From assembly GCA_045837725.1 (NCBI GenBank), contig JBEWZL010000294.1, forward strand, positions 1-64,000: 64,000 nucleotides of DNA. The letters run 5' to 3'. Both the position numbers and the translations under genes were made by a program. Below, piece by piece: positions 1 through 64,000 of this stretch. Within the stretch, counting starts at the first letter, position 1. Each line of letters begins with the position of its first letter. Below the pieces are notes generated by a model. The model did no database searches. It saw only the letters and a list, made by a program, of their open reading frames with translations, and was not told where the DNA came from. Source of the stretch: Vermamoeba vermiformis. Taxonomy: Eukaryota.

Positions 1-154
1 AGTCGTCCGAGTAAATAATGAGGCGTGGTATTCAGTGTAAGATAAGGTTTTTAACAAGCCTGATTTTTATTTAGGTATACAAATACAGTTTATCAACCGA
101 CGGAATCACATCTGTGAATCCGCAGCACGTGGAGTGTAGATCTACTCCACTACA
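1..154 (-). repeat. 3' LTR (truncated by the window edge)
   Basis: Base-for-base identical to 6504-6657; ends ...CACTACA. Confidence 0.97.
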
Positions 155-169
155 TTCCTCCCTTCTTTT
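155..169 (-). other. Polypurine tract
   Basis: Minus strand reads AAAAGAAGGGAGGAA immediately before the 3' LTR. Confidence 0.9.
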
Positions 170-199
170 AATTGCTCCCCTATATTAGAGTGGTCAGCT

Positions 200-3100
200 C
201 TATCTTCGACGCTGTGCGTCTTGAATCTCGACGTCAAATGTCTCTTCGAAATTTGCTAGACACGTTCTTAAAAAGTCAATGAACTCGTCATGATTTTTAA
301 GAGCGGTAATTTGTCTTGCAAAATTTCTTATTCTGTTACTACCGGTAATATTAGGTGAAGTAAAGATATTCTTTAATTCCTTTTTGACAGGTGCTATATT
401 TAGCGACGGATCCTTATCACGATATTGAACATAAACGTCGACAAGAGCATTATATAGCTCCTTTTTATGTAAAGGTTCGTTCCACGTTTCAATAAACTCT
501 GATTTCGGAATTTCAATCGGTGGATTTGGTGCGATATTTTCAGAATAGAATTGTGGTAATTTTTCCTTTACTGGTTCGACTTTATTCTCTACCTTAGGGT
601 AGTGAATATCATGTATTCGGCGTTTAACGTCCTTAATTAGAGGTTTTAATTCGTTGTTATTCATTTCCTCCCTTCTTTTAGTTAATGATGCTTTTAACGC
701 CTCTAGTTGATCAATATTACCAGATTCATCTATAATTTTGCGAATAATATCGCTATCCGATAATATTGGTTCATAATCTGTCATTGGAATATCGACGAAA
801 TTCGGATCTGGTACTGGAACTATGTCCTCGACCTGATTCGTAATTTCGCGCATTACTGGTAGCTCTACGTATTGTTTCTCTCCTCTTTCAACGGCAGGGT
901 CAAAACTGTCGTTCTCGTGTAATGAGACGAATTCTTTAGGAGTACCAAGCACTGAGGTACACGGTTTTAGGCGGTCTACGTGCACTGTCTGCTTGAGTGT
1001 CGTACCATCTGGTTTCATTAATCGATAGTTAACGGGACCTACTATCTCTTTAATCCAGTACGGTCCTGACCATGGTATACTAAGCTTTAATTTAGGTGCG
1101 TCAACACCTCGTGCCGGCCAGTAAAACCACACTCGTTCACCCAACTCGTATGAAACATCTCTTCGATTAAGGTTATAGTACTCCGTCTGTCTTTCACGAG
1201 CGAGTTTGAGTCTATTCGAAACATCTGCGTGCATGTTTTTAATTCTTTCCTTAATGGCTTCGAGACCATTCTTACTACTCGTTAACAATTCTAATGACAC
1301 ATCGGGAAACTTAAAGTCAACCAACGGGCGCGGTGAATATGTTCTTAATAACTCGAACGGCGAGTAGCCAGTTGAGGTATGTGGTGTGTCTCGGTATGCG
1401 TATTGTACGAAGGGTAAGAACAAATCCCAATCACCTTGGTTGTCATGTACGTACATCGATAGCATTACGCACAACGTGTGGTTAAACCTCTCAGTTAAAC
1501 CATTAGTTTGCGGATGATACGATGTCGAAGGAGCATGTTTCACTCCTGACGCTTCAGCTAGCGCCTTAAATACTTGACTCATGAATTGTGAACCACGGTC
1601 GGAGATTATTCTCGACATGGGTCCATATTCTAACAACACTTTCAAGAATTTCTTCGCTACTGTTAACGCAGTAATATCTTTTAAGCGGAAGCAAATAGGG
1701 AATTTCGTAAAATAGTCAGTGAAGACTAGAATGTATCTATATTTACGTGGTGTCATCGGTAACGGTCCGAGAATATCAACTCCTACTATATCGAACGGGT
1801 GTTTCGCTTCAATGGCTTGCATTTTTCCTGCTTTCAAGACTCGTGGGGTCTTCTTAGCGATACACTTTACGCAACTGCGCACGTGATCACTAATTGATTT
1901 GTACATTTTCGGCCAAAAATATCTTGATGCGATCAAATCGAATGTCCTTTGAATACCTTGATGGGCACCCAATGGATCATTGTGGAAATAATGCAATATT
2001 TCTTCACGATACTGTTCTGGTACTACGAGTCGAAGTCCAGCTGTCACTGAATGTTTTCGTTGCGGATAGTATCCGTGATACAATACTCCATCAACCATGC
2101 AGTACAGTTCTGATTCAACTAGTATTCTCTTTGCGACGCGTCTATTATTGGGTAAGTGATCGTCTTTCAGATACGCAATAATTTTTCGCAATGTACGATC
2201 TTTGCTTTGCAATTTTGCTAATTCCTTCGGATCAACAGTATCAGCGAATGTATCGTAGGATTGAATAAGGTTAACGGGTAGTCTTGATAACCCGTCAGCG
2301 TTTGCGTTCTGTGCTCCCGGTCGCGCTATCACGTCAAAGTGATAATCGCTCAGTGTCATTCTCCATCGTGCGACTCTACCGTTATGATTTTTGAACGAAT
2401 CAATATGCTCTAACGGTTTGTGATCAGTCATCACGACGAATTTCTGACCGTATAAGTACGCACGAAAGTGTTTAATACTCTCGACCATTGCTAAACACTC
2501 TCGTTCCATGATAGCGTATTTCCTTTCACTATCGGAGAATTTCTTTGAGAAGTACGCGATGGGATGTTCACTATTGTCGTAGTATTGAGTTAATACTCCT
2601 CCCATCCCATAGTCACTCGCATCCACTTGTAGAACGAACGAAACGTTCAATCTTGGGTACGCAAGGACTGGTTGTTTCGCTAACGCTTTCTTTAACCTGT
2701 TAAATGACCGTCTGACATCACTATCAATACAAAAAGGTGCATTCTTACGCAATAATTCGGTTAACGGTCGACTTATGCTGGCATAACCACGAATAAATCG
2801 CCTGTAATAACCTGTCATTCCTAGAAATGCTTTGACATCAGTAACGCTTTGCCATAAATCGATATCTAACTTGTTAATCGCTTCAATCTTTGTCGGATCT
2901 GGCGACACGCCGTTGAAATCAATCTTATGTCCTAGGTACGTAGTACTATCTTCACCGAACGAACACTTGGAACGTTTCAGTTTCAAATTAGCGTTTCTTA
3001 GTCTATCAAATACACATCTAAGATGGACCATGTGTTCTTCGAAAGTTCGTGAGAAAATCAAAATATCATCGATATATACGAGACACATTTTCCAATTCAA

Positions 3101-4765
3101 TCCTGCTAGTACCAAGTTCATTAAACGTTGGAATGTCGCTGGCGCATTCGTTAGGCCAAACGGCATCACGTTATATTCGTAAGAGCCTTCCTCCGTTATG
3201 AAAGCTGTCTTTTCTTTATCTTCTTCAGCTACTGCGATTTGATAATAGGATTGAACCAAATCGAGCGTAGTGAAATATTTCATGCCATCAAGACGTTCTA
3301 AAACATCTTCGATGCGCGGAATTGGGTACACATCTTTCTTCGTTACGCTATTCAGCTGTCGATAATCGACGCAGAATCGTTTAGTACCGTCTTTCTTTTG
3401 TACTAGCAGAATTGGACTAGACCATGGTGAACTCGATGGTCTTATAATACCAGCTTCGAGTGAGTCTTGTATATACTTCGATACGAAAGCCTTTTGACTT
3501 ATTGGCGTCCAATAAGCTCGTTGTTTGCGAGGTGGGCCGTCAGTATAAATTCTATGCGTAACTAGCGGCGTAGTTGATCTAATATCAACGGAAAACAGAT
3601 CTTTATATTCCTCTAGGAATTCGATCATGATCTTTCTCTGTTCTTCTGTTAACCGTTTCGCAATTCCCGAACTAGAAGGTTCATCAACCGGCTTGGAATT
3701 AGAATGGGCGTCTTTGATAGAGGTTACCCTCTCATTCGAATCTTTCAAACGCATTTTCTCAATTTTCCGAGTCAGTTTCAGAACTTTGCGTCGAATCTTA
3801 CGGGGCATATCATCTGGTGATTTATCACTCTTTGATGTATCTACGTAAGCAGAATCAGTATTTCTACTATCATCAGTGGTTTTGACACTGTTCGACGAAT
3901 CATTCGGCTTCGCAGCATTAGTCTTTTCTTCAAGGGCATCGAGCGTCAGAGCCTCTCCTTTCTCATCGCACCATATCTTTACATTATCTGACGCATATGC
4001 TATTGGTAGATTGCCCGAGATACTCAAACAAACGTTATGCGAAGTATTGGTGATAAAGACATCGACGTAACCATCTTTGACAGTCCGTAATTGCAACGGT
4101 ACTTGTCCATGTGAGAGTTTGAACTTCGTCGATTCTATCAAATAATCACCATCTTTAACTACACCTTTAACCTTTGCTTTCACGTTCATTCCTGAAAGCG
4201 GTTTAATTACAGCTCGTTGTACTGACATTACGAGTTGACCAGGCGGTTCTACCAACGCCGTAGTCACTCTGTTCGATGTTCCCTTTAGCACCTCGTCGGC
4301 CTTATCACTTACACCGGGTCGACTAAGCTCCTTTCGGGGCCAGATAACCTCGCCTTCGCACACAATGCGAGCTCCAGCAGCATAGAGTACGTTAGTCCCA
4401 ATGATAAGTGGGAACGAAATTTCGGGTACGTACAAAGCGTACACTCTGATTGGCGTTGCCACCAATTGGATTGTGATATCCACGAATCCTTTGACGGGCA
4501 TTAGCTCGTCGTTAGCGGCTTTAATCATATGCCCGCTATCAGTAGAAGTCACGACCAAGTTCAAAGAGTCAACAAGCTTTTTATTTATCACTGTTACAGC
4601 AGCACCAGTATCGATAAGAGCTCTCGGTACTGTGCTTCCATTCACGACCACTTTCGCTTCAGCGACATTGCTAACAGTGCCTTTTGGAACAGTTATCGTT
4701 GACAAAGTCGCGACAATGAAAGGGTTGTCTTCGTCAGTTGACTCTTCTGACTCGGTCGAATCGAG
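200..4765 (-). CDS. pol: Pol polyprotein (protease, RT, RNase H, integrase with GPY/F motif, C-terminal extension), in frame with gag
   Basis: Motifs LIDTGA, RFCVDYRQLN, YIDD, DAS/TDHKPL, HHCC zinc site, DDE core (SDRGSQF, GLTERFN) and WSGPY. The frame stays open from 4705 up to the gag TGA at 4766-4768. Confidence 0.96.
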   Translation of the reverse strand, partial: LDSTESEESTDEDNPFIVATLSTITVPKGTVSNVAEAKVVVNGSTVPRALIDTGAAVTVINKKLVDSLNLVVTSTDSGHMIKAANDELMPVKGFVDITIQLVATPIRVYALYVPEISFPLIIGTNVLYAAGARIVCEGEVIWPRKELSRPGVSDKADEVLKGTSNRVTTALVEPPGQLVMSVQRAVIKPLSGMNVKAKVKGVVKDGDYLIESTKFKLSHGQVPLQLRTVKDGYVDVFITNTSHNVCLSISGNLPIAYASDNVKIWCDEKGEALTLDALEEKTNAAKPNDSSNSVKTTDDSRNTDSAYVDTSKSDKSPDDMPRKIRRKVLKLTRKIEKMRLKDSNERVTSIKDAHSNSKPVDEPSSSGIAKRLTEEQRKIMIEFLEEYKDLFSVDIRSTTPLVTHRIYTDGPPRKQRAYWTPISQKAFVSKYIQDSLEAGIIRPSSSPWSSPILLVQKKDGTKRFCVDYRQLNSVTKKDVYPIPRIEDVLERLDGMKYFTTLDLVQSYYQIAVAEEDKEKTAFITEEGSYEYNVMPFGLTNAPATFQRLMNLVLAGLNWKMCLVYIDDILIFSRTFEEHMVHLRCVFDRLRNANLKLKRSKCSFGEDSTTYLGHKIDFNGVSPDPTKIEAINKLDIDLWQSVTDVKAFLGMTGYYRRFIRGYASISRPLTELLRKNAPFCIDSDVRRSFNRLKKALAKQPVLAYPRLNVSFVLQVDASDYGMGGVLTQYYDNSEHPIAYFSKKFSDSERKYAIMERECLAMVESIKHFRAYLYGQKFVVMTDHKPLEHIDSFKNHNGRVARWRMTLSDYHFDVIARPGAQNANADGLSRLPVNLIQSYDTFADTVDPKELAKLQSKDRTLRKIIAYLKDDHLPNNRRVAKRILVESELYCMVDGVLYHGYYPQRKHSVTAGLRLVVPEQYREEILHYFHNDPLGAHQGIQRTFDLIASRYFWPKMYKSISDHVRSCVKCIAKKTPRVLKAGKMQAIEAKHPFDIVGVDILGPLPMTPRKYRYILVFTDYFTKFPICFRLKDITALTVAKKFLKVLLEYGPMSRIISDRGSQFMSQVFKALAEASGVKHAPSTSYHPQTNGLTERFNHTLCVMLSMYVHDNQGDWDLFLPFVQYAYRDTPHTSTGYSPFELLRTYSPRPLVDFKFPDVSLELLTSSKNGLEAIKERIKNMHADVSNRLKLARERQTEYYNLNRRDVSYELGERVWFYWPARGVDAPKLKLSIPWSGPYWIKEIVGPVNYRLMKPDGTTLKQTVHVDRLKPCTSVLGTPKEFVSLHENDSFDPAVERGEKQYVELPVMREITNQVEDIVPVPDPNFVDIPMTDYEPILSDSDIIRKIIDESGNIDQLEALKASLTKRREEMNNNELKPLIKDVKRRIHDIHYPKVENKVEPVKEKLPQFYSENIAPNPPIEIPKSEFIETWNEPLHKKELYNALVDVYVQYRDKDPSLNIAPVKKELKNIFTSPNITGSNRIRNFARQITALKNHDEFIDFLRTCLANFEETFDVEIQDAQRRR

Positions 4766-6472
4766 TCAGTCATCTCTCTTTCTCTTTCCAAGGTAAGGGC
4801 GATCACGATCATCATAATGACGATCTTGGTGACCTCCGCGACCTCCTTGGCCATAGCCATCACGGCGATCTTGGTGTCCTCCGTGACCACCTCGACCTCC
4901 TCTGCCACCTCTGCCACCTCTGCCGCCTCTACCACCGCGAGTACCGGTTCTACAGTCTCTCGCGAGATGGTTCCTGCCACCGCACTTGAAACAGACGCCT
5001 GCATTTCGGAGTGCGTTAAGCATCTCAACGAAGTTAGGCACTGCATCTGTCTCATCTTGTTCCGTGTAGACTTCAAGTTGCGGTTGAGGGGCTTGCACGA
5101 CGTTCACCTTGGCGGGGGCTGGAGCTGGCGCGTCGATGAGCTTGAGGTTCTCGTGGTCAACGACCCATTGTGTCATGGCCTCGTAGGACTCGAGTCGATC
5201 CAGGTTGAGTTCAGCTTGGGCACGCATCGCTGGCGGTAACTTGTCCAAGAGTAACAAGATCTTGGTTTGTTCGTCACAGTCAGCATGGTGAATGAAGCAA
5301 TGGTTGAACTCGGCGATGAAGATCGGCGCAGATCGTCGTAGATCCCAACGATAGTTGCGAGCAGCTTGTTGAGCGTGCATTCTATTGCCAGGTGATGGAT
5401 AGGTTCGCAAGAGCCAGTTCGCAGCTTGCGTGATTGAAGCAGTATTCACGTCATATCGAGAATTAAATAACGCTCGTGGAGCGTCATCCAGGCATTCATG
5501 AAAGAAAACCACTTTCTGTCGATCCGATAAATGGTTTGACGTGCATATGCTCAGAAAGTTCGTTAACCAAGTCTTCGTGTGCCCGTTGTTGGTCTCGGGG
5601 TTGAAGATTTTAAGATTCTTTGCCTTTCTTGCTTGATCAAGACTACTGGATTTCTCCGGTGGTACAAAACCTTGCGCAAAAGGTTGAGAAGCTGGTTGGG
5701 GTTTCTTTGGACTCGCTTTTGGAGTAACAGGGACAGGTCTTTCGGTTTCTCGAGTTGCATCCAAATTCGCGGTTAGATTCGCGATCTGACTGGCGACTCT
5801 ACGGTCCACCAATTCTTCTAAATTTCGAGAATCAAAGGAGCGACTTTCAACATCCTCTCTCCACAAACGTAAAACATCATCAACGGTTAAATCAGCATCG
5901 CGTGATAAATCGTCGATGAAATTTCGTACGGAATTTGTCGGTTGGCCTGTAAATTGATTAACCGTCTGGGAGTTATCCCTTCTGGATTCACCAAATATAG
6001 GTCCTTTCTTCGCGGGTGTCTTTGGCGGAGTCACCTTCGCGTTAGGTGTTTCGGCACCAGATTTGGCCGTCGATCTGGGTGGAGTACTCGTCTTAGGTGC
6101 AGACGCTGGCGTAGTAGTTGTCTGACGATTCTCTTGTTGTTCTCCACCGGGTTGGCGACGCGTTGCTTGATCATACGTTGCTGCAAAACCTTGTTCAAGC
6201 TCCTGGCGGATCTGATTCAGTTGCTCCTGCAGTACGTTGTCGATGTTCATAGGCTGGCCGTTATTATTGTTAACACTTGTGTTGATTGCAGCAGGCTCAA
6301 CTTCCATTGACTCGATGTTGACAGGCGTGTCATCGACGTCATTGTGAACAGTTGTGGCAGTCAGTGTAGGCGGATCAGCAGTTGGTACTTCAGCAGCAGG
6401 AACGGTTCTTCTATTTCCCCTCCCTCTTCCTTTGGCGGGAGTCTTAATGTGCGGAGATGTAGCGCGAGACAT
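4766..6472 (-). CDS. gag: Gag with capsid-like region, one CCHC zinc knuckle and RGG repeats
   Basis: First ATG at 6472 (MSRATSPH); CFKCGGRNHLARDC followed by (GGR)5. Confidence 0.92.
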   Translation of the reverse strand: MSRATSPHIKTPAKGRGRGNRRTVPAAEVPTADPPTLTATTVHNDVDDTPVNIESMEVEPAAINTSVNNNNGQPMNIDNVLQEQLNQIRQELEQGFAATYDQATRRQPGGEQQENRQTTTTPASAPKTSTPPRSTAKSGAETPNAKVTPPKTPAKKGPIFGESRRDNSQTVNQFTGQPTNSVRNFIDDLSRDADLTVDDVLRLWREDVESRSFDSRNLEELVDRRVASQIANLTANLDATRETERPVPVTPKASPKKPQPASQPFAQGFVPPEKSSSLDQARKAKNLKIFNPETNNGHTKTWLTNFLSICTSNHLSDRQKVVFFHECLDDAPRALFNSRYDVNTASITQAANWLLRTYPSPGNRMHAQQAARNYRWDLRRSAPIFIAEFNHCFIHHADCDEQTKILLLLDKLPPAMRAQAELNLDRLESYEAMTQWVVDHENLKLIDAPAPAPAKVNVVQAPQPQLEVYTEQDETDAVPNFVEMLNALRNAGVCFKCGGRNHLARDCRTGTRGGRGGRGGRGGRGGRGGHGGHQDRRDGYGQGGRGGHQDRHYDDRDRPYLGKRKRDD

Positions 6473-6477
6473 GTTGA

Positions 6478-6495
6478 GATTCGTCGGGCGCACCA
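6478..6495 (-). other. Primer-binding site
   Basis: TGGTGCGCCCGACG begins 1 nt inside the 5' LTR boundary and is complementary to a tRNA 3' end ...CGGGCGCACCA. Confidence 0.85.
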
Positions 6496-6496
6496 A

Positions 6497-6657
6497 TGTA
6501 GTGAGTCGTCCGAGTAAATAATGAGGCGTGGTATTCAGTGTAAGATAAGGTTTTTAACAAGCCTGATTTTTATTTAGGTATACAAATACAGTTTATCAAC
6601 CGACGGAATCACATCTGTGAATCCGCAGCACGTGGAGTGTAGATCTACTCCACTACA
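6497..6657 (-). repeat. 5' LTR, 161 bp
   Basis: TGTAGTG...CACTACA, 7-bp inverted termini with the canonical TG...CA ends. Confidence 0.97.
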
Positions 6658-7073
6658 CTACGAGCACCACAAGACGTGCATTCGAGTTTGAGCGTGATCT
6701 TTTTGGTAGTCTTAGCCTAATTTATGTTTAGTGTTAGTTCCTTGTTTAAAAATAATAAATGTTTTGAGGTACCTTTTTATGGAAGATCTGTTTAGTTTGG
6801 CCGCCAAAACCTTTCTGTTTACGATCATAACGGCGTTTTCCTTAAGAATGGTGAGTATAAGGAGATCTATATTTGAAGATGAGTCGCATACCTTGGGCGG
6901 TCAAACGAGGAGCACCGGATTTGTATTGACTGACTTTGTGCGGTCTGTGTTTCCTGCACTCTTTGGATGCGCAGTAAGTGTTGCGTTGTTTTGGCACGTT
7001 AACCTAATCTCAGATTAATTAATCTACGGTCATTATTATTAGAGGTCTGATCTAGCATGTCAAGTCATACCAT
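6658..7073 (-). CDS. RPL36A: 60S ribosomal protein eL42 (L36a/L44), Q56 type, interrupted in exon 4 by the LTR element
   Basis: Exons 7073-7071, 7003-6892, 6840-6773 and 6716-6658 (all GT-AG) splice to [80 protein letters not shown], then the LTR begins. Confidence 0.96.
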
Positions 7074-7614
7074 TTGTAATGTTTTCTGTTCGCTTGGTTC
7101 TTGAATACAATTAGTTGAGAGCAAACTCAGATGTTGAAATAGTAAGTAATTTGACTGTCAAAAATTGACTTTTGAGTGTCAAACTTCATTTTGGTCAAAG
7201 CGGATCCCGACTTTTTCTCCGTTCTGAAATCACGTTGTTCTGCTAAACAATTCTAAGGACGTTTGGTGTATTATTGACTACATGCACCATTTAACCTACT
7301 AGCATCAAGCGGCCTCTCGGGCAAAATTTTCCGTCGACTCGGGATCTCGGCGAGAAAAACTCGTCTACAACTGAACTGCGCAACTCATTCACCGTACGTC
7401 ATATAACATTACAAACAATAAAATAAAAATTTTCTTTAATATGACCACATTACAATAGCTGCTACACGATAGGAAATTTATTTTAATTTGTAATAAATTT
7501 CTGCGGAAATGCGGCGCAAAGCGGAACAGGGATAGAATCTTTTACGCGGTAAACGTAAAAACGTAATCTTTTTTCAATTTATTTTATCTTTTAAAAGAGA
7601 ACATCGCGCAACAG

Positions 7615-9429
7615 ATGAAGCTATTCTTCCTACTTCTCACGATCTCTTGTTTCTTTGCCGACTTCGTTCGCTCCGCTCCCACCGACTTGAAGATAGATGC
7701 TGTGGTGATGCGTAACGACGGTCTCTCCGGTCCTGCTTTTGTTGCCAGCGGTGCGTCGGCAATAATTAATAATTTTTCCGATTCTCACTCACATCGATTT
7801 ATAGGATTTCCGTTGCCTCCTGGTGCCCTGCGAGCAGAAGACATCTCCTACGTAAGAGTTTTTGTCCAAGGAGTAGAGCAAGCTTGTGCCGTTGGTGCCC
7901 TACGGGGTCGCCATCCGGATGGAACGCTTCGTTCGATCGTCATAGAATTCAACTACAACATCCCCGACAACAATACTATTCCCGCTTACGTGCAGCTAGG
8001 CTCAATTAAGCGACAAGTGTTGGACATTGATTTTGTTCGTATCACCTACAAAATGGTAGCCAAAGTTATTATAACGCCTTCGGATCCGGCCTACCTCTGT
8101 TCAACGAACGCTGCTCTCACTCCGCTTGTGCCATCTAGCATGGATTCCGCCGAAGTTCAAGCATGGCAGCAAGCTATTGAGTCCGCTTGGTTTAAGATCG
8201 TTGGGTATGGTACTGCGATTTACGACTATGGATCTGGACTTATCGCGTGGTACATCCGAACTGGAGATATTCAAGCGATACGCCAGGCAGTTGGTGTAGC
8301 TACATTGGGTATCAATTACTATATTCCATTCGCCAACGACACGGATATTTGCACTAAGGAACAAATAGACGTTATAAATCCTGAACGTCTGGATGGAGAG
8401 TACCACGCATGTGGATTAACTACGGAATGGTGGAGTCTTAGGTACTACATGAATCATGCGTTTTACATGTTTTTTGGTTGGGAGCAGTACATTTATCAGT
8501 CCTGGCAACAATCTCAAATGGTCATGAGGTGGCTCACACCAACGGAATGCCTGACAAGGGATTTATCACCAAGATTTAATTTCGGAATACGACTGATTCC
8601 TACCATGATGGCATACATATCTGAAGGAATTACGAAGATCGACGGTGGTTGGGGTGCAGGCGCGGGAGATCCAGACTTCCCAACAAAATTGCCAGGAATT
8701 ATCAACTGCTTAGACTACAACAAATATAATGACTCAAGCGACTTCAGATATGGCCTTGTGGGCTTCAAGAATGAAACCGTTGACATCCCGGGATATCCCG
8801 GTTATTTCCCGACTTTTCAACTCGCAGTAGTGGCTGATTTCTTGATTACGTACTACCAAAACATTCAAGCGGACCCTCGAATTCCTCCCATGATCAAATC
8901 TATTGGAGATTTCGTCATTCGAGAGCTCGAACCAAGTATTTCAGGCGAGCCCGGGTTTCCGATTAGCTATGTCATGCAGTACGTGCCACGACAAGGCCCC
9001 CAACGACCGGCAGAACCACATCCGTGGGAGCCCTACTTGTTCCCAATGTTCACTAATACCTATGGCTTCTTGTACGCTTACTACAAAAATGATACGTACA
9101 AATTGTGGGGTATACGCTCACTCGCTCCGGAACAAATGGCCGGCTTTATTTGGATTAAAAAGGCCTGGGGAGAGGTCTATAATGGTCACAGACACTCGTT
9201 CTCTTATTATATGAACGGAGGTGCAGCTGAGGGATTGCAAAGCACCCGTCCCGGTGCGCAGATCCCGCCAGTGTCCAACACCACAGACGCAGTGGGCAAC
9301 ACAAGAGTTACCACGATTGAACCTCCACCCCAGTCTCAGACTGCTCCTGGTGCTGCTAAGGTTTCTAACGGTGTCTTCGTCGTACCGAGCGTTGCATTGC
9401 TTGTAATGACCTTCATTTCGATTCTTTAA
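7615..9429 (+). CDS. Intronless secreted, probably GPI-anchored 604-aa protein with a PcRGLX/YetA-like N-terminus
   Basis: Signal peptide; GFPLPPGAL...GRHPDGTLRS motif; Pro/Thr-rich linker; hydrophobic C-terminus. Confidence 0.75.
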   Translation: MKLFFLLLTISCFFADFVRSAPTDLKIDAVVMRNDGLSGPAFVASGASAIINNFSDSHSHRFIGFPLPPGALRAEDISYVRVFVQGVEQACAVGALRGRHPDGTLRSIVIEFNYNIPDNNTIPAYVQLGSIKRQVLDIDFVRITYKMVAKVIITPSDPAYLCSTNAALTPLVPSSMDSAEVQAWQQAIESAWFKIVGYGTAIYDYGSGLIAWYIRTGDIQAIRQAVGVATLGINYYIPFANDTDICTKEQIDVINPERLDGEYHACGLTTEWWSLRYYMNHAFYMFFGWEQYIYQSWQQSQMVMRWLTPTECLTRDLSPRFNFGIRLIPTMMAYISEGITKIDGGWGAGAGDPDFPTKLPGIINCLDYNKYNDSSDFRYGLVGFKNETVDIPGYPGYFPTFQLAVVADFLITYYQNIQADPRIPPMIKSIGDFVIRELEPSISGEPGFPISYVMQYVPRQGPQRPAEPHPWEPYLFPMFTNTYGFLYAYYKNDTYKLWGIRSLAPEQMAGFIWIKKAWGEVYNGHRHSFSYYMNGGAAEGLQSTRPGAQIPPVSNTTDAVGNTRVTTIEPPPQSQTAPGAAKVSNGVFVVPSVALLVMTFISIL

Positions 9430-9773
9430 TCTCCTTGGACAATCACTAATAAAGGCAGTCTTTATTTAAAAAAAACAAGCTCGTCTGCACAGAATTTGTT
9501 TTGTTTTAATTGCGTTATACTTAACACAAACGAATTACTTGCGTTAAATTGAGATCTGACCTCTCACAGAACGGGTGGGATAAATTGTAGGCTTCATTGA
9601 CATAGTTTGAAATAATTTATGGCAAAGAGGTATATTACGTACATAATTTAATAGCGCAGCGATTAATATGATTAACAACTTGGTGGAATAAAAACTAGCT
9701 TCAGATTCAAGTGCTCGATCCGGTTATTGCAGATCCAGATTAAAATACAAGACTTGTCCAATTATTAGGCATC

Positions 9774-11900
9774 TTATTTCTCGGGCCCCAAGGGCTTATC
9801 TTGTGAAGGCAAGCCCAAATAGTTGCGAACTCTCTCGCAGACCAGCTGCTTGTCCGCCTCTTTTTGAGGGAACACGTGCGCGTAGTTAGTTCGACCATCA
9901 GGATGCGACAACTTGCTCCACAACACTTCTCCTTCTTCCGTTGTAATTTCTAAGAAGAAAAATATTAATGAATATTTCCTTTTTAGGAAATGCCGGTACG
10001 CGACATTGAAAGTTATTGTACTTACCGAAAGAAGATAAACGAGGCAAGAATGGATTAGGCACCACGACTACATTAGGCGACACCTCTTCAATAGCTTGTT
10101 TAATGGCCATGTAATGCGTAACGTAGCCGCAGTTTGTGCAGTACTCAATATTAATCTTTTTCTTATTCTCAATGCCCTATAATATTATTAATATAGGTGC
10201 ATAAGCAGATAAATTACTTACAGTATTACGGTCCATATTGAGTTTTCCAGGAGCAGCACGTTTCTTTTCAGGAACGACCACATCCGCTTTCAAAAACAAC
10301 TGTTCAAGCTCAGGCAATGACGGGACGTAGTAATAGTTGCTATAGAGGTTCTTAGAGAACTTAAATACACCGTCTAATTCGCCTGATTCCACGTCACCAG
10401 CCATTCGATTTAACGCTGAGTCGATCTCGGATAAGAATCTGCTGAAGGCGCAGAAGAACAATCCTTCTTCGTGTTCATTGCGGAATGGATAGGCCTAGTA
10501 TACTGTAAGTACGTTATATTATTCAGACCTGAAACTTACTTGTCTGTACATAGATCCGTGACCCCGATTAGTGTGAGCATACTCGGGAGCATTTTCTAAT
10601 CTGTTTGCAGAAAAGTTAGTACCCTATATGTATAATATAAGTGTAATGTATATATTACCTAGGATTCTCAGGTCTAGTATCAAATCCCTTGTGCGGTGTA
10701 ATGGTTTTCAGATCTCGTCCCATTAAATTGTTCTTTTCTTCATCAGACATTGCTCGGAACTATTAACAAAATTATTAGCAACTTATATATAGCTATTTAA
10801 AGCGGCGGTGCATCGATTTTTACCTTTTTGAGGTCGTGCACGAATTTTCCAGCGTAAGCGTAGCATCCGCCAACATGGCTATCGGCTTTATCATTCGGGC
10901 AGTCGCCAGGGTGAATGAGTACTTGGTCAGTAAGAGCTCTAAGCATATGATCGGGGTTGCGCGTGCCATCGATGAATCTGAAATCAGATGTGGTCAGGTC
11001 TCGTGCTCCGAATTTATAAAATAAATTTGTGCTTAAAAGACTTACCCCGTCAAATCTTTACCACCATTATATGCAAAGCCAATAGTCTGAGTATAGCTTT
11101 TAACGTTGTCTTCGTTGAACTGGTTCTTTCCAAACATTTCTATGAAGGATCGAACCAGATCGATAACTGAATCAATCGTGTTTGACTTGCAAAGCACGAA
11201 TATATGGCCTCCTTCCCATTTAGGAAATACAGGCTTGCCAGTTTTCGAGTTTCGTTGGACTTTAGCTTCGAAGTCACGAAGTTCCGTTGCAGGCTTGGAG
11301 TCCCATCTGCGTACACATTAACAAAATGAATTTATACACTATAGAATACTATTATATATCCTGCTTACCTTCTCCAGATCGTAAAATTGACGCCAACAAG
11401 CGAGCAGATTGGATTATCTGGATGCGCGTCGTTGTGCTTTTGGGTGACCATTGGCAAATAAGACAAAGCTTCTTTTACTGCAGCATCGTCAAAATCATCG
11501 TTCAGAGTGACTAAATAGAATATAATTAGCAAAGTACACATTTTAATTATCAGACAAATTTAATTTAATTTTGTAAATTTGCTATGGTTTAAATTCAGTA
11601 TGGCAAGGTTCGACTTACTAGTTGTAAAAATAGTATGCTTAAAGCTCGAATTTTTAGCGTAAACTCCATTTTGCGCGTGTTGCACGAAGGGAATCTGAAT
11701 AAAAACGGATGAATAAAAAATTAAATCATTATTAAAAAATTATTACTTACTGAGGTTACGTGAGCATCGGGCCAGCCAGTTTTATCCAAAATAATTTGGA
11801 ATTTAATTTGCTCTTCTTTCGGTTCAGGAGCAGTAGTTACTTTAGCAGTGGGTTTTTCCTGGTGCACTTCGAGCGAGGCTTCAAAAGGATAGTTCAACAT
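9774..11900 (-). CDS. DyP-type peroxidase fused to a C-terminal Rdx/SelW-like CxxC domain (multi-exon)
   Basis: Spliced DLTGFIDGTRNP, AHTNRG and YYYVPS (DyP), continuing in frame to IEYCTNCGY...SSFEIT...LWSK...FP (Rdx). Confidence 0.85.
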
Positions 11901-12253
11901 AGTGGTAGTGTTGTCGTATTGGTTATTGATTGAAGTTTGAAACGTAAATTGAACCACTTAAACCAAAAAAATCTCGCATTCAGCTAAAAACTAATTCGGC
12001 TATTGCCTAAAAAGGAAATGAAATGCATTCAATGCGAATTGATGTCCCTCTGCGAAAATGGACTTTAGGAGTCAGTGTTGAGAAAGACTAAGACTAACCT
12101 AACAATTAATACATTTCGCAGCCACCGTGACTCTACGAATAATTCAGAAGGCTGCAGATCATTTATTATTTTTTTTATTTTAAAATAAACGCGTCAAACA
12201 ATGTTAGTGTTTATTCGATATCTGATAGTGCAGGTTGAACGACTTTCAGAAGT

Positions 12254-13161
12254 TTAAAATTGCAAGATTGATCCTCCCGATGCATCCAAGTTCTGACCAG
12301 TGATCCAACCACTCTTATTAGAGTCAGCCACAAATGCAACTAATTTGGCGACGTCGTCAGCTTCGCCCAATCTCTTAAACACAGATGATTCCTTAGCCGC
12401 CTCATGGAATGGTGGAAGCAACATGTCCGTGTTAATGAATCCAGGAGCGACGGTATTAATACGAATGCCTTTAGCGCCAAGTTCCTTCGCTAATACAATA
12501 GCCCATGAAGCCACCGCCACTTTTGTTGCCACGTAAACTGCCGCTGGTAAGTTTCCGTTCGCTTTCGCACCAGCAGATCCAATATTGACAATGGAACCTC
12601 CCGAGCGGATGTGAGGAAGAGCTTTTTGGGTCAAGAACAATGGAGCCTATATCATAAGTCAGTATTGTATTCTTCTGCAAAATTTTGGCGGTGGATCTTA
12701 CCTTGACGTTTGTATCGAACAAGCTATCGTACGACTGTTCAGTGATACTCGTCCAATGATCAATACTGAATATACCAGCGTTGTTAATAAGGATATCAAT
12801 ATGACCGTATTCTTTGACCACTTGATCGATCAGACTTTGATGCGTGTCAACTTTGCTGATGTCATTTTGGATTGAAATAGCACGAACTTTGAGAGATTTC
12901 AGTTCTTCTACAACCTATCACTGATGATTAGTATTTATGAACGAAAAATTGACTGTATAATTGTTGCAGAATTTGACTGCAGAATTCTTGAAGATCTGAA
13001 TTTAACGCTCGGATCTGTCAACTTACCTTTTTAGCGGCGGTGGGGTTACTAACGTAAGTAATAGCAATATCGGCACCTTCTTTAGCGAGAGCGAGGGCAA
13101 TACCAGCGCCAATACCTCTTGAGCCACCAGTTACGAGTGCGATCTTTCCTTTCAACGACAT
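12254..13161 (-). CDS. Classical short-chain dehydrogenase/reductase (FabG-like), 3 exons
   Basis: TGGSRGIG, NNAG, YVATK, PGFINTDM, ITGQNLDASGG. Confidence 0.92.
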
Positions 13162-13968
13162 TTTTGAGTTGTTTGGTGAGTGTCTTTAATAAGCTTTGTT
13201 GTTTAATTTGTTTTTGATTGAATAAGCTTATGATCTAGATGAGTATTTATAATTGCCGATTACTTCGGCGGTGGAAATTTCGGAGGTAGAACGGAAGCGG
13301 CAAGCTTCCATAAATGGTAAATCTTCGAACCAACGGAGTTTTAGAAGGTCACGAATATCGTAATCAGATATTGCAAATGACTTGACGTCAATTTCTTAGG
13401 ATGCGTAGCTACAGTAACAGTTAATGACTGGTTGAGACAAGATCCGGCTGGAGCTTCAACACTTGTCGGGACTGAAGCTAACTACACGATCGCTACTCGC
13501 ATTGCATCCGCAATCGCCAACTTCAAGAATAACGCGCGGCAAAGTCCAAAATGGGCAAAACAGATCCAGATTTAGCTATGTAAATCTTAGAATACGCATT
13601 GAAGACAGCTGTCGAACTTCACAGTTCGTGTTCTAACCACAGTGCATTTACGAGCGTTTTTGCCGATCTCATTATATCACCCATCGTCCGTCGTTTATCT
13701 CTTTCATTCGCACCATTTTTTGCAGCAGAAAAGTGACATTTTTGCCCGTGAACGAACTAACTGTAAGGAGTCAGTCTTGTCGAAGACTAAGATGCACTCG
13801 GATTGGCCTAAACATAATAATTTATTACATTTTACAAGTCAAGTTCAGTGCCAAAAAATTAAGAATAAGATAAAATAACAACAATATTCGGTCTCATACT
13901 ACTTAATACTATAAAGTACTAAGGATTAAACTCTTGATCCGAGATCGGATTTCAAAACAAAAACGCAT

Positions 13969-15672
13969 CTAGTAAAAGTACGTAGCTGGGGTGCTAGTCG
14001 TGCGCATGACGGTAACTTGAGGTTGTTGCACAGGTAGCACGTTATTAACCTGCTGGCACAACGGACATCGCACCAGACCTCCAGCAGCGGCTGCCTGGAA
14101 CGAAGTACGGCAGATGGCGCACATAACTGACTGCATTGCTGGCTGACTCACTGTGCGCTGAATGGTAGTAGTGCCATATGGATTATATGTAGTCTGCGTC
14201 ACCACCTATGAATTCAAAGCATTAGAATCGATTCAGATCTCGAATATTATGCGTAAGAATCAATTTCCTAGCTTTCTTGCGTAGCTTGCAGCAATAATTA
14301 TTTCCAGTAATAATGCGGCTAAATAACTGACCAATCATTAAAAGCAAAAAAAAAATTTCAATTGAGCCAATAACAACAAAATTTGCCAGTACAAAACCAA
14401 TTAAAACGCATCGCGTAATTGGCGGATTAACCGTTGTTAATATCAAATGTAAAAGTACTTTGGTTAATGGCCGTCCTAAATCGATGAAGCAGTAATTTGT
14501 CGTTCAAACTTACTTGAGGAGAGGGTTGCGGGATCACGGGTGAATAAGTCTGCATGAACACGGGTTGTGGCGGTGGTTGTACAATAATTTGTTGTGGAGG
14601 TGGTTGTTGCATAATAATAGGCTGAGGTTGGGGTTGCGTAACGAGGATTTGTTGAGGTGGTTGCACTGGCTGTTGGACTTGCTGTACTGTTTGTTGGACT
14701 GTTGTTTGGGGTCTATATGAAATGATTACGGTTTAGCTAATTTGTTCGTATGTTATTAATAAAAATTGGAGAATAGGAATATGCGCTGGATCCGCCAAAA
14801 AATTTGTTTTTGATGGCCGGCGTTAATTGGGTGATTTAATTGATGAAAATGCGAAGTATGCAACCATTATGTAATGGTTAGGTACGCTAGAAATAGAACA
14901 GCTTCAACGAATAAAAAATGATGAAATTTCTAGCAAAAATACGGATCGCGTGCAATAGCGTATGAGGCTTACGGTGGAGTGGGTTGAGGAGGTGTAGGCT
15001 GTCTAGCTTGTACTACTAGCTTCTTAGCTCGTTCAATTCCTTCTGTAATTGCCTAATGACCGGTTACGATAAGCCCATAAAAATTAAATTTGAGGGATCT
15101 GACTCACCAAGTACCAATCTTCTATTTCTTTCGTGGGATTAATACCGTCGTATGTAATTTTAAATTCCTTTCCGCCAAACGAGCCAACTACTAATGTGTA
15201 ACTGTCTTGGCGTCGAACATACGCTTGATCTAATGGCACTGTTCCTTTTCTGCGATCGTTCTAATAATGTTAACGCGGTCAATATTTTGAAAATCAAGTT
15301 ATGTGTTCGTTTTGAGAAGCATAAGCGAATTGAAATTGTGCAGATTGGATTAATTCTGTATTTACAAAGACAAGACAAAGACTAGTCTGCAATGTACAAT
15401 AAAATAATACAGAAATATTTTTAAAATTATTATTGAGCATAAAGGCTCGTAAACAAGAAATTTTTGACTTTTGATCAAGTGAGAAAATTCGCCTGAGCAT
15501 AAAATTTATTCTTTAGGCTATTAATAAGGTAAAATATAATACTTACGGGTGCAGTATACCAATCCAAATATCGGTCAGTTAATATAATATATCGGCGCTT
15601 AGAAGACTTGTCGGCATGACCTCGTCCTCCTTTTTTTCTGAACCAACCTTCTCTATGCACTTTATCGCTCAT
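13969..15672 (-). CDS. PH-domain protein with a Pro/Gln-rich linker and an LSD1-like C4 zinc ribbon
   Basis: REGWFRKKGG...KRRYIIL...LDWY; C-terminal CAIC...VRCPLC. Confidence 0.8.
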
Positions 15673-15990
15673 TATTATAAAGAGTATTTAAATATATAGT
15701 AAAAGTACAAATTAAATATAATACAGTTGTTGATCTGAAGTGAGTAATGTTTAGAAATGATTTTTTTCTGGTTTGTGCATTCTTGTTCCTAAAACCTCGA
15801 GAACGAACACAAATCTGCTAATACTCGAGTGGCAATGTATATATCGAGCACCCTAATTAGTCTGGGTCTCCAAGTTTGCAGATTTTGACCTGGGCTCCAG
15901 AAAACTCTAAAGCCTCTGTCGGTTTTACTTCATCATTTTTTATGTAGAAGAGCAAAGGTTGTTGTAATAATTAAACGTTAAAAACGCGCA

Positions 15991-16907
15991 ATGGAGTAAG
16001 TAGCCTCTGACCTTTGTCAGTTTGATTGTAAACAAAAATTATTTCTTTTGGGATGATTTTTACTAAATGGCATATTTAAGTCTAAGACTAATATTAATTA
16101 TTTGGAATTTATTTTTACTTTTTGATACCAAATATTGCGAGCGAAACCACCGATCAGATGATCGCTCCGGCGCCAGTTAAAATTTTAACTCTGAGTTATT
16201 AACACCGTGATTCAATAACAGGTCCATGTTGCTTATCGACAGTGTAACCGTTCAGGCACCAGCGAGCATGCCGTCTGAAATTCCTGTCGAAGAGCCAACC
16301 AAATCCGTTCATTTTGCGCCTTTGCCCGACAAACACTACGCACCATTAACTGCGCAACGAATTGAGCGAAGAAACCGACGTAAACGTAATTACAGAGATA
16401 ACAAACAGAAGCCGTCTGCGGATGAGCGTAAGTGACCACATTCAACAACTAGGCATGCTTCAAGAGTATAATAGCACCAAATTAATACACTAGACGACTA
16501 TTTAGTAATTATATGAGACTAGCACCGTTACTTTAATGTTAAATTAGCTCGATCTGCAGATGCCGTTACGAGCTTCTTAAGCTGCCTAATATTACTGCAT
16601 TATGTTCTATAAATATATTACACCATGTTACACATATATTGGCGATATTGACTGTCTTCGTTACTATGTAACCTTACAACAGTTCAAATAGAATAATCCG
16701 GCTCATAGTCATCTTCAAGTTTACTTATTTAGTGTATGGCAACCTTATGTATGATTTTAATTCTTGCATCGTATAGGTTCCAGTTCAGATCTCGACCAAC
16801 TGGTGGCGTCAAGCTCGAGCTCCAGTTTGTTGAAATGGCTCATCCTTTTTCTTTTGCTGTTTATTGCCGTTATGCAGGTGAAAATCTTCTATAAATTATA
16901 TAGATAG
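15991..16907 (+). CDS. Small hypothetical tail-anchored membrane protein
   Basis: A 5-nt first exon (ATGGA|gtaagt) joins ORF 16226 in frame; the last exon encodes WLILFLLLFIAVMQVKIFYKLYR*. Confidence 0.55.
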
Positions 16908-17009
16908 ACATGTACGCCGTACTTTTAAGTATATGACACCGGAATAAATTTGTTGACGCAGCGCATTGCGCAAAATCGATTTTGGTTTCAATTTTTTTAT
17001 TTGTTGACA

Positions 17010-18580
17010 ATGGAGGCACAACAACGAAGTGATATTTTCTTTCTCTTACCCTCAGAGTTGCTAGTCGATATTTTGTTATTGACTAACAAACAAACGATTG
17101 TAAGCTTCGCTTCTCTGAATCTGCGTTTTCGAGATCTTTTCGACCGCGAAAACGGCTTATGGCAGCAAATTACATGCAGAATATTTCATTGGGGAAATAG
17201 AGGTACGTTTGGGCTGCTTTTAGCCAATAATGCTTTGAATTGCATAAGTGAGTTGACTTCACTTAATTTTTAAAAATTAATTATGGAAACTAAGTGGTTT
17301 AAATTATAGGTTATTAATAAATACGCAAATATTGATCATGGCTGAATTTTTAAAAATTTTGTTCCGTAGAAAAGTCACTTAGTGTCAGATCTCCACTTAC
17401 TCAACATATTTTTATTAATAGAAATCAAACAATTATTACAAGAGCAAGGGGGCATTGATTGGAAGAAAGAATTTCGCGTGACATCGTTCTACAACGAGAA
17501 GATCTGCAACAATATTTTAATCAGCGATGAACGCCAGCCGCAAGCGAAATTTCTTACTAAAATAGCTGACGATCACTTTAAATTCAAACGAGACCTTGAT
17601 GACTACGAATTTGATGTTATCTATTTTGTAAGTAATTGGAATTCTGATCCACTTTCTAATTTTAGACTACCGTTAGATTATTAATACTATTTTCTTAGTC
17701 TATGCAAAGTACTACGCGATTGTATCCTCATCCTATTGGTAATTTCACCGTGGCTTATTACGAAGTAGAATTATTGCCGAGTAGTCCGTAAGTCGTCGTA
17801 AATTTGCCTTGCTCAGCGTGAAATACTAAAATATTCATAATATAATGAAAATATAATCAGAAATATAATAATATTATGACTACGAAAATGTATAACTTAA
17901 TTTCGGTTTAAATTGTGGCCGGATCAGATCGCAAGTGCCCTTTTTGTATGCTTCGAAGACGAATGAATCCTTATTAATGTATATTCTAGTACTGCAATGG
18001 TCACAGTTGGTGCCGCACTTGAAGGCTACATCGATTCATTGCCAGGCATTGGACGTAATTCATTCGGATATTGTAACGACGGACGAGTCGGTCTAGAATG
18101 CGAACTCGCACCTGAAGACGTGCCTAAAGTCGATGTTGGTGACACGAGTACGTTATTGTATAGTTTATAATATTATATATTTGATAGACAGTGAGTTCAA
18201 TTTTAGCGGTCCGATGAAATTTCTATATATCGCTAAATTAACAAGATAGATTATAATCTGTATCACCGTAATACATATTATTATTAATTATTAACGTTTA
18301 ATGATTCTTTTTCGAAACAGTGGGCTTCGGCATCAATTATGAAAATCTATCAGTGTTCTTTACGAAGAACGGCAAAATAGTCAAAGAAGTACGAGAAGAT
18401 TATTCAAAGTACCCATTATTGCATTTAAAGGCTCTACATGCTACAGTAGGCATGGTATACGATCCTGAAATCAAACTCAATTTCGGCGCGAAGCCGTTCA
18501 AATTTGATATATTGAAGTATCAACAGCAGCACTGTAATACCGCAAAATTGCAACTGTATTCGCAGAGAAGTAAGTACTAA
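17010..18580 (+). CDS. F-box and SPRY domain protein
   Basis: LLPSELLVDIL (F-box); YYEVE, LPG...SFGY, GFGIN...VFFTKNG, NFGAKPFKFD (SPRY). Confidence 0.85.
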
Positions 18581-18793
18581 CATATTTGGACCAATTAGAG
18601 GTCGTCTAAAAATAGAATCAATTTTTCGATTAATTTAAGACAACATTATCATCGGTATTAGACAGTGGTTAATTAGTTTATCGAATTTGAATTTTGTACT
18701 AACGGTTTGAAATTTCCAGTGCGACACCACGTAACAGCCGATTCAATGTCAGATCTACTATTTCACTTCAAAAAACTTAATCTTAAGACAACA

Positions 18794-20470
18794 ATGTCGG
18801 ACTACAATATTCCCAAGTCCTCCAATATCAGTCCGTTCTTGTACATGATCAATTACATGCGCGAACCACCAGGTTGGAGAGGCGAGCCTATCAATCCTAT
18901 GATATTTCAAGCCATGAGGCTTTGCCAGGCGATCATCAACTCCGCCTCCTTGTTACCTTCGTAAGTCATCAGCGTATCTATTTATTATTGTTAGAACATC
19001 AACGTGCGCAAGTCGTGCCCAAGCCTCGATTGGATTTTGAACGCCTTAAGTTGAATAACCATTATTAATCTTCTTGTTTTATAGGCTTGGTAACTCGCCT
19101 ATTTCTGTTGCTGTCGTTCAACACATTGCATCACGTATGGACTTCGTATGTATTATTACCAAAATAGGAAATTTACGTTAATACTGTGCAACTAACTAAC
19201 CAATTTAATAGCAATCAGAAGGACTGCCATGGGATGAGCTGGTCAAAAAATCAATCGATCAAGCGTACGAGTGGTGGTTTCAACAATTGCTCAGCATTAT
19301 TTCGCTTTGTAACGAACATCTCATTGAAACCTTGTTCGTAAGTATTACGAAGTTACACAAGCGGTAATAGAATGGACTAGTGCTGATATATATCTATAGG
19401 AGAACTTCTGGTCCAGCGGAGCATTGGCGTTGCATTTATTCGGTACAAATATTTCATTTATTTTTTCTTCGAAATAGCGAGTATTAATAAGATTATTTAG
19501 CACATGATATACCTACCGAACATTACGCTATTCAAGCGGCAGCAGCCTGTTTGAATTTTCTGGTCAACGCGGAGCCCAGTACAAAACGTACATTTACGTT
19601 TGAAGACGTTACTGAGCTGGGTCTTAATGCATATCAAACAATATTCTCGTACGTATCTTATGCATTACTTAAATCTATATGTCCTAATATGATATCTCAG
19701 GATGAGACCAATGGCGTCTTTGTACGCATCCGTGGACGATGCTAAAGAGCAGTTAGCAAAGCAAGAGAAGGATGCTAAAGTAAGTTCCGGCAATTGAGCA
19801 TAATTTATGACATAATAGCTCCATTTATTTAGTATTAATATGAAAAATTATTCTAAAACTTTGTCGCGTACTGGATCCGCTCGAACTAATTTAATTTCTA
19901 TTTTAGCGTGCATATGGACCAGACGAAGAGTTAGAAGCGTTATTTAAAGACCCCACAAAATTCCAACTGCCTAAGCAAGCACTCCCGCTGGGCTACAAGA
20001 AAAAATTCAACCCGATTTTTGTTGCGTCTTGGGAAGCGCTCGATGGCATCTCGGGAGTGATTATTAATGGTATATATGACTTAAATATACCGATAGATAA
20101 GCACGACACGCAAGAAGAGTTCCTCAAAGAAGCCAGATCTTTGGTGGCGCAGAAGATCAACACTGAACTTGTCGTAGAATTCGTTGAATCATGCTTAGAA
20201 GACCTAGAAAATCATTACGATGAAGATTTGGTGAACAAAACAGGTCCTGTAGAGCTCATTTTGGGTTTTAAGCCTGGATCGGTCAAAGGGCTCAAATCTA
20301 GACTACGAACGTTTTTGACAAAAGCTTTGAAAGTACATAAGAACCCTCCGAGCAGAATGCAGTGGCTGAAGAACAAATTAAGCAATCGTTGGGTCTTTGG
20401 TGCAGGTCTCGCGTTGATCGCAGCTGTTGGTGCTTATTGGATGCGAAAGAAACTTTCTGAAGATAGATAA
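18794..20470 (+). CDS. Hypothetical protein with a C-terminal transmembrane anchor
   Basis: Consistent GT-AG exon chain ending WVFGAGLALIAAVGAYWMRKK. Confidence 0.65.
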
Positions 20471-20642
20471 TAATACCCTTTTTATCTTGCTATTACCACT
20501 CTTGCTTGATATGAATATTACAATATTACGATATTACAAAACGTTGAACAGCCCAATTATAGGTACAATTCGACGAATAAGCCATGTGACGCATTTTTAA
20601 CCCTCTTTTTGGCTCAAAATAATTATCTTTATAACGTAGAGA

Positions 20643-21480
20643 ATGCAGACAATAGTATTTTCAGCTCTGGTACTTTTCAGCGCTGTTGTAAGCGCACAAC
20701 CGACGCTAGATGTGCCGAGCGTATTAACTTGCCAAAACGTTAATTATACTTACAACGACGGAAATGCGCTATGGAGTGCTTATGGACGATACTGGTACGT
20801 CTCTAAATGCATTCCAAAAATTAAATATTAAAATTTATTTTTGTACCGTTCAACAGAAATATTGATCGAAATTAATTATTAATAATTTAGGATGAGCTCA
20901 AAATGGGGAGACAATAGGTCTTTTGCCACCCAGACTAACGATCCCTTAACATTATTGCGTCTTACTTATGGCGCGCCTTATGGAAGCCCCACTGAAATCT
21001 GCACTATTCAGCCTCAGGATAGAATATGCACTACTAACGAGGACAACGGAGTGACTAGCATTTATACCACTATTGCTGAACTTGGCCAATACGTTGGTAC
21101 GTTTCGGATTTACCGATCCATCGAACGAGAAATTTCTTATAACATTTCTGCGTGCTCCAGGCGTCGAGACTGTTAATGGAATTAAGTGCAACAAATGGTT
21201 TGCTAGCACTAAACAAGGTCTCTTCACCGGCCAGTACTACTTGTGGACGGATGTGGATGTGGCTTTCGGATTCCACATGCCTGTTCGTTATACTTCTTTC
21301 GAATCTTGGATAGCGGGATCTACAACAACGATGCAAATGGACTTTTTGAGCGTGTGCACGCGTCAAACACCACCAGATGGTACTTTTAGTTTCCCTTTTT
21401 ATTGCCCTGTCCTCCAACGGCCCGTTGCTGCTTCCCCACGAGTAGTCTGGAGACCTCCAGCCTTTGCCGGGCAAGAATGA
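20643..21480 (+). CDS. Secreted ependymin-related (LolA/EPDR-fold) protein
   Basis: Signal peptide; GVETVNGIKCNKW, MPVRY and PPDGTFSFPFYCP patterns; 3 exons. Confidence 0.6.
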
Positions 21481-22130
21481 GGCACGTGATCACCACTGAT
21501 GGATCCGTTTGACTTATTCGCGATATAACTTTTGTTCCTTTGTAATTAGCCATAAAATAGAATAGCCTACTTCTTGTCTGCCTTAGAGAATTCTAAAAAA
21601 CGTACCGGCTAGGATAAATGGAAGCTATCCCATTGCTAAATTGCGTTCTATTTTTATTCTATTTTTTTTTTGATCTCAGTTAATTTTATTCAACCAGACC
21701 GCACGACCACACCCTTAAATATATTCAATTTTCTATGGCTTTTCAGGCGTGCACGAGTTAATTTAACCTGCGTGGGTTGCTTGATTGCAAGTACTCATCC
21801 AGGTAACAGCGCTGGCCATATTTCGATTTATTAATGCCACTAAATATGCTGCTCAGTCAAAATTAAGCCAAACAATCTTTGCAAAGCGAAAGCTATTCCC
21901 TGCCAAGGTCAGTTTTTCGATCGGCTCAATTTTCGTAGCTTGGCTAGGCGCATCTAATTATTCAACCAGTAAAAATACACTGCAAGGTAATATAATATTT
22001 TTTTTAATTTAATAAGCATTAATATTTCGAGAGAAAGCGAGTTAACTTTGCCTCGATCGAAAATTTGTCTCGTGTCCTCGTACGAGAAGCAACAAAACAT
22101 TATTTTTCTCGTTCAATTCATTAATTCTAA

Positions 22131-23420
22131 ATGATGAAAGAAGGAAAGTCACTCCTATTCAGCAAAATAACCTCATTTTTGTTTGGCGCTTTGTTCGGAT
22201 TCGCAGCAATACAACAATACTCAAACATTTCAACAGACAATAATACTAGCATGAAACACGTTGTACTATTGGGCGATAGCATTCTAGATAACGGCAAGTC
22301 TCAAAGCATTATTACTTTACAAACTGTTCTCAACGTGCTGTAAAGCTTTACACCAGTTTATCACCTTTATTTTTCTTCGTAATAATAATTACTATATACC
22401 AAGGTATATTAATCGAATAATTTAATAACATTATCAATTCGCCATTCTTGATATAAACGGAAATTATTTTATTAGTCGATCTGTTTACACGTGGTAAGTC
22501 TGACGTTTCATTTCTTATAGGAGTCTATGTGCGCGACCAATCAGGTTCAGTCATTTCACAATTAAAATCAGCCGTAGAACCCAAAGGATGGCGCGCTACT
22601 TTGTGCGCTGTTGACGGCAATGTTATTTCTCGCATCCACCGCCAACTAAAGACAGTGCCTAAAGACGCCACGCACTACGTCGTATCGATTGGTAAGTACC
22701 ATAATAATAATTGTTAGCATTGCCAAGTTAACACGAGATCATGGATCTGACCAACAACAATTCAATTCGAATCAATTTTTTCACAGCTTACTATTCGTCT
22801 TATTATTGAACCTCGTATTAATATATATTATATATGTAGGTGGTAATAATGCGTTGGGTAACTTAGGCGTGTTATCTCAACCCGTGACAAATGTACGGGA
22901 CGGGCTGTTGAAGTTGAACGAAGTCAAGAAGAAATTTCAACGAGAGTATCAAGAAATGCTACACGAAGTGCTAAAACATAATGTACCTGTTACTTTATGT
23001 ACGATATATAACCCGAGGTAAGTATACTAAGTATACCAAGTCTTTTTTTGGTGGCAAAAAGTGGATGTGATCACCTTTTTTAGATCGGATCTAATTTTGG
23101 TACTTTAGATTTGATAGCAAAACAGACCAAGCAGCAGCATCAATAGGCTTAAATGTGCTTAATGATGTGATTATAGCTGAAGCGGCAAAGGCTGGTTTGC
23201 CGATCGTGGATCTGCGAGTAATTTTTACTGAATACGATGACTATGCGAACAGTATTGAACCTGGTTCGTATAATAGATATTAGGTATTATACATAATGAG
23301 TACTAATAGGGATTTAAATTAGGTGTTAAAGGAGGTGCTAAGATCGTGAAGAACATTGTACGGATCTTGGACGAGCATGACTTCAATGCGAAAAAATCGA
23401 CGATTTATTGTGATATATAA
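22131..23420 (+). CDS. SGNH/GDSL hydrolase family protein
   Basis: VVLLGDSILDNG, SIGGNN, TIYNP; first intron is GC-AG. Confidence 0.85.
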
Positions 23421-23698
23421 CCTTCCCTAAGTAAAGGTACGAATTTAAACTTAAAAAATTAATGCAAAGGTTCAAAAAGATTCTCAGTTTCGATCCAATT
23501 TTCTCGACTTGAGTAATTAACGCGTCATTATTGGTAGTATATAGTTACGGATATATGACGCTAATAGCGGACAATAATTAAAAATACTGAAAGAAGATTT
23601 GGTCAATTAAGGCGGCAATTTAAATACATTAGCGACGACTTAACTGATTGTTTAAAGAAACATCAAATCTATAATCTTTTTGAAACATAATACCACAC

Positions 23699-25342
23699 AT
23701 GACTGTTAATAGAGTAGTATTATTACTTACTTTAGCGATTATTGTAGTCGTTAAGTGCGATCCGTTGCCGTTGTTAGGAGAAAAAATCGGCTGGTGGGTA
23801 AGATCAATCACCGATTAATAATTAAATAGCCAAAAATTTAACTATGATTCTTAGGCAACTACTCCGGACTTTAACGAGCTTCCGGTTGATATTTATTCGA
23901 ACGCCCCGACAATTGCTACATCCAAAGACAGGCTGATCTATTTTAATTTTTGGTTCAATGCAACAGGTCCTTTTTATACTGCCCTCGTTATACTACGACG
24001 CAACGAGTCTGGAGTGTATGAAAAGCTGGCTCTGTTCGATAATCAGACGATTTTTGACCAAAACTTTTTCTATCCTGGAATCACGGATGTGGCGACAAAC
24101 GGCGAATGGATCTCAATGGTTTATAATATTGGGCCTACTTTTGGAACGAATTTCATGTTAATCCGCGTTTCTGACGACGGCACAATAAGCGACATGCAAA
24201 AACCGGATCGACAAGGCTTCAACTTTTTCTTCGCAAGATTTCTCTCGGACGGATCTGTCATCGCAATCTCATCGAACGCCAATCAAATATCAGTACCAAG
24301 ATTATTAACCTTCAAATTGGTCAATGACACTTGGACACTTGTTGACGTTTCTTTACTCAGTGCCAGTATTTTGACAGCTGGTGGCTACTGTTGTGACCCA
24401 CAAGTTCCTGATACTCTCCCGATATTTGCACTGACGGACACGCAATTCATCGCCACTGATAACGCATATATCTACATCTACACTCGACTCGTCAACGGAT
24501 CTTGGACTTTGGACACGAAATTTCCAGCTCGAAGTGGCAAAACAACGTCGATTGGTTGGAACGGCGTTGACGCCATTCTGACTGGCATGGCTAAAAATGA
24601 TCAATTCGTGCTCTATCAAAAGACTAGTAATGGTACTTGGGATGGATCCGTCGTTGTGACGAGTGCGGATGTGGGCTACACCGGCACGTCTAGCTTTGGC
24701 ATATCAACACTTGCCGTCAATACCGACACGTTCTTGGTACTGGCCCCGAACGCCCAAGACGCTGCTTCAGATATTGGAGGCAGAATATTAATGCTGCAGC
24801 GATTCGAAGGTCAATGGTACCTCGCTGGACAACTCTTGGTTCAATTTCCTAACGCTTATAACGAGTTCAGTCAGTTCAACCTTGCTGCCAACGACAGACA
24901 CGTCTTATTTCCGAACAATACGGGCGTATACTCGTTGCCCTTATGCATGTTCGAGCCGTTGAAGTACCAATGTCAAAGTCAGATCTCGCTCGACACGTGC
25001 AACTTTGGAGATTTTAACGCAGGATTGGCTTGTAATTCTACTCAAACGGACTGCGGTGCACGTGTCAGTACAATGGTGAATAGACTAAACTTTGAAAACA
25101 ATCAAGTTACCATCGATTTTTCACTGAATCGATTCGGAGCAATGCCGCAGTCACAATCAGTTAGTATTCAGTGCAAAGAGCTGTCTTCAGGGACCCCTGG
25201 CTCCTCACCGTCTTCTGCCCCGAATTTCATTCCAGTCGAAAATACTCCAGGCCGTGGCCAAGTCACGAGCACAGCCCAATACAACTCCAATATGATCACC
25301 TTGTCCTTCGTAGTGATCATCTTGTTCAGCGTTATGTTCTAG
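23699..25342 (+). CDS. Secreted, probably GPI-anchored beta-propeller-like protein
   Basis: A signal-peptide exon (MTVNRVVLLLTLAIIVVVKC) splices in frame to an exon starting at 23855; recurring (N)GxW blade-like units; Cys-rich segment; hydrophobic C-terminus. Confidence 0.7.
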
Positions 25343-26019
25343 TGGAAATAAACCGTTGATCGATCGATCTAACTTCCCGCGTAACTTTAAATAATATGAC
25401 CGCGCAAACTGCATTGAGTCATCTGTACCGTCTCTATGAGATAAATACTACTTAATACTAATAGTGGTAATGTAGGTGTTCAACGTTATTATCGGTAATC
25501 GTCAGACGCAGCTTTGTACAAAAACCGGAAAAATCGAAGATTTTAGAATTCTTGCAAAGACTCGGTACAGCATCATCCCCAGTGGCCACTGATTGTGAGA
25601 TTGACGGAAAGGCTGCAACCCAGTTCAGCGATGTAACCAGCGACGACGTATGCGGAAATTTCAATGGGGTAGCTCAGTGCAGCGTTCAGATAGACTTTTC
25701 CGCTCAGCTCGGTAGAGTTGAAGATAGATTAAATTACGAAAATGCAGCATCCCTATATTTAAAACGGGAATTGCATACTACAAAAATAGCGTACATTATT
25801 CTATTTTTGTATTGTCGTTAACAACGTACTGTAACGATCACAGTTTTTGGCTAGCGTTGTAGCGTACTGCGCGGAAGAGCACGTGCCTGTTGACTAAGTA
25901 AAGCGGTCTTCCAGAAAGATTCCGGAAAGTAGGCAATAAATGGAAATTTTTCAGAAACGGTTGGTTGAAAAACAAATTTTATTTCTTCTTATAAACAAAC
26001 ACCGCTACAACAAACAAAA

Positions 26020-26220
26020 ATGAACGCCCTCACTCCTTATGGCTGGCAATACGTCAGTATGACCAACAGTACTGGCGCGTACTACATCGGTTATGATCCC
26101 AAACTGATGTCCATCGACGTTACCGGCAAAGCCGATGAAGTCGAGTACCACCCTTCTGCTGGTGCTGGTGGCGAGTTGAAGAAACCTGAGGATACGTACT
26201 ACGAAGCTACCGACTATTAG
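26020..26220 (+). CDS. 66-aa hypothetical small protein
   Basis: A-rich start context (caaacaaaaATG) and C-ending codon bias like the highly expressed genes in this window. Confidence 0.55.
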   Translation: MNALTPYGWQYVSMTNSTGAYYIGYDPKLMSIDVTGKADEVEYHPSAGAGGELKKPEDTYYEATDY

Positions 26221-27175
26221 AGGCCCTACCCACTGTAGTGCTGGAAGAAAAGAAGTTTTTTGTAGTTTACGCATCGGATAAACATTGTTTTACTAGTTAA
26301 TGGCGTTTTTATTTTAATATCACAGTGATTGGATTTCTATCATAATAACGATTTTGCTCTAGGAATTGTGGTCCGTGCGAATCATTTACTTCAGATTGCG
26401 TAGAATGAAAGTCAGGCATCCCTTCCGTTACTATTTGCAGCTGTAAGTTGATGTCGCAAATGTTCGATCAATGGAGTCAACTCGATATACTGAGTACCAC
26501 GCATGCGATGTTCTTTCGTATCAACTTCGACTAAGAAAAAAGTAGGACCGTCTTGTCTCGGTCCACACCCAACTGATTGGAAAGCGCGGCAAAATGTTGC
26601 TACTTGACGGGTTCTTTAGCTGACAGAACAATGTGTGCTAACAGCCGCACAGAACGAGTTAGAAGAGATTGATACGGCCATATCAAGTGAACAATATTCA
26701 TACCTATGGTAAATCGTAGTCCGTACGTCTATAGCCGCTTCAACCGAGAACAACGTGGTTCCATTGCCATGATATGAGTTCTTGCCACGTGTTAATTTTC
26801 TAGATATTAACCTTATTGACATTATAAGCCTCGTACTATATAATTGCCTTACGCACGCCAGATTCACTTTGCATCCGCTCGAGCGAGTAGCGGATACTTC
26901 ACTGAGAAGCTTTAATCTCAATCCATTTATTAAGCCTATATTCTATTGAGCAGTAAAGAACTTTGCGCTTCTCTATTCAGTCCATCCATTTTTTTCGGTT
27001 ATTAAATAGTAGTAGTTTTCAGCCGAGAGTGCTACTAATAAATTCTTTGGTAAAGTAAATTTGAGCGAATAGCTTTCCTCCGTTGTTTCAAAATTGCTAG
27101 ATGGAGAGCACTGAGATTGGAGCTCGTGTCTTCAATTTATGACATTTGACAATTAAAGTCATACACAACAACACA

Positions 27176-29205
27176 ATGCAATGGTTTATTTATGATTGCT
27201 GGTTAAATAAATTGCTAGTATGTACGCTTATATGTTTGTGCTTGCTATTCTCCAGATCCAACGCTGCATTAATTATCCGCGGAGAAAGTAGAATTGCTGG
27301 CACGTATGAAACGGCTCAGATATTCTTTGATGGTATATAACTGCGATTAATATGTTAACCATTAGCTAACGCAAAGTATTTTAGGCCTAAATGAGGATAT
27401 GGGAATCATAGACGGAGAGACAATTTTTTTTGGATCTGATGCAACAGATGTGCGCAATAAAATAGCAATATCAATGCTCAGAATACCTCCAGAGGATTTT
27501 GTCCGAGACATTCAAGCACGAGGAGCCAAAGCCTTAATTATGACGGGCAATCCAGGTAAAAAACGTTACAAAAGTTTGAAGGTTAAGAGACAGCTAATTT
27601 TCTCGCTATTATGGTAATTAATTACGTAATTTAGTACGTTTCGATTTCATTGAACCATCACGGTTCAATTTATCCGTATACTTATTGTTCCGGAAACAAA
27701 ACACCTTCATGTTTATGATTATCTCCTTCTTAAACTAGCTAATCTTTGAAAAATCGATCCTGACGTGCAGTTTACTTATGTATAGATCGTAAATTTTACA
27801 TTAATCAATTGAGCGTTGCTTTGAGCGGGAAATCTCGGTTACATCTACTAACCTATTCTTAGGCACACCTGGATACATTATGCTTAGTACTGATAACGGC
27901 AATACTTCGGATATCACTATGCCAATGGCTGAATTATCGAAGGAAGATTGGGATTTAATTGGAGATCAGATTCGACAACAAAGTTTCAACGTCACATTAA
28001 CAGGCGAAGGTAATGATTCTGTTTTTTAAAAATTATTCGATTTATTGCCGTATATTAATAATAACATTGCAATTTATCGTTCATAACGAACTTTCGAGAC
28101 ACACAAAATTTCTTTAAACTCGGAATTTGCCTAATAAGGAAAACTGGAAGTAATGCATTTATAGAGGGCAATAAATGGCTCAATATATCTCGAAGTCCAA
28201 CAATTATAGCTTTTCAAGCTGTCAGCGCTGCATTTACCCTCGTTTGCATTGCTTTGGCCATTGAAAAATTGGTGGCTTTTAATCGCAACGAGAAACCAAA
28301 CAGAGCTATTGTAGTGAACATCTGTCTTAGTCTCGAGATAGTAGGCTGTGCGCGTAAGTTCGTCTATCATTAACAAGCTCACCGGATAAATTGGATCTGT
28401 TGTGACACGTGTCAAACTAAACTTGTTTTTTTAGTCCGGTTAGTTGCTATAGCGGATCCACAAGGCATCAATAGAGTGTTCCCGAGAGTAGCTAATACTA
28501 TGCTATTGTTACTTCACTTTCCTTTCGCGCTCATCCCTGCAATTCTGTTGACGTTCTTCTGGTACGAAAAAAAAACGCTGGAATACTTTGACACGACATT
28601 TTTTGACACTTTTGACAGGTTAGAAGCGTTGAGCAATCAAAAAGTATTAGTTACAAAGCCTATTGAAAAGATGAAAGTGCCGTTGATAGTTTTGTGTGTT
28701 TTTTTGATCGTGTTAGAGCTGCTCACTGCGGGACTTAGATCATCCGACCTAGGCATCCAATATGAAATGAATATGACTATATTGGTAGTATACGCCGCCG
28801 TCTCACTAGGCCTATTGATATTTTACACAACTGTTGCGATCAAAGTGTTGATCCGGATCCACAAGTCCGAGGCTCGAAAACTCCGACTAAGAACCGTACG
28901 TATTCATAACTCCGTTAGAAATTTATTATAATGCCTATATTAATTGTTTTTATCTGCAGATTATGACAAGAATGTTGGCTACAGCAGTAGCGTTACTACT
29001 CTTCATAATTGTTATGGTCGCGTCGTACAATCTCATTCTGGCCCCACTCACGTTCGCCATATACATCTTTTTGTTCTTCATGTTCGTCGATTTGATAGTA
29101 TTGTGCACTATATTGACGTTCATGCCGAGAAGTAGCAACGATTCAACGACTGGTCCGGCAAGTACCGGATCGAGCGGTACTACAATGGCTCAAGTCAAGA
29201 TTTGA
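27176..29205 (+). CDS. PA-domain multi-pass membrane protein (receptor-like)
   Basis: Signal peptide; IQARGAKALIM and ITMPMAELS (PA domain); about 6-7 hydrophobic helices; Ser/Thr tail. Confidence 0.7.
28403..28414. promoter_or_regulatory. Intronic palindrome TGACACGTGTCA (copy 1 of 6)
   Basis: Perfect palindrome inside intron 28354-28434; function unknown. Confidence 0.6.
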
Positions 29206-29349
29206 TGTATCAGCTTCTCATTGTATAGTATTTATTTAAAATCATTTAGCAATAGCGAGCAAGCAATTCCAAATAAAAAATACCCGTGTACTACATCCGG
29301 TACGCTCAAAAATTAAATCCTAGAAAATGTATGGCGGTAAGGTAGATAT

Positions 29350-31798
29350 TTATTTACTACCGTTTAAGAAAGGATATGTGGCGAACATTCTTTGAATAGT
29401 CGCTAATCGCTGTTGAACGTCGTACGTTTCGGTCTCCAACTCGATCAGATCTTCTTTCAATTGTTGTTTGTAGACCTTCGTCTTAAGCTTATTCGCGTTC
29501 ATATTCAAGGTGTATATGAGAATAATAAGACGTCCAAAGTCGTCAAACTCCAATGGCAATGTGTACGATTTGTGATCTAGCGACAAAGTTGCTTTTCGTT
29601 GGTTGTTATTTCGGTTCAATAATATTGAAACTTCTCTTAATGTGGCTCTAATATTCTTATAGACGTCTCTATTAGAATCAGGTCTATTGAATAAGAGTCG
29701 ATTTACTCCCCAAGCGAAGAGCACTGCAGGAATAGTTGCCAAGAATTGAAAATTGACTTCATTCGCTTTGAGCAACTTGTCAATAGCCTTCATGGCCTTT
29801 TCAACATCGGCTATAGTATAATTATGTTATTATTTTCGTTTTAAGTATTTCGTAGAAAAGGAGCCGGTACCTTTCTGTTTTTGAACTTGGATCAGAAGCA
29901 GTCGCGAAAATTCTCCGAAGACAGCGTTCTTCAATGGACTAGCGATCTCCTTTTCATAATCGACCATAATACTGATGAATTAATTAAGCATTAGTCGTCG
30001 CGTACTGGAATTTCCAAAAAAGGAAAATTTTACCTAGTGATGTCTCCGTTTCGCGCTGCTTCTTCAATACGCATTAACTCGACTTGACCGAGGTTTGGAT
30101 TATGTTCTTTAACGTAATCAACGACCATATGACCTATCGAAGTAAATTAATTTTCGACCATAAATTTTATTAATTTTATTACCCAATGAGCGCACGCTAC
30201 TTTCAACACTTTCATCGCTAATAAGTCCCAGCTATATAAATAGTCATTAATAAGTTCGATATCGGCTATTATCTTTTTTCTTACCGTGGTATTGTCGTAG
30301 CGAATTACGTTCCAAATATTCCTCATTGGCGTTACAATATGCTCCGTAAATAAGCGCCATAGCGCCTCTCGTGCATCAGTCACCAACTAAATAATGTTAA
30401 TTACATGAGACTATCAAAAATACTCGAAACGTAAAATAGATCTGATGTTTTTTTGCTATGCAATCGTTGTACTCACAGTAGTAATACTGCTCCAGTTACC
30501 ATATCCATATCTAGCTACGAAAAATGCAGCTGTAATACCACCAGCGAAATAGATCCAATTTCTTGAAGTCTTAGGTGGAACACCTAGAAAAATGAGATCA
30601 GATCCGGTCTGATAGGAAATCAATTCGCCCATCAAAAGCTTACCTAATCTTTTTAGATATATATATGACTCATCGACGAAACTTCGAGTGGCAGCCAAGT
30701 TGTCTTTGACCATTGTAAACAATCCTTCGACTTTGATGACATCATCAGGAATTTCATCGAAATTTTCTTCAGGCATAATCGATTCGCGCAGTTCAGTCGT
30801 TTGTTCTTTGCGTTTCAACGGCGTTTTAACGATTTTTTCGAATTCTTCGAAGAACCGCATACTGTGTTTGAGCAGGTGATGAAGGTAGGCTTGTAGCGTC
30901 ATGTAATTTTTGCAGTTCATGAATGACAGCAAGTAATAAGTGCCTCCTAACATTTGCGCGCTAATCTAAAAATAAAAAAAAGTCAAAATAAAGTCAAAAC
31001 TGCGTCACGAAAACGGATCCCGAAAAAAATCAATGTTATGTCAACCATAATAATACTAATATAACAACTAATAAATAGATAAATAATATTTATACTTACA
31101 GTTTCAATCTCCTTCAATCTCGCCAATCTGTATTCAAGTTCTCGGCGTGGATGCACTCGTTTGTGCAAGTAAGCGTATTGATACCAGTAAATTGGCGTCT
31201 TCTCAATTAAATACCAATATCTATATGCATATCTTCTATATTCCCAAAATCGAATGCTTTCCTCGACTATGAAATAAAAGAAAAAGTTTTCATTAATCAG
31301 ATCTACGTGTCAAATGCGGTGAATTCACTTACTTTTGCTTGATTGAATAATTATCTGGTTCATAATAAGCTCATTTTGTAATATAACTATGTGAGCGAGT
31401 AAGTACAGTTTGGCAAGCTGGATGTCCTTGTCATCTGCTGTCTGTGTCTAAGAATGCATGAATATTAATAATAATATTTTTATTAAATTAAACATAATAT
31501 AATAATATGCTATATAAACCTAATAAGATAAAATGAGGACTTTGCAATTTTAAAAAATCATTTGTCGATCAGATTGCAAAACAAAACTTACTTGCATCAC
31601 GGCTGATAATTTATTCACTGTGTTCTCTAAAAATTCTAGCGATATTTTATCCGAATTCCTAGTAACAGGCTCGATACATTCCACGAGCAACTTGGCTGGT
31701 GGATCTTCTCTGGCAGTAAATTTATCCCACCACCTATGCGGCAGGATCTCATCTACTTTGTTGATCGCTCCATATATTTTAGAGCGTAGTGTATACAT
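29350..31798 (-). CDS. NCA2: NCA2/DGS1 family mitochondrial outer-membrane protein
   Basis: [39 protein letters not shown]. Confidence 0.85.
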
Positions 31799-32024
31799 CT
31801 TGACTCTTTAATTATGAAATGAAAATTGTTGCGTTGTCGAAACTTGGCGACGATGTAGAATCGCCAGAAATTTCCTTTGGAAGCCAAATAAGACTAAACC
31901 TGATAAGTAAAATAGTTTGGCTTCATACATTATGAATTGTTGAGGATACTAAGCAAAAGTAGGTTCGCGCATAAAAGAACGGATGCTCCCAGGCAAACAT
32001 TTTAATTAAACCTTAAATCGGTTC

Positions 32025-34573
32025 TTATTTGCTCAAGACAGGATCAAACATGTTACGAATAACAGAGTGGTAGAACGAGCGGTTGTCTTTGTACACACGA
32101 ACTGCTTGTTGGTGATCCACTTCGTGCAAAGCCTACATCCACGTCATCCATTAGTTCCAACCCACGAATAAAATAACACATGTTTTGTGGTACTTACGCG
32201 GTACATAGGGCGCACGTAGAGACCTCTGCCGTGCTTAGACAAGAAGTTAGCGACGACAGGGAAGATCGACTTGTCGTTGGACTTGAGGCACAACATGATC
32301 CAACGGAACAAAATCTCCACGTTGTTTGAGGCCGAGAGACCGTACAAGTTGTCGAGCTTGCGCAACAGATCGTGTTGCATGGGCATAGCTACATCACTAT
32401 GTTAATACTGACTTAGTATAAGCCGTGCAAAGACGTACCAGTAGCGAGCAAAGTGTCCAAGAAGTACATGGTTTGCTTGGCCTGGAACTTCTTCAAATCA
32501 TCGGCAGTAGTGCCGTTGCCGCCTTCTTCACGCCACTTCTTAGCGAGAGCGAGGCAGTTCTCAGCCAATGACTTGTCAAATACTTCACGAGGCTAGAGCA
32601 CGCGTTAGAGGCGTGTGAGGTACGTCAAATTAAGTTACTTACGTCAAAGCTAGGGAGACCAGGAGCAGTGAGCCAATGATCCCAATCAATCTTCTTCAAG
32701 ACATCCGGGCTAACCTTGTGTTCCTCGCTGCTGAAGTAGTTCAAGAAATGTTCCTTCATTTGCTCAGTGGTAACACTGCCGCGCTTGAAGGTGTTGAAGT
32801 ACTTGTTCAACCACTTTTGCATGACTTGCTTGCCACCTGCAACCGGTGTCAGATCCAAATTTGACACGTGTCAAACTGCGACTTACCGACTAAAGTCTCC
32901 AAGTAGAACAAGAACAAGCTGCCCTTCTCGTAAGGAATCTTAGAGAAGACCTCATCAGGGTCAATGCCGTTCATGTTGGGCTGCAACTTGGTCCATTCGC
33001 TGTCAGCACCAAAGTCAGCAACAGTCTTCATCAAGTCGTTGTAACCAATCATGGCCTCAAAGTGTCTGTAAGGTTCGGAGTTGTGAAGTTCACCAAGGAT
33101 CATACGTTCAATGTACACGGTGAAACCTGAACAAGACGTTAATCAAACTGTAACTGCACAAGATCTATTTGGATCGCGGACCTTCGTTCAACCAGAAATC
33201 TTTCCACGAGGCATTAGTGACGAGATTTCCAGACCAACTGTGAGCAATTTCATGCGCAACGACGTTGGTCAATGAACGGTCACCAGCCAACAAAGAGCGA
33301 CTCAAGAAAGTCAACTGCGCAAGGTGGTCAGTTTCGACGAATGATATATCGTGTAATGCGTACCTGAGGGTTCTCCATGCCTCCGTAAGGGAAGGCACCG
33401 GGCAGTACGACAAGATCATAAGCACCCCACTCGTAAGGAATGCCAGTGATCTTTTCACCAGCCTTGATGAACTTCTCAGTGTCCTCAGAGAACTCGTGAA
33501 CACAAGCGTCCAAAAGCTCTTTCTCGGTCCAAACTGTTGAACGAGGACCCACAGGGGCCTTCTTTAAAGCTGTCATATTATTAGAACTAAAACTAACGAA
33601 TTTTTGTTTTTTTGAGCGGATTTGGCTTCAGAATTCTATTTGCTTTAGTTTGCTTACCTCCTGCTACGATGGCGATAAGATAGGCAGGAATGGGCATAGC
33701 TTGTTTGTACTCCCAAGACAACCAGCCATCCTCTTCGAAGATCGGACCTTCGCGTACTGGAGTTCCAGAGCACGCGACTACGAGAGGGCTAGGGACTGAG
33801 ACCTTAATAGTATAAGGCGACTTGACTATATAAGAACGGTTAATATTATATCATTATTTGGTTGTAGAGAGAAATTTCGAAGGTAGAAAGGTGAGATCGC
33901 GTGATTTTACCTGAAGGCGTGTCTTGGCAAGGCAACAAGGTACGGGCGAGAATAGCCTCGCATTGAGTATATACGTACGGGTGCTTCTTGCCATCGGTTT
34001 GTTGAGGCTCGAACCATTGAATACCACCAGATTCAGGAGTGGTCGAGTAGCGAATCTGTATCTTGACTGTATTGCCTTTAGTTCTCTTGTCTGCAGGCAA
34101 AGGTACTCGCACGCAAAAACCAAGGTGTTCGTGGTTCTTGGGGATAGTCCACAACAACGAGTTGCCGCTGTCCAGATCAATGACTCTGCAGAGAAAAAAT
34201 TTCAATTAATTTTATAAGACCCACAATAATTACTATAATTATGAAATCGTCATTGATATAATAATTCAATATTATTTCAGCAATTGGGGATTTTGATATT
34301 ATTTTTCAAAGGTAGAATTGGAAAAATCTTTCAGATCGAAGCCTTAATCCTGATATAATTAATGAACGATAATTACTTTTCGATAGCCAATGACTTTGCG
34401 TCGAGAAGCATTTCTGAAGCATCTTCGAGAAGATCAGCTTCCAAGTTCACGTGGCCATGGAAGATCTTTCGATGGAAGTCCACACGAACATCAATGTGAA
34501 TGTGCTTCACACGCACTTGCTTGTTGTTCGAGTAAGAGTGAGGATCGACGCCGAGAGGTGTTTGATCAGCCAT
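32025..34573 (-). CDS. LTA4H: Leukotriene A4 hydrolase-like M1 aminopeptidase
   Basis: [36 protein letters not shown]...WLNEG, PYEKG. Confidence 0.95.
32860..32875. promoter_or_regulatory. Intronic palindrome TTTGACACGTGTCAAA
   Basis: 16-bp palindrome in an LTA4H intron. Confidence 0.6.
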
Positions 34574-34915
34574 TGTGCTTTGCTGGAAAAAATGATGCAA
34601 AATCTCTACGTAAATTTATTTCAATTTTAATCGCCGGTGTGCTTTTGCGGATTAAGTCAGATCCAACAAGGCCAGGCTTAATGATAAGTTAGCACATCAG
34701 ATCCGTACACGGCTCCAAACAAGGCTTCGTATGCATCCTGTAGCCCATGGCAAGGCTGGCAGCCGTTAATTCTATATTTGGAATCAAGTACTAATTCACA
34801 ATCTTGAATATTAATATAAAATGGAAAAATTCCTGTCGTTAACGAAACTTCAGCGCTGAAGGATTGGATCCAAAAAAGTTTACATCGTAAAGGATGATTA
34901 CCCTAACATATGAGC

Positions 34916-36520
34916 TTATTTTCCCTCTTGCTGACGATACTTTTCTTTAAGTATTTGTCGTTGCACAATTTCTTTAATCTTATTGGTTACTTTGTGCTCC
35001 CTGCGATACTCGTTGTTCGAATCCGGTTCCATTACGTGCAACTGTATTGTGCCATAGACTGCCTCGTTGCTTAACTTTGCTGTATACATATCCTCCATAA
35101 AGTCCATAATATCCATTACCGAGCCTTGAATCACTACACGATTGAAAGAGTTACATCTACCGAAAAAGCCGGATTCAGAAATTGTCTTACCTTTAGTTGC
35201 TTCAGGGAAATACTTTTGGAATGAGATATTCTTTCGATCTATCTTCTCTCTTAGATCTCCACCTCCTGTACAAACGACGATTATAGTTCTTGTTAGGCCG
35301 GATGTACTTTGTCCGCGTGGGACTCGAGCAATTTCAGCTAAAAAGTCTACAGTTCGTCTCAAGTAATTTGTGCTCTGATCCTCGCCTTGTTGCTCGTCAA
35401 ATTTTCCAAAATTGACCTGTTTCAAAGGCGGTCTCGTTAGTCAGTTCCGGTCTATCTTATTAGATCGACATCCAAAAAAACTTACGGTTACAATAAAGAA
35501 GGAATAATCGGTCGTATCTGTATTGACACTCCAATATCTTGTATCTTTTCGTACATCATATCTTTGTAATATTACGAGTTAGCTTAGCAGCGGGTAAGAC
35601 CTGAAAAGATCCGAAGCAAATCTTACCTAACAGTCCTCTCAATATGCTCGTAAACAAATCCAAAGCGTAAAGGCTTCAATGAATATCTAAAGTATTCGGT
35701 AAGCGATCCAAATGAAGTCAGATCTGTTTGCTTGCTGAAAGTTTGCCAATTTTTCGGATTACTAAGCACTAAAATACGGGCGGTTAGCTAATTGGCATAG
35801 AAATTCGTTGTTTGAATATTATAGCATTAACAAATGGTCTATTAAAGTTGTTACTGCTTAATTAACTAAGTTTTTGTTTGGTGGATGTACAATTTGGAAT
35901 TCCAGGTGGCAATTATTACAGTGTTCTATTATTAACGTACCTTCATATGTCCTTTTGTTCACTAAATTAAGATAAAACAAATCGATCGGCTCAAGAACGC
36001 TGAAAATCTTCAAAGATATTTCTGGTGGCAAGATCTCCGTAAAATTAACACCAACGCCTATAATACCGTCAAAAAATCATCATTATTAAAGCAATAAATA
36101 ACATTCTTTGGCCTACCTTCGATTTTTGGAGTCACACGCTTGTAATCCGGAAGTATTCTAATTCGATAGTAAATTTCCTCCGAGAATTGATCACGATATA
36201 AGGCATCATGCAGCTCTAGGTAAAATTTATCGCAAAAGAATTGCAATAATGAATCCGTATCGCCTAATTGAATTATTGGCCATTAATTAGATATTTAATT
36301 TTTTTTTCCGGATGTGGTACCTGTAATAGCGGCGTAATATTCTGTTTTAATTTTTGGCGCATTAACCTCATTCTTTTCTTTAGTATCTCCTTCCTTTTTC
36401 TTTTCTAAACGGATGTGTCAACGAGCAGTTCGGTTTGTGCGATTACTCACTCTTGAATAGCTTCGAGAATAAATTCTTCTTATTTGATTTATCTTTTTTT
36501 TCGTCTTTATCTTTCTCCAT
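34916..36520 (-). CDS. Hypothetical multi-exon protein
   Basis: Chain of GT-AG exons from a Lys-rich start (MEKDKDEKK) to ORF 34916-35425; no family recognised. Confidence 0.55.
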
Positions 36521-36639
36521 TAGTGTTTCTCTTCTGGCTGCCAAAAAAGATTAAGATCTATCTTTAGCATCCGTAAGAAAATTGTTTGGAGGTTTCCACC
36601 GGCAACAATTTTAATGAAACACAATAGCGCAACACAATC

Positions 36640-39600
36640 ATGACTAGTTTACGAATTAATTTTATCGAGGAATACGGATCTGATTACGGTTATGATGGGA
36701 AAATAGATGCACTCAGAAAGGAGGAGTTTGGAAGAGTCGAAGGTAATTTTAAAATTTATTGTATATATATTTATACATTTTACGCGAGTAGTAGGTACAA
36801 GAAACTTCCTTCACATCCAAAAATAATTTTTCTAATTTCTGATCCAATTAATAATTCACGGCTGGACCGTTTATCAATCAAAGGCATATCAAATATATAA
36901 TTATGATTATTAGGAGTATATTTGGATAATGCCGGAGCTGCTCTTTACTCTGACAGTCAGATGCGTCATTTTCTTGAAACTATGCAGAAAAATGTCTTTG
37001 GAAATCCTCGTAAGTGGCAGCAAACAGTTATTTATATTGATCTCTATTTAATATGATCGCCTATTTAACTGAAAAATTCATAGACAGCCTGAATCCGACC
37101 AGTACACGAACAACTAACGAAGTGGATGCGATTCGCGAACAAATTTTGAATTATTTTAATACAAATTCGAAAGAATACTCGCTTATATTTACATCAGGTA
37201 TGAATTCAGCAAAATAATCGGCGTTAGAAATACGATCCAGAGGACCTCAAACCGGATCTTGCTTAGTTACATCAATTTATTAACCTCGTATTATTAAGGC
37301 GCTACTGCAAGCTTAAAATTAATCGGAGAATATTTTGATTGGTCCAGCCAAAGCCAATTTAGCTATTTAACAGAAAGTTGTCATAATTCCGTAATCGGCA
37401 TCCGAGAGTACGTCTCGCTAACTATTCTTTTATTAATATAATAGTATTAATTATTCAAATATAGATATGTTTTAGAAAAGGGAGGCAGTTTTAAGCCAAT
37501 TTCATTTGAGGAGATTGAACGGCAGATTGAAAAAGAAAATTCCGTTACAAATGATGACTTTATCAGCAATAATTCCAAGAATAACAGTAACAATAGCAGC
37601 AATAATAATATCAACAATATAAGCCGAAGTAATAGTCAACCGAATACACCAAGAAATATTGCGGCAGTAGTTCCGGCACCTCCGCAAAAGGTAAATAATT
37701 TGTTTGCCTTTCCTGCCCAATGCAACTTCAGCGGCAGGAAATTTCCGATGTCAATGATCGAGTACTTTCAACACTCAAAGGTCCTTAATCAAAACGGAAG
37801 GTACGTCCGAGCAAAATTTTTTTCACCACATCCGGATCCAAATTAGGACCAATTGGTTTACGGAGATAATTAATATATTTTTGTATTTCTAGGAATTGGA
37901 AGGTCTTATTAGACGCCTCATCATTAGTTAGCACGTCAAAGTTAGATCTGAAAAAATACACGCCTGATTTTGTAGTGCTATCTTTTTACAAAATGTTCGG
38001 ATTTCCTACGGGCATTGGAGCTCTAATAGTCAAAAATGGTAAGTATTACCTTATTTGGAAAAATAGTGCCTAACTTATGTAGATTCAACGGACACCTTGA
38101 AAAAGAAATATTTTGGCGGAGGAACTGTTGCAACGACTCTGAGCGGAGAAAATTACAAAGTATTTCGAGAAAATATTTCTGCAAAGTTTGAAGACGGCAC
38201 GATTGATTTTTTAAACATTATTGCGCTGCGGAAAGGCATCGAAACTATTTGCGAGTTGGGCATCGATAAAATATCAAGGTAACTTATCAAAATCAATATA
38301 ATAATCAAATATTCTGCAAATATTACTTTTTTTATGGCTCGCGTCATTTTTTCACGGTGACACTTTGACACGTGTCAAGAATTTTTTCACGTGTCAAACT
38401 CAAGCTTTTGTGATTAACGATTACTTCATTTTTAGACATACATTTGCACTATCGAGATATTTATATACGTCTTTAATGGATTTACGACACGCTAATGGCA
38501 GTCCCGTTTGCGTCGTGTACGGTGTAAATAATCACTTCAAAAGTCACGAAACACAAGTACGTATATCATTATTAATACCATATTCTATTAAACACTAACG
38601 TATATTTGACGTATTATAGGGACCTATTATCAGTTTCAATCTGCTGAATCCAAATCTTGAGTACGTGGGCTACGGTGAAGTTGAAAGATTGGCCGCCATA
38701 AACAACATTAGTATTAGAGTATGTACCGTTAAATTTATCAAATTTATTATAGCCCTGACCTACTATCTATAGACGGGATGTTTTTGCAATCCAGGCGCGT
38801 GTCAACATTATTTGGACTTGTCAAATGAGCGGATCAAGAAAAATTTTCTGGAGTTCGGTCACGTGTGCTGGGACCAACACGACATTATTGAAGGCATGCC
38901 CACTGGTGCTGTTAGAGTATCAGTACCTTATTTTGCGACCTTCGAAGATGTCCATGTAAGTTGGATCTGGTAAAATCCAAATTAGGAAAACTTGCTAATC
39001 TTCATTCACTGAACCAGATTTTCATTGAATTCATCAAAAAGTACTTTGTGTCGAGCAAAGAGGCCATAACACCTCGTTCTATGGCTCAACAAACATCGAC
39101 TGATATAACTTTGGAGAAAATTATTCTTTATCCGATCAAATCTTGCGAGGGCATGGAAGTCGATGAATGGGAAATTTCCGAAGAAGGTTCGTTATTGACT
39201 TAGTTTCATGAAGCTTGGAAATTTAATGAATATATTTCTAGGTCTACTTTATGATCGCGAGTGGTCGCTAATAGACGACAGTGGCGCGTACATTAATCAA
39301 AAAAAATTGCCGCAATTATGTTTTATTCGCCCGCACATCGATCTCGAAAGCGGAATAGTGACCGTATCTGCACCGGATATGCCTAATTTGGTAATTCCGT
39401 TGAACGAGAACCCCGAAGACGTACTCACGGTGCGAGTTTGTGGCGACACGTGAGTGACTTTTAATCTTTGCAATAATTTATTGACTCTATTTTTAGATGC
39501 ACGGCGATGGCCTATAAAGGTGAAATCAAAGATTGGTTCACGAAATTTTGTGGCAAGTCAGTGACACTCGTCAGACAACGCACGACTGAAAATGACACGC

Positions 39601-40277
39601 GTCACTTGTCACAACGAAGAATGAAACAATTGCACGTGGAAAATAATGGCAATGTTAGCACGACACCGAGGGAAGAACCAAAAATGGAAATTGCGCCGAA
39701 AATTTCTTTCGTGAACGAAGGCCAATTTTTGGTCATAAATCAGGCTTCGATTGATGAACTTAACGAGAAATTGAAAGAAAAACAGTTGGAAGATCCAAAT
39801 GTCAAATTAGTGACATATGTCAATTTCAGGTACGCACAGAAACCTTGAAAAATTTTTGCAAAGTTTTGACTTTTTCTTTTTAGGCCAAATTTGGTAATCA
39901 GATCAACTGAACCGTACAATGAAGATCAATGGCAAGCGATTAAAATAGACGAACAGTACCTCGGATCTGTTGGGCCGTGCAACAGATGTCAAATGATTTG
40001 CATTAACACGAACACTGGTACTTTTCAACAAGAGCCTTTATTAACACTATCAAATTATCGGCGCGATAAGGTAAGTCACCGCTACTATAACATTTATGTA
40101 CCTTGCATTTTTGTGTAAATTTTTTAATTCAAACCCTAACCCTAGATCCAAAACCTGTTTTTACTAACAAGAGAATAGGGCCGTATATTGTTTGGCTCCC
40201 TATTCATTCATTTGCGAGACAAATCAGCGCAGCCGTTCAAATTGAAAACAAAATCAAAAATTGAAGTTGTATCATAA
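36640..40277 (+). CDS. MOCOS: Molybdenum cofactor sulfurase (NifS-like PLP domain plus MOSC)
   Basis: [56 protein letters not shown]. Confidence 0.95.
38365..38378. promoter_or_regulatory. Intronic palindrome TTGACACGTGTCAA
   Basis: In a MOCOS intron, with a partial copy at 38388-38398. Confidence 0.6.
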
Positions 40278-40339
40278 TGCGAACAAAAATAAGCGAAGAA
40301 AATGCACGTTAGAATTCTATTCCAAAAACTATTCCAAAA

Positions 40340-42491
40340 TTATTTACATTTGTACAATACAACAACAACAAGCTGGGCATACTTGAGAAAATTTTCTGCC
40401 AAAATTAGCAGTTCAAGTCGACTACAAAAGCAAAAATTATTTTCTGTGCTATGCACCGCAGATCTGACCAAAAAATACTTACTGAGCTCATCATCATCGC
40501 TTACTACTTGAGGAGCCTCCTTTGATACCTTCTTAGTGTCGTTAAGCTTAATATTATCAGCGGTACTGTAGACACTTTTTCGTTTAGCAGGTGGATCTTC
40601 ATTGCTCGAAACTTCAATTTGGTCGCGTTTTCGTTTGTTGCCGTTCACTGAATTGTCTTTGCTCGGCGGGTCCAACCAAATCACGGTCTGATTGGTCAGT
40701 TGTGGCGCCAAGTCATTGCCGGAATTCATTTGCAACATCTGCTGGACCTCACGGAACAACTGATGGTTCCACGTAATATTCCGCAAATCTTGTCGGAGAA
40801 TTAATTCTTTTAATATTCCGATTGCTGCTTTTGCATGTGCTTTGCAGATATTATCGCTGGGTTTGTATTTAAATTCTGCTAAAGCTCCAAAAAGTATTTT
40901 TATAATCGCCTCGACTATCTCCACTATTTGCCTTCGAAGTCGCTAAATAATAAATTGTTAGTCAAATAAGGCAATTTTCAGTGAACCAGACTTACGTATA
41001 ACGACCAAAAATTGTGGTCAAATGATTGTTCGTCATCGCCCATGAAATCGCCATAAGCTGATAGAATCATGCAAGGCGTAGCACTATTCTCACTATAATT
41101 ATTATGGTGATAAAATTTGTAGCTATAGAACTGCGAGGGCGGCATTAAAATCGCTTGGCCGAGCTTAATGTCGCGCGTTTCAGATCTGATCCCGAGAGCA
41201 CGTAATCTCATTGATAATAAGGTGTCCCATTCGGAAGAATTATCTACTTTGTATGCTGTACCAGGTTGCAATAACTGCACTTCAGTGTACGCAGCTTTAG
41301 CGATGTCTTCAAAATCTTTTTGTTCCTGGAAATTTCAAATTAATTAGTTTCTAATATTAATTTTGTAATTATCTATACTTACTCCTGCATCAAATCGATG
41401 CCAGTAGTCTATTTTTATAGTTGTTCTCGGTCCCATTGTTTGACAAAGGATGGATGCGCAAGCACCATGACCAGCTAGCTGAGGAAAAACCATTACTTGG
41501 CCCCATGGCGGTGCAATATTGATTAATAGGTTGCCCGTGAGTATATTTGGCTCGCTATATATAATAATTCATTAATACTATTGAAAGAATTCGTGGTCAA
41601 CAAAAGTCAAATGTACTGGATGTGCTTTAAACAATGAAAAGTATAAATAAATTAATAAAATCGCTCATATATAATACTTACTCGGAATATCTTGACAAAC
41701 AATATGTTCCGCCAAAAGTAAACGAGCTAATTGCTTCAATTTTACGTAACGCCAACAGATCTTTGGCCAATACGTTTATGCCAACGAGATATATTGCCTC
41801 GTTCTTATTCTTGCAGTTTATATACCACTATGATTATTGCTAATTAATTTGAGCCCTCTATTTGAATTAAAATTTTGTAACTTACGTTGTACCATTGATC
41901 CACCGACATTGGAACTTCATTAAAGACCTTGTGCCATACATTATTATCGAAGCGAACGAATTTAAGCGCCACGCCCATAGCGTTACGATAAGCGTTCAAA
42001 TTGGAAATGAAGTAGTCCCAATTTGTTAATGCTGGCGGCAGATCTTCCATAGAAAAAATAGTAGCCTTTTGGTTCTTAATGTTCTTTAATAAGACATCCA
42101 TATTAGGCGGAATCTATAATATTTGGCAAATTAGTCTGCTGCAGACAATCAGTCAAATTTTTCGATCTGTGACTCACCGCTTCTGAAATGGCAGTTGTGC
42201 TTTTATTATTCGAAGACCGTTCTAGATAATAATAAATTCGTCAATTAATTAAATAAATAAGATGGAGTATCTAGATCAGTAAAAAAATTCTGCTTATTTA
42301 TCCTTTGTAATCAAAATAAGGCTTGTTTACGTTGTAGGCGTTTAATACAATATTTATAAAATATTATGAATATTTATAGATAAATTCCTACCTTGATCTG
42401 CCGAGATCGATAGACACGCGTCACAAAATTGCGCATTGCCTTTACTACTAAACCTCGTGTCGCAAATAGCGCATGCCCTTGTCGAATCCAT
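40340..42491 (-). CDS. Nuclear-type protein with an N-terminal C4 motif and a degenerate JmjC/cupin-like domain
   Basis: CAIC...CDAC; LGIRSETRDIKLGQAILMPP; bipartite NLS-like KRKR...KRK. Confidence 0.5.
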
Positions 42492-42582
42492 TCTTTGAAA
42501 GTATCACTGTTGGTACTTCATTGCAGGAAAAGAGTCTTTTGGATCAAAGTTGCCGCCTTTTTTTTTGATCCAAAATTTAATT

Positions 42583-42654
42583 AAGTACAACGAGGCATTT
42601 TCTTCGCCTTAATTTGTACAAGTACAACGAGGCATTTTCTTCGCCTTAATTTGT
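42583..42654. repeat. Tandem duplication, 2 x 35 bp, period 37
   Basis: AAGTACAACGAGGCATTTTCTTCGCCTTAATTTGT twice, separated by AC. Confidence 0.95.
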
Positions 42655-42721
42655 GCATCTATCATCACGAACAAAACTGCCGAATTGAATCTTGCTTTGA
42701 GAATTCTATAAAAAAAAAGAA

Positions 42722-44064
42722 TTAGATTCGCGAATCCAGATGTGGATTTAGACTTACCAAATCGCCAGTACAAAATTGCTGCTTTCCTCCCAATCTATTG
42801 AACTCGGAATTGAAGTAGCTGCTCCATTCAGTCGAAAAAACTGTCAAGGGATTGACCGCCAGAATAGTCTCACCCGGGTGGTTGTTGACATTGTTATCCT
42901 TAAGCAACGATGTTGGTACAGGTCTATCACATAACATGTTAATATAGGTCTCGGTCTAAATACACTCATATGATTTCTACTTGCCTAACTTGCAAAGGAA
43001 GTCCTTCTTTGCCTACGCGACCGACGATCTGACCGAGGTACGCTTGATCACCTCTTTGTACTGACACAGTCTTCAATCGCCCGTAAATGACGTACCAAGG
43101 ACCACAACGAACAATAACACTATAATTAATATAATGAGCCTTCGTGCTTGCTATAAAAAAAGGTTTTAAAAAAGTTAGCGTACCTGCGCCCAGCTCCAAA
43201 AGGCGAGTTGTCTCCAGCGTGAACGATTTGACCACCACACGACGCAATTGCAACGTCATTTTCATCGGCAATGAATTCGAGCCATGGATTCATTCCCTAA
43301 GAACAGACACGCAACCTCGCGATTAGCATGACACGTGTCAAGTAATTTTTGAAAGAATCGTGTCTACGTACCTGTGATGCTCTGAACTGAGCATTGTTCG
43401 CACGTGCAATGCGCGTGTCACCGTAGAACTGTCGCACTTGACGCTGTGTTGGCAAAGGCAGCAGTGTCAAAGTACGTCCTTCGTTTATGTTGGGAAGTGG
43501 AGTTGAAGGCACGGTACCGCATGATTTCAAGAACTGCTTCGATGTCCATCCAACGTATGATTGGTATCTATGATAAGGTATTATATAATGGCTCGTTACA
43601 AACAAATTATCAATCGAGATCTCGCAAAATGTAGGCACGATATTTTGACGGATATTTTAATTTCTGAACTATCATATAATTTAATACATTGTATGCCAAT
43701 GTATTATTTGTCGTCGAAATGATAGAAAAAAGATAATTACTAATTTTTTAAATTATTAAATAATTTTTAGCTTTCTTACTTGACATTTCGCCAGATAATT
43801 CCTTCAGCTGTAATTTGAGCATTTAAATCTTCTAATTTAGTTCCATCTCTAACGCAAATCTATATTGATACTCCGCAATTAATAATTTGATCTATTATTA
43901 GTTTTTTCGAGTTTGCAACGCACCAATGACTGTCCAGAGATTGATGCTTCACTTCTAATGCGCAAACAGCTACCAGTATTAGTTACGCAGAAAAGTTGTT
44001 GCTGAGCTACAGCTTGAAGGACTAAACCGAAGAGACAAACCAAGCCGACCGAGATCTGCATCAT
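42722..44064 (-). CDS. Secreted SH3b plus degenerate M23 peptidase-like protein
   Basis: Signal peptide; LRIRSEAS...WRNVKYQSYVGWTSKQFL (SH3b); QFYG...AIASCGGQIV...VIYGRL...VQRGDQAYLGQIVGRVG (M23 fold). Confidence 0.75.
43329..43340. promoter_or_regulatory. Intronic palindrome TGACACGTGTCA
   Basis: In an intron of the SH3b-M23 gene. Confidence 0.6.
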
Positions 44065-44657
44065 CAAAATTGGACTTGGATTGTGGTTCTATTGTCCTCT
44101 AGTAAATTTATAAAATGAGCAGATTGCGCCGCATCAAGCTGATTTTCGGACAAGAAATTTTGATTGTGACACTTTGACACGCTGCTTGACAACGAGCCTT
44201 GACAGCTTTGCAATGTGAAGATGAGACAAGATCTAACTGTGTTCGAGATCATTAGTCAGATGCAGGACTGAACCGCATTAATCTTCGTTGTGGTCTCCCT
44301 CAATAGCTCCCAAGGTCTCAAATCATCATGGAAGGTTCTAGATCCATTGCTAATAATGCAACTTTAGGTCAACGAATATGAGAGTATCAACTTCTGTATC
44401 AAAAAATGAACCAGAATCTTGACTCACGATAGCCAAGGAAGATCCGGATCAACTTCGTCCAGATCCCAACGTCCAATACAGCGTTCTATTAATTGCGGTA
44501 CTAGAGTGATCCCTTGATCAATACAACCACGTAGAAGAACGCTTGGCCCTAGCGAGGAGAAGATAACGCTAGAAATTTGAACCGGTCGGAAAAGATAAAA
44601 ATAAATCAATTTGACACATTTGTTCTTTTAAATTACGCTCTTGACCACAACAAAGCG

Positions 44658-47213
44658 ATGTATATTAAATCCATCGTATTGTCTGTTATTGTTGCATTAG
44701 GCTTTGTGGCTCTAGTTAGCGCTCAGCTGCCATTCAATAACTTTGGCTCGGCGACTGTCTCGCCTAAGCAATGGCAGTACTATACTTTCTCCGTTCAAGG
44801 TCTTAAAGAAGGTGATATGCTCATTGCTGATGTTTCAGACACCACAAATACCGACATCCAATTATTTGCTCAATTCGATCGTGAACCAACTGCTGATGAT
44901 TTCTGGCGCTTTGCTTACTATCAACCTATTAGCAACGATGCTTTTGAAAGAGTTTTTGGTAGGCCTTATAATTTTAGATAATCGCTGGATGTCTTTTTTG
45001 TATTTTCAAGATCCGTTAAAATTGACAGACATATTTCATTAGCAAATCTAATGCCCTTACCGCGCATTACATTAAACGTACTTAATTTAATAATTATTTA
45101 TAGCCGTCGTATTCAATGGAGAACTTGTCAGCACTCCTCAAAACGCATCCACAATCGTTTTTGGCGTCTACAATAACCACGATAGTACCCCTGCTACAAT
45201 CAGCTACCACTTCTATAGCAGAGGTAAGTCCTACAATATAAATCAAATCAGCGCTTTGCGCATCCACATACGGTGGATCTCTGAAATTGAAATTGCAATG
45301 ATTTCGAACTAAATTGCATAATGTCGTTATTATTATGATCCCGCTGTGACATTAAATGAATTAAATATTATCCGACTCATCAAGCTTCAAATAAAGAAGC
45401 TACCAGCAAGTCACAAAATCCGCAAAATATTTACGTACATCCGTTTAGGTCTGATCGACGTTATCATTGGTGAGACTCGTATTGTCCATTTAGAAGAAAG
45501 CCAGTATCAATTCTTCCGCTACACCATTGACGAAGGAACTGCTACTGCTGGAAACTACTTGCTTCGAATTGAGACCGTTGCTGTTACTGGCGACGTTATC
45601 GTAAGTCCTTAATAATATACAATTTATAATACTATACCTATACTTTCGTATCCAACTAACTCTTTTTTTTAGTCCTTCAGAGGTCGCAACCAATTTCCGA
45701 TCGGCATTCCCTCCATCGGTAAGCAATAATATCTGATGTAATATTGCTAAATATAACCACTGTATTAATGTAATGACTAGGATTTACTTACGGCATTCCT
45801 GCTGTCGATGAGCCCGGAATCTCGTACATCGGTTTGACGTCAGATCTTCAACCCGGCACTGAGTACGCAGGTGTTGCTAGCTTGGATCCTCCTGGTGGTG
45901 TTGAAGACGAAAGCACCGACGTTGCGATGTCATTTAGCTATGCCCGTAAGTCTCCAATAGAACCAAAGAAATATACCTCAGATCCGTGTTGACACGTGTC
46001 AACTGACATGTCACTTTTTTCTTGCTGCAGAAAGCTACAACATCCCTGTCAGCCCTGACACCACTTTCATTCAAACCTACGATTTGCTTCCCAACAGCTG
46101 GTTGTATTTGACCGTGCCTACTGGTGGTGCCAACCAAGTCTTGGTCGTTGAAACTATCACTCCTGGTCCCTTGATGTTGCCCTTGATTCGCGTACGATAA
46201 TCTTATCATAACTATGCCTATTAGTTCACTTAACTAAATGATATTGTTCTTAGAATGGTGGATTCCCTTCTGCGCTCTATCACGACGGCTGGGCCCAACG
46301 CACTATATTGCGCCAATTGGATTCAGCCAACACTCCCCAATTCACCTTCAGAGCAATCAGCGAGCCCATTACCACCGCCAATACTGTTGTTGGATACCTC
46401 AACACCGGTACGTACTAAGAAAACTTCATCAAAAGATCGCATCTGACCTCGATCCAGACACCGTTGAGATTTACGCCACATTGGTTGCTCACTACGCTCT
46501 CGTTCGTGAAGTTCGCCTCGGTGATTCTTTTGACAACGAGTTCTTGAACACTAGTGGCATGTGGCGCTTCTATCAATTCCAATCCGGTGAATCTGGCAAG
46601 GACGCGTTGTTGTCTATCAGACTCAGCCCTTCTGCTGGCCACAGCGACATCTTCTACTTCATTGGTGGATTCCCCACTCGAGAGCAGGTATGTAAACATA
46701 ATTTAAAACGATGCAAAAGTTACCGTTGGAAAGCTCATCGAACCTCGTTTAACACCACATCCAGAACTTGCCTTGGTACTCCGCCCAAACTACTGATGGC
46801 TCCAGTGAACGTACTGTGACCATTGGCTTGACTCTTAACACGATCTATACCATTGGTGTGCTCGCTAGCGATCAATTGGGCTCATCGACCTTCTCCATCT
46901 CGTTCAACAGAGCTACCCGCCCCGAAGCTTCGACTACTAACGACAATGTCTCGACCGCACTCGTGGTAGTAGTTGTTATTTTGGGCTGCACCACTGCTGT
47001 TGGTATCATTGCTGTTATTGTGTTGGCTGTTCAACGGGTAAGCTACATCCAACTCAGTCTGCCTTTCGCCTTTCGCTAAAATTATAGAAAAAATATCTTT
47101 CGTGATTATGCACGTGCATGGATACTAATATGCACTTATTGTAGAAAAAGGAACAAGCTGCTCTTGCATCCGGTGAAGGTCCTAACTACACCAAGTTGGT
47201 TGATAACGAATAA
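44658..47213 (+). CDS. Type I membrane protein with repeated PPC-like beta-sandwich domains
   Basis: Signal peptide; repeated (W/Y)Q(Y/F)(Y/F) units with FDREPT/GGFPT; transmembrane segment; tail ending YTKL. Confidence 0.75.
45988..46003. promoter_or_regulatory. Intronic palindrome GTTGACACGTGTCAAC
   Basis: 16-bp palindrome followed by TGACATGTCA in the same intron. Confidence 0.6.
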
Positions 47214-48217
47214 GCTGACCCTTGCCTATTGTCGCATTCTTAAGACCACGTAATCTATCTATAAAAATTTTGCTATTATTAGAGCTCTCGTGTCCGTGGG
47301 TTTGGTATTTTTGATCAAATGTCCCTTTCTGCAACACAACCGATCCCACCCACTATTTCGAGGAACGGCGATCAAAGTATATTTTAGACATATACCCGAG
47401 ATTATGATTTGAGTACCATCGCTTTCGCACGTCAGTGTATGGCCAGTTACAAGATGCAGAACAATTTTTATCTTATAACACCATCAGCTTTTGCAAATCC
47501 AAAATAGAGATTAAGACATGCGATAATACGCTCGATTAGGACATATTTTTTGTTCGAATTTACGTGGCTCTTCGCAGTTTAATTTGATCAGCGCAGGTCG
47601 AGGTCTGCCTACAACGTGCACGCTTCTCAAGGTACAGTACTACATATATTACACTGGCGGTACATGTATTCACCTGTACTAACGTATTAAATTCGCACTT
47701 AGTGACATTTGATCGCGTGTGTACCTTCCAATTCGCCAGTTGTTAGGCCTTCGAGCTGACGCTTCTTGAACTACTAGTAGTGATGCACTACCATCATAAT
47801 ATATAATGCCGCGAAAGAAGCGACATTAATCATGCACCGAGCTTGCGGCGGGCATTGTCCGACGCCATCTGAAACCACAGGATCACAGCGGGGAAATGCC
47901 GGTAAAGTTCAAAACAGGTACGTACACCCCTGAAATGTCGAAATTATACTCACGGACATAGCAAGGAAATATCGCGGGTAAAGGGACTTATCTTCTTGTA
48001 TTCATACTCCCACGGACAGAGTTTTTCCTTTTTAGGAGTGTTACAGACAATTTTAGGTTCAGTGTCCGTGTCCTTGAGCTCCCTAAATATCTACTTGTCA
48101 CGTTGCCTTCTAGGTTGTTAAATAGAATTTTGTTTTTGGTTCTTTTTCATTACTAATTCAGACCAGATCCAACGCCCCTCGAGCCTCTTTTTACCTCCCC
48201 TCCCCCTTCACACTACC

Positions 48218-49367
48218 ATGGTTCAAGCAAGTGCAGCTTCTCGTAGCATTACTCGACAACAATACGAAGAAGGCATCGTTACTCTTCGAGACTCAGTCAG
48301 GTCAAATGCGTTGAAATACAAGTGGCTACATTTGGTTGCTTGGGAGCTGGCAGAAAATTCTTGGGAGCTCTTTGGAAACCTTAGAGAGTCTAGCTGCTGC
48401 GATAAAGACGGGCTTAGACTATGGATCAACAATTTTGTTAACAAGTAAGTTGAAAATTTAGGTTTTACTTTTTACTCCGGATCAACAACGGAACAACTTT
48501 AAATTGAATGTCGTTAATTAATTTATACAAAGAAACCGTATTATTTACTAATCACGTTATTATAGTGCGATTGGATTTCAATTGCCGACTAGAGAATTTA
48601 TGCTGTATCTGCTTTTGATCTCGTTCACAAAAGTAGAATCCAACAGAGGTCGCAGAAAAGGCGCTGCTACTATTAGGCGCACTTCGGAAATTTTCTTCTT
48701 TGATGCCGCAGAAGAGGACAAGCGCTTACAACGAGTGCTATGGAATCTGCGAAAGTACTTCCACGTCGAGATTGCGGACTCAGAAGTTAATGGCTTGACT
48801 ACTATTCATCATGAACGCTTCGCTACAGTTTCTGATTGGAGCGACGATGGCCAGGTCACGAGATTTCTAAATTCAATCCGACCTTCGAACAATACTGGCG
48901 GTGAAAGCCCGAAGAGCAACAAAAAGAGCAGAGTTGGAAGAAAGCCTAAGAGCCCTAAGCAAACTAAAGGAAAGAACGCGATCAAGCCTGAGCCTTCTTG
49001 GAGTTCAGATTCAGAACCGGATGTCTCGTACTTTAGTTCCGAAGAGTCTTACTCGCATGAGGCCGCTGCAGGCGCCGCGGCATATACTGCGCAGTCATCG
49101 GACTCTATGGCTATCGAAGGCTACGAGAACCGAGCAGGATCTAATTTTAGCATCAACGAATCCGTTCAATTTGCGCAGGAATTCATGCTTGCGCCTCCTC
49201 GCACGTTCAACTTTGAAGAAGTTCTGCAATATAGCATTTCAAGGCTGCATCAAGTCTGGTCAACCAATGAGCCTGAGCGCATCCAAAGCTACCTCGACCA
49301 TTTGGACGCATTTTTTAATCCTGCATCCGCTTCTGCCAACGTCTACGCAGAAAATTTTCCTTATTAA
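48218..49367 (+). CDS. Hypothetical protein, paralog of 54969-56041
   Basis: Two exons joined by a phase-2 intron; basic and Ser-rich segments. Confidence 0.75.
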
Positions 49368-50186
49368 TAGATTTAACGTTTAGTTGACGTTGAAACTATT
49401 AATCTTGTATTATATGTATATAAACGCGCTACTGTATATTAACATTTATCTTGCGTTGCTGTACTTTTGCAAAGCTATCAATTTACTCTAATTAAATGTT
49501 AATATTAGAGCGAGGAAGGCGCATAATCACCGCGAGGAGATCACCCGCCACGCAAACCATGTAAAGTGGACAATTTCACCAACATTTGAATTTCCACACC
49601 ACTCGCCACACCACTGCGCACAAATTACGACAGCAACAACATCTGACGCTTGGTCATCACTAACAGAAATGATCCTGTATTGCTGTTTCGTGCAGCCGCT
49701 AATGTTCATCCGCTGTTGTTGTAGTTTCTTCGACGCTATTTGAAAAGTCCGTCTCATCTCGTTGCCCATGCAAGGCAAGGTAGTGTTGACATTAAAGGAA
49801 CTGGGGACTAATAAGCGGAAGTATGTTACGCTGTAGTAAAGAATCCAATACGTTGTTGTATCCAGATCATGAAAGTTCAGGATCTGACCGGCGCTTGTGA
49901 TGCAGACTTCAGGACTTATTCTTGATCAACTCGCTTTCCAAGCTCAAGAGGCTAATGTGGAAAGCGAATCGTTGCATTAAATTAGAAGTGGACCTTTCCA
50001 ATGATTTTTTCAAAGGCAGCGAATTTATTTGTGTACGTTTTTACACGCCGTGATGCCACAACTCCTTTATCAAATCGAAATCAAAACGGGCATTATGCTC
50101 ATAACGTATAATACTTCTGCAATAGTCAAAGAGGCGTAGCGCTGTCGATTTGATTCAGTTTTGCCGAGCCATTGCAAAGGAGAAAA

Positions 50187-51387
50187 ATGTATCGCGGCTC
50201 TCAGCCAAACTTGAAGTCGAACCAAAGAATTATTTATTTTTGGGTAAATATTATAATCACGATTTTCGATTTAAAATAGCTAAATTGTCCGTTAATAAGC
50301 AAAAATAAAATTCTAATAATTATTTTTATTTTGCAGGACATTGAAAGCTGTTCAATCCCTCGTGGATATAATGCAAGTGAAATAGTAAAAAATATACGAA
50401 CTATAATAGGCCAGGGCAAGAGAGTTATCGTTCACTTGTTTTATGGATGTAACTCAAGTCCCTAAAGAAGTCACCGAGGACTTATATTTCGCTAATATTA
50501 CCATGAACCACGTGCCTAATCAGTAAGCTATTATTAATATAATATCACCCGGCTAATTTAGTTTAGCAAACCAGGAGCAATAGATCAAAAAATTGCGTTA
50601 GAATTAGTGCAGCTCAAAGAGTACTTTCAGCATGATAATACCACTGTCGTATTAATATCGGGCGATATTGATTTCGTGCAGCCGTTACAACGCTTAAAAA
50701 ACGACGGCTTTGATATCCTTATCGTTCATAATCACCAAGCCAAAAAACAACTGATTTCAGTTGCGGACAAAGCTTTCCTTTGGGACGATATTAAACAAGT
50801 AATAGAACGGGCATATGAATTCGTAGGCTAGAATATTAATAACTATTTTAGGGACGGCAAAACCACTCGGTCAACGAAAAGTCAAACATCCCGAAAAAGA
50901 CTTACGTTTGCTCAGAATGCAACAGTACATTTGATTCTGAAGCGGCCTTGCAGCAACATAGATCAGCGAAGCATATTCACAGATGCTCTACGTGCAACAG
51001 AACTTTCAAAACGGATGGGGCTCTGCAGCAACATGTCGATGCCAAGCACAGCTGGGATTGTGACGTGTGCGGAGAAGTTTGTGTTACCGAAGATAATTGG
51101 GAAGAGCACAACAATGATATGTCTCATTGGGCTTGTACAAAGTGCGACGAGACTTTTAGTAGCCCTGGTACTTGGCGAACCACGAAAATCTTTACGGTCA
51201 TCAGCCCTCAAATGGAGAAAGCGACGAAGAATTAGAAGAGCAAGAAGAGTCGTATTATAGTGGTTCGGACTCCAGCAATGAATATGACTCTGAAGGTAGT
51301 GGATACGGATGCAACTACTGCGATCGAGTTTTTGGTTCTGAAAGAGCATTGCAACAACACCAAAACGATACTGGCCATTATTATTAG
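50187..51387 (+). pseudogene. NYN (MARF1/LabA-like) RNase plus C2H2 zinc fingers with two frameshifts
   Basis: YFW|DIESC, KPGAIDQKI, LISGDIDF and C2H2 repeats; frame breaks near 50415 and 51170. Confidence 0.75.
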
Positions 51388-52286
51388 AACTAAGTCGAAA
51401 ATTATGACGCTATTGGGCAGATCTAGTGTGTCGTTAGTCATCGCTTTCAGCATGATCAGTAAACAATTATTTTTCAGGATCCGTAAGCTTAATTGTTGCT
51501 TGACAACCTACTAAATTCAAACAGATCAATAAGCATTACACGGGAAGATAAAATCTACAAATTCGGACGTTTGTTTTTGTGGCCAGCGATTTGCGGTCTC
51601 GCGAACCTGACTTTGGCAGCCTTGGTGATATCGAAGGTAATCATCATAATGATATTATTAGGATATGATCAGTACATATCTCACGCCTATTATGCAGTTG
51701 TAGGGCCGCGTGGCATTTTTTTTGTTACTAGAGGCAGTGGCAGTGCTCCAAACACCCCTTATCGAACGAGTTTGCCAATTGGCTAGTTTTATTCTAACGC
51801 TTGTACATTCGAAAGCAGTTTCAGACCCTGGACGGATCGAACGGCGATTTATTTATTTCTTGAATCGAAGCGATGTTCGTAATGAATCACAAAGCGAATT
51901 CTTACACCAGCAACCGGATCAAAAAAACGACAATTGAATCATTATGGAATTCCGTTAACATCAGCGTAGTGTAGATAGGTATGTGGTAATACTATTTAAT
52001 GATTTCGGTTGTAATTTACGATTGATCCAGAAATCTTTGTGAGCTTTTGGTGCGGCACTCTCGCTAGATCTCGCTCAAAACAAGTACGCTACTCCAAAAA
52101 AGGTAAATATATCGCGGTATAGTGTGATTAGATCGCAATATTAAAATCTAAAAGATTCCATGGTAATGAAATGAGTCAAATTTCGGTGCGGCAAAAACTT
52201 ATAAATTCTAACTGAAGCTAAGCTCATTCTAATAATTCCAATTAATAGCAATACAACGCTACTAATAATACCTAGTCAACCAGTCT

Positions 52287-54683
52287 ATGATTCGACAACT
52301 TCTTTTGATTTCAGTGTTGGCTGCGCTACTCGCCTGCGCATCTGCTGGTTTTCAACTGACCTTCAGCGAAGAGTTCAATGGCCAATATAAGCTGAATACT
52401 ACTCTCTGGAATACTTTCTATCATTTCGCACCATCTACGATCAACGGCGAACTGCAGTACTACTCACCGGATTCGTTCAGTTTTGGTTCTTCGTACCTCC
52501 GCATCATTGGCGAACGCCGAACTGTTAATGGCTTTAATTATACATCAGGGGCTATTACTACTAAGGATCGCTGGTCCCAAGCTTTCGGCTACTTCGAGAT
52601 GCGCGCCAGATTTCCAACGGGCAAAGGACTTTGGCCTGCCTTTTGGTTATTGCCTCAAAACGCAGCTGGAGGTACGTTATTAACATACTTTATTATGATT
52701 ATATTATTAAATTGTTGAAATCTATATTTGGAATCGAAATTTATGCGTAACAGTGTGACACGTGTCAAATTTCCCGTGGTTCATGAATTAGCGATAAAAA
52801 GATTCTTCATTTCAATTAATTGTTCCGTTTATTTACTTCTAGGAGGCATAATTGAGATCGACATCATCGAGTCATTGCAACAAAACCCCGAAAAGGCGTA
52901 TTTGACCTATCACTGCAATTCTACCTACACGGCGTACGGCACGTATTCATCCGCGGCACTGGCAGACGGTAGTTGGCACACGTACAGCGTGGAATGGACT
53001 CCGAACATTATCATCTGGTACATCGACGGCGTGGCTCGTTTTAACGTCACTCAATGCGTGCCAAACCTGCCCACGTACATCTTGGCCAATATGGCTATCG
53101 GAGGCTGGCCCGGCCCTCCAAATGCCACGACGCCGTTCCCTAACTACATGGACATCGATTACATTCGTGCGTACAAGTACGTGTCATCTGGAGGCTCGTA
53201 CTTGACTGGTCCTGGCAACGGTATTGCCTACTCAAATCCGACCATTGCCGCGGCTCCACGTGTCACTTTGAACTATCCTGTTGTTGTGCCCGAGACCGTC
53301 ACTGCAGGCAGTACCGTGCAGCTTCAAGTAACGATTATTGCTGGCGGATCCGGCCTCTCAAACAGCATCCTGTCGTACAGCATTTATTACCACGGCAACA
53401 ATACACAGATCGCTACCGGCTCTACAACAGGCATTACAATAGCGGCAGGCTCGTCTAAAGCATTTACGTTCAATGTGGCCTTGTCTTCAAGCATAGCCAA
53501 TGGATATTATCGTGTGGCTTATGGCGTGTTCGACTCTTCTTGGAACAATTTGTACTGGCAGAATGCAGCGACAGTCTTCGGAGTCAATGCAATCGTTGGG
53601 GGCCGCGGAGAAGAAGGCTGGCAATTGACTTTTGCCGAAGAATTCAATTCGCAGACTGCTCTGAACTCGTCAGTTTGGAACAATTTCTATCACTACGGAC
53701 CTAAATCTGTCAACTCCGAGCTTCAATTCTACGCACCAGATGCCTTTAGCTATGGATCGAGCGCAAATTTGCGCATTGCAGCTCAACAGCGTGCTACGTA
53801 CGGCTACAACGACACGTCAGGTGTCATCACGACGAAAAATTTCTTCACGCAGACTTACGGCTACTTTGAAATCCGAGCGAGATTTCCTTCGGGCAAAGGC
53901 TTCAATCCGATCTTCAAATTGGCCAGTCAAGACACGACTAAAGGCAACTCGATCAACATTGCGAATAATATTGGCGATCAGAAATCAGTCACGATGTCAG
54001 TCACGTGCGCGTCATCCTCGACGTATTCTAGTACCTATTCTAACGTGAGTTTGGCTGACGGAAGCTTCCATACTTATGGTCTGCAATGGACTTCTACGGC
54101 ATTGACTTGGTACATTGACGGCGTGGTCAGATCCACGACCTCTTCGTGCTTGCCGAACAACCCGTTGTACCTGATTGCCAGCATGGCTGTCGGCGGAATA
54201 ACTGCGGGAAATCCTACCATTAACACCACGTTCCCTTCGTACTACGAAATCGATTACATTCGTGCGTACAAATACGTCGCATCCAACGGCATCGTTCTTG
54301 ATGGACCTAATCGTGGTGCTTCATTTACTCCGGCAAGTGCTGCTTTACCTACTATAACACTTCAAAATCCTGTTGCTGCTCCGTACAATGTTTCTCGTGG
54401 ATCTACATTGCAATTGAACGTGACCGTCTTGGTCGGTGGATCTGGTCTCAGCAATGCTAAATTTGGACCAAAAATTGTTCACACTAGTGACGCCACGTCA
54501 GTCACTTCATTAATTCAGACTGGTGTTACGGTCACCGCTAGTCAAACGAAACAATTCTCGTTCAGTTGGAGCGTGCCATCAACTTTGGAGACTGGTTATT
54601 ATACTGTCGGATATACCGCGGCTGATTCAAGCGGAAATACTATATTTTCAGAAAATAGCGACACTTTAGTATTCGTAAAATAA
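52287..54683 (+). CDS. Secreted tandem GH16 beta-glucanase (GH16-Ig-GH16-Ig)
   Basis: FSEEFNG, GYFEMRA, GLWPAFWLL, EIDIIE, WHTYSVEW, IDYIRAY; the whole module is duplicated; intron 52672-52842. Confidence 0.93.
52756..52767. promoter_or_regulatory. Intronic palindrome TGACACGTGTCA
   Basis: In the single GH16 intron. Confidence 0.6.
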
Positions 54684-54968
54684 GAAGCAACGAATAAAAT
54701 TCCGATTTCGCCAAACAATGGACTGAATAGAATGGCAGATCTGGTTAGTTCGTTCGTTTTTCGACCTTTGTGTTCTGCAGGAATACAAAATCTATTCCAA
54801 AACTTTGAAAGTGTGAGCGGGGTACAAAGTTACGTCCAATTCGCCAAATCTCCGCCACGTGCATGTCACTGTGATTGATAAATTCTTTTTTTTGTTGTTT
54901 AGTTTCAGGATTCAGTTTTCGTTATTCATCGTTACCATTGTTGTAAAAAAGAAGAGAGGAGAAGCCAA

Positions 54969-56041
54969 ATGGAAGTTATTCAGGCAAATCCAAGAAGTGT
55001 TGGGCCGCTGCGCAAATCCGTCGATAAATGGAAGGAATTCGTTAACAAGAACAATAGGTTCTCTGATAACAATAATTATACGCTAAGAGTGGTAACTTGT
55101 TTTTCCGAACAATCGCCAGTGAGCAGAGAAGAATACGACGACATTGTCAATCAGCTCCAAAAATACGGGATGAAGCGGATCGGCAGGGACTTATTCGCTT
55201 TGTTGGCAGCCCAATTTTTCGATTATAAGAAGTAAGATTCATACTATTACATGAAATATTATTTTCCTTTCGTTTTTGATTGATCATCCAAGAGATCTCA
55301 TAATTCTTTTTTCGTGCCAGGCATCACTTCGTCATCCCACTTGATGACTTTGCAGTGATTCTATTCAAGGTCAACAAGTACAAAGAAGACTCTAACAAGG
55401 GTCGGGGCTCTTCCCGACGCAGGATAACGATATCCAACCTTCAGGATCAAATCGAAAGTCAGTTTTCCGATCCTGTAACCGAGAATGTGGCCTGCAAAAA
55501 GACAGAACTACTGTTAAGGAAGTACTTCCAGATAGAAACGTTCGAAAAGGACGTCACTGCTTATCATCCAGAGCTGACTCTCAACGTAACGAATATGGAC
55601 GAATTGATAATGGCCATCAAAAGAATTAAACCGAAGAAAGCGCCCAAGAAAGAAGGAGAAGACAATGCAAGGAACTTGCGGAACAGTTTTGAAACGGTCT
55701 ACGTGCCTTCGCGGAAAAGCAACTCAAGTTTATCTGAAAGTGAGGAGGAGCCGACCGAAAGCGCTATGGTAGTCGAGTGCAAGCCACCCCAACAATACAA
55801 CCCTAGCAATACTTTCACTACAAGGAATACTTTGGACTTGTTTCATGCGGCTCCGGAAGAAAAGCTGTCAATGAATTCGCCTCCACATGTCTACGCCAAA
55901 CAACCGCTGCCAAATCCGACAATATCATTTCCTACTGCTTATGCCGAACTATTCGACACTATCAATCAAAAGACGACTTGTCTAAGGACGGTAGAAGACG
56001 TTCTGAGGTTCAAGGAATACGTTGCGAAGTTTAATCTTTGA
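54969..56041 (+). CDS. Hypothetical protein, paralog of 48218-49367
   Basis: Two exons with a phase-2 intron; shares SNxGR and LRKYFx(V/I)E motifs. Confidence 0.75.
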
Positions 56042-56397
56042 AAGTGATCAGAATAACTGAAACTTCCTGTTTAATAAAGAAATAAAAACCCTATATTTAT
56101 ACAATGCCTTTGTTTGAGGAAGATTGCACGAGAACAAACCAAGATCGATTATTCCGATAGGCGGATTTGGCTCCCGAAAGTTCCAATCAAAATTACGATA
56201 GCTTAAAATCATTTTAGTAAGTTGTTCTTGCCTTTGTCTCAGGATTGTAAGGTTGGATATTCGACACTAAAAACTGACCAATGGCGAAACAGCTCGATCT
56301 TGTGTTTTCGTTTTTTTATGTGGTCTCAAATTATTTAAAAAGTAGTCTACTCACTCGTTGATAAGACCACATTACATACCACATTACATATCCACAA

Positions 56398-58035
<1,638 letters not shown>

Positions 58036-58126
58036 ATAGCATAAGCTACGTGCGTAATATAATAGTCGAAATTAATAAAGAATTATTGAACGTAAAACAG
58101 ATTTAGATCAGGTTTATTACTGCGGT

Positions 58127-58600
58127 TTAAAAGATAGTGTATGCAACACCTATTCTTTTAACATAACCAGCACCTGACTGCGGGACACTTGGGTGGCTTA
58201 TATCGGGAGACACGACGCCAGAGACGATCACCTGGAAATTTTTGTTAAATTTCACTCCGGATCCAAGCGGCAAGCTGTAGTAAGACCCATTGTTGAAGAT
58301 AGAGCCGACATCTCTTGGCTTATCTTGGATGCTGTGAGTAAGAGCGAAGGTCTTCGCTGGTCGGTCGTCAATGATAACATGGATGAAAGTACTCCAGTAC
58401 CCATCTGCACCATGCGAGGCCCAACGAACCTCTTGAAGAACGCCAGAACAATTCTGCTCTTGTGCTATGATATGTGAGATGGGCTTGGCGCTAGACGACT
58501 CGGCAGTCTCGATGAATTTCCAATTATAGCCTACGGGTGGGTTTGCAAGGGCCGCAGGAGTTTGTGAAGTGGAAGTATCTTGTGTATTTGTGTTGCTCAT
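58127..58600 (-). CDS. Intronless 157-aa hypothetical protein
   Basis: Clean ORF with an A-rich start context; beta-strand-like pattern. Confidence 0.65.
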   Translation of the reverse strand: MSNTNTQDTSTSQTPAALANPPVGYNWKFIETAESSSAKPISHIIAQEQNCSGVLQEVRWASHGADGYWSTFIHVIIDDRPAKTFALTHSIQDKPRDVGSIFNNGSYYSLPLGSGVKFNKNFQVIVSGVVSPDISHPSVPQSGAGYVKRIGVAYTIF

Positions 58601-59058
58601 CTTTGAAGTTTGAAATGAATGAACGAATCAACTTGCGAGAACGATTAAAAAGAGAACCAAAGAATTGCGCCAAACCATCTACACCGAATTTCTGCTATAT
58701 TTCCTTTCGCCTATTCTTAATTCAATTCTTACCGTCAGTATTCATTGAACGAAAGAAGTAGTTGTAACGTTGTATGGGCTATCAGTAATGGATTTCAGTC
58801 CGTAGTTGAACCAAATCCACAACCTTTCTATTTTCGACTGATGCTGCCTACGCCGTCCTATAAACGAATTCCAAATCATTCTGCTAGGAGCCTAAATAAG
58901 GCAGCTGTTGTGCTCTGAATATAGAAGATCCAGGTTTTGTGGCCCAGCTGTCAACAAACCTGTCACTCCCTTTTGCGTTCACGAAGCAGATATCATTATT
59001 TCTGAACTCGATCCATTAAGTGCAATACATACTGCACGGATAATATAGACTTAATAAT

Positions 59059-60943
59059 ATGAAAGCTATTCTTTCCGTTGTTGTTGCATTGATCTTCGTG
59101 CAAGGTAATTAACGTCCATCCACATCCTTCAACTTAATTATTAGTACCATATTTACGCATTATACAATCGGTTAAACATTATGATATGATTATAGTATTA
59201 GGCAAACAAGTGGTTTAAAATAAATTATTATTTTGACTTATTTCTATTTTTCAGGAATATTCGTGCACGCACAGAGCAATTTAATTCTTGGCGCAGCTTT
59301 TTCAGCAAATGTTGCAGCCAATCAATATTATCCATTTGTATTCAGCTTAGTTCAAGCTGGCATTGATTCCAACGATCTTTCTTTCAGAGTTACTGGAGCA
59401 GGTAAAATACATTATAAGCAGTTTAAAAACAAAAAAAATAATTATTGGTATTAATATACGGCTTTATTGGAAATTTAGAAGTAATTTACGGATCTAGAAC
59501 ATTCCACTGCGTGTACACCATGGAATATCGTTTCTAATTTATATACAGATCCTACTAATGTAAGAATATTCGGTAGCTTCGATAGACAACCTACTGGGTA
59601 CGTATTTTCCAAAAATCTATTCGTTCTTTATTATTTAGATTTTGTTGAAGTACATCCGTTATTACAACTTTTCTTATTGAGCCTATTATTCCTGTCTTAC
59701 CTCTCAATTCTGTTTATTATGTAGTATTGTATCGAAATTAACCCTAATTACGTTTCTAGATCCAACTACAATCATACTTCTATCGTTGAGAACAACGACG
59801 TCGTAATGTACATCCCTAACTCGCTGATTAACGGAAGAAGTACATTTTACCTCGCCGTATTCGCTGATGATGCGACTTCATTCGTTATGACTGCACGTGC
59901 TTCAAACGGTACGAACTCGTTACGCGATCAAACCTTACATCCAAGTTTTTATTTGTTCTTTCGACTAATATGCTATTAATATAGTGTTCCTTCAATTGGA
60001 GTTAATGCATCCTGTTACTGTTGCCAGTTTGGGTCCCTCTGGCAGCAAGTTATACTTTGAGTTCGAGTCGCATCTTGACTCCGCAACTACGCTTGAGAAA
60101 CTATACGTTGTTTTGACCCACAGCATCACGTAAGTATAAATGGTACATATTATGTTAGTAAAGGTGGTTATTAACTGGATTAATATAGCGACGAGAGTCA
60201 AGTTCCTTTCGTTTACATTGGAGACATTGGATCTGTTCCTACTTCCACTAACTACAGATGGACTATTCAGTACGTAAAATATGCACCATATTATACGATA
60301 TTCGTCAATATCCAATAATGCATGAAGCGGATTCAGATGCACCAAACTTTTGTCTTTTACCTATGACTACTGTATTAATTTATGTTATAATAGAGGTGCT
60401 CATATTATTACTGGCTTCCATCAAGCCGAAATTAAGCCCTCTGCTGTTGGTAAGACCTAATTCAACCTTAAACTAGTCCTTTGACGAGTCTCGCTAACAT
60501 AGCCTTATTAGGCCGATACTACGGTGTTGTTGTCAGCCGTGCTAATGAGAGCGGTGTTCAGTTCACTTTGAGATTGGCTACGACTGAATTCTTGCGTCCT
60601 GAAGGTACATAACTTTTTTGACACGTCGCGCGGATCCAGATCTTCGCACAACTTTTTTGTTGGTCTATGATATTAATATGATGTCGCACAGTCTGGTATG
60701 CAATGTGGTTGGGAGCTGCTATTGGCGGTGGTGTCTTGTTGGTCGCTGTCATCATTGCTCTCAGTGTCTCGTGCGTCAAGGGAAAGCAGGCTGTAAGTGT
60801 CGGACGAAAAATCCTTTTAACTTTTCAATTCGCACAATGCAATCGCATAATATTACGAATAGATTAATAATAGATATTTCTGGAAATACTAACACTAAAA
60901 ATTATTATAGTTCTCCAAGTCCTTTGAGCGTGTTGATCTCTAA
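59059..60943 (+). CDS. Type I membrane protein with PPC-like domains and many small exons
   Basis: Signal peptide; NQYYPFVF, RIFGSFDRQPT; transmembrane segment WLGAAIGGGVLLVAVIIALSV. Confidence 0.7.
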
Positions 60944-61575
60944 GTCTTCATTGGCCCTTTCAACTTTCATTTAATAAAGACTGTATTTACATTACGATCA
61001 TGCAATCAGTAAGTAGAAGCAACATCACGGTCCTTTTTGAAGGCTACACGAGGCCTTGATAACATTCAGTCCTTAGGTCTCGTACAAGGTTTGAATGAAC
61101 TCTGAGCGGACAATGCTTTGGGTTACGAATAACCTGTTATTTTATCAAATTTAGTTCTTCGGTGTTCTGCAATTCGAAGGCTAAAAATGGTAAGTGTAAC
61201 GGATAGAAAACTTGCTTGATACGCGGGAAAAGTTCGGCTCGCCTGATCTAAAGTTGCTTTTGTGCTGCGCCGCTTATTAGATTAATGATACACTTTATAC
61301 TAGTATAAAGTATAGTACAACAGTAATGTAACAAAGGCGGAGGTCGGTCCGAAAAAGATCCAGTTTATTGCAATTCCTACCGAACTGAAATCAGCTCTTT
61401 GATCAAGATTGTCATGATCTTCTCGGCTAGGTATATTTCGGAATGGTTCTTAAAATAGCAAACTCCCAGTGGTCATACCGAACTTTCCGACAACTTTTCC
61501 GTCCGTGTCAAACAAAATGTCATCAAGTTTTTATCAACATAATAATTTGCAATATCAACACTACTCAACACCATA

Positions 61576-62315
61576 ATGCGTGCTGCTATTATTGTTCTCT
61601 TCGTAGCCTTCTTGGCTTACGTTTCTGCAGACTTCACTAACTGCTCTCCCCCTAACTCGCCTGTCACCTTCAAGACAATTAGCTTGACTCCTGATCCTCC
61701 TAAGATCGGTCAAACTGCTCAAGTCAACGTCACTGGTACTGTTTGTAAGTATTTGCACGATTAAACAGATTTTTTTTTAGATCGGATGTCAAAAATACGA
61801 ATAATTTTCTAAATTACAAAATCAATAAATTGAATGCTAATTTTGTTTATAGCATCTCCTATCAAGGGTGGAACCATTTACTTCACTATCCAATACCAAA
61901 TTAATGGTCAATGGCAAAATCTGCCCGGTTTCCAATTTGATTTCTGCTCCGTCGTGAGCTGCCCCTTCCCTGCCGGTCCTTTCACCCAATCCAAGGCCGT
62001 CCCTGTTCCCGCCTTTACTCCTAAGGTACGTTGTCTTGTCCATTTTTTTTTCGGCGCGGATCTTGCCATCATTTTTATTTATCCTGTTTGCCTCTTAATT
62101 ATTAGGAGATTGTTGTACCTCTTCCTTGGTTAATAGCATGCCGCAGAAAATTCTATTAAAAATCACAAAGAGACGTTCCTATCTTTGAGACGGATGTGTT
62201 CGAAACCGGAACTAACGATTTTTCGTAATAGGGCAAGTACCAAGGCAAGCTCCTCGGTGTTGACACCAACCAAAACCCTATTGTATGCTTCCAATTCCAA
62301 TACGATTTGGAATAA
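61576..62315 (+). CDS. NPC2: ML (MD-2/NPC2-like) lipid-binding protein
   Basis: Signal peptide; FTNC, LTPDPP, DFC...CP..AG, PKGKY, IVC. Confidence 0.85.
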
Positions 62316-62647
62316 ACTAAAGCTCCTCCAATAGAGTAAAGCTAGCTTAATAATACACGTGCACTTTTTGATCGCTTTATCATCAGTACTTATTATTGGT
62401 CATACTTAACAACACCAGATCAAATATAAGCCACAGGAATCAATTTTATTTGAGCTAAAAATTGATTGTTCGGAAAGTGTAACGGGATGTGGTTCGAAGC
62501 CATTTTAATGAGGAACATAATCATCTATATAGCGTGCGTATAAAGTAGTATCATATTCAAAGGTTAAGGTGTTTATTTTAAAGAAATTTATATATCGAAG
62601 TATTTACACTGACGGATCTACTATCAGTTTCCTATTAACAGCTTCAT

Positions 62648-64000
62648 CTAGTGCGAGACCTTGTTCAAGAATGCAGCAGCGAATGATTGCACGAAGCGAG
62701 GCAAGATGTTAATTAAGAACGGCGAGACTGCGTTGGAAGGGTGATCGGCAATGACGACCTTAATGTTGTGCATTAGGCCATTGAAACCCATCTCGGCGAC
62801 TGTCTCCGCGGTAACGACATTGCCTATAGTAAGGATGATTATTAGGAGAGCATTTTCGGCGAAATAATGAGGATTAAACAGATCTGCTCGCAACAGCGCC
62901 AATTTTGTTTGGAATATTCTCGGTAATATCTACGTAAATCAAGTACATAATAACAACGACGTACCGTATTTAAATAAGGCAGATTTCTCGTTGCCAGCAA
63001 GGCGAGCAAACTCGGATTCAGTGGGACCAGGAGCCAACAGACTTACATGGACGCCAGTACCCATGCACTCGCTAATATTTACCATATTAGTACATCAAAT
63101 GACGCGCTATCGAGAGCGGAACAGTTTTAAAGCGATGGATACTGCTTTCGACTGCCGATCTGAAAAGTACTTACTGCCAGAGTGCTTCAGAGAAAGAAAG
63201 AACGTATGCCTTAGTAGCGTAGTAGCTAGCCATGCCAGGTCCTATCGATTATACTCATTAAATAACGTTCTGCATGCAGATCCAGCTCGTTACAAACCTG
63301 GGAAATAGCCAGCAGTGCTTCCAATGTTCAAAATACCGCCAGATTTCTTCTCCAACATGGCGGGCAAGAACAATGAGGTCAATTGAGTCAATGAAGTCAC
63401 GTTTAAGGTGCACATATCGGCTTGTGTTTTTTGATCGGTCTCTGAAAACAAATCCGCTTAGAAATCACTTCATCATCGCTTTATGTAATATTAATTACCT
63501 GCAATCTTCTTAGAAGCGCCAGATCCGGCTATAAAATAGAAAACAACGCATTAGATAAAGAATAAAATTTAAGGTGCTGGATCTCGTACCATTATTAACT
63601 AAAACATCGATATGGTAACCGCGTTTAGTGACTTCTTCGAAGAGTGTTTGAGCAGAAGCGGTATTGGAGAGATCGGCAGCGATGTAATCGACCTTCTTGT
63701 TGAATCCAGGCACGGCCTTCTTCATCTTGTCCGCAGCCTCGCGCAACTTGTCTTCAGAACGGGAAACGAGCAGCAAATTATATCCGTGTTGAGCGAAGAC
63801 CTTGGCAAGTGCAAGACCTATAATGTTATGTATTTAGCCTTCGGAAATCATTTCAAAAAAATTAACAATTTTGGATTTGATTTTGCAAACGCATAAAACG
63901 GATTAATTATCGGTCAATAATATCCGATTTTGTTTACCTATGCCGGTTGATGCCCCAGTAATCAATGCGGTTTGATCCGTGGTTACTTTGAAGTCCTTTT
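62648..64000 (-). CDS. Short-chain dehydrogenase/reductase (5' end outside the window)
   Basis: TALITGASTGIG, VLVNN, YYATKAY, LLAPGPTESEF. Confidence 0.9.

Follow-up and report, generated by a model that had tools for sequence, protein, structure and literature searches.

In this study we describe a ribosomal protein eL42 gene whose fourth exon is interrupted, very probably by a real integration event, by an LTR retrotransposon of the Ty3/gypsy group. The proposal as a whole, which we regard as likely, is that a 6,664-bp element was inserted recently into exon 4, that it is present at full dose in the sequenced sample, and that eL42 is supplied by a paralogue; the last of these parts, taken by itself, is slightly favoured. 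Throughout, the window is the whole stretch of DNA analysed (64,000 nucleotides). An initial annotation of the window had placed a young LTR retrotransposon, in the sense orientation, within the coding exon of eL42. That description is well supported by a break that falls exactly at the first base of the LTR, by the in-frame tail found in the mRNA of a relative, by identical LTRs and by open gag and pol frames.

Four public runs were compared with the window over positions 5600-7700. The DNA run X1, the likely source of the assembled sequence, was used in the form of Logan contigs. Run X4 is RNA (its contigs are spliced) from a close relative, referred to below as organism B, and its contigs are 90-100% alike to the window. 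Raw RNA reads were taken from runs X18 and X20, which carry the same species label as X1 and whose strain may differ from that of the source; about 13 million records were read per run, and the number of reads obtained was not used as a measure of expression.

The four exons of the eL42 gene (7073-6658, minus strand) are separated by three introns, all three with GT..AG borders (Table 1). The placement of exon 1 as a methionine codon only agrees with the PDB alignments, in which the first residue of exon 2 falls on residue 2 of the chains. When the exons were searched against Pfam, exons 3 and 4 scored 26.5 and 28.1 bits, respectively, over the curated cut-off of 25 bits for Ribosomal_L44 (PF00935), and the two matches cover profile positions 22-62 of 76. 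Exon 2 alone matched no Pfam family; searched with phmmer against the PDB, it matched 48 distinct sequences at E ≤ 0.001, almost all of them named eL42, L44, L36a or L42. The top match was 7pzy_AP (E 1.2e-11), with residues 1-37 of the query on residues 2-38 of a chain of 106. The best of the exon 2 matches are entries which we take to be of fungal, apicomplexan and plant ribosomes.

The spliced reading is open for 80 codons, without frameshift or internal stop, and keeps all four zinc-binding cysteines (Cys12, Cys17, Cys74 and Cys77). The annotation's description of a spliced eL42 gene with intact splice sites and no further lesion is therefore confirmed by the open frame, the GT..AG introns and the Pfam and PDB matches, and so is the course of its reading, which passes from ...LECTSCGAR into the 5′ LTR in sense and stops after SVVE at 6647-6645. 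Exon 4 aligns to residues from about 62 to 81 of PDB chains that are 103-106 residues long, so that about 25 C-terminal residues are missing. The length of these chains bears out the expectation that a tail of roughly this size should follow the break. The full length of eL42 (about 103-106 residues, with a conserved C-terminal tail) is thus not reached in this copy, which holds 80 eL42 residues, and the gene is a member of the eL42 family shortened by the insertion rather than a non-member.

The cysteines of exon 2 are spaced as C-x4-C. By eye, the introns (6717-7070, minus strand) have donors of the forms GTATGA and GTATGC, together with an ACTAAC-like branch in intron 3, and look fungal. 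An animal host, namely a bdelloid rotifer, was at first considered in view of the short introns, the neighbouring gene of bacterial appearance and the presence of two diverged gene copies; it was set aside on account of the C-x4-C spacing and of the L42/L44-type names borne by the top PDB matches to exon 2, with the look of the introns as weak further evidence. The host is thus probably not an animal. No second eL42 gene was found within the 64 kb by local tblastn, which returned the gene itself and two chance matches (E 1.3 and 4.5). Exon 2 extended by nine intron bases (40 amino acids) gave no three-word match among the proteins of 71 to 2,000 residues in a large protein collection. Scans of metagenome contigs with the 29-nt stretch adjoining the break and with a degenerate pattern of the exon 4 residues gave 0 matches each.

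Table 1. Features of the interrupted eL42 gene and of the inserted element, in window coordinates.
Feature	Position	Strand	Basis
Putative eL42 exon 1, start codon alone	7071..7073	-	ATG then GTATGACT
Predicted eL42 intron 1, 67 nt, GT..AG	7004..7070	-	Sequence alone
eL42 exon 2, residues 2-38 and base 1 of codon 39, with Cys12 and Cys17	6892..7003	-	PDB phmmer, translation
eL42 intron 2, 51 nt, GT..AG	6841..6891	-	Joint 6839>6891 (cut +1) in organism B RNA contig
eL42 exon 3	6773..6840	-	Pfam Ribosomal_L44, E 8.5e-06, profile 22-43 of 76
eL42 intron 3, 56 nt, GT..AG	6717..6772	-	Joint 6715>6772 (cut +1) in organism B RNA contig
eL42 exon 4, ending past codon 80 (...LECTSCGAR) with two bases of a Ser codon; Cys74 and Cys77	6658..6716	-	Pfam Ribosomal_L44, E 2.7e-06, profile 44-62 of 76; PDB chains; organism B contig
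LTR-derived tail: base 3 of the Ser codon, V V E, stop TAG (6647-6645)	6645..6657	-	Spliced reading
5′ LTR, 161 nt, TGTAGTG...CACTACA, AATAAA at 6574-6569	6497..6657	-	Sequence
Primer binding site (PBS), starting TGG, one base past the LTR	6482..6495	-	Direct reading
gag, 568 aa, CCHC zinc knuckle, Gly-Arg-rich tail, ending at TGA (4768-4766)	4766..6472	-	Reading frame, domains
pol, 1,521 codons following the TGA and in frame with gag; encodes protease, RT, RNase H and integrase, plus a tail of 250 aa that matches no family	200..4765	-	Pfam, PDB
Polypurine tract (PPT) adjoining the 3′ LTR	155..180	-	Sequence
3′ LTR, first 154 of 161 nt; last 7 nt, any target-site duplication and the remainder of eL42 would fall left of the window	1..154	-	Identity to 6504-6657

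Host sequence gives way to the LTR at 6658/6657, and homology to eL42 stops at base 1 of the LTR. The organism B run holds an eL42 contig (record 9; 259 nt, depth 171) from which introns 2 and 3 have been removed at the predicted borders. The contig has 2 other letters in 68 in exon 3 and 4 in 58 in exon 4 (6 in 126), so that the two copies are about 95% alike and differ by about 5% in their exons. The contig is the deepest of those shown for its run in this region (171 vs 2.4-23.5); contigs of the same run upstream of the neighbouring gene have no other letters in 93 and in 54 letters. Record 9 fits the window up to exactly 6658 and has 99 letters left over. The 30 letters past 6658, read by hand, continue in frame as S-F-K-P-I-K-R-C-K-K, which is the start of the conserved eL42 tail. 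Because the mRNA of the relative continues in frame beyond 6658, the break sits within a coding exon. The host sequence ends at the terminal TG of the LTR, which is also the point at which the relative's mRNA departs, and this coincidence argues for a real integration, since a random wrong join would hardly ever produce it.

The DNA run was less direct at this site. A host contig of 6,147 nt stops at 6678, and positions 6665-6677 are uncovered. No contig bridging 6658/6657 was seen, and no loose end before 6658, of the kind that an empty site would leave, was listed; such contigs show presence, not absence. Three of the 32 contigs lie only partly on the stretch, each of them otherwise accounted for. 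The end of the host contig at 6678 implies that another sequence in the run shares 6678-6707 and differs at 6677, and could mean that the site exists in another form as well; no repeat of the words around 6678 that could cause the contig to end was found within the window. The loose ends before 6497 (3′ flank) and behind 6661 (5′ flank) were read by hand in all frames, and neither encodes the eL42 tail; they were taken as the flanks of other copies of the element.

The loose end at 6661 also shows that the 5′ flank of a second copy has the same four bases next to the LTR (GTAG on the element strand; window 6658-6661) and then diverges. The common GTAG may reflect a target preference of the integrase, as judged from these two sites only. 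Around the break, the first bases of the LTR and the last bases of the host can fold into a hairpin (6625-6665, minus strand; 41 nt, -15.3 kcal/mol) whose sequence is imperfectly palindromic around AGATCT.

The element lies in sense to eL42, and its full length would be 6,664 bp. Its direct LTRs are of the TG..CA type; a PBS follows the 5′ one and a PPT precedes the 3′ one. The two LTRs are identical at 154 of 154 bases (154-1 compared with 6504-6657), and the window holds no other copy of the LTR. A search for the tRNA that would pair with the PBS found no tRNA gene in the window. In the pol ORF of 1,501 amino acids, Pfam placed the protease at 18-105, RVT_1 at 435-595, RNase H at 664-788 and the integrase at 895-1248; the integrase follows RT and RNase H, which is the Ty3/gypsy order. 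Among solved structures, to which this ranking of relatives is confined, the best matches of pol were Ty3 Gag-Pol (7q5b_A, E 2e-120) and Ty3 RT (4ol8_A, E 2e-86), followed by an 'Enzymatic polyprotein' (8r0s_A, 2.6e-60), by RTs of foamy and gamma-type retroviruses (about 1e-30) and by HIV RT (about 1e-11). By domain order, closest relatives and the presence of LTRs, PBS and PPT, the element is an autonomous Ty3/gypsy (Metaviridae) LTR retrotransposon. No chromodomain was found in it by Pfam. The gag and pol regions form one frame interrupted by a single TGA followed by CTG (window 4740-4790, minus strand), with no start codon in the 20 codons that follow, an arrangement that suggests production of gag-pol by stop-codon read-through and not by frameshift.

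Depths in X1 were compared with that of the eL42 host contig, which served as the flank reference (305.6). Most LTR copies in the run lack 2 nt in the T run at 6552, a loss that neither LTR of the window element has. The LTR form of the window element had a depth of 603.1 (1.97 times the flank) and the other form 2132.7 (6.98 times); all LTRs together reached 2735.8 (8.95 times), and the inside of the element 965-1007 (3.2-3.3 times). These values are word depths of contigs and not copy numbers, and the 2-nt variant may not be private to the window element. The ratios for the LTRs are within 0.05 of whole numbers, and no other letters were found in X1 anywhere in 6678-7700. Such depths would be expected of three full copies and nine LTRs in a sample that is haploid or homozygous throughout, with the element on every copy of the flank, and the ratio of 1.97 for the window form speaks against an empty allele.

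In LTRs as short as these, the absence of differences over 154 nt only bounds the divergence to below about 1.9%, which is less than the exon difference of about 5% between the gene and its counterpart in organism B. The insertion is probably recent, given that the two LTRs do not differ, that gag and pol are open and that the run holds several copies identical to one another; on the same grounds the element family is very probably still mobile.

Runs X18 and X20 each yielded 24 reads for eL42, all of them on exon 3 only, all lying only partly on it, and 90-99% alike to the window; none of the 48 reads was at least 99% alike. Four differences from the window, at 6800, 6803, 6827 and 6830, are fixed in this mRNA (present in 22/22 or 21/21 reads in X18 and in 21/21 or 23/23 in X20), and all four are synonymous third-position changes. 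The parts of the reads that overhang into exons 2 and 4, taken from a hand-read consensus of the loose ends (for exon 2 from X20), encode the residues of the window although the bases differ at 7 of 30 and at 6 of 30 positions. Loose ends in X20 that resemble unspliced reads (3 and 7 reads) have unrelated sequence at both borders of exon 3. No read in either run fell on exons 2 or 4 of the window copy, on the junction, on the LTR or the rest of the element, or on the neighbouring gene. The disrupted copy may be silent in the strain of these runs, or the runs may come from a diverged lineage.

The diverged, spliced eL42 mRNA means that the species label covers a second eL42 gene, and an old one. 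As the scored differences are synonymous only, the window copy was under purifying selection until recently. The annotation had reasoned that the host must have another allele or a paralogue. Its second option gains from an mRNA with the same decoded residues under the same species label, while the first, an empty allele, is disfavoured by the depths. The putative paralogue of X18 and X20 could itself be the orthologue of a cryptic sister lineage.

A gene divergent from eL42 (7615-9429, plus strand) begins 541 bp from the eL42 start codon and is an intron-free ORF of 604 amino acids. By eye, its product has a start resembling a signal peptide and a hydrophobic end. It matched no Pfam family, and only three homologues were found among 5.8 billion proteins (best identity 62%); the nearest Atlas clusters are all bacterial (score 0.85), which is offered as a lead only. 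RNA contigs of organism B show a GT..AG intron in the 5′ leader of this gene (window 7394-7597, plus strand) with two acceptors (7393>7459 and 7393>7598), and two haplotypes at 7632-7660. Elsewhere in the window, an ORF of 651 amino acids (52728-54683, plus strand) has a glycoside hydrolase family 16 domain (E 4.1e-29) with weak matches to laminin G and SKN1/KRE6, and the long ORFs at 24014-25342, 48582-49367 and 55355-56041 matched no Pfam family.

Other readings of the locus were weighed against these results. The insertion might be heterozygous, or polymorphic among nuclei or cells, with an intact allele of the same locus providing eL42. Such an allele would account for the sequence in X1 that shares 6678-6707 with the host contig and departs at 6677, and the two haplotypes of organism B in the neighbouring gene indicate that close relatives may be diploid. 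Against it, no loose end before 6658 is listed for X1, whose three partly fitting contigs (of 32) are otherwise explained; the LTR form of the element stands at 1.97 times the flank depth and not at 1.0, and X1 is without other letters across 6678-7700. An intact allele of a ribosomal protein gene would also be expected to yield RNA reads on exons 2 or 4 of this copy, and the RNA runs had none, an argument that holds only if they are of the same strain. Taken together, we judge this reading unlikely.

Still less probable is an artefact of assembly, in which eL42 was wrongly joined to the LTR, or the path through the repeated 6.3-kb inside of the element was wrongly chosen, so that eL42 would carry a solo LTR or nothing at all. 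At least about three near-identical insides of the element are present in X1, a repeat that assemblers can cross wrongly, the junction is not covered by any X1 contig, and the contigs for the 3′ flank (before 6497) and for the other 5′ flank (behind 6661) are not eL42. A random join would nevertheless almost never place the end of the host sequence precisely on the TG that opens the LTR and on the departure point of the relative's mRNA; a wrong join within the element would still leave an LTR in the exon; and both assembled LTRs are of the rarer form, which is found at twice the flank depth. The least probable of these alternatives is that the eL42 copy was already dead, or was a partial duplicate, before the insertion, so that nothing functional was lost. 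No RNA read of the window copy was found in X18 or X20, and the exon 2 query with its three residues read from the intron had no match among proteins of 71-2,000 residues, a weak point that concerns sampling only. Against a dead copy stand the 80 open codons, the three GT..AG introns and the four cysteines, the finding that all scorable differences from the diverged eL42 mRNA (4 of 4 sites in exon 3) are synonymous, and the orthologue of organism B (about 95% alike), which is spliced and deep (171 vs 2.4-23.5).

The preferred reading remains a recent insertion, present at full dose, into a functional eL42 gene. The element would have integrated in sense between window bases 6658 and 6657. The insertion severs the first 80 codons from those for about 25 residues at the C terminus, among them the conserved KRCK-type tail, and four residues encoded by the element end the reading. 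With the element on every copy of the locus in the sequenced sample, as the depths suggest, this eL42 gene would be knocked out. The cell would then be supplied by the second, older eL42 gene, which appears to have introns in the same positions on either side of exon 3. This gene would encode the same residues where decoded, with about one fifth of the bases different in two 30-letter stretches (exons 2 and 4).

A transcript reading into the element from the ribosomal protein promoter would encounter the AATAAA of the LTR, which lies 84 nt into it; the whole U3 precedes this signal in such a transcript, which would thus probably end there. Its predicted product is a stump of 84 residues that keeps the four zinc cysteines. 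As the stop codon (6647-6645) lies in the last exon, the mRNA should escape nonsense-mediated decay. The annotation had proposed that this promoter could drive transcription into the element, a proposal that found no backing here, with no reads in X18 or X20 on the junction, the LTR or the other exons of the copy; the chimeric eL42-LTR reads that it had suggested looking for were likewise absent from both runs. A more far-reaching version of the account can be put forward only as a long shot: an active Ty3/gypsy family, perhaps with a preference for GTAG-type targets, would have disabled one member of an old pair of eL42 genes, at full dose and in a haploid host, and read-in ending at the poly(A) signal of the LTR would yield a stable 84-residue stump. 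This stump would retain the zinc knuckle as well as the loop close to the E site, and could enter or compete for ribosomes (as a dominant or specialised-ribosome allele) or feed expression of the element.

The element resembles Ty3 of Saccharomyces cerevisiae in the order protease-RT-RNase H-integrase, in its TG..CA LTRs, in a PBS starting with TGG, in the PPT and in the CCHC motif of gag. Ty3 uses a +1 frameshift for gag-pol and lands at the start sites of tRNA genes; the window element, by contrast, has gag and pol in one frame with a single TGA between them, and its landing site is the coding exon of a protein gene. Set beside Ty3/gypsy elements, its LTR is only 161 nt long, and Pfam finds no chromodomain.

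As to the host gene, loss of one RPL42 copy is tolerated in yeast. The situation described here is like that of yeast RPL42A and RPL42B in having two genes for one zinc-binding eL42, the second represented here by an mRNA with the same decoded residues and diverged silent sites; that the two share one genome is presumed. It is unlike the yeast case in being a natural knock-out by a transposon and not a laboratory deletion. Yeast RPL42 A/B are listed as zinc-binding, CxxC-bearing paralogues (PMC13090322). The present allele is also comparable to the Minute alleles of Drosophila in that a mobile element interrupts a ribosomal protein gene. Minute alleles arise mostly from DNA transposons inserted in the 5′ regions of genes that are single-copy and sensitive to dose, in an animal that is diploid. 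The present allele has an LTR element in the last exon of the coding sequence, in a eukaryote that is probably not an animal, and the element appears to be at full dose. A literature search over titles and the openings of abstracts found no report of a retrotransposon in eL42.

A transposon in one of two redundant copies is an expected event and implies no new kind of biology. In practical terms, annotators should mark this eL42 gene as disrupted and can use the element as a starting entry for a repeat library. The locus is best seen as a well-formed insertion, probably a recent one, in a gene with a redundant second copy: an ordinary case of gene disruption by a mobile element that also marks an active family. 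As a natural null of one eL42 gene, it could be used to gauge the redundancy of ribosomal protein duplicates in this lineage.

Follow-up and report, generated by a model that had tools for sequence, protein, structure and literature searches.

Pairs of inverted TGACA half-sites, set 2 bp apart and flanked by TT/AA, form perfect palindromes of 12-16 bp that are described for TALE homeodomain proteins of the TGIF, MEIS and PREP types. The TGIF1 homeodomain has been crystallised as two monomers on one such palindrome, ATTGACAGCTGTCAAT (PMC6158717), and TALE homeobox genes have been reported from Amoebozoa (PMC6219170). A CACGTG/ACGT core is described for the plant bZIP/bHLH G-box and the palindromic ABRE GACACGTGTC. 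Introners and MITE-derived introns, found in algae, fungi and dinoflagellates, are alike along their entire length, bring or recruit splice sites and are accompanied by target duplications. The STAT sites of Dictyostelium read 'TTGA'. Lastly, a 16-bp palindrome, TTTGACACGTGTCAAA, is highly iterated in a group of uncultivated tailed phages, where it is perfectly kept at many places in one genome and fills the 20-30 nt gaps directly before start codons.

Copies of the palindrome and their host introns

The window, by which we mean the whole 64-kb stretch of Vermamoeba vermiformis DNA analysed here, holds six exact copies of the perfect 12-bp palindrome TGACACGTGTCA; exact search recovered each of them where the initial annotation had placed it (Table 1). 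No copy arose in any of 100 dinucleotide-preserving shuffles of the window, which bears out the earlier claim of a count far above expectation, and the frequency of the 12-mer is too high for chance. The top canonical 12-mer family of the window consists of GACACGTGTCAA (9 copies) and TGACACGTGTCA (6 copies). All six copies read TGACA-CG-TGTCA, with two TGACA half-sites in inverted orientation around a 2-bp centre; three extend to 14-16 bp, as had been claimed, and the core continues into a weaker 20-bp dyad, ARTTTGACACGTGTCAAAYT. A single one-mismatch version occurs in the window, and 24 bits kept perfectly in six of six copies exceeds typical eukaryotic factor sites, which weighs against a binding site of that kind.

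Table 1. Palindrome copies and related half-site arrangements in the window
Feature	Position	Location	Sequence details
Copy 1	28403..28414	predicted intron 28354-28434, + strand gene without assigned family	GGATCT at 28393-28398
Copy 2	32862..32873	50-nt intron 32837-32886, - strand LTA4H-like M1 peptidase gene	16-bp palindrome; 20/20 match to extended consensus; AGATCC at 32851-32856
Copy 3	38366..38377	intron 38279-38435, + strand MOCOS-like gene	14-bp palindrome; TGACAC at 38358
Copy 4	43329..43340	intron 43297-43371, - strand gene, weak M23 peptidase match	inverted GACACG ... CGTGTC at flanks
Copy 5	45990..46001	intron 45946-46030, + strand gene	16-bp palindrome GTTGACACGTGTCAAC; TGACATGTCA at 46004-46013; AGATCC at 45980-45985
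Copy 6	52756..52767	sole intron 52672-52842 of + strand GH16 glucanase gene	19/20 match to extended consensus
Three TGAC-N4-GTCA near-palindromes	39562..39822	coding exon, MOCOS-like gene	TGACACTCGTCA, TGACACGCGTCA, TGACATATGTCA
Five TTGAC/GTCAA half-sites	7151..7198	~420-460 nt upstream of ATG, gene 7615-9429	
Three TTGAC half-sites	44174..44203	gap between divergent genes starting 44064 (-) and 44658 (+)	
Three direct TTGAC(A) half-sites	28588..28616	in-frame 57-nt stretch 28562-28618, possible intron	GTACGA...GACAG

Introns make up 21% of the window on our crude gene map, and placement of all six perfect copies within them has P ~8e-5 against all DNA and P = 0.013 against non-coding DNA. 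None lies in an exon or in the retroelement, in agreement with the initial annotation, and intergenic DNA, roughly equal in amount to introns, likewise holds none. The compartment map behind these counts came from a gene finder of our own, which found 15 of the 19 introns used as reference (five of these 19 having been set by inspection), and was then corrected by hand. An ordinary transcription-factor site would not account for the restriction of the perfect copies to introns.

The host introns are short and spliceosomal, and they belong to six neighbouring genes on both strands, with one perfect copy per gene. These genes are unrelated, as had been proposed: they comprise an M1/LTA4H peptidase, a class-V aminotransferase/MOCOS-like gene, a gene with a weak M23 peptidase match, a GH16 gene and two without an assigned family. 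Outside evidence is available for five of the introns, while that of site 1 was picked by the gene finder from sequence alone (GTAAGT...TTTTTTAG, with frames open on both sides). At site 2, the junction is continuous in P0121, a transcript-derived protein that is 84% identical (...YLETVVGGKEAMQKW), and the closest matches to the LTA4H exon of the window are amoebozoan transcriptomes. An X5 contig links 38275 to 38434 at site 3, and an RNA-derived X5 contig omits the 85-nt GT..AG intron of site 5, joining 45945 to 46031. At site 4, 3 X21 and 7 X23 reads exit the window at 43298 and re-enter it at 43406; the 32 letters in between do not resemble it. This pattern is compatible with the intron in Table 1 plus a diverged exon. 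At site 6, the spliced relative P0174 runs across the junction (...LPQDTASGGITEIDVLE), and the exons on both sides match GH16. In RNA-seq runs under the same species label, most reads (269 of 312 in one case, 506 of 577 in another) were only 90-95% alike, and these runs gave few clean joints and no information on transcripts beginning within introns.

Introners likewise appear as a repeated sequence inside many unrelated introns, and the initial annotation had offered the footprint of an intron-generating element, whose insertion would have made these introns and which the palindrome would mark, as one explanation. We consider this highly improbable. The solely intronic location is in its favour, as is the GH16 gene: a search with its protein returned relatives at 79% and 58% and, beyond three close ones, mostly bacterial or metagenomic sequences, so that the gene probably acquired its single intron following a transfer. 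A metagenome scan with the same protein returned distant bacterial-type relatives alone (21-37% identity), the 79% and 58% relatives being absent, and yielded no orthologous DNA. However, the six introns have only the block of 12-22 nt in common, the block lies at no constant distance from either splice site, the exon flanks carry no duplications, and neither full-length likeness nor splice-site carriage is seen here. Recent gain could be examined at site 6, where the intron proved to be present in the relative rather than absent. It occupies the same codon position in the relative of 58% protein identity (P0174 compared with the genomic read-through P0003) and is thus older than any recent insertion; its last 81 bases in P0003 have no similarity to the site 6 intron of the window. 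The lack of target duplications, terminal repeats and a fixed splice-site distance, together with the shared site 6 intron, argues against an intron-making element, and this part of the initial annotation is not supported. Among the papers covered by our search, none reported introners for Amoebozoa.

Placement within genes, RNA folding and short repeats

The sites follow one another at even intervals of ~4.9 kb (P = 0.014 for a CV as low and P = 0.009 for a smallest gap as large, against random intron positions). They are not close to gene starts: predicted ATGs lie 469 to 1726 nt away, the host introns rank from first to sixth in their genes, and a promoter-proximal reading was rejected because the sites are deep within gene bodies. 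Measured from the 5' splice site, the palindrome stands at 13-87 nt; its distance to the 3' splice site is 20-75 nt. In the four short introns, 20-32 nt separate the end of the block from the 3' splice site, and CTRAY-like branch candidates follow shortly after the block. A branch-site reading was ruled out, as a CTRAY-like candidate distinct from the block lies downstream of it in every short intron.

Since the site is a palindrome, transcription of either strand yields the same RNA word, UGACACGUGUCA; present in every host pre-mRNA, it might be bound by a factor for splicing or intron retention, or might base-pair inside a transcript or from one transcript to another. Such an RNA-level element, which we regard as improbable, agrees with the exclusively intronic perfect copies, with the indifference to strand and with the narrow 3' placement in the four short introns. 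It also agrees with the structure of the site 3 intron, where a second, imperfect copy (TTTCACGTGTCA, 38385-38396) pairs with the first as an 11-bp stem (z = -2.11). The other five introns are no stabler than their shuffles (z = 0.95, -0.25, -0.85, 0.12 and 0.11 for sites 1, 2, 4, 5 and 6), the palindrome's own hairpin has 4-8 bp, and an Rfam search of the whole window gave no family match. Distances to both splice sites are variable, half-site clusters also occur in intergenic DNA and a centre variant in an exon, and symmetric flank conservation is a hallmark of double-stranded recognition. The stable fold and fixed splice-site distance of a structured intronic RNA element are not found here.

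We confirmed RGATCY beside three copies at the positions first noted (Table 1). GATC lies 4-7 nt from the box at three of the six sites, against an intron null rate of 0.048 (P = 0.002, post hoc), and also adjoins the partial copies at 22484, 31305 and 60619. As an intron signal GATC was rejected, since it exceeds expectation in all compartments (observed/expected ratios of 1.48 for exons, 1.99 for introns and 1.80 for intergenic DNA) and has no strand bias, so that only its proximity to three palindromes remains notable. At all three carrying sites it flanks the box on the left side of the + strand, though one host gene is on the - strand, and thus shows no tie to transcript direction. The partial copies reported at 22484, 28588, 31305 and 60619 are real as sequences; of their reported intron status, that of the last three is predicted, and 22484 lies in unannotatable DNA.

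In plants, the intron-mediated enhancement motif is TTNGATYTG, in promoter-proximal introns. TTGGATCTG adjoins sites 1 and 2, and TTNGATYTG occurs four times sense and twice antisense in predicted introns (0.9 expected per orientation), being equally common in exons and gaps. An enhancement signal of this kind was rejected, given no sense-restricted intron enrichment and a distance of 735-1726 nt from the ATG at five of the six sites.

It is unlikely, in our estimate, that the copies represent a dispersed repeat of very small size. Such a block, of 12-30 bp and perhaps including the nearby RGATCY, would have been copied into transcribed non-coding DNA by a mobile or repair-linked process; the copies could then be tiny MITE-like remnants or a leftover recombinase or transposase site. 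The copies are identical and single-mismatch forms are few, as this would predict, and sites 2 and 6 are alike at 21 of 22 letters after reverse-complementing one. The near-fixed distance of RGATCY at half of the sites, the GATC beside three partial copies, and a local 35-nt partial duplication at site 3, with several copies, point the same way. Against copying, the six sites lack both target-site duplications and terminal inverted repeats other than the palindrome itself, and similarity ends ~20 bp out, so the flanks are unrelated, as the initial annotation had stated. Moreover, a longer element decaying neutrally would not keep its core alone intact, and the site 6 intron is old.

A further observation first seemed to favour a dispersed repeat: X4 water-metagenome contigs stack on 38362-38397 at a depth of 22-27, versus ~3 nearby, with unlike flanks. 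Short metagenome matches call for caution, however, and the stack may be phage or bacterial; since the phages noted above iterate TTTGACACGTGTCAAA, the pile-up was downgraded and is no longer taken to prove that a relative carries a dispersed repeat. The phage 16-mer is identical to that of the window, but its bearers are bacterial viruses and its setting is that of start codons rather than introns; we see no evolutionary link and treat the match as coincidence. A prokaryote genome scan with the 16-mer returned 110 stretches, nearly all single, which is near chance by rough estimate, and a viral-contig scan with the retroelement polyprotein gave no match. The phage example shows that a palindrome of this sort can be strictly maintained as a signal in DNA.

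The dyad as a putative protein-binding site

In the window, TGAC-N4-GTCA occurs 10 times against 0.8 expected, and it is the sole enriched spacing among 0-12, the others numbering 0-3 each. Centre variants keep the outer TGACA/TGTCA (TGACATATGTCA at 39811; TGACATGTCA at 46004), and five clusters of TTGAC half-sites without the CACGTG core were found against 0.275 in 200 shuffles, two of them in promoter-like gaps. CACGTG is present in all six copies, yet its 29 occurrences spread across all compartments and it is missing from the related clusters and variants. Taken together, the variants and core-less clusters suggest that the outer half-sites may be read, rather than the E-box/G-box core; with these as the recognised part, centre variants are expected. 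The likeness to the plant ABRE, which has the same decamer in its described form, is thus set against half-site clusters that lack an ACGT core.

By likeness of site, the closest known element is the TGIF/MEIS TALE-homeodomain palindrome, which makes this a candidate family: TTGACACGTGTCAA is identical to the TGIF1 site ATTGACAGCTGTCAAT at 12 of 14 letters (PMC6158717). The two differ at the centre, CG here versus GC in the TGIF1 site. The sixth base is C in all six copies (TGACAC), versus G in TGACAG sites. Intron restriction and even spacing, both seen here, are not reported for the known TALE sites. No homeobox family matched among the scanned ORFs of the window.

Our tentative interpretation, held at somewhat less than even probability, is that the palindrome is a putative high-affinity site of a dimeric DNA-binding protein. 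The 12-mer would be the core of a 14-20 bp dyad (ARTTTGACAC joined to GTGTCAAAYT), which a sequence-specific homodimer would recognise in double-stranded form, with one TTGACA(C) half-site per monomer. At a guess, it may serve gene bodies as a mark for regulation or chromatin organisation. Perfect copies would persist in introns, as transcribed, non-coding DNA within a gene-dense region, and promoters may be served by looser half-site arrays. The initial annotation had likewise proposed sites for an abundant dimeric DNA-binding or chromatin factor, and this best fits our tests, namely the dyad to 20 bp, the one spacing, the core-less promoter clusters, the unoriented GATC, the ordinary folds and the TGIF1 match. 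What the analysis demonstrates is the build of the sequence, its enrichment, its place in introns and its regular spacing; the binding, the protein family and the consequence of binding are matters that we infer.

A more specialised, and doubtful, form of protein recognition would be a dedicated chromosomal signal of this amoebozoan lineage, a 14-20 bp site inside introns about once per gene, at ~5 kb intervals, read by a specialised dimeric factor such as a domesticated transposase or a homeodomain protein. It might act as a boundary within gene bodies, as an anchor for loops, as a site of replication licensing or as a promoter for small RNAs carried by introns, and would differ from an ordinary gene-specific enhancer.

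The cis-regulatory DNA of free-living amoebae other than Dictyostelium is almost unstudied, and our literature search found no report of this motif, nor of an intron-restricted palindrome, in amoebae. If the palindrome is a short mobile block, it is an unusually small one. If it is a real signal, an evenly spaced, once-per-gene intronic palindrome would be a handle on a major DNA-binding factor, and would permit a test of whether introns of gene-dense protist genomes are retained partly as housing for such sites.

Palindrome copies and their intron hosts

The window holds exactly six copies of the palindrome TGACACGTGTCA, at the starts claimed in the initial annotation (see table), and none of 100 dinucleotide-preserving shuffles contained any. 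The motif tops the lists of repeated 10-mers and 12-mers in this stretch, which is eukaryotic, has ~40% G+C and carries short GT..AG introns. Allowing up to two mismatches yielded 13 matches compared to 2.16 expected: the 6 perfect copies, 1 copy with a single mismatch (39593) and 6 with two. Other claims were upheld as well: three copies extend to palindromes of 14-16 bp, the hosts are unrelated genes, and the LTR retroelement of the window lacks the palindrome. The assertion that exons are free of it holds for perfect copies and fails for near-palindromes, three of which (TGACACTCGTCA, TGACACGCGTCA and TGACATATGTCA) lie in one coding exon of the MOCOS-like gene. An intron of that gene, ~1.2 kb upstream, houses site 3 with its several copies. 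The initial palindrome observation is confirmed for this one 64-kb window.

Compartments were mapped with a simple splice-aware gene finder that we wrote and hand-corrected from RNA joints. Of 19 reference introns, 5 of them set by inspection, it found 15. The map comprises 29,916 bases of coding exons, 117 introns totalling 13,290 bases (median 85 nt), 14,094 intergenic bases and 6,700 bases of LTR retroelement. On this crude map, the probability that all six perfect copies are intronic is 0.208^6 = 8e-5 relative to all DNA, and 0.485^6 = 0.013 relative to non-coding DNA only. These values are conservative because the map probably overstates introns. Avoidance of exons is partly trivial, since one reading frame of the palindrome contains TGA, and the preference for introns over intergenic DNA is suggestive, not proven.

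Features of the window and the evidence for each intron that hosts a perfect copy
Feature	Coordinates	Strand	Host or content	Evidence or remarks
Site 1	copy start 28403			Sequence-only basis: GTAAGT...TTTTTTAG between open frames
Site 2	copy start 32862	-	M1/LTA4H-like peptidase	Protein relative P0121 continuous over exon junction
Site 3	copy start 38366; 38275 joined to 38434	+	MOCOS-like gene	Junction in RNA-derived X5 contig
Site 4	copy start 43329; predicted intron 43297-43371	-	Weak M23 match	At 43298, on the acceptor side of the prediction, 3 + 7 reads from two diverged RNA runs depart from the window
Site 5	copy start 45990; intron 45946-46030			Skipped by RNA-derived X5 contig; GT..AG ends
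Site 6	copy start 52756	+	GH16 glucanase	Spliced protein relative P0174 continuous over exon junction; both flanking exons match GH16
Three near-palindromes	39562-39822 (within 260 nt)	+	Coding exon, MOSC-like part of MOCOS-like gene	
In-frame stretch, 57 nt	28562-28618		Three direct TTGAC(A) repeats	GTACGA...GACAG ends
Ty3/gypsy-type LTR retroelement	1-6657	-	Protease, RT, RNase H, integrase, gag zinc knuckle	LTR parts 1-154 and 6504-6657
Double GH16 beta-glucanase gene	52287-54683	+		Three close relatives: 97%, 79% and 58% identity

Of the 30 X5 contigs placed on the window, 21 are 95-99% alike. Between 33000 and 52999, identity to the window is mostly no higher than 90-95% in the RNA-seq runs that share the species label of the source DNA, and mostly 95-99% in contigs from an organism labelled otherwise; a species complex may be concealed behind these labels. 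At the site-6 intron, the genomic ORF P0003, from the same cluster as P0174, begins with 27 residues of intron read-through. The M1/LTA4H peptidase exon is 84% identical to a EukProt transcriptome protein, its closest match with an organism assigned being the amoebozoan Stenamoeba stenopodia (65%). On this basis we regard the source as an amoebozoan-like protist. The 57-nt in-frame stretch may be coding sequence or an intron, with its last TTGAC(A) repeat as candidate 3' splice site. The two LTR parts of the retroelement are 100% identical, so its insertion is probably recent. Past its three close relatives, the GH16 gene has matches of at most 51% identity, bacterial where named, making it a candidate for horizontal transfer that would since have gained one intron, common to the 58% relative.

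Dyad anatomy and spacing

Similarity extends beyond the core: site 2 and the reverse complement of site 6 are identical at 21 of 22 positions, and when all copies are aligned a weaker dyad of 20 bp emerges, ARTTTGACACGTGTCAAAYT, which site 2 fits at 20/20 and site 6 at 19/20. Among inverted TGAC...GTCA pairs with spacings of 0-12 bp, the 4-bp spacing alone is enriched (10 versus 0.8 expected; the others give 0-3). Four of these ten are non-canonical, one being unrelated (TGACCTTTGTCA at 16008) and the other three being the near-palindromes in the MOCOS-like exon. Clusters of TTGAC/GTCAA half-sites (at least 3 within 25 nt) number 5, compared to 0.275 in 200 shuffles, and two of them occupy promoter-like gaps (7151-7198 and 44174-44203) without the CACGTG core. 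RGATCY does accompany three sites, at 28393, 32851 and 45980, as first noted; GATC lies 4-7 nt from the box at 3/6 sites, where the null rate is 0.048 (post hoc P = 0.002), and is itself in excess in exons, introns and intergenic DNA (observed/expected 1.48, 1.99 and 1.80) with no strand bias.

The six sites fall in six different genes (by itself, P = 0.12), 469-1726 nt from the predicted ATG and in introns number 1 to 6. The central 24 kb contains all of them (P = 0.014, allowing for the distribution of intron bases). Successive gaps of 4459, 5504, 4963, 2661 and 6766 nt are more even than random intron positions would give (P = 0.014 for a CV as low; P = 0.009 for a smallest gap as large).

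RNA, mobile-element and phage comparisons

An element acting at the RNA level within introns is improbable: folds of the six host introns are unremarkable (z = 0.95, -0.25, -2.11, -0.85, 0.12 and 0.11) except at site 3, whose two copies pair with each other; scans of the window for Rfam families and tRNAs returned no matches; and the distance of the block from the splice sites varies, between 13 and 87 nt on the 5' side and between 20 and 75 nt on the 3' side. A very short dispersed repeat is somewhat less doubtful, though still unlikely. The suggestion that the palindrome is the footprint of an intron-generating element is not supported and is very improbable: neither target duplications nor terminal repeats were found at the six sites, and a relative with 58% protein identity has the site-6 intron as well, so that this intron, at least, does not owe its origin to a recent insertion.

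In IMG/VR, 25 stretches contain the 16-mer TTTGACACGTGTCAAA. Twelve loci (L019, L023, L026, L029, L032, L034-L039 and L041) have between 2 and 9 copies apiece, 59 altogether over 100.8 kb, and belong to uncultivated tailed phages encoding portal, large terminase, tail sheath and baseplate proteins. Their copies occupy intergenic gaps of 20-30 nt, and for 34 of the 59 an ORF of at least 60 codons opens with ATG no more than 25 nt downstream; the element resembles a promoter, operator or translation signal common to the whole phage group. In prokaryote genomes TTTGACACGTGTCAAA occurs in 110 stretches, near chance by a rough estimate. Contigs from three different Solirubrobacteraceae MAGs (L049, L078 and L096) each have two copies 29-33 nt apart, an arrangement resembling a conserved double operator. 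We saw no link between the phage 16-mer and the amoeba palindrome. Contigs from the water metagenome X4 pile up on 38362-38397 (depth 22-27 versus ~3) and may be phage or bacterial DNA; the presence of the 16-mer in phages weakens their value as a sign of a dispersed repeat.

A putative dyad binding site

Two monomers of the TGIF1 homeodomain have been crystallised on ATTGACAGCTGTCAAT; TTGACACGTGTCAA of the window matches that site at 12 of 14 letters, the sole difference being the central pair (PMC6158717). TALE homeobox genes are reported from Amoebozoa (PMC6219170). The decamer GACACGTGTC occurs in papers on plant G-box/ABRE sites, and the exact 12-mer, among the papers listed, only in two unrelated virology papers. 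Our literature searches yielded no pertinent account of introners, or of palindromes within introns, in amoebae.

On the evidence of this one 64-kb window, the palindrome is, tentatively, best read as a high-affinity dyad site for a putative dimeric DNA-binding protein, with a layout like that of TALE-homeodomain sites. An ordinary transcription-factor model leaves unexplained the restriction of perfect copies to introns, their perfect conservation and their even spacing; these features leave room for bolder, less probable readings. The phage case illustrates that the very same palindrome can serve as a strictly conserved DNA signal.
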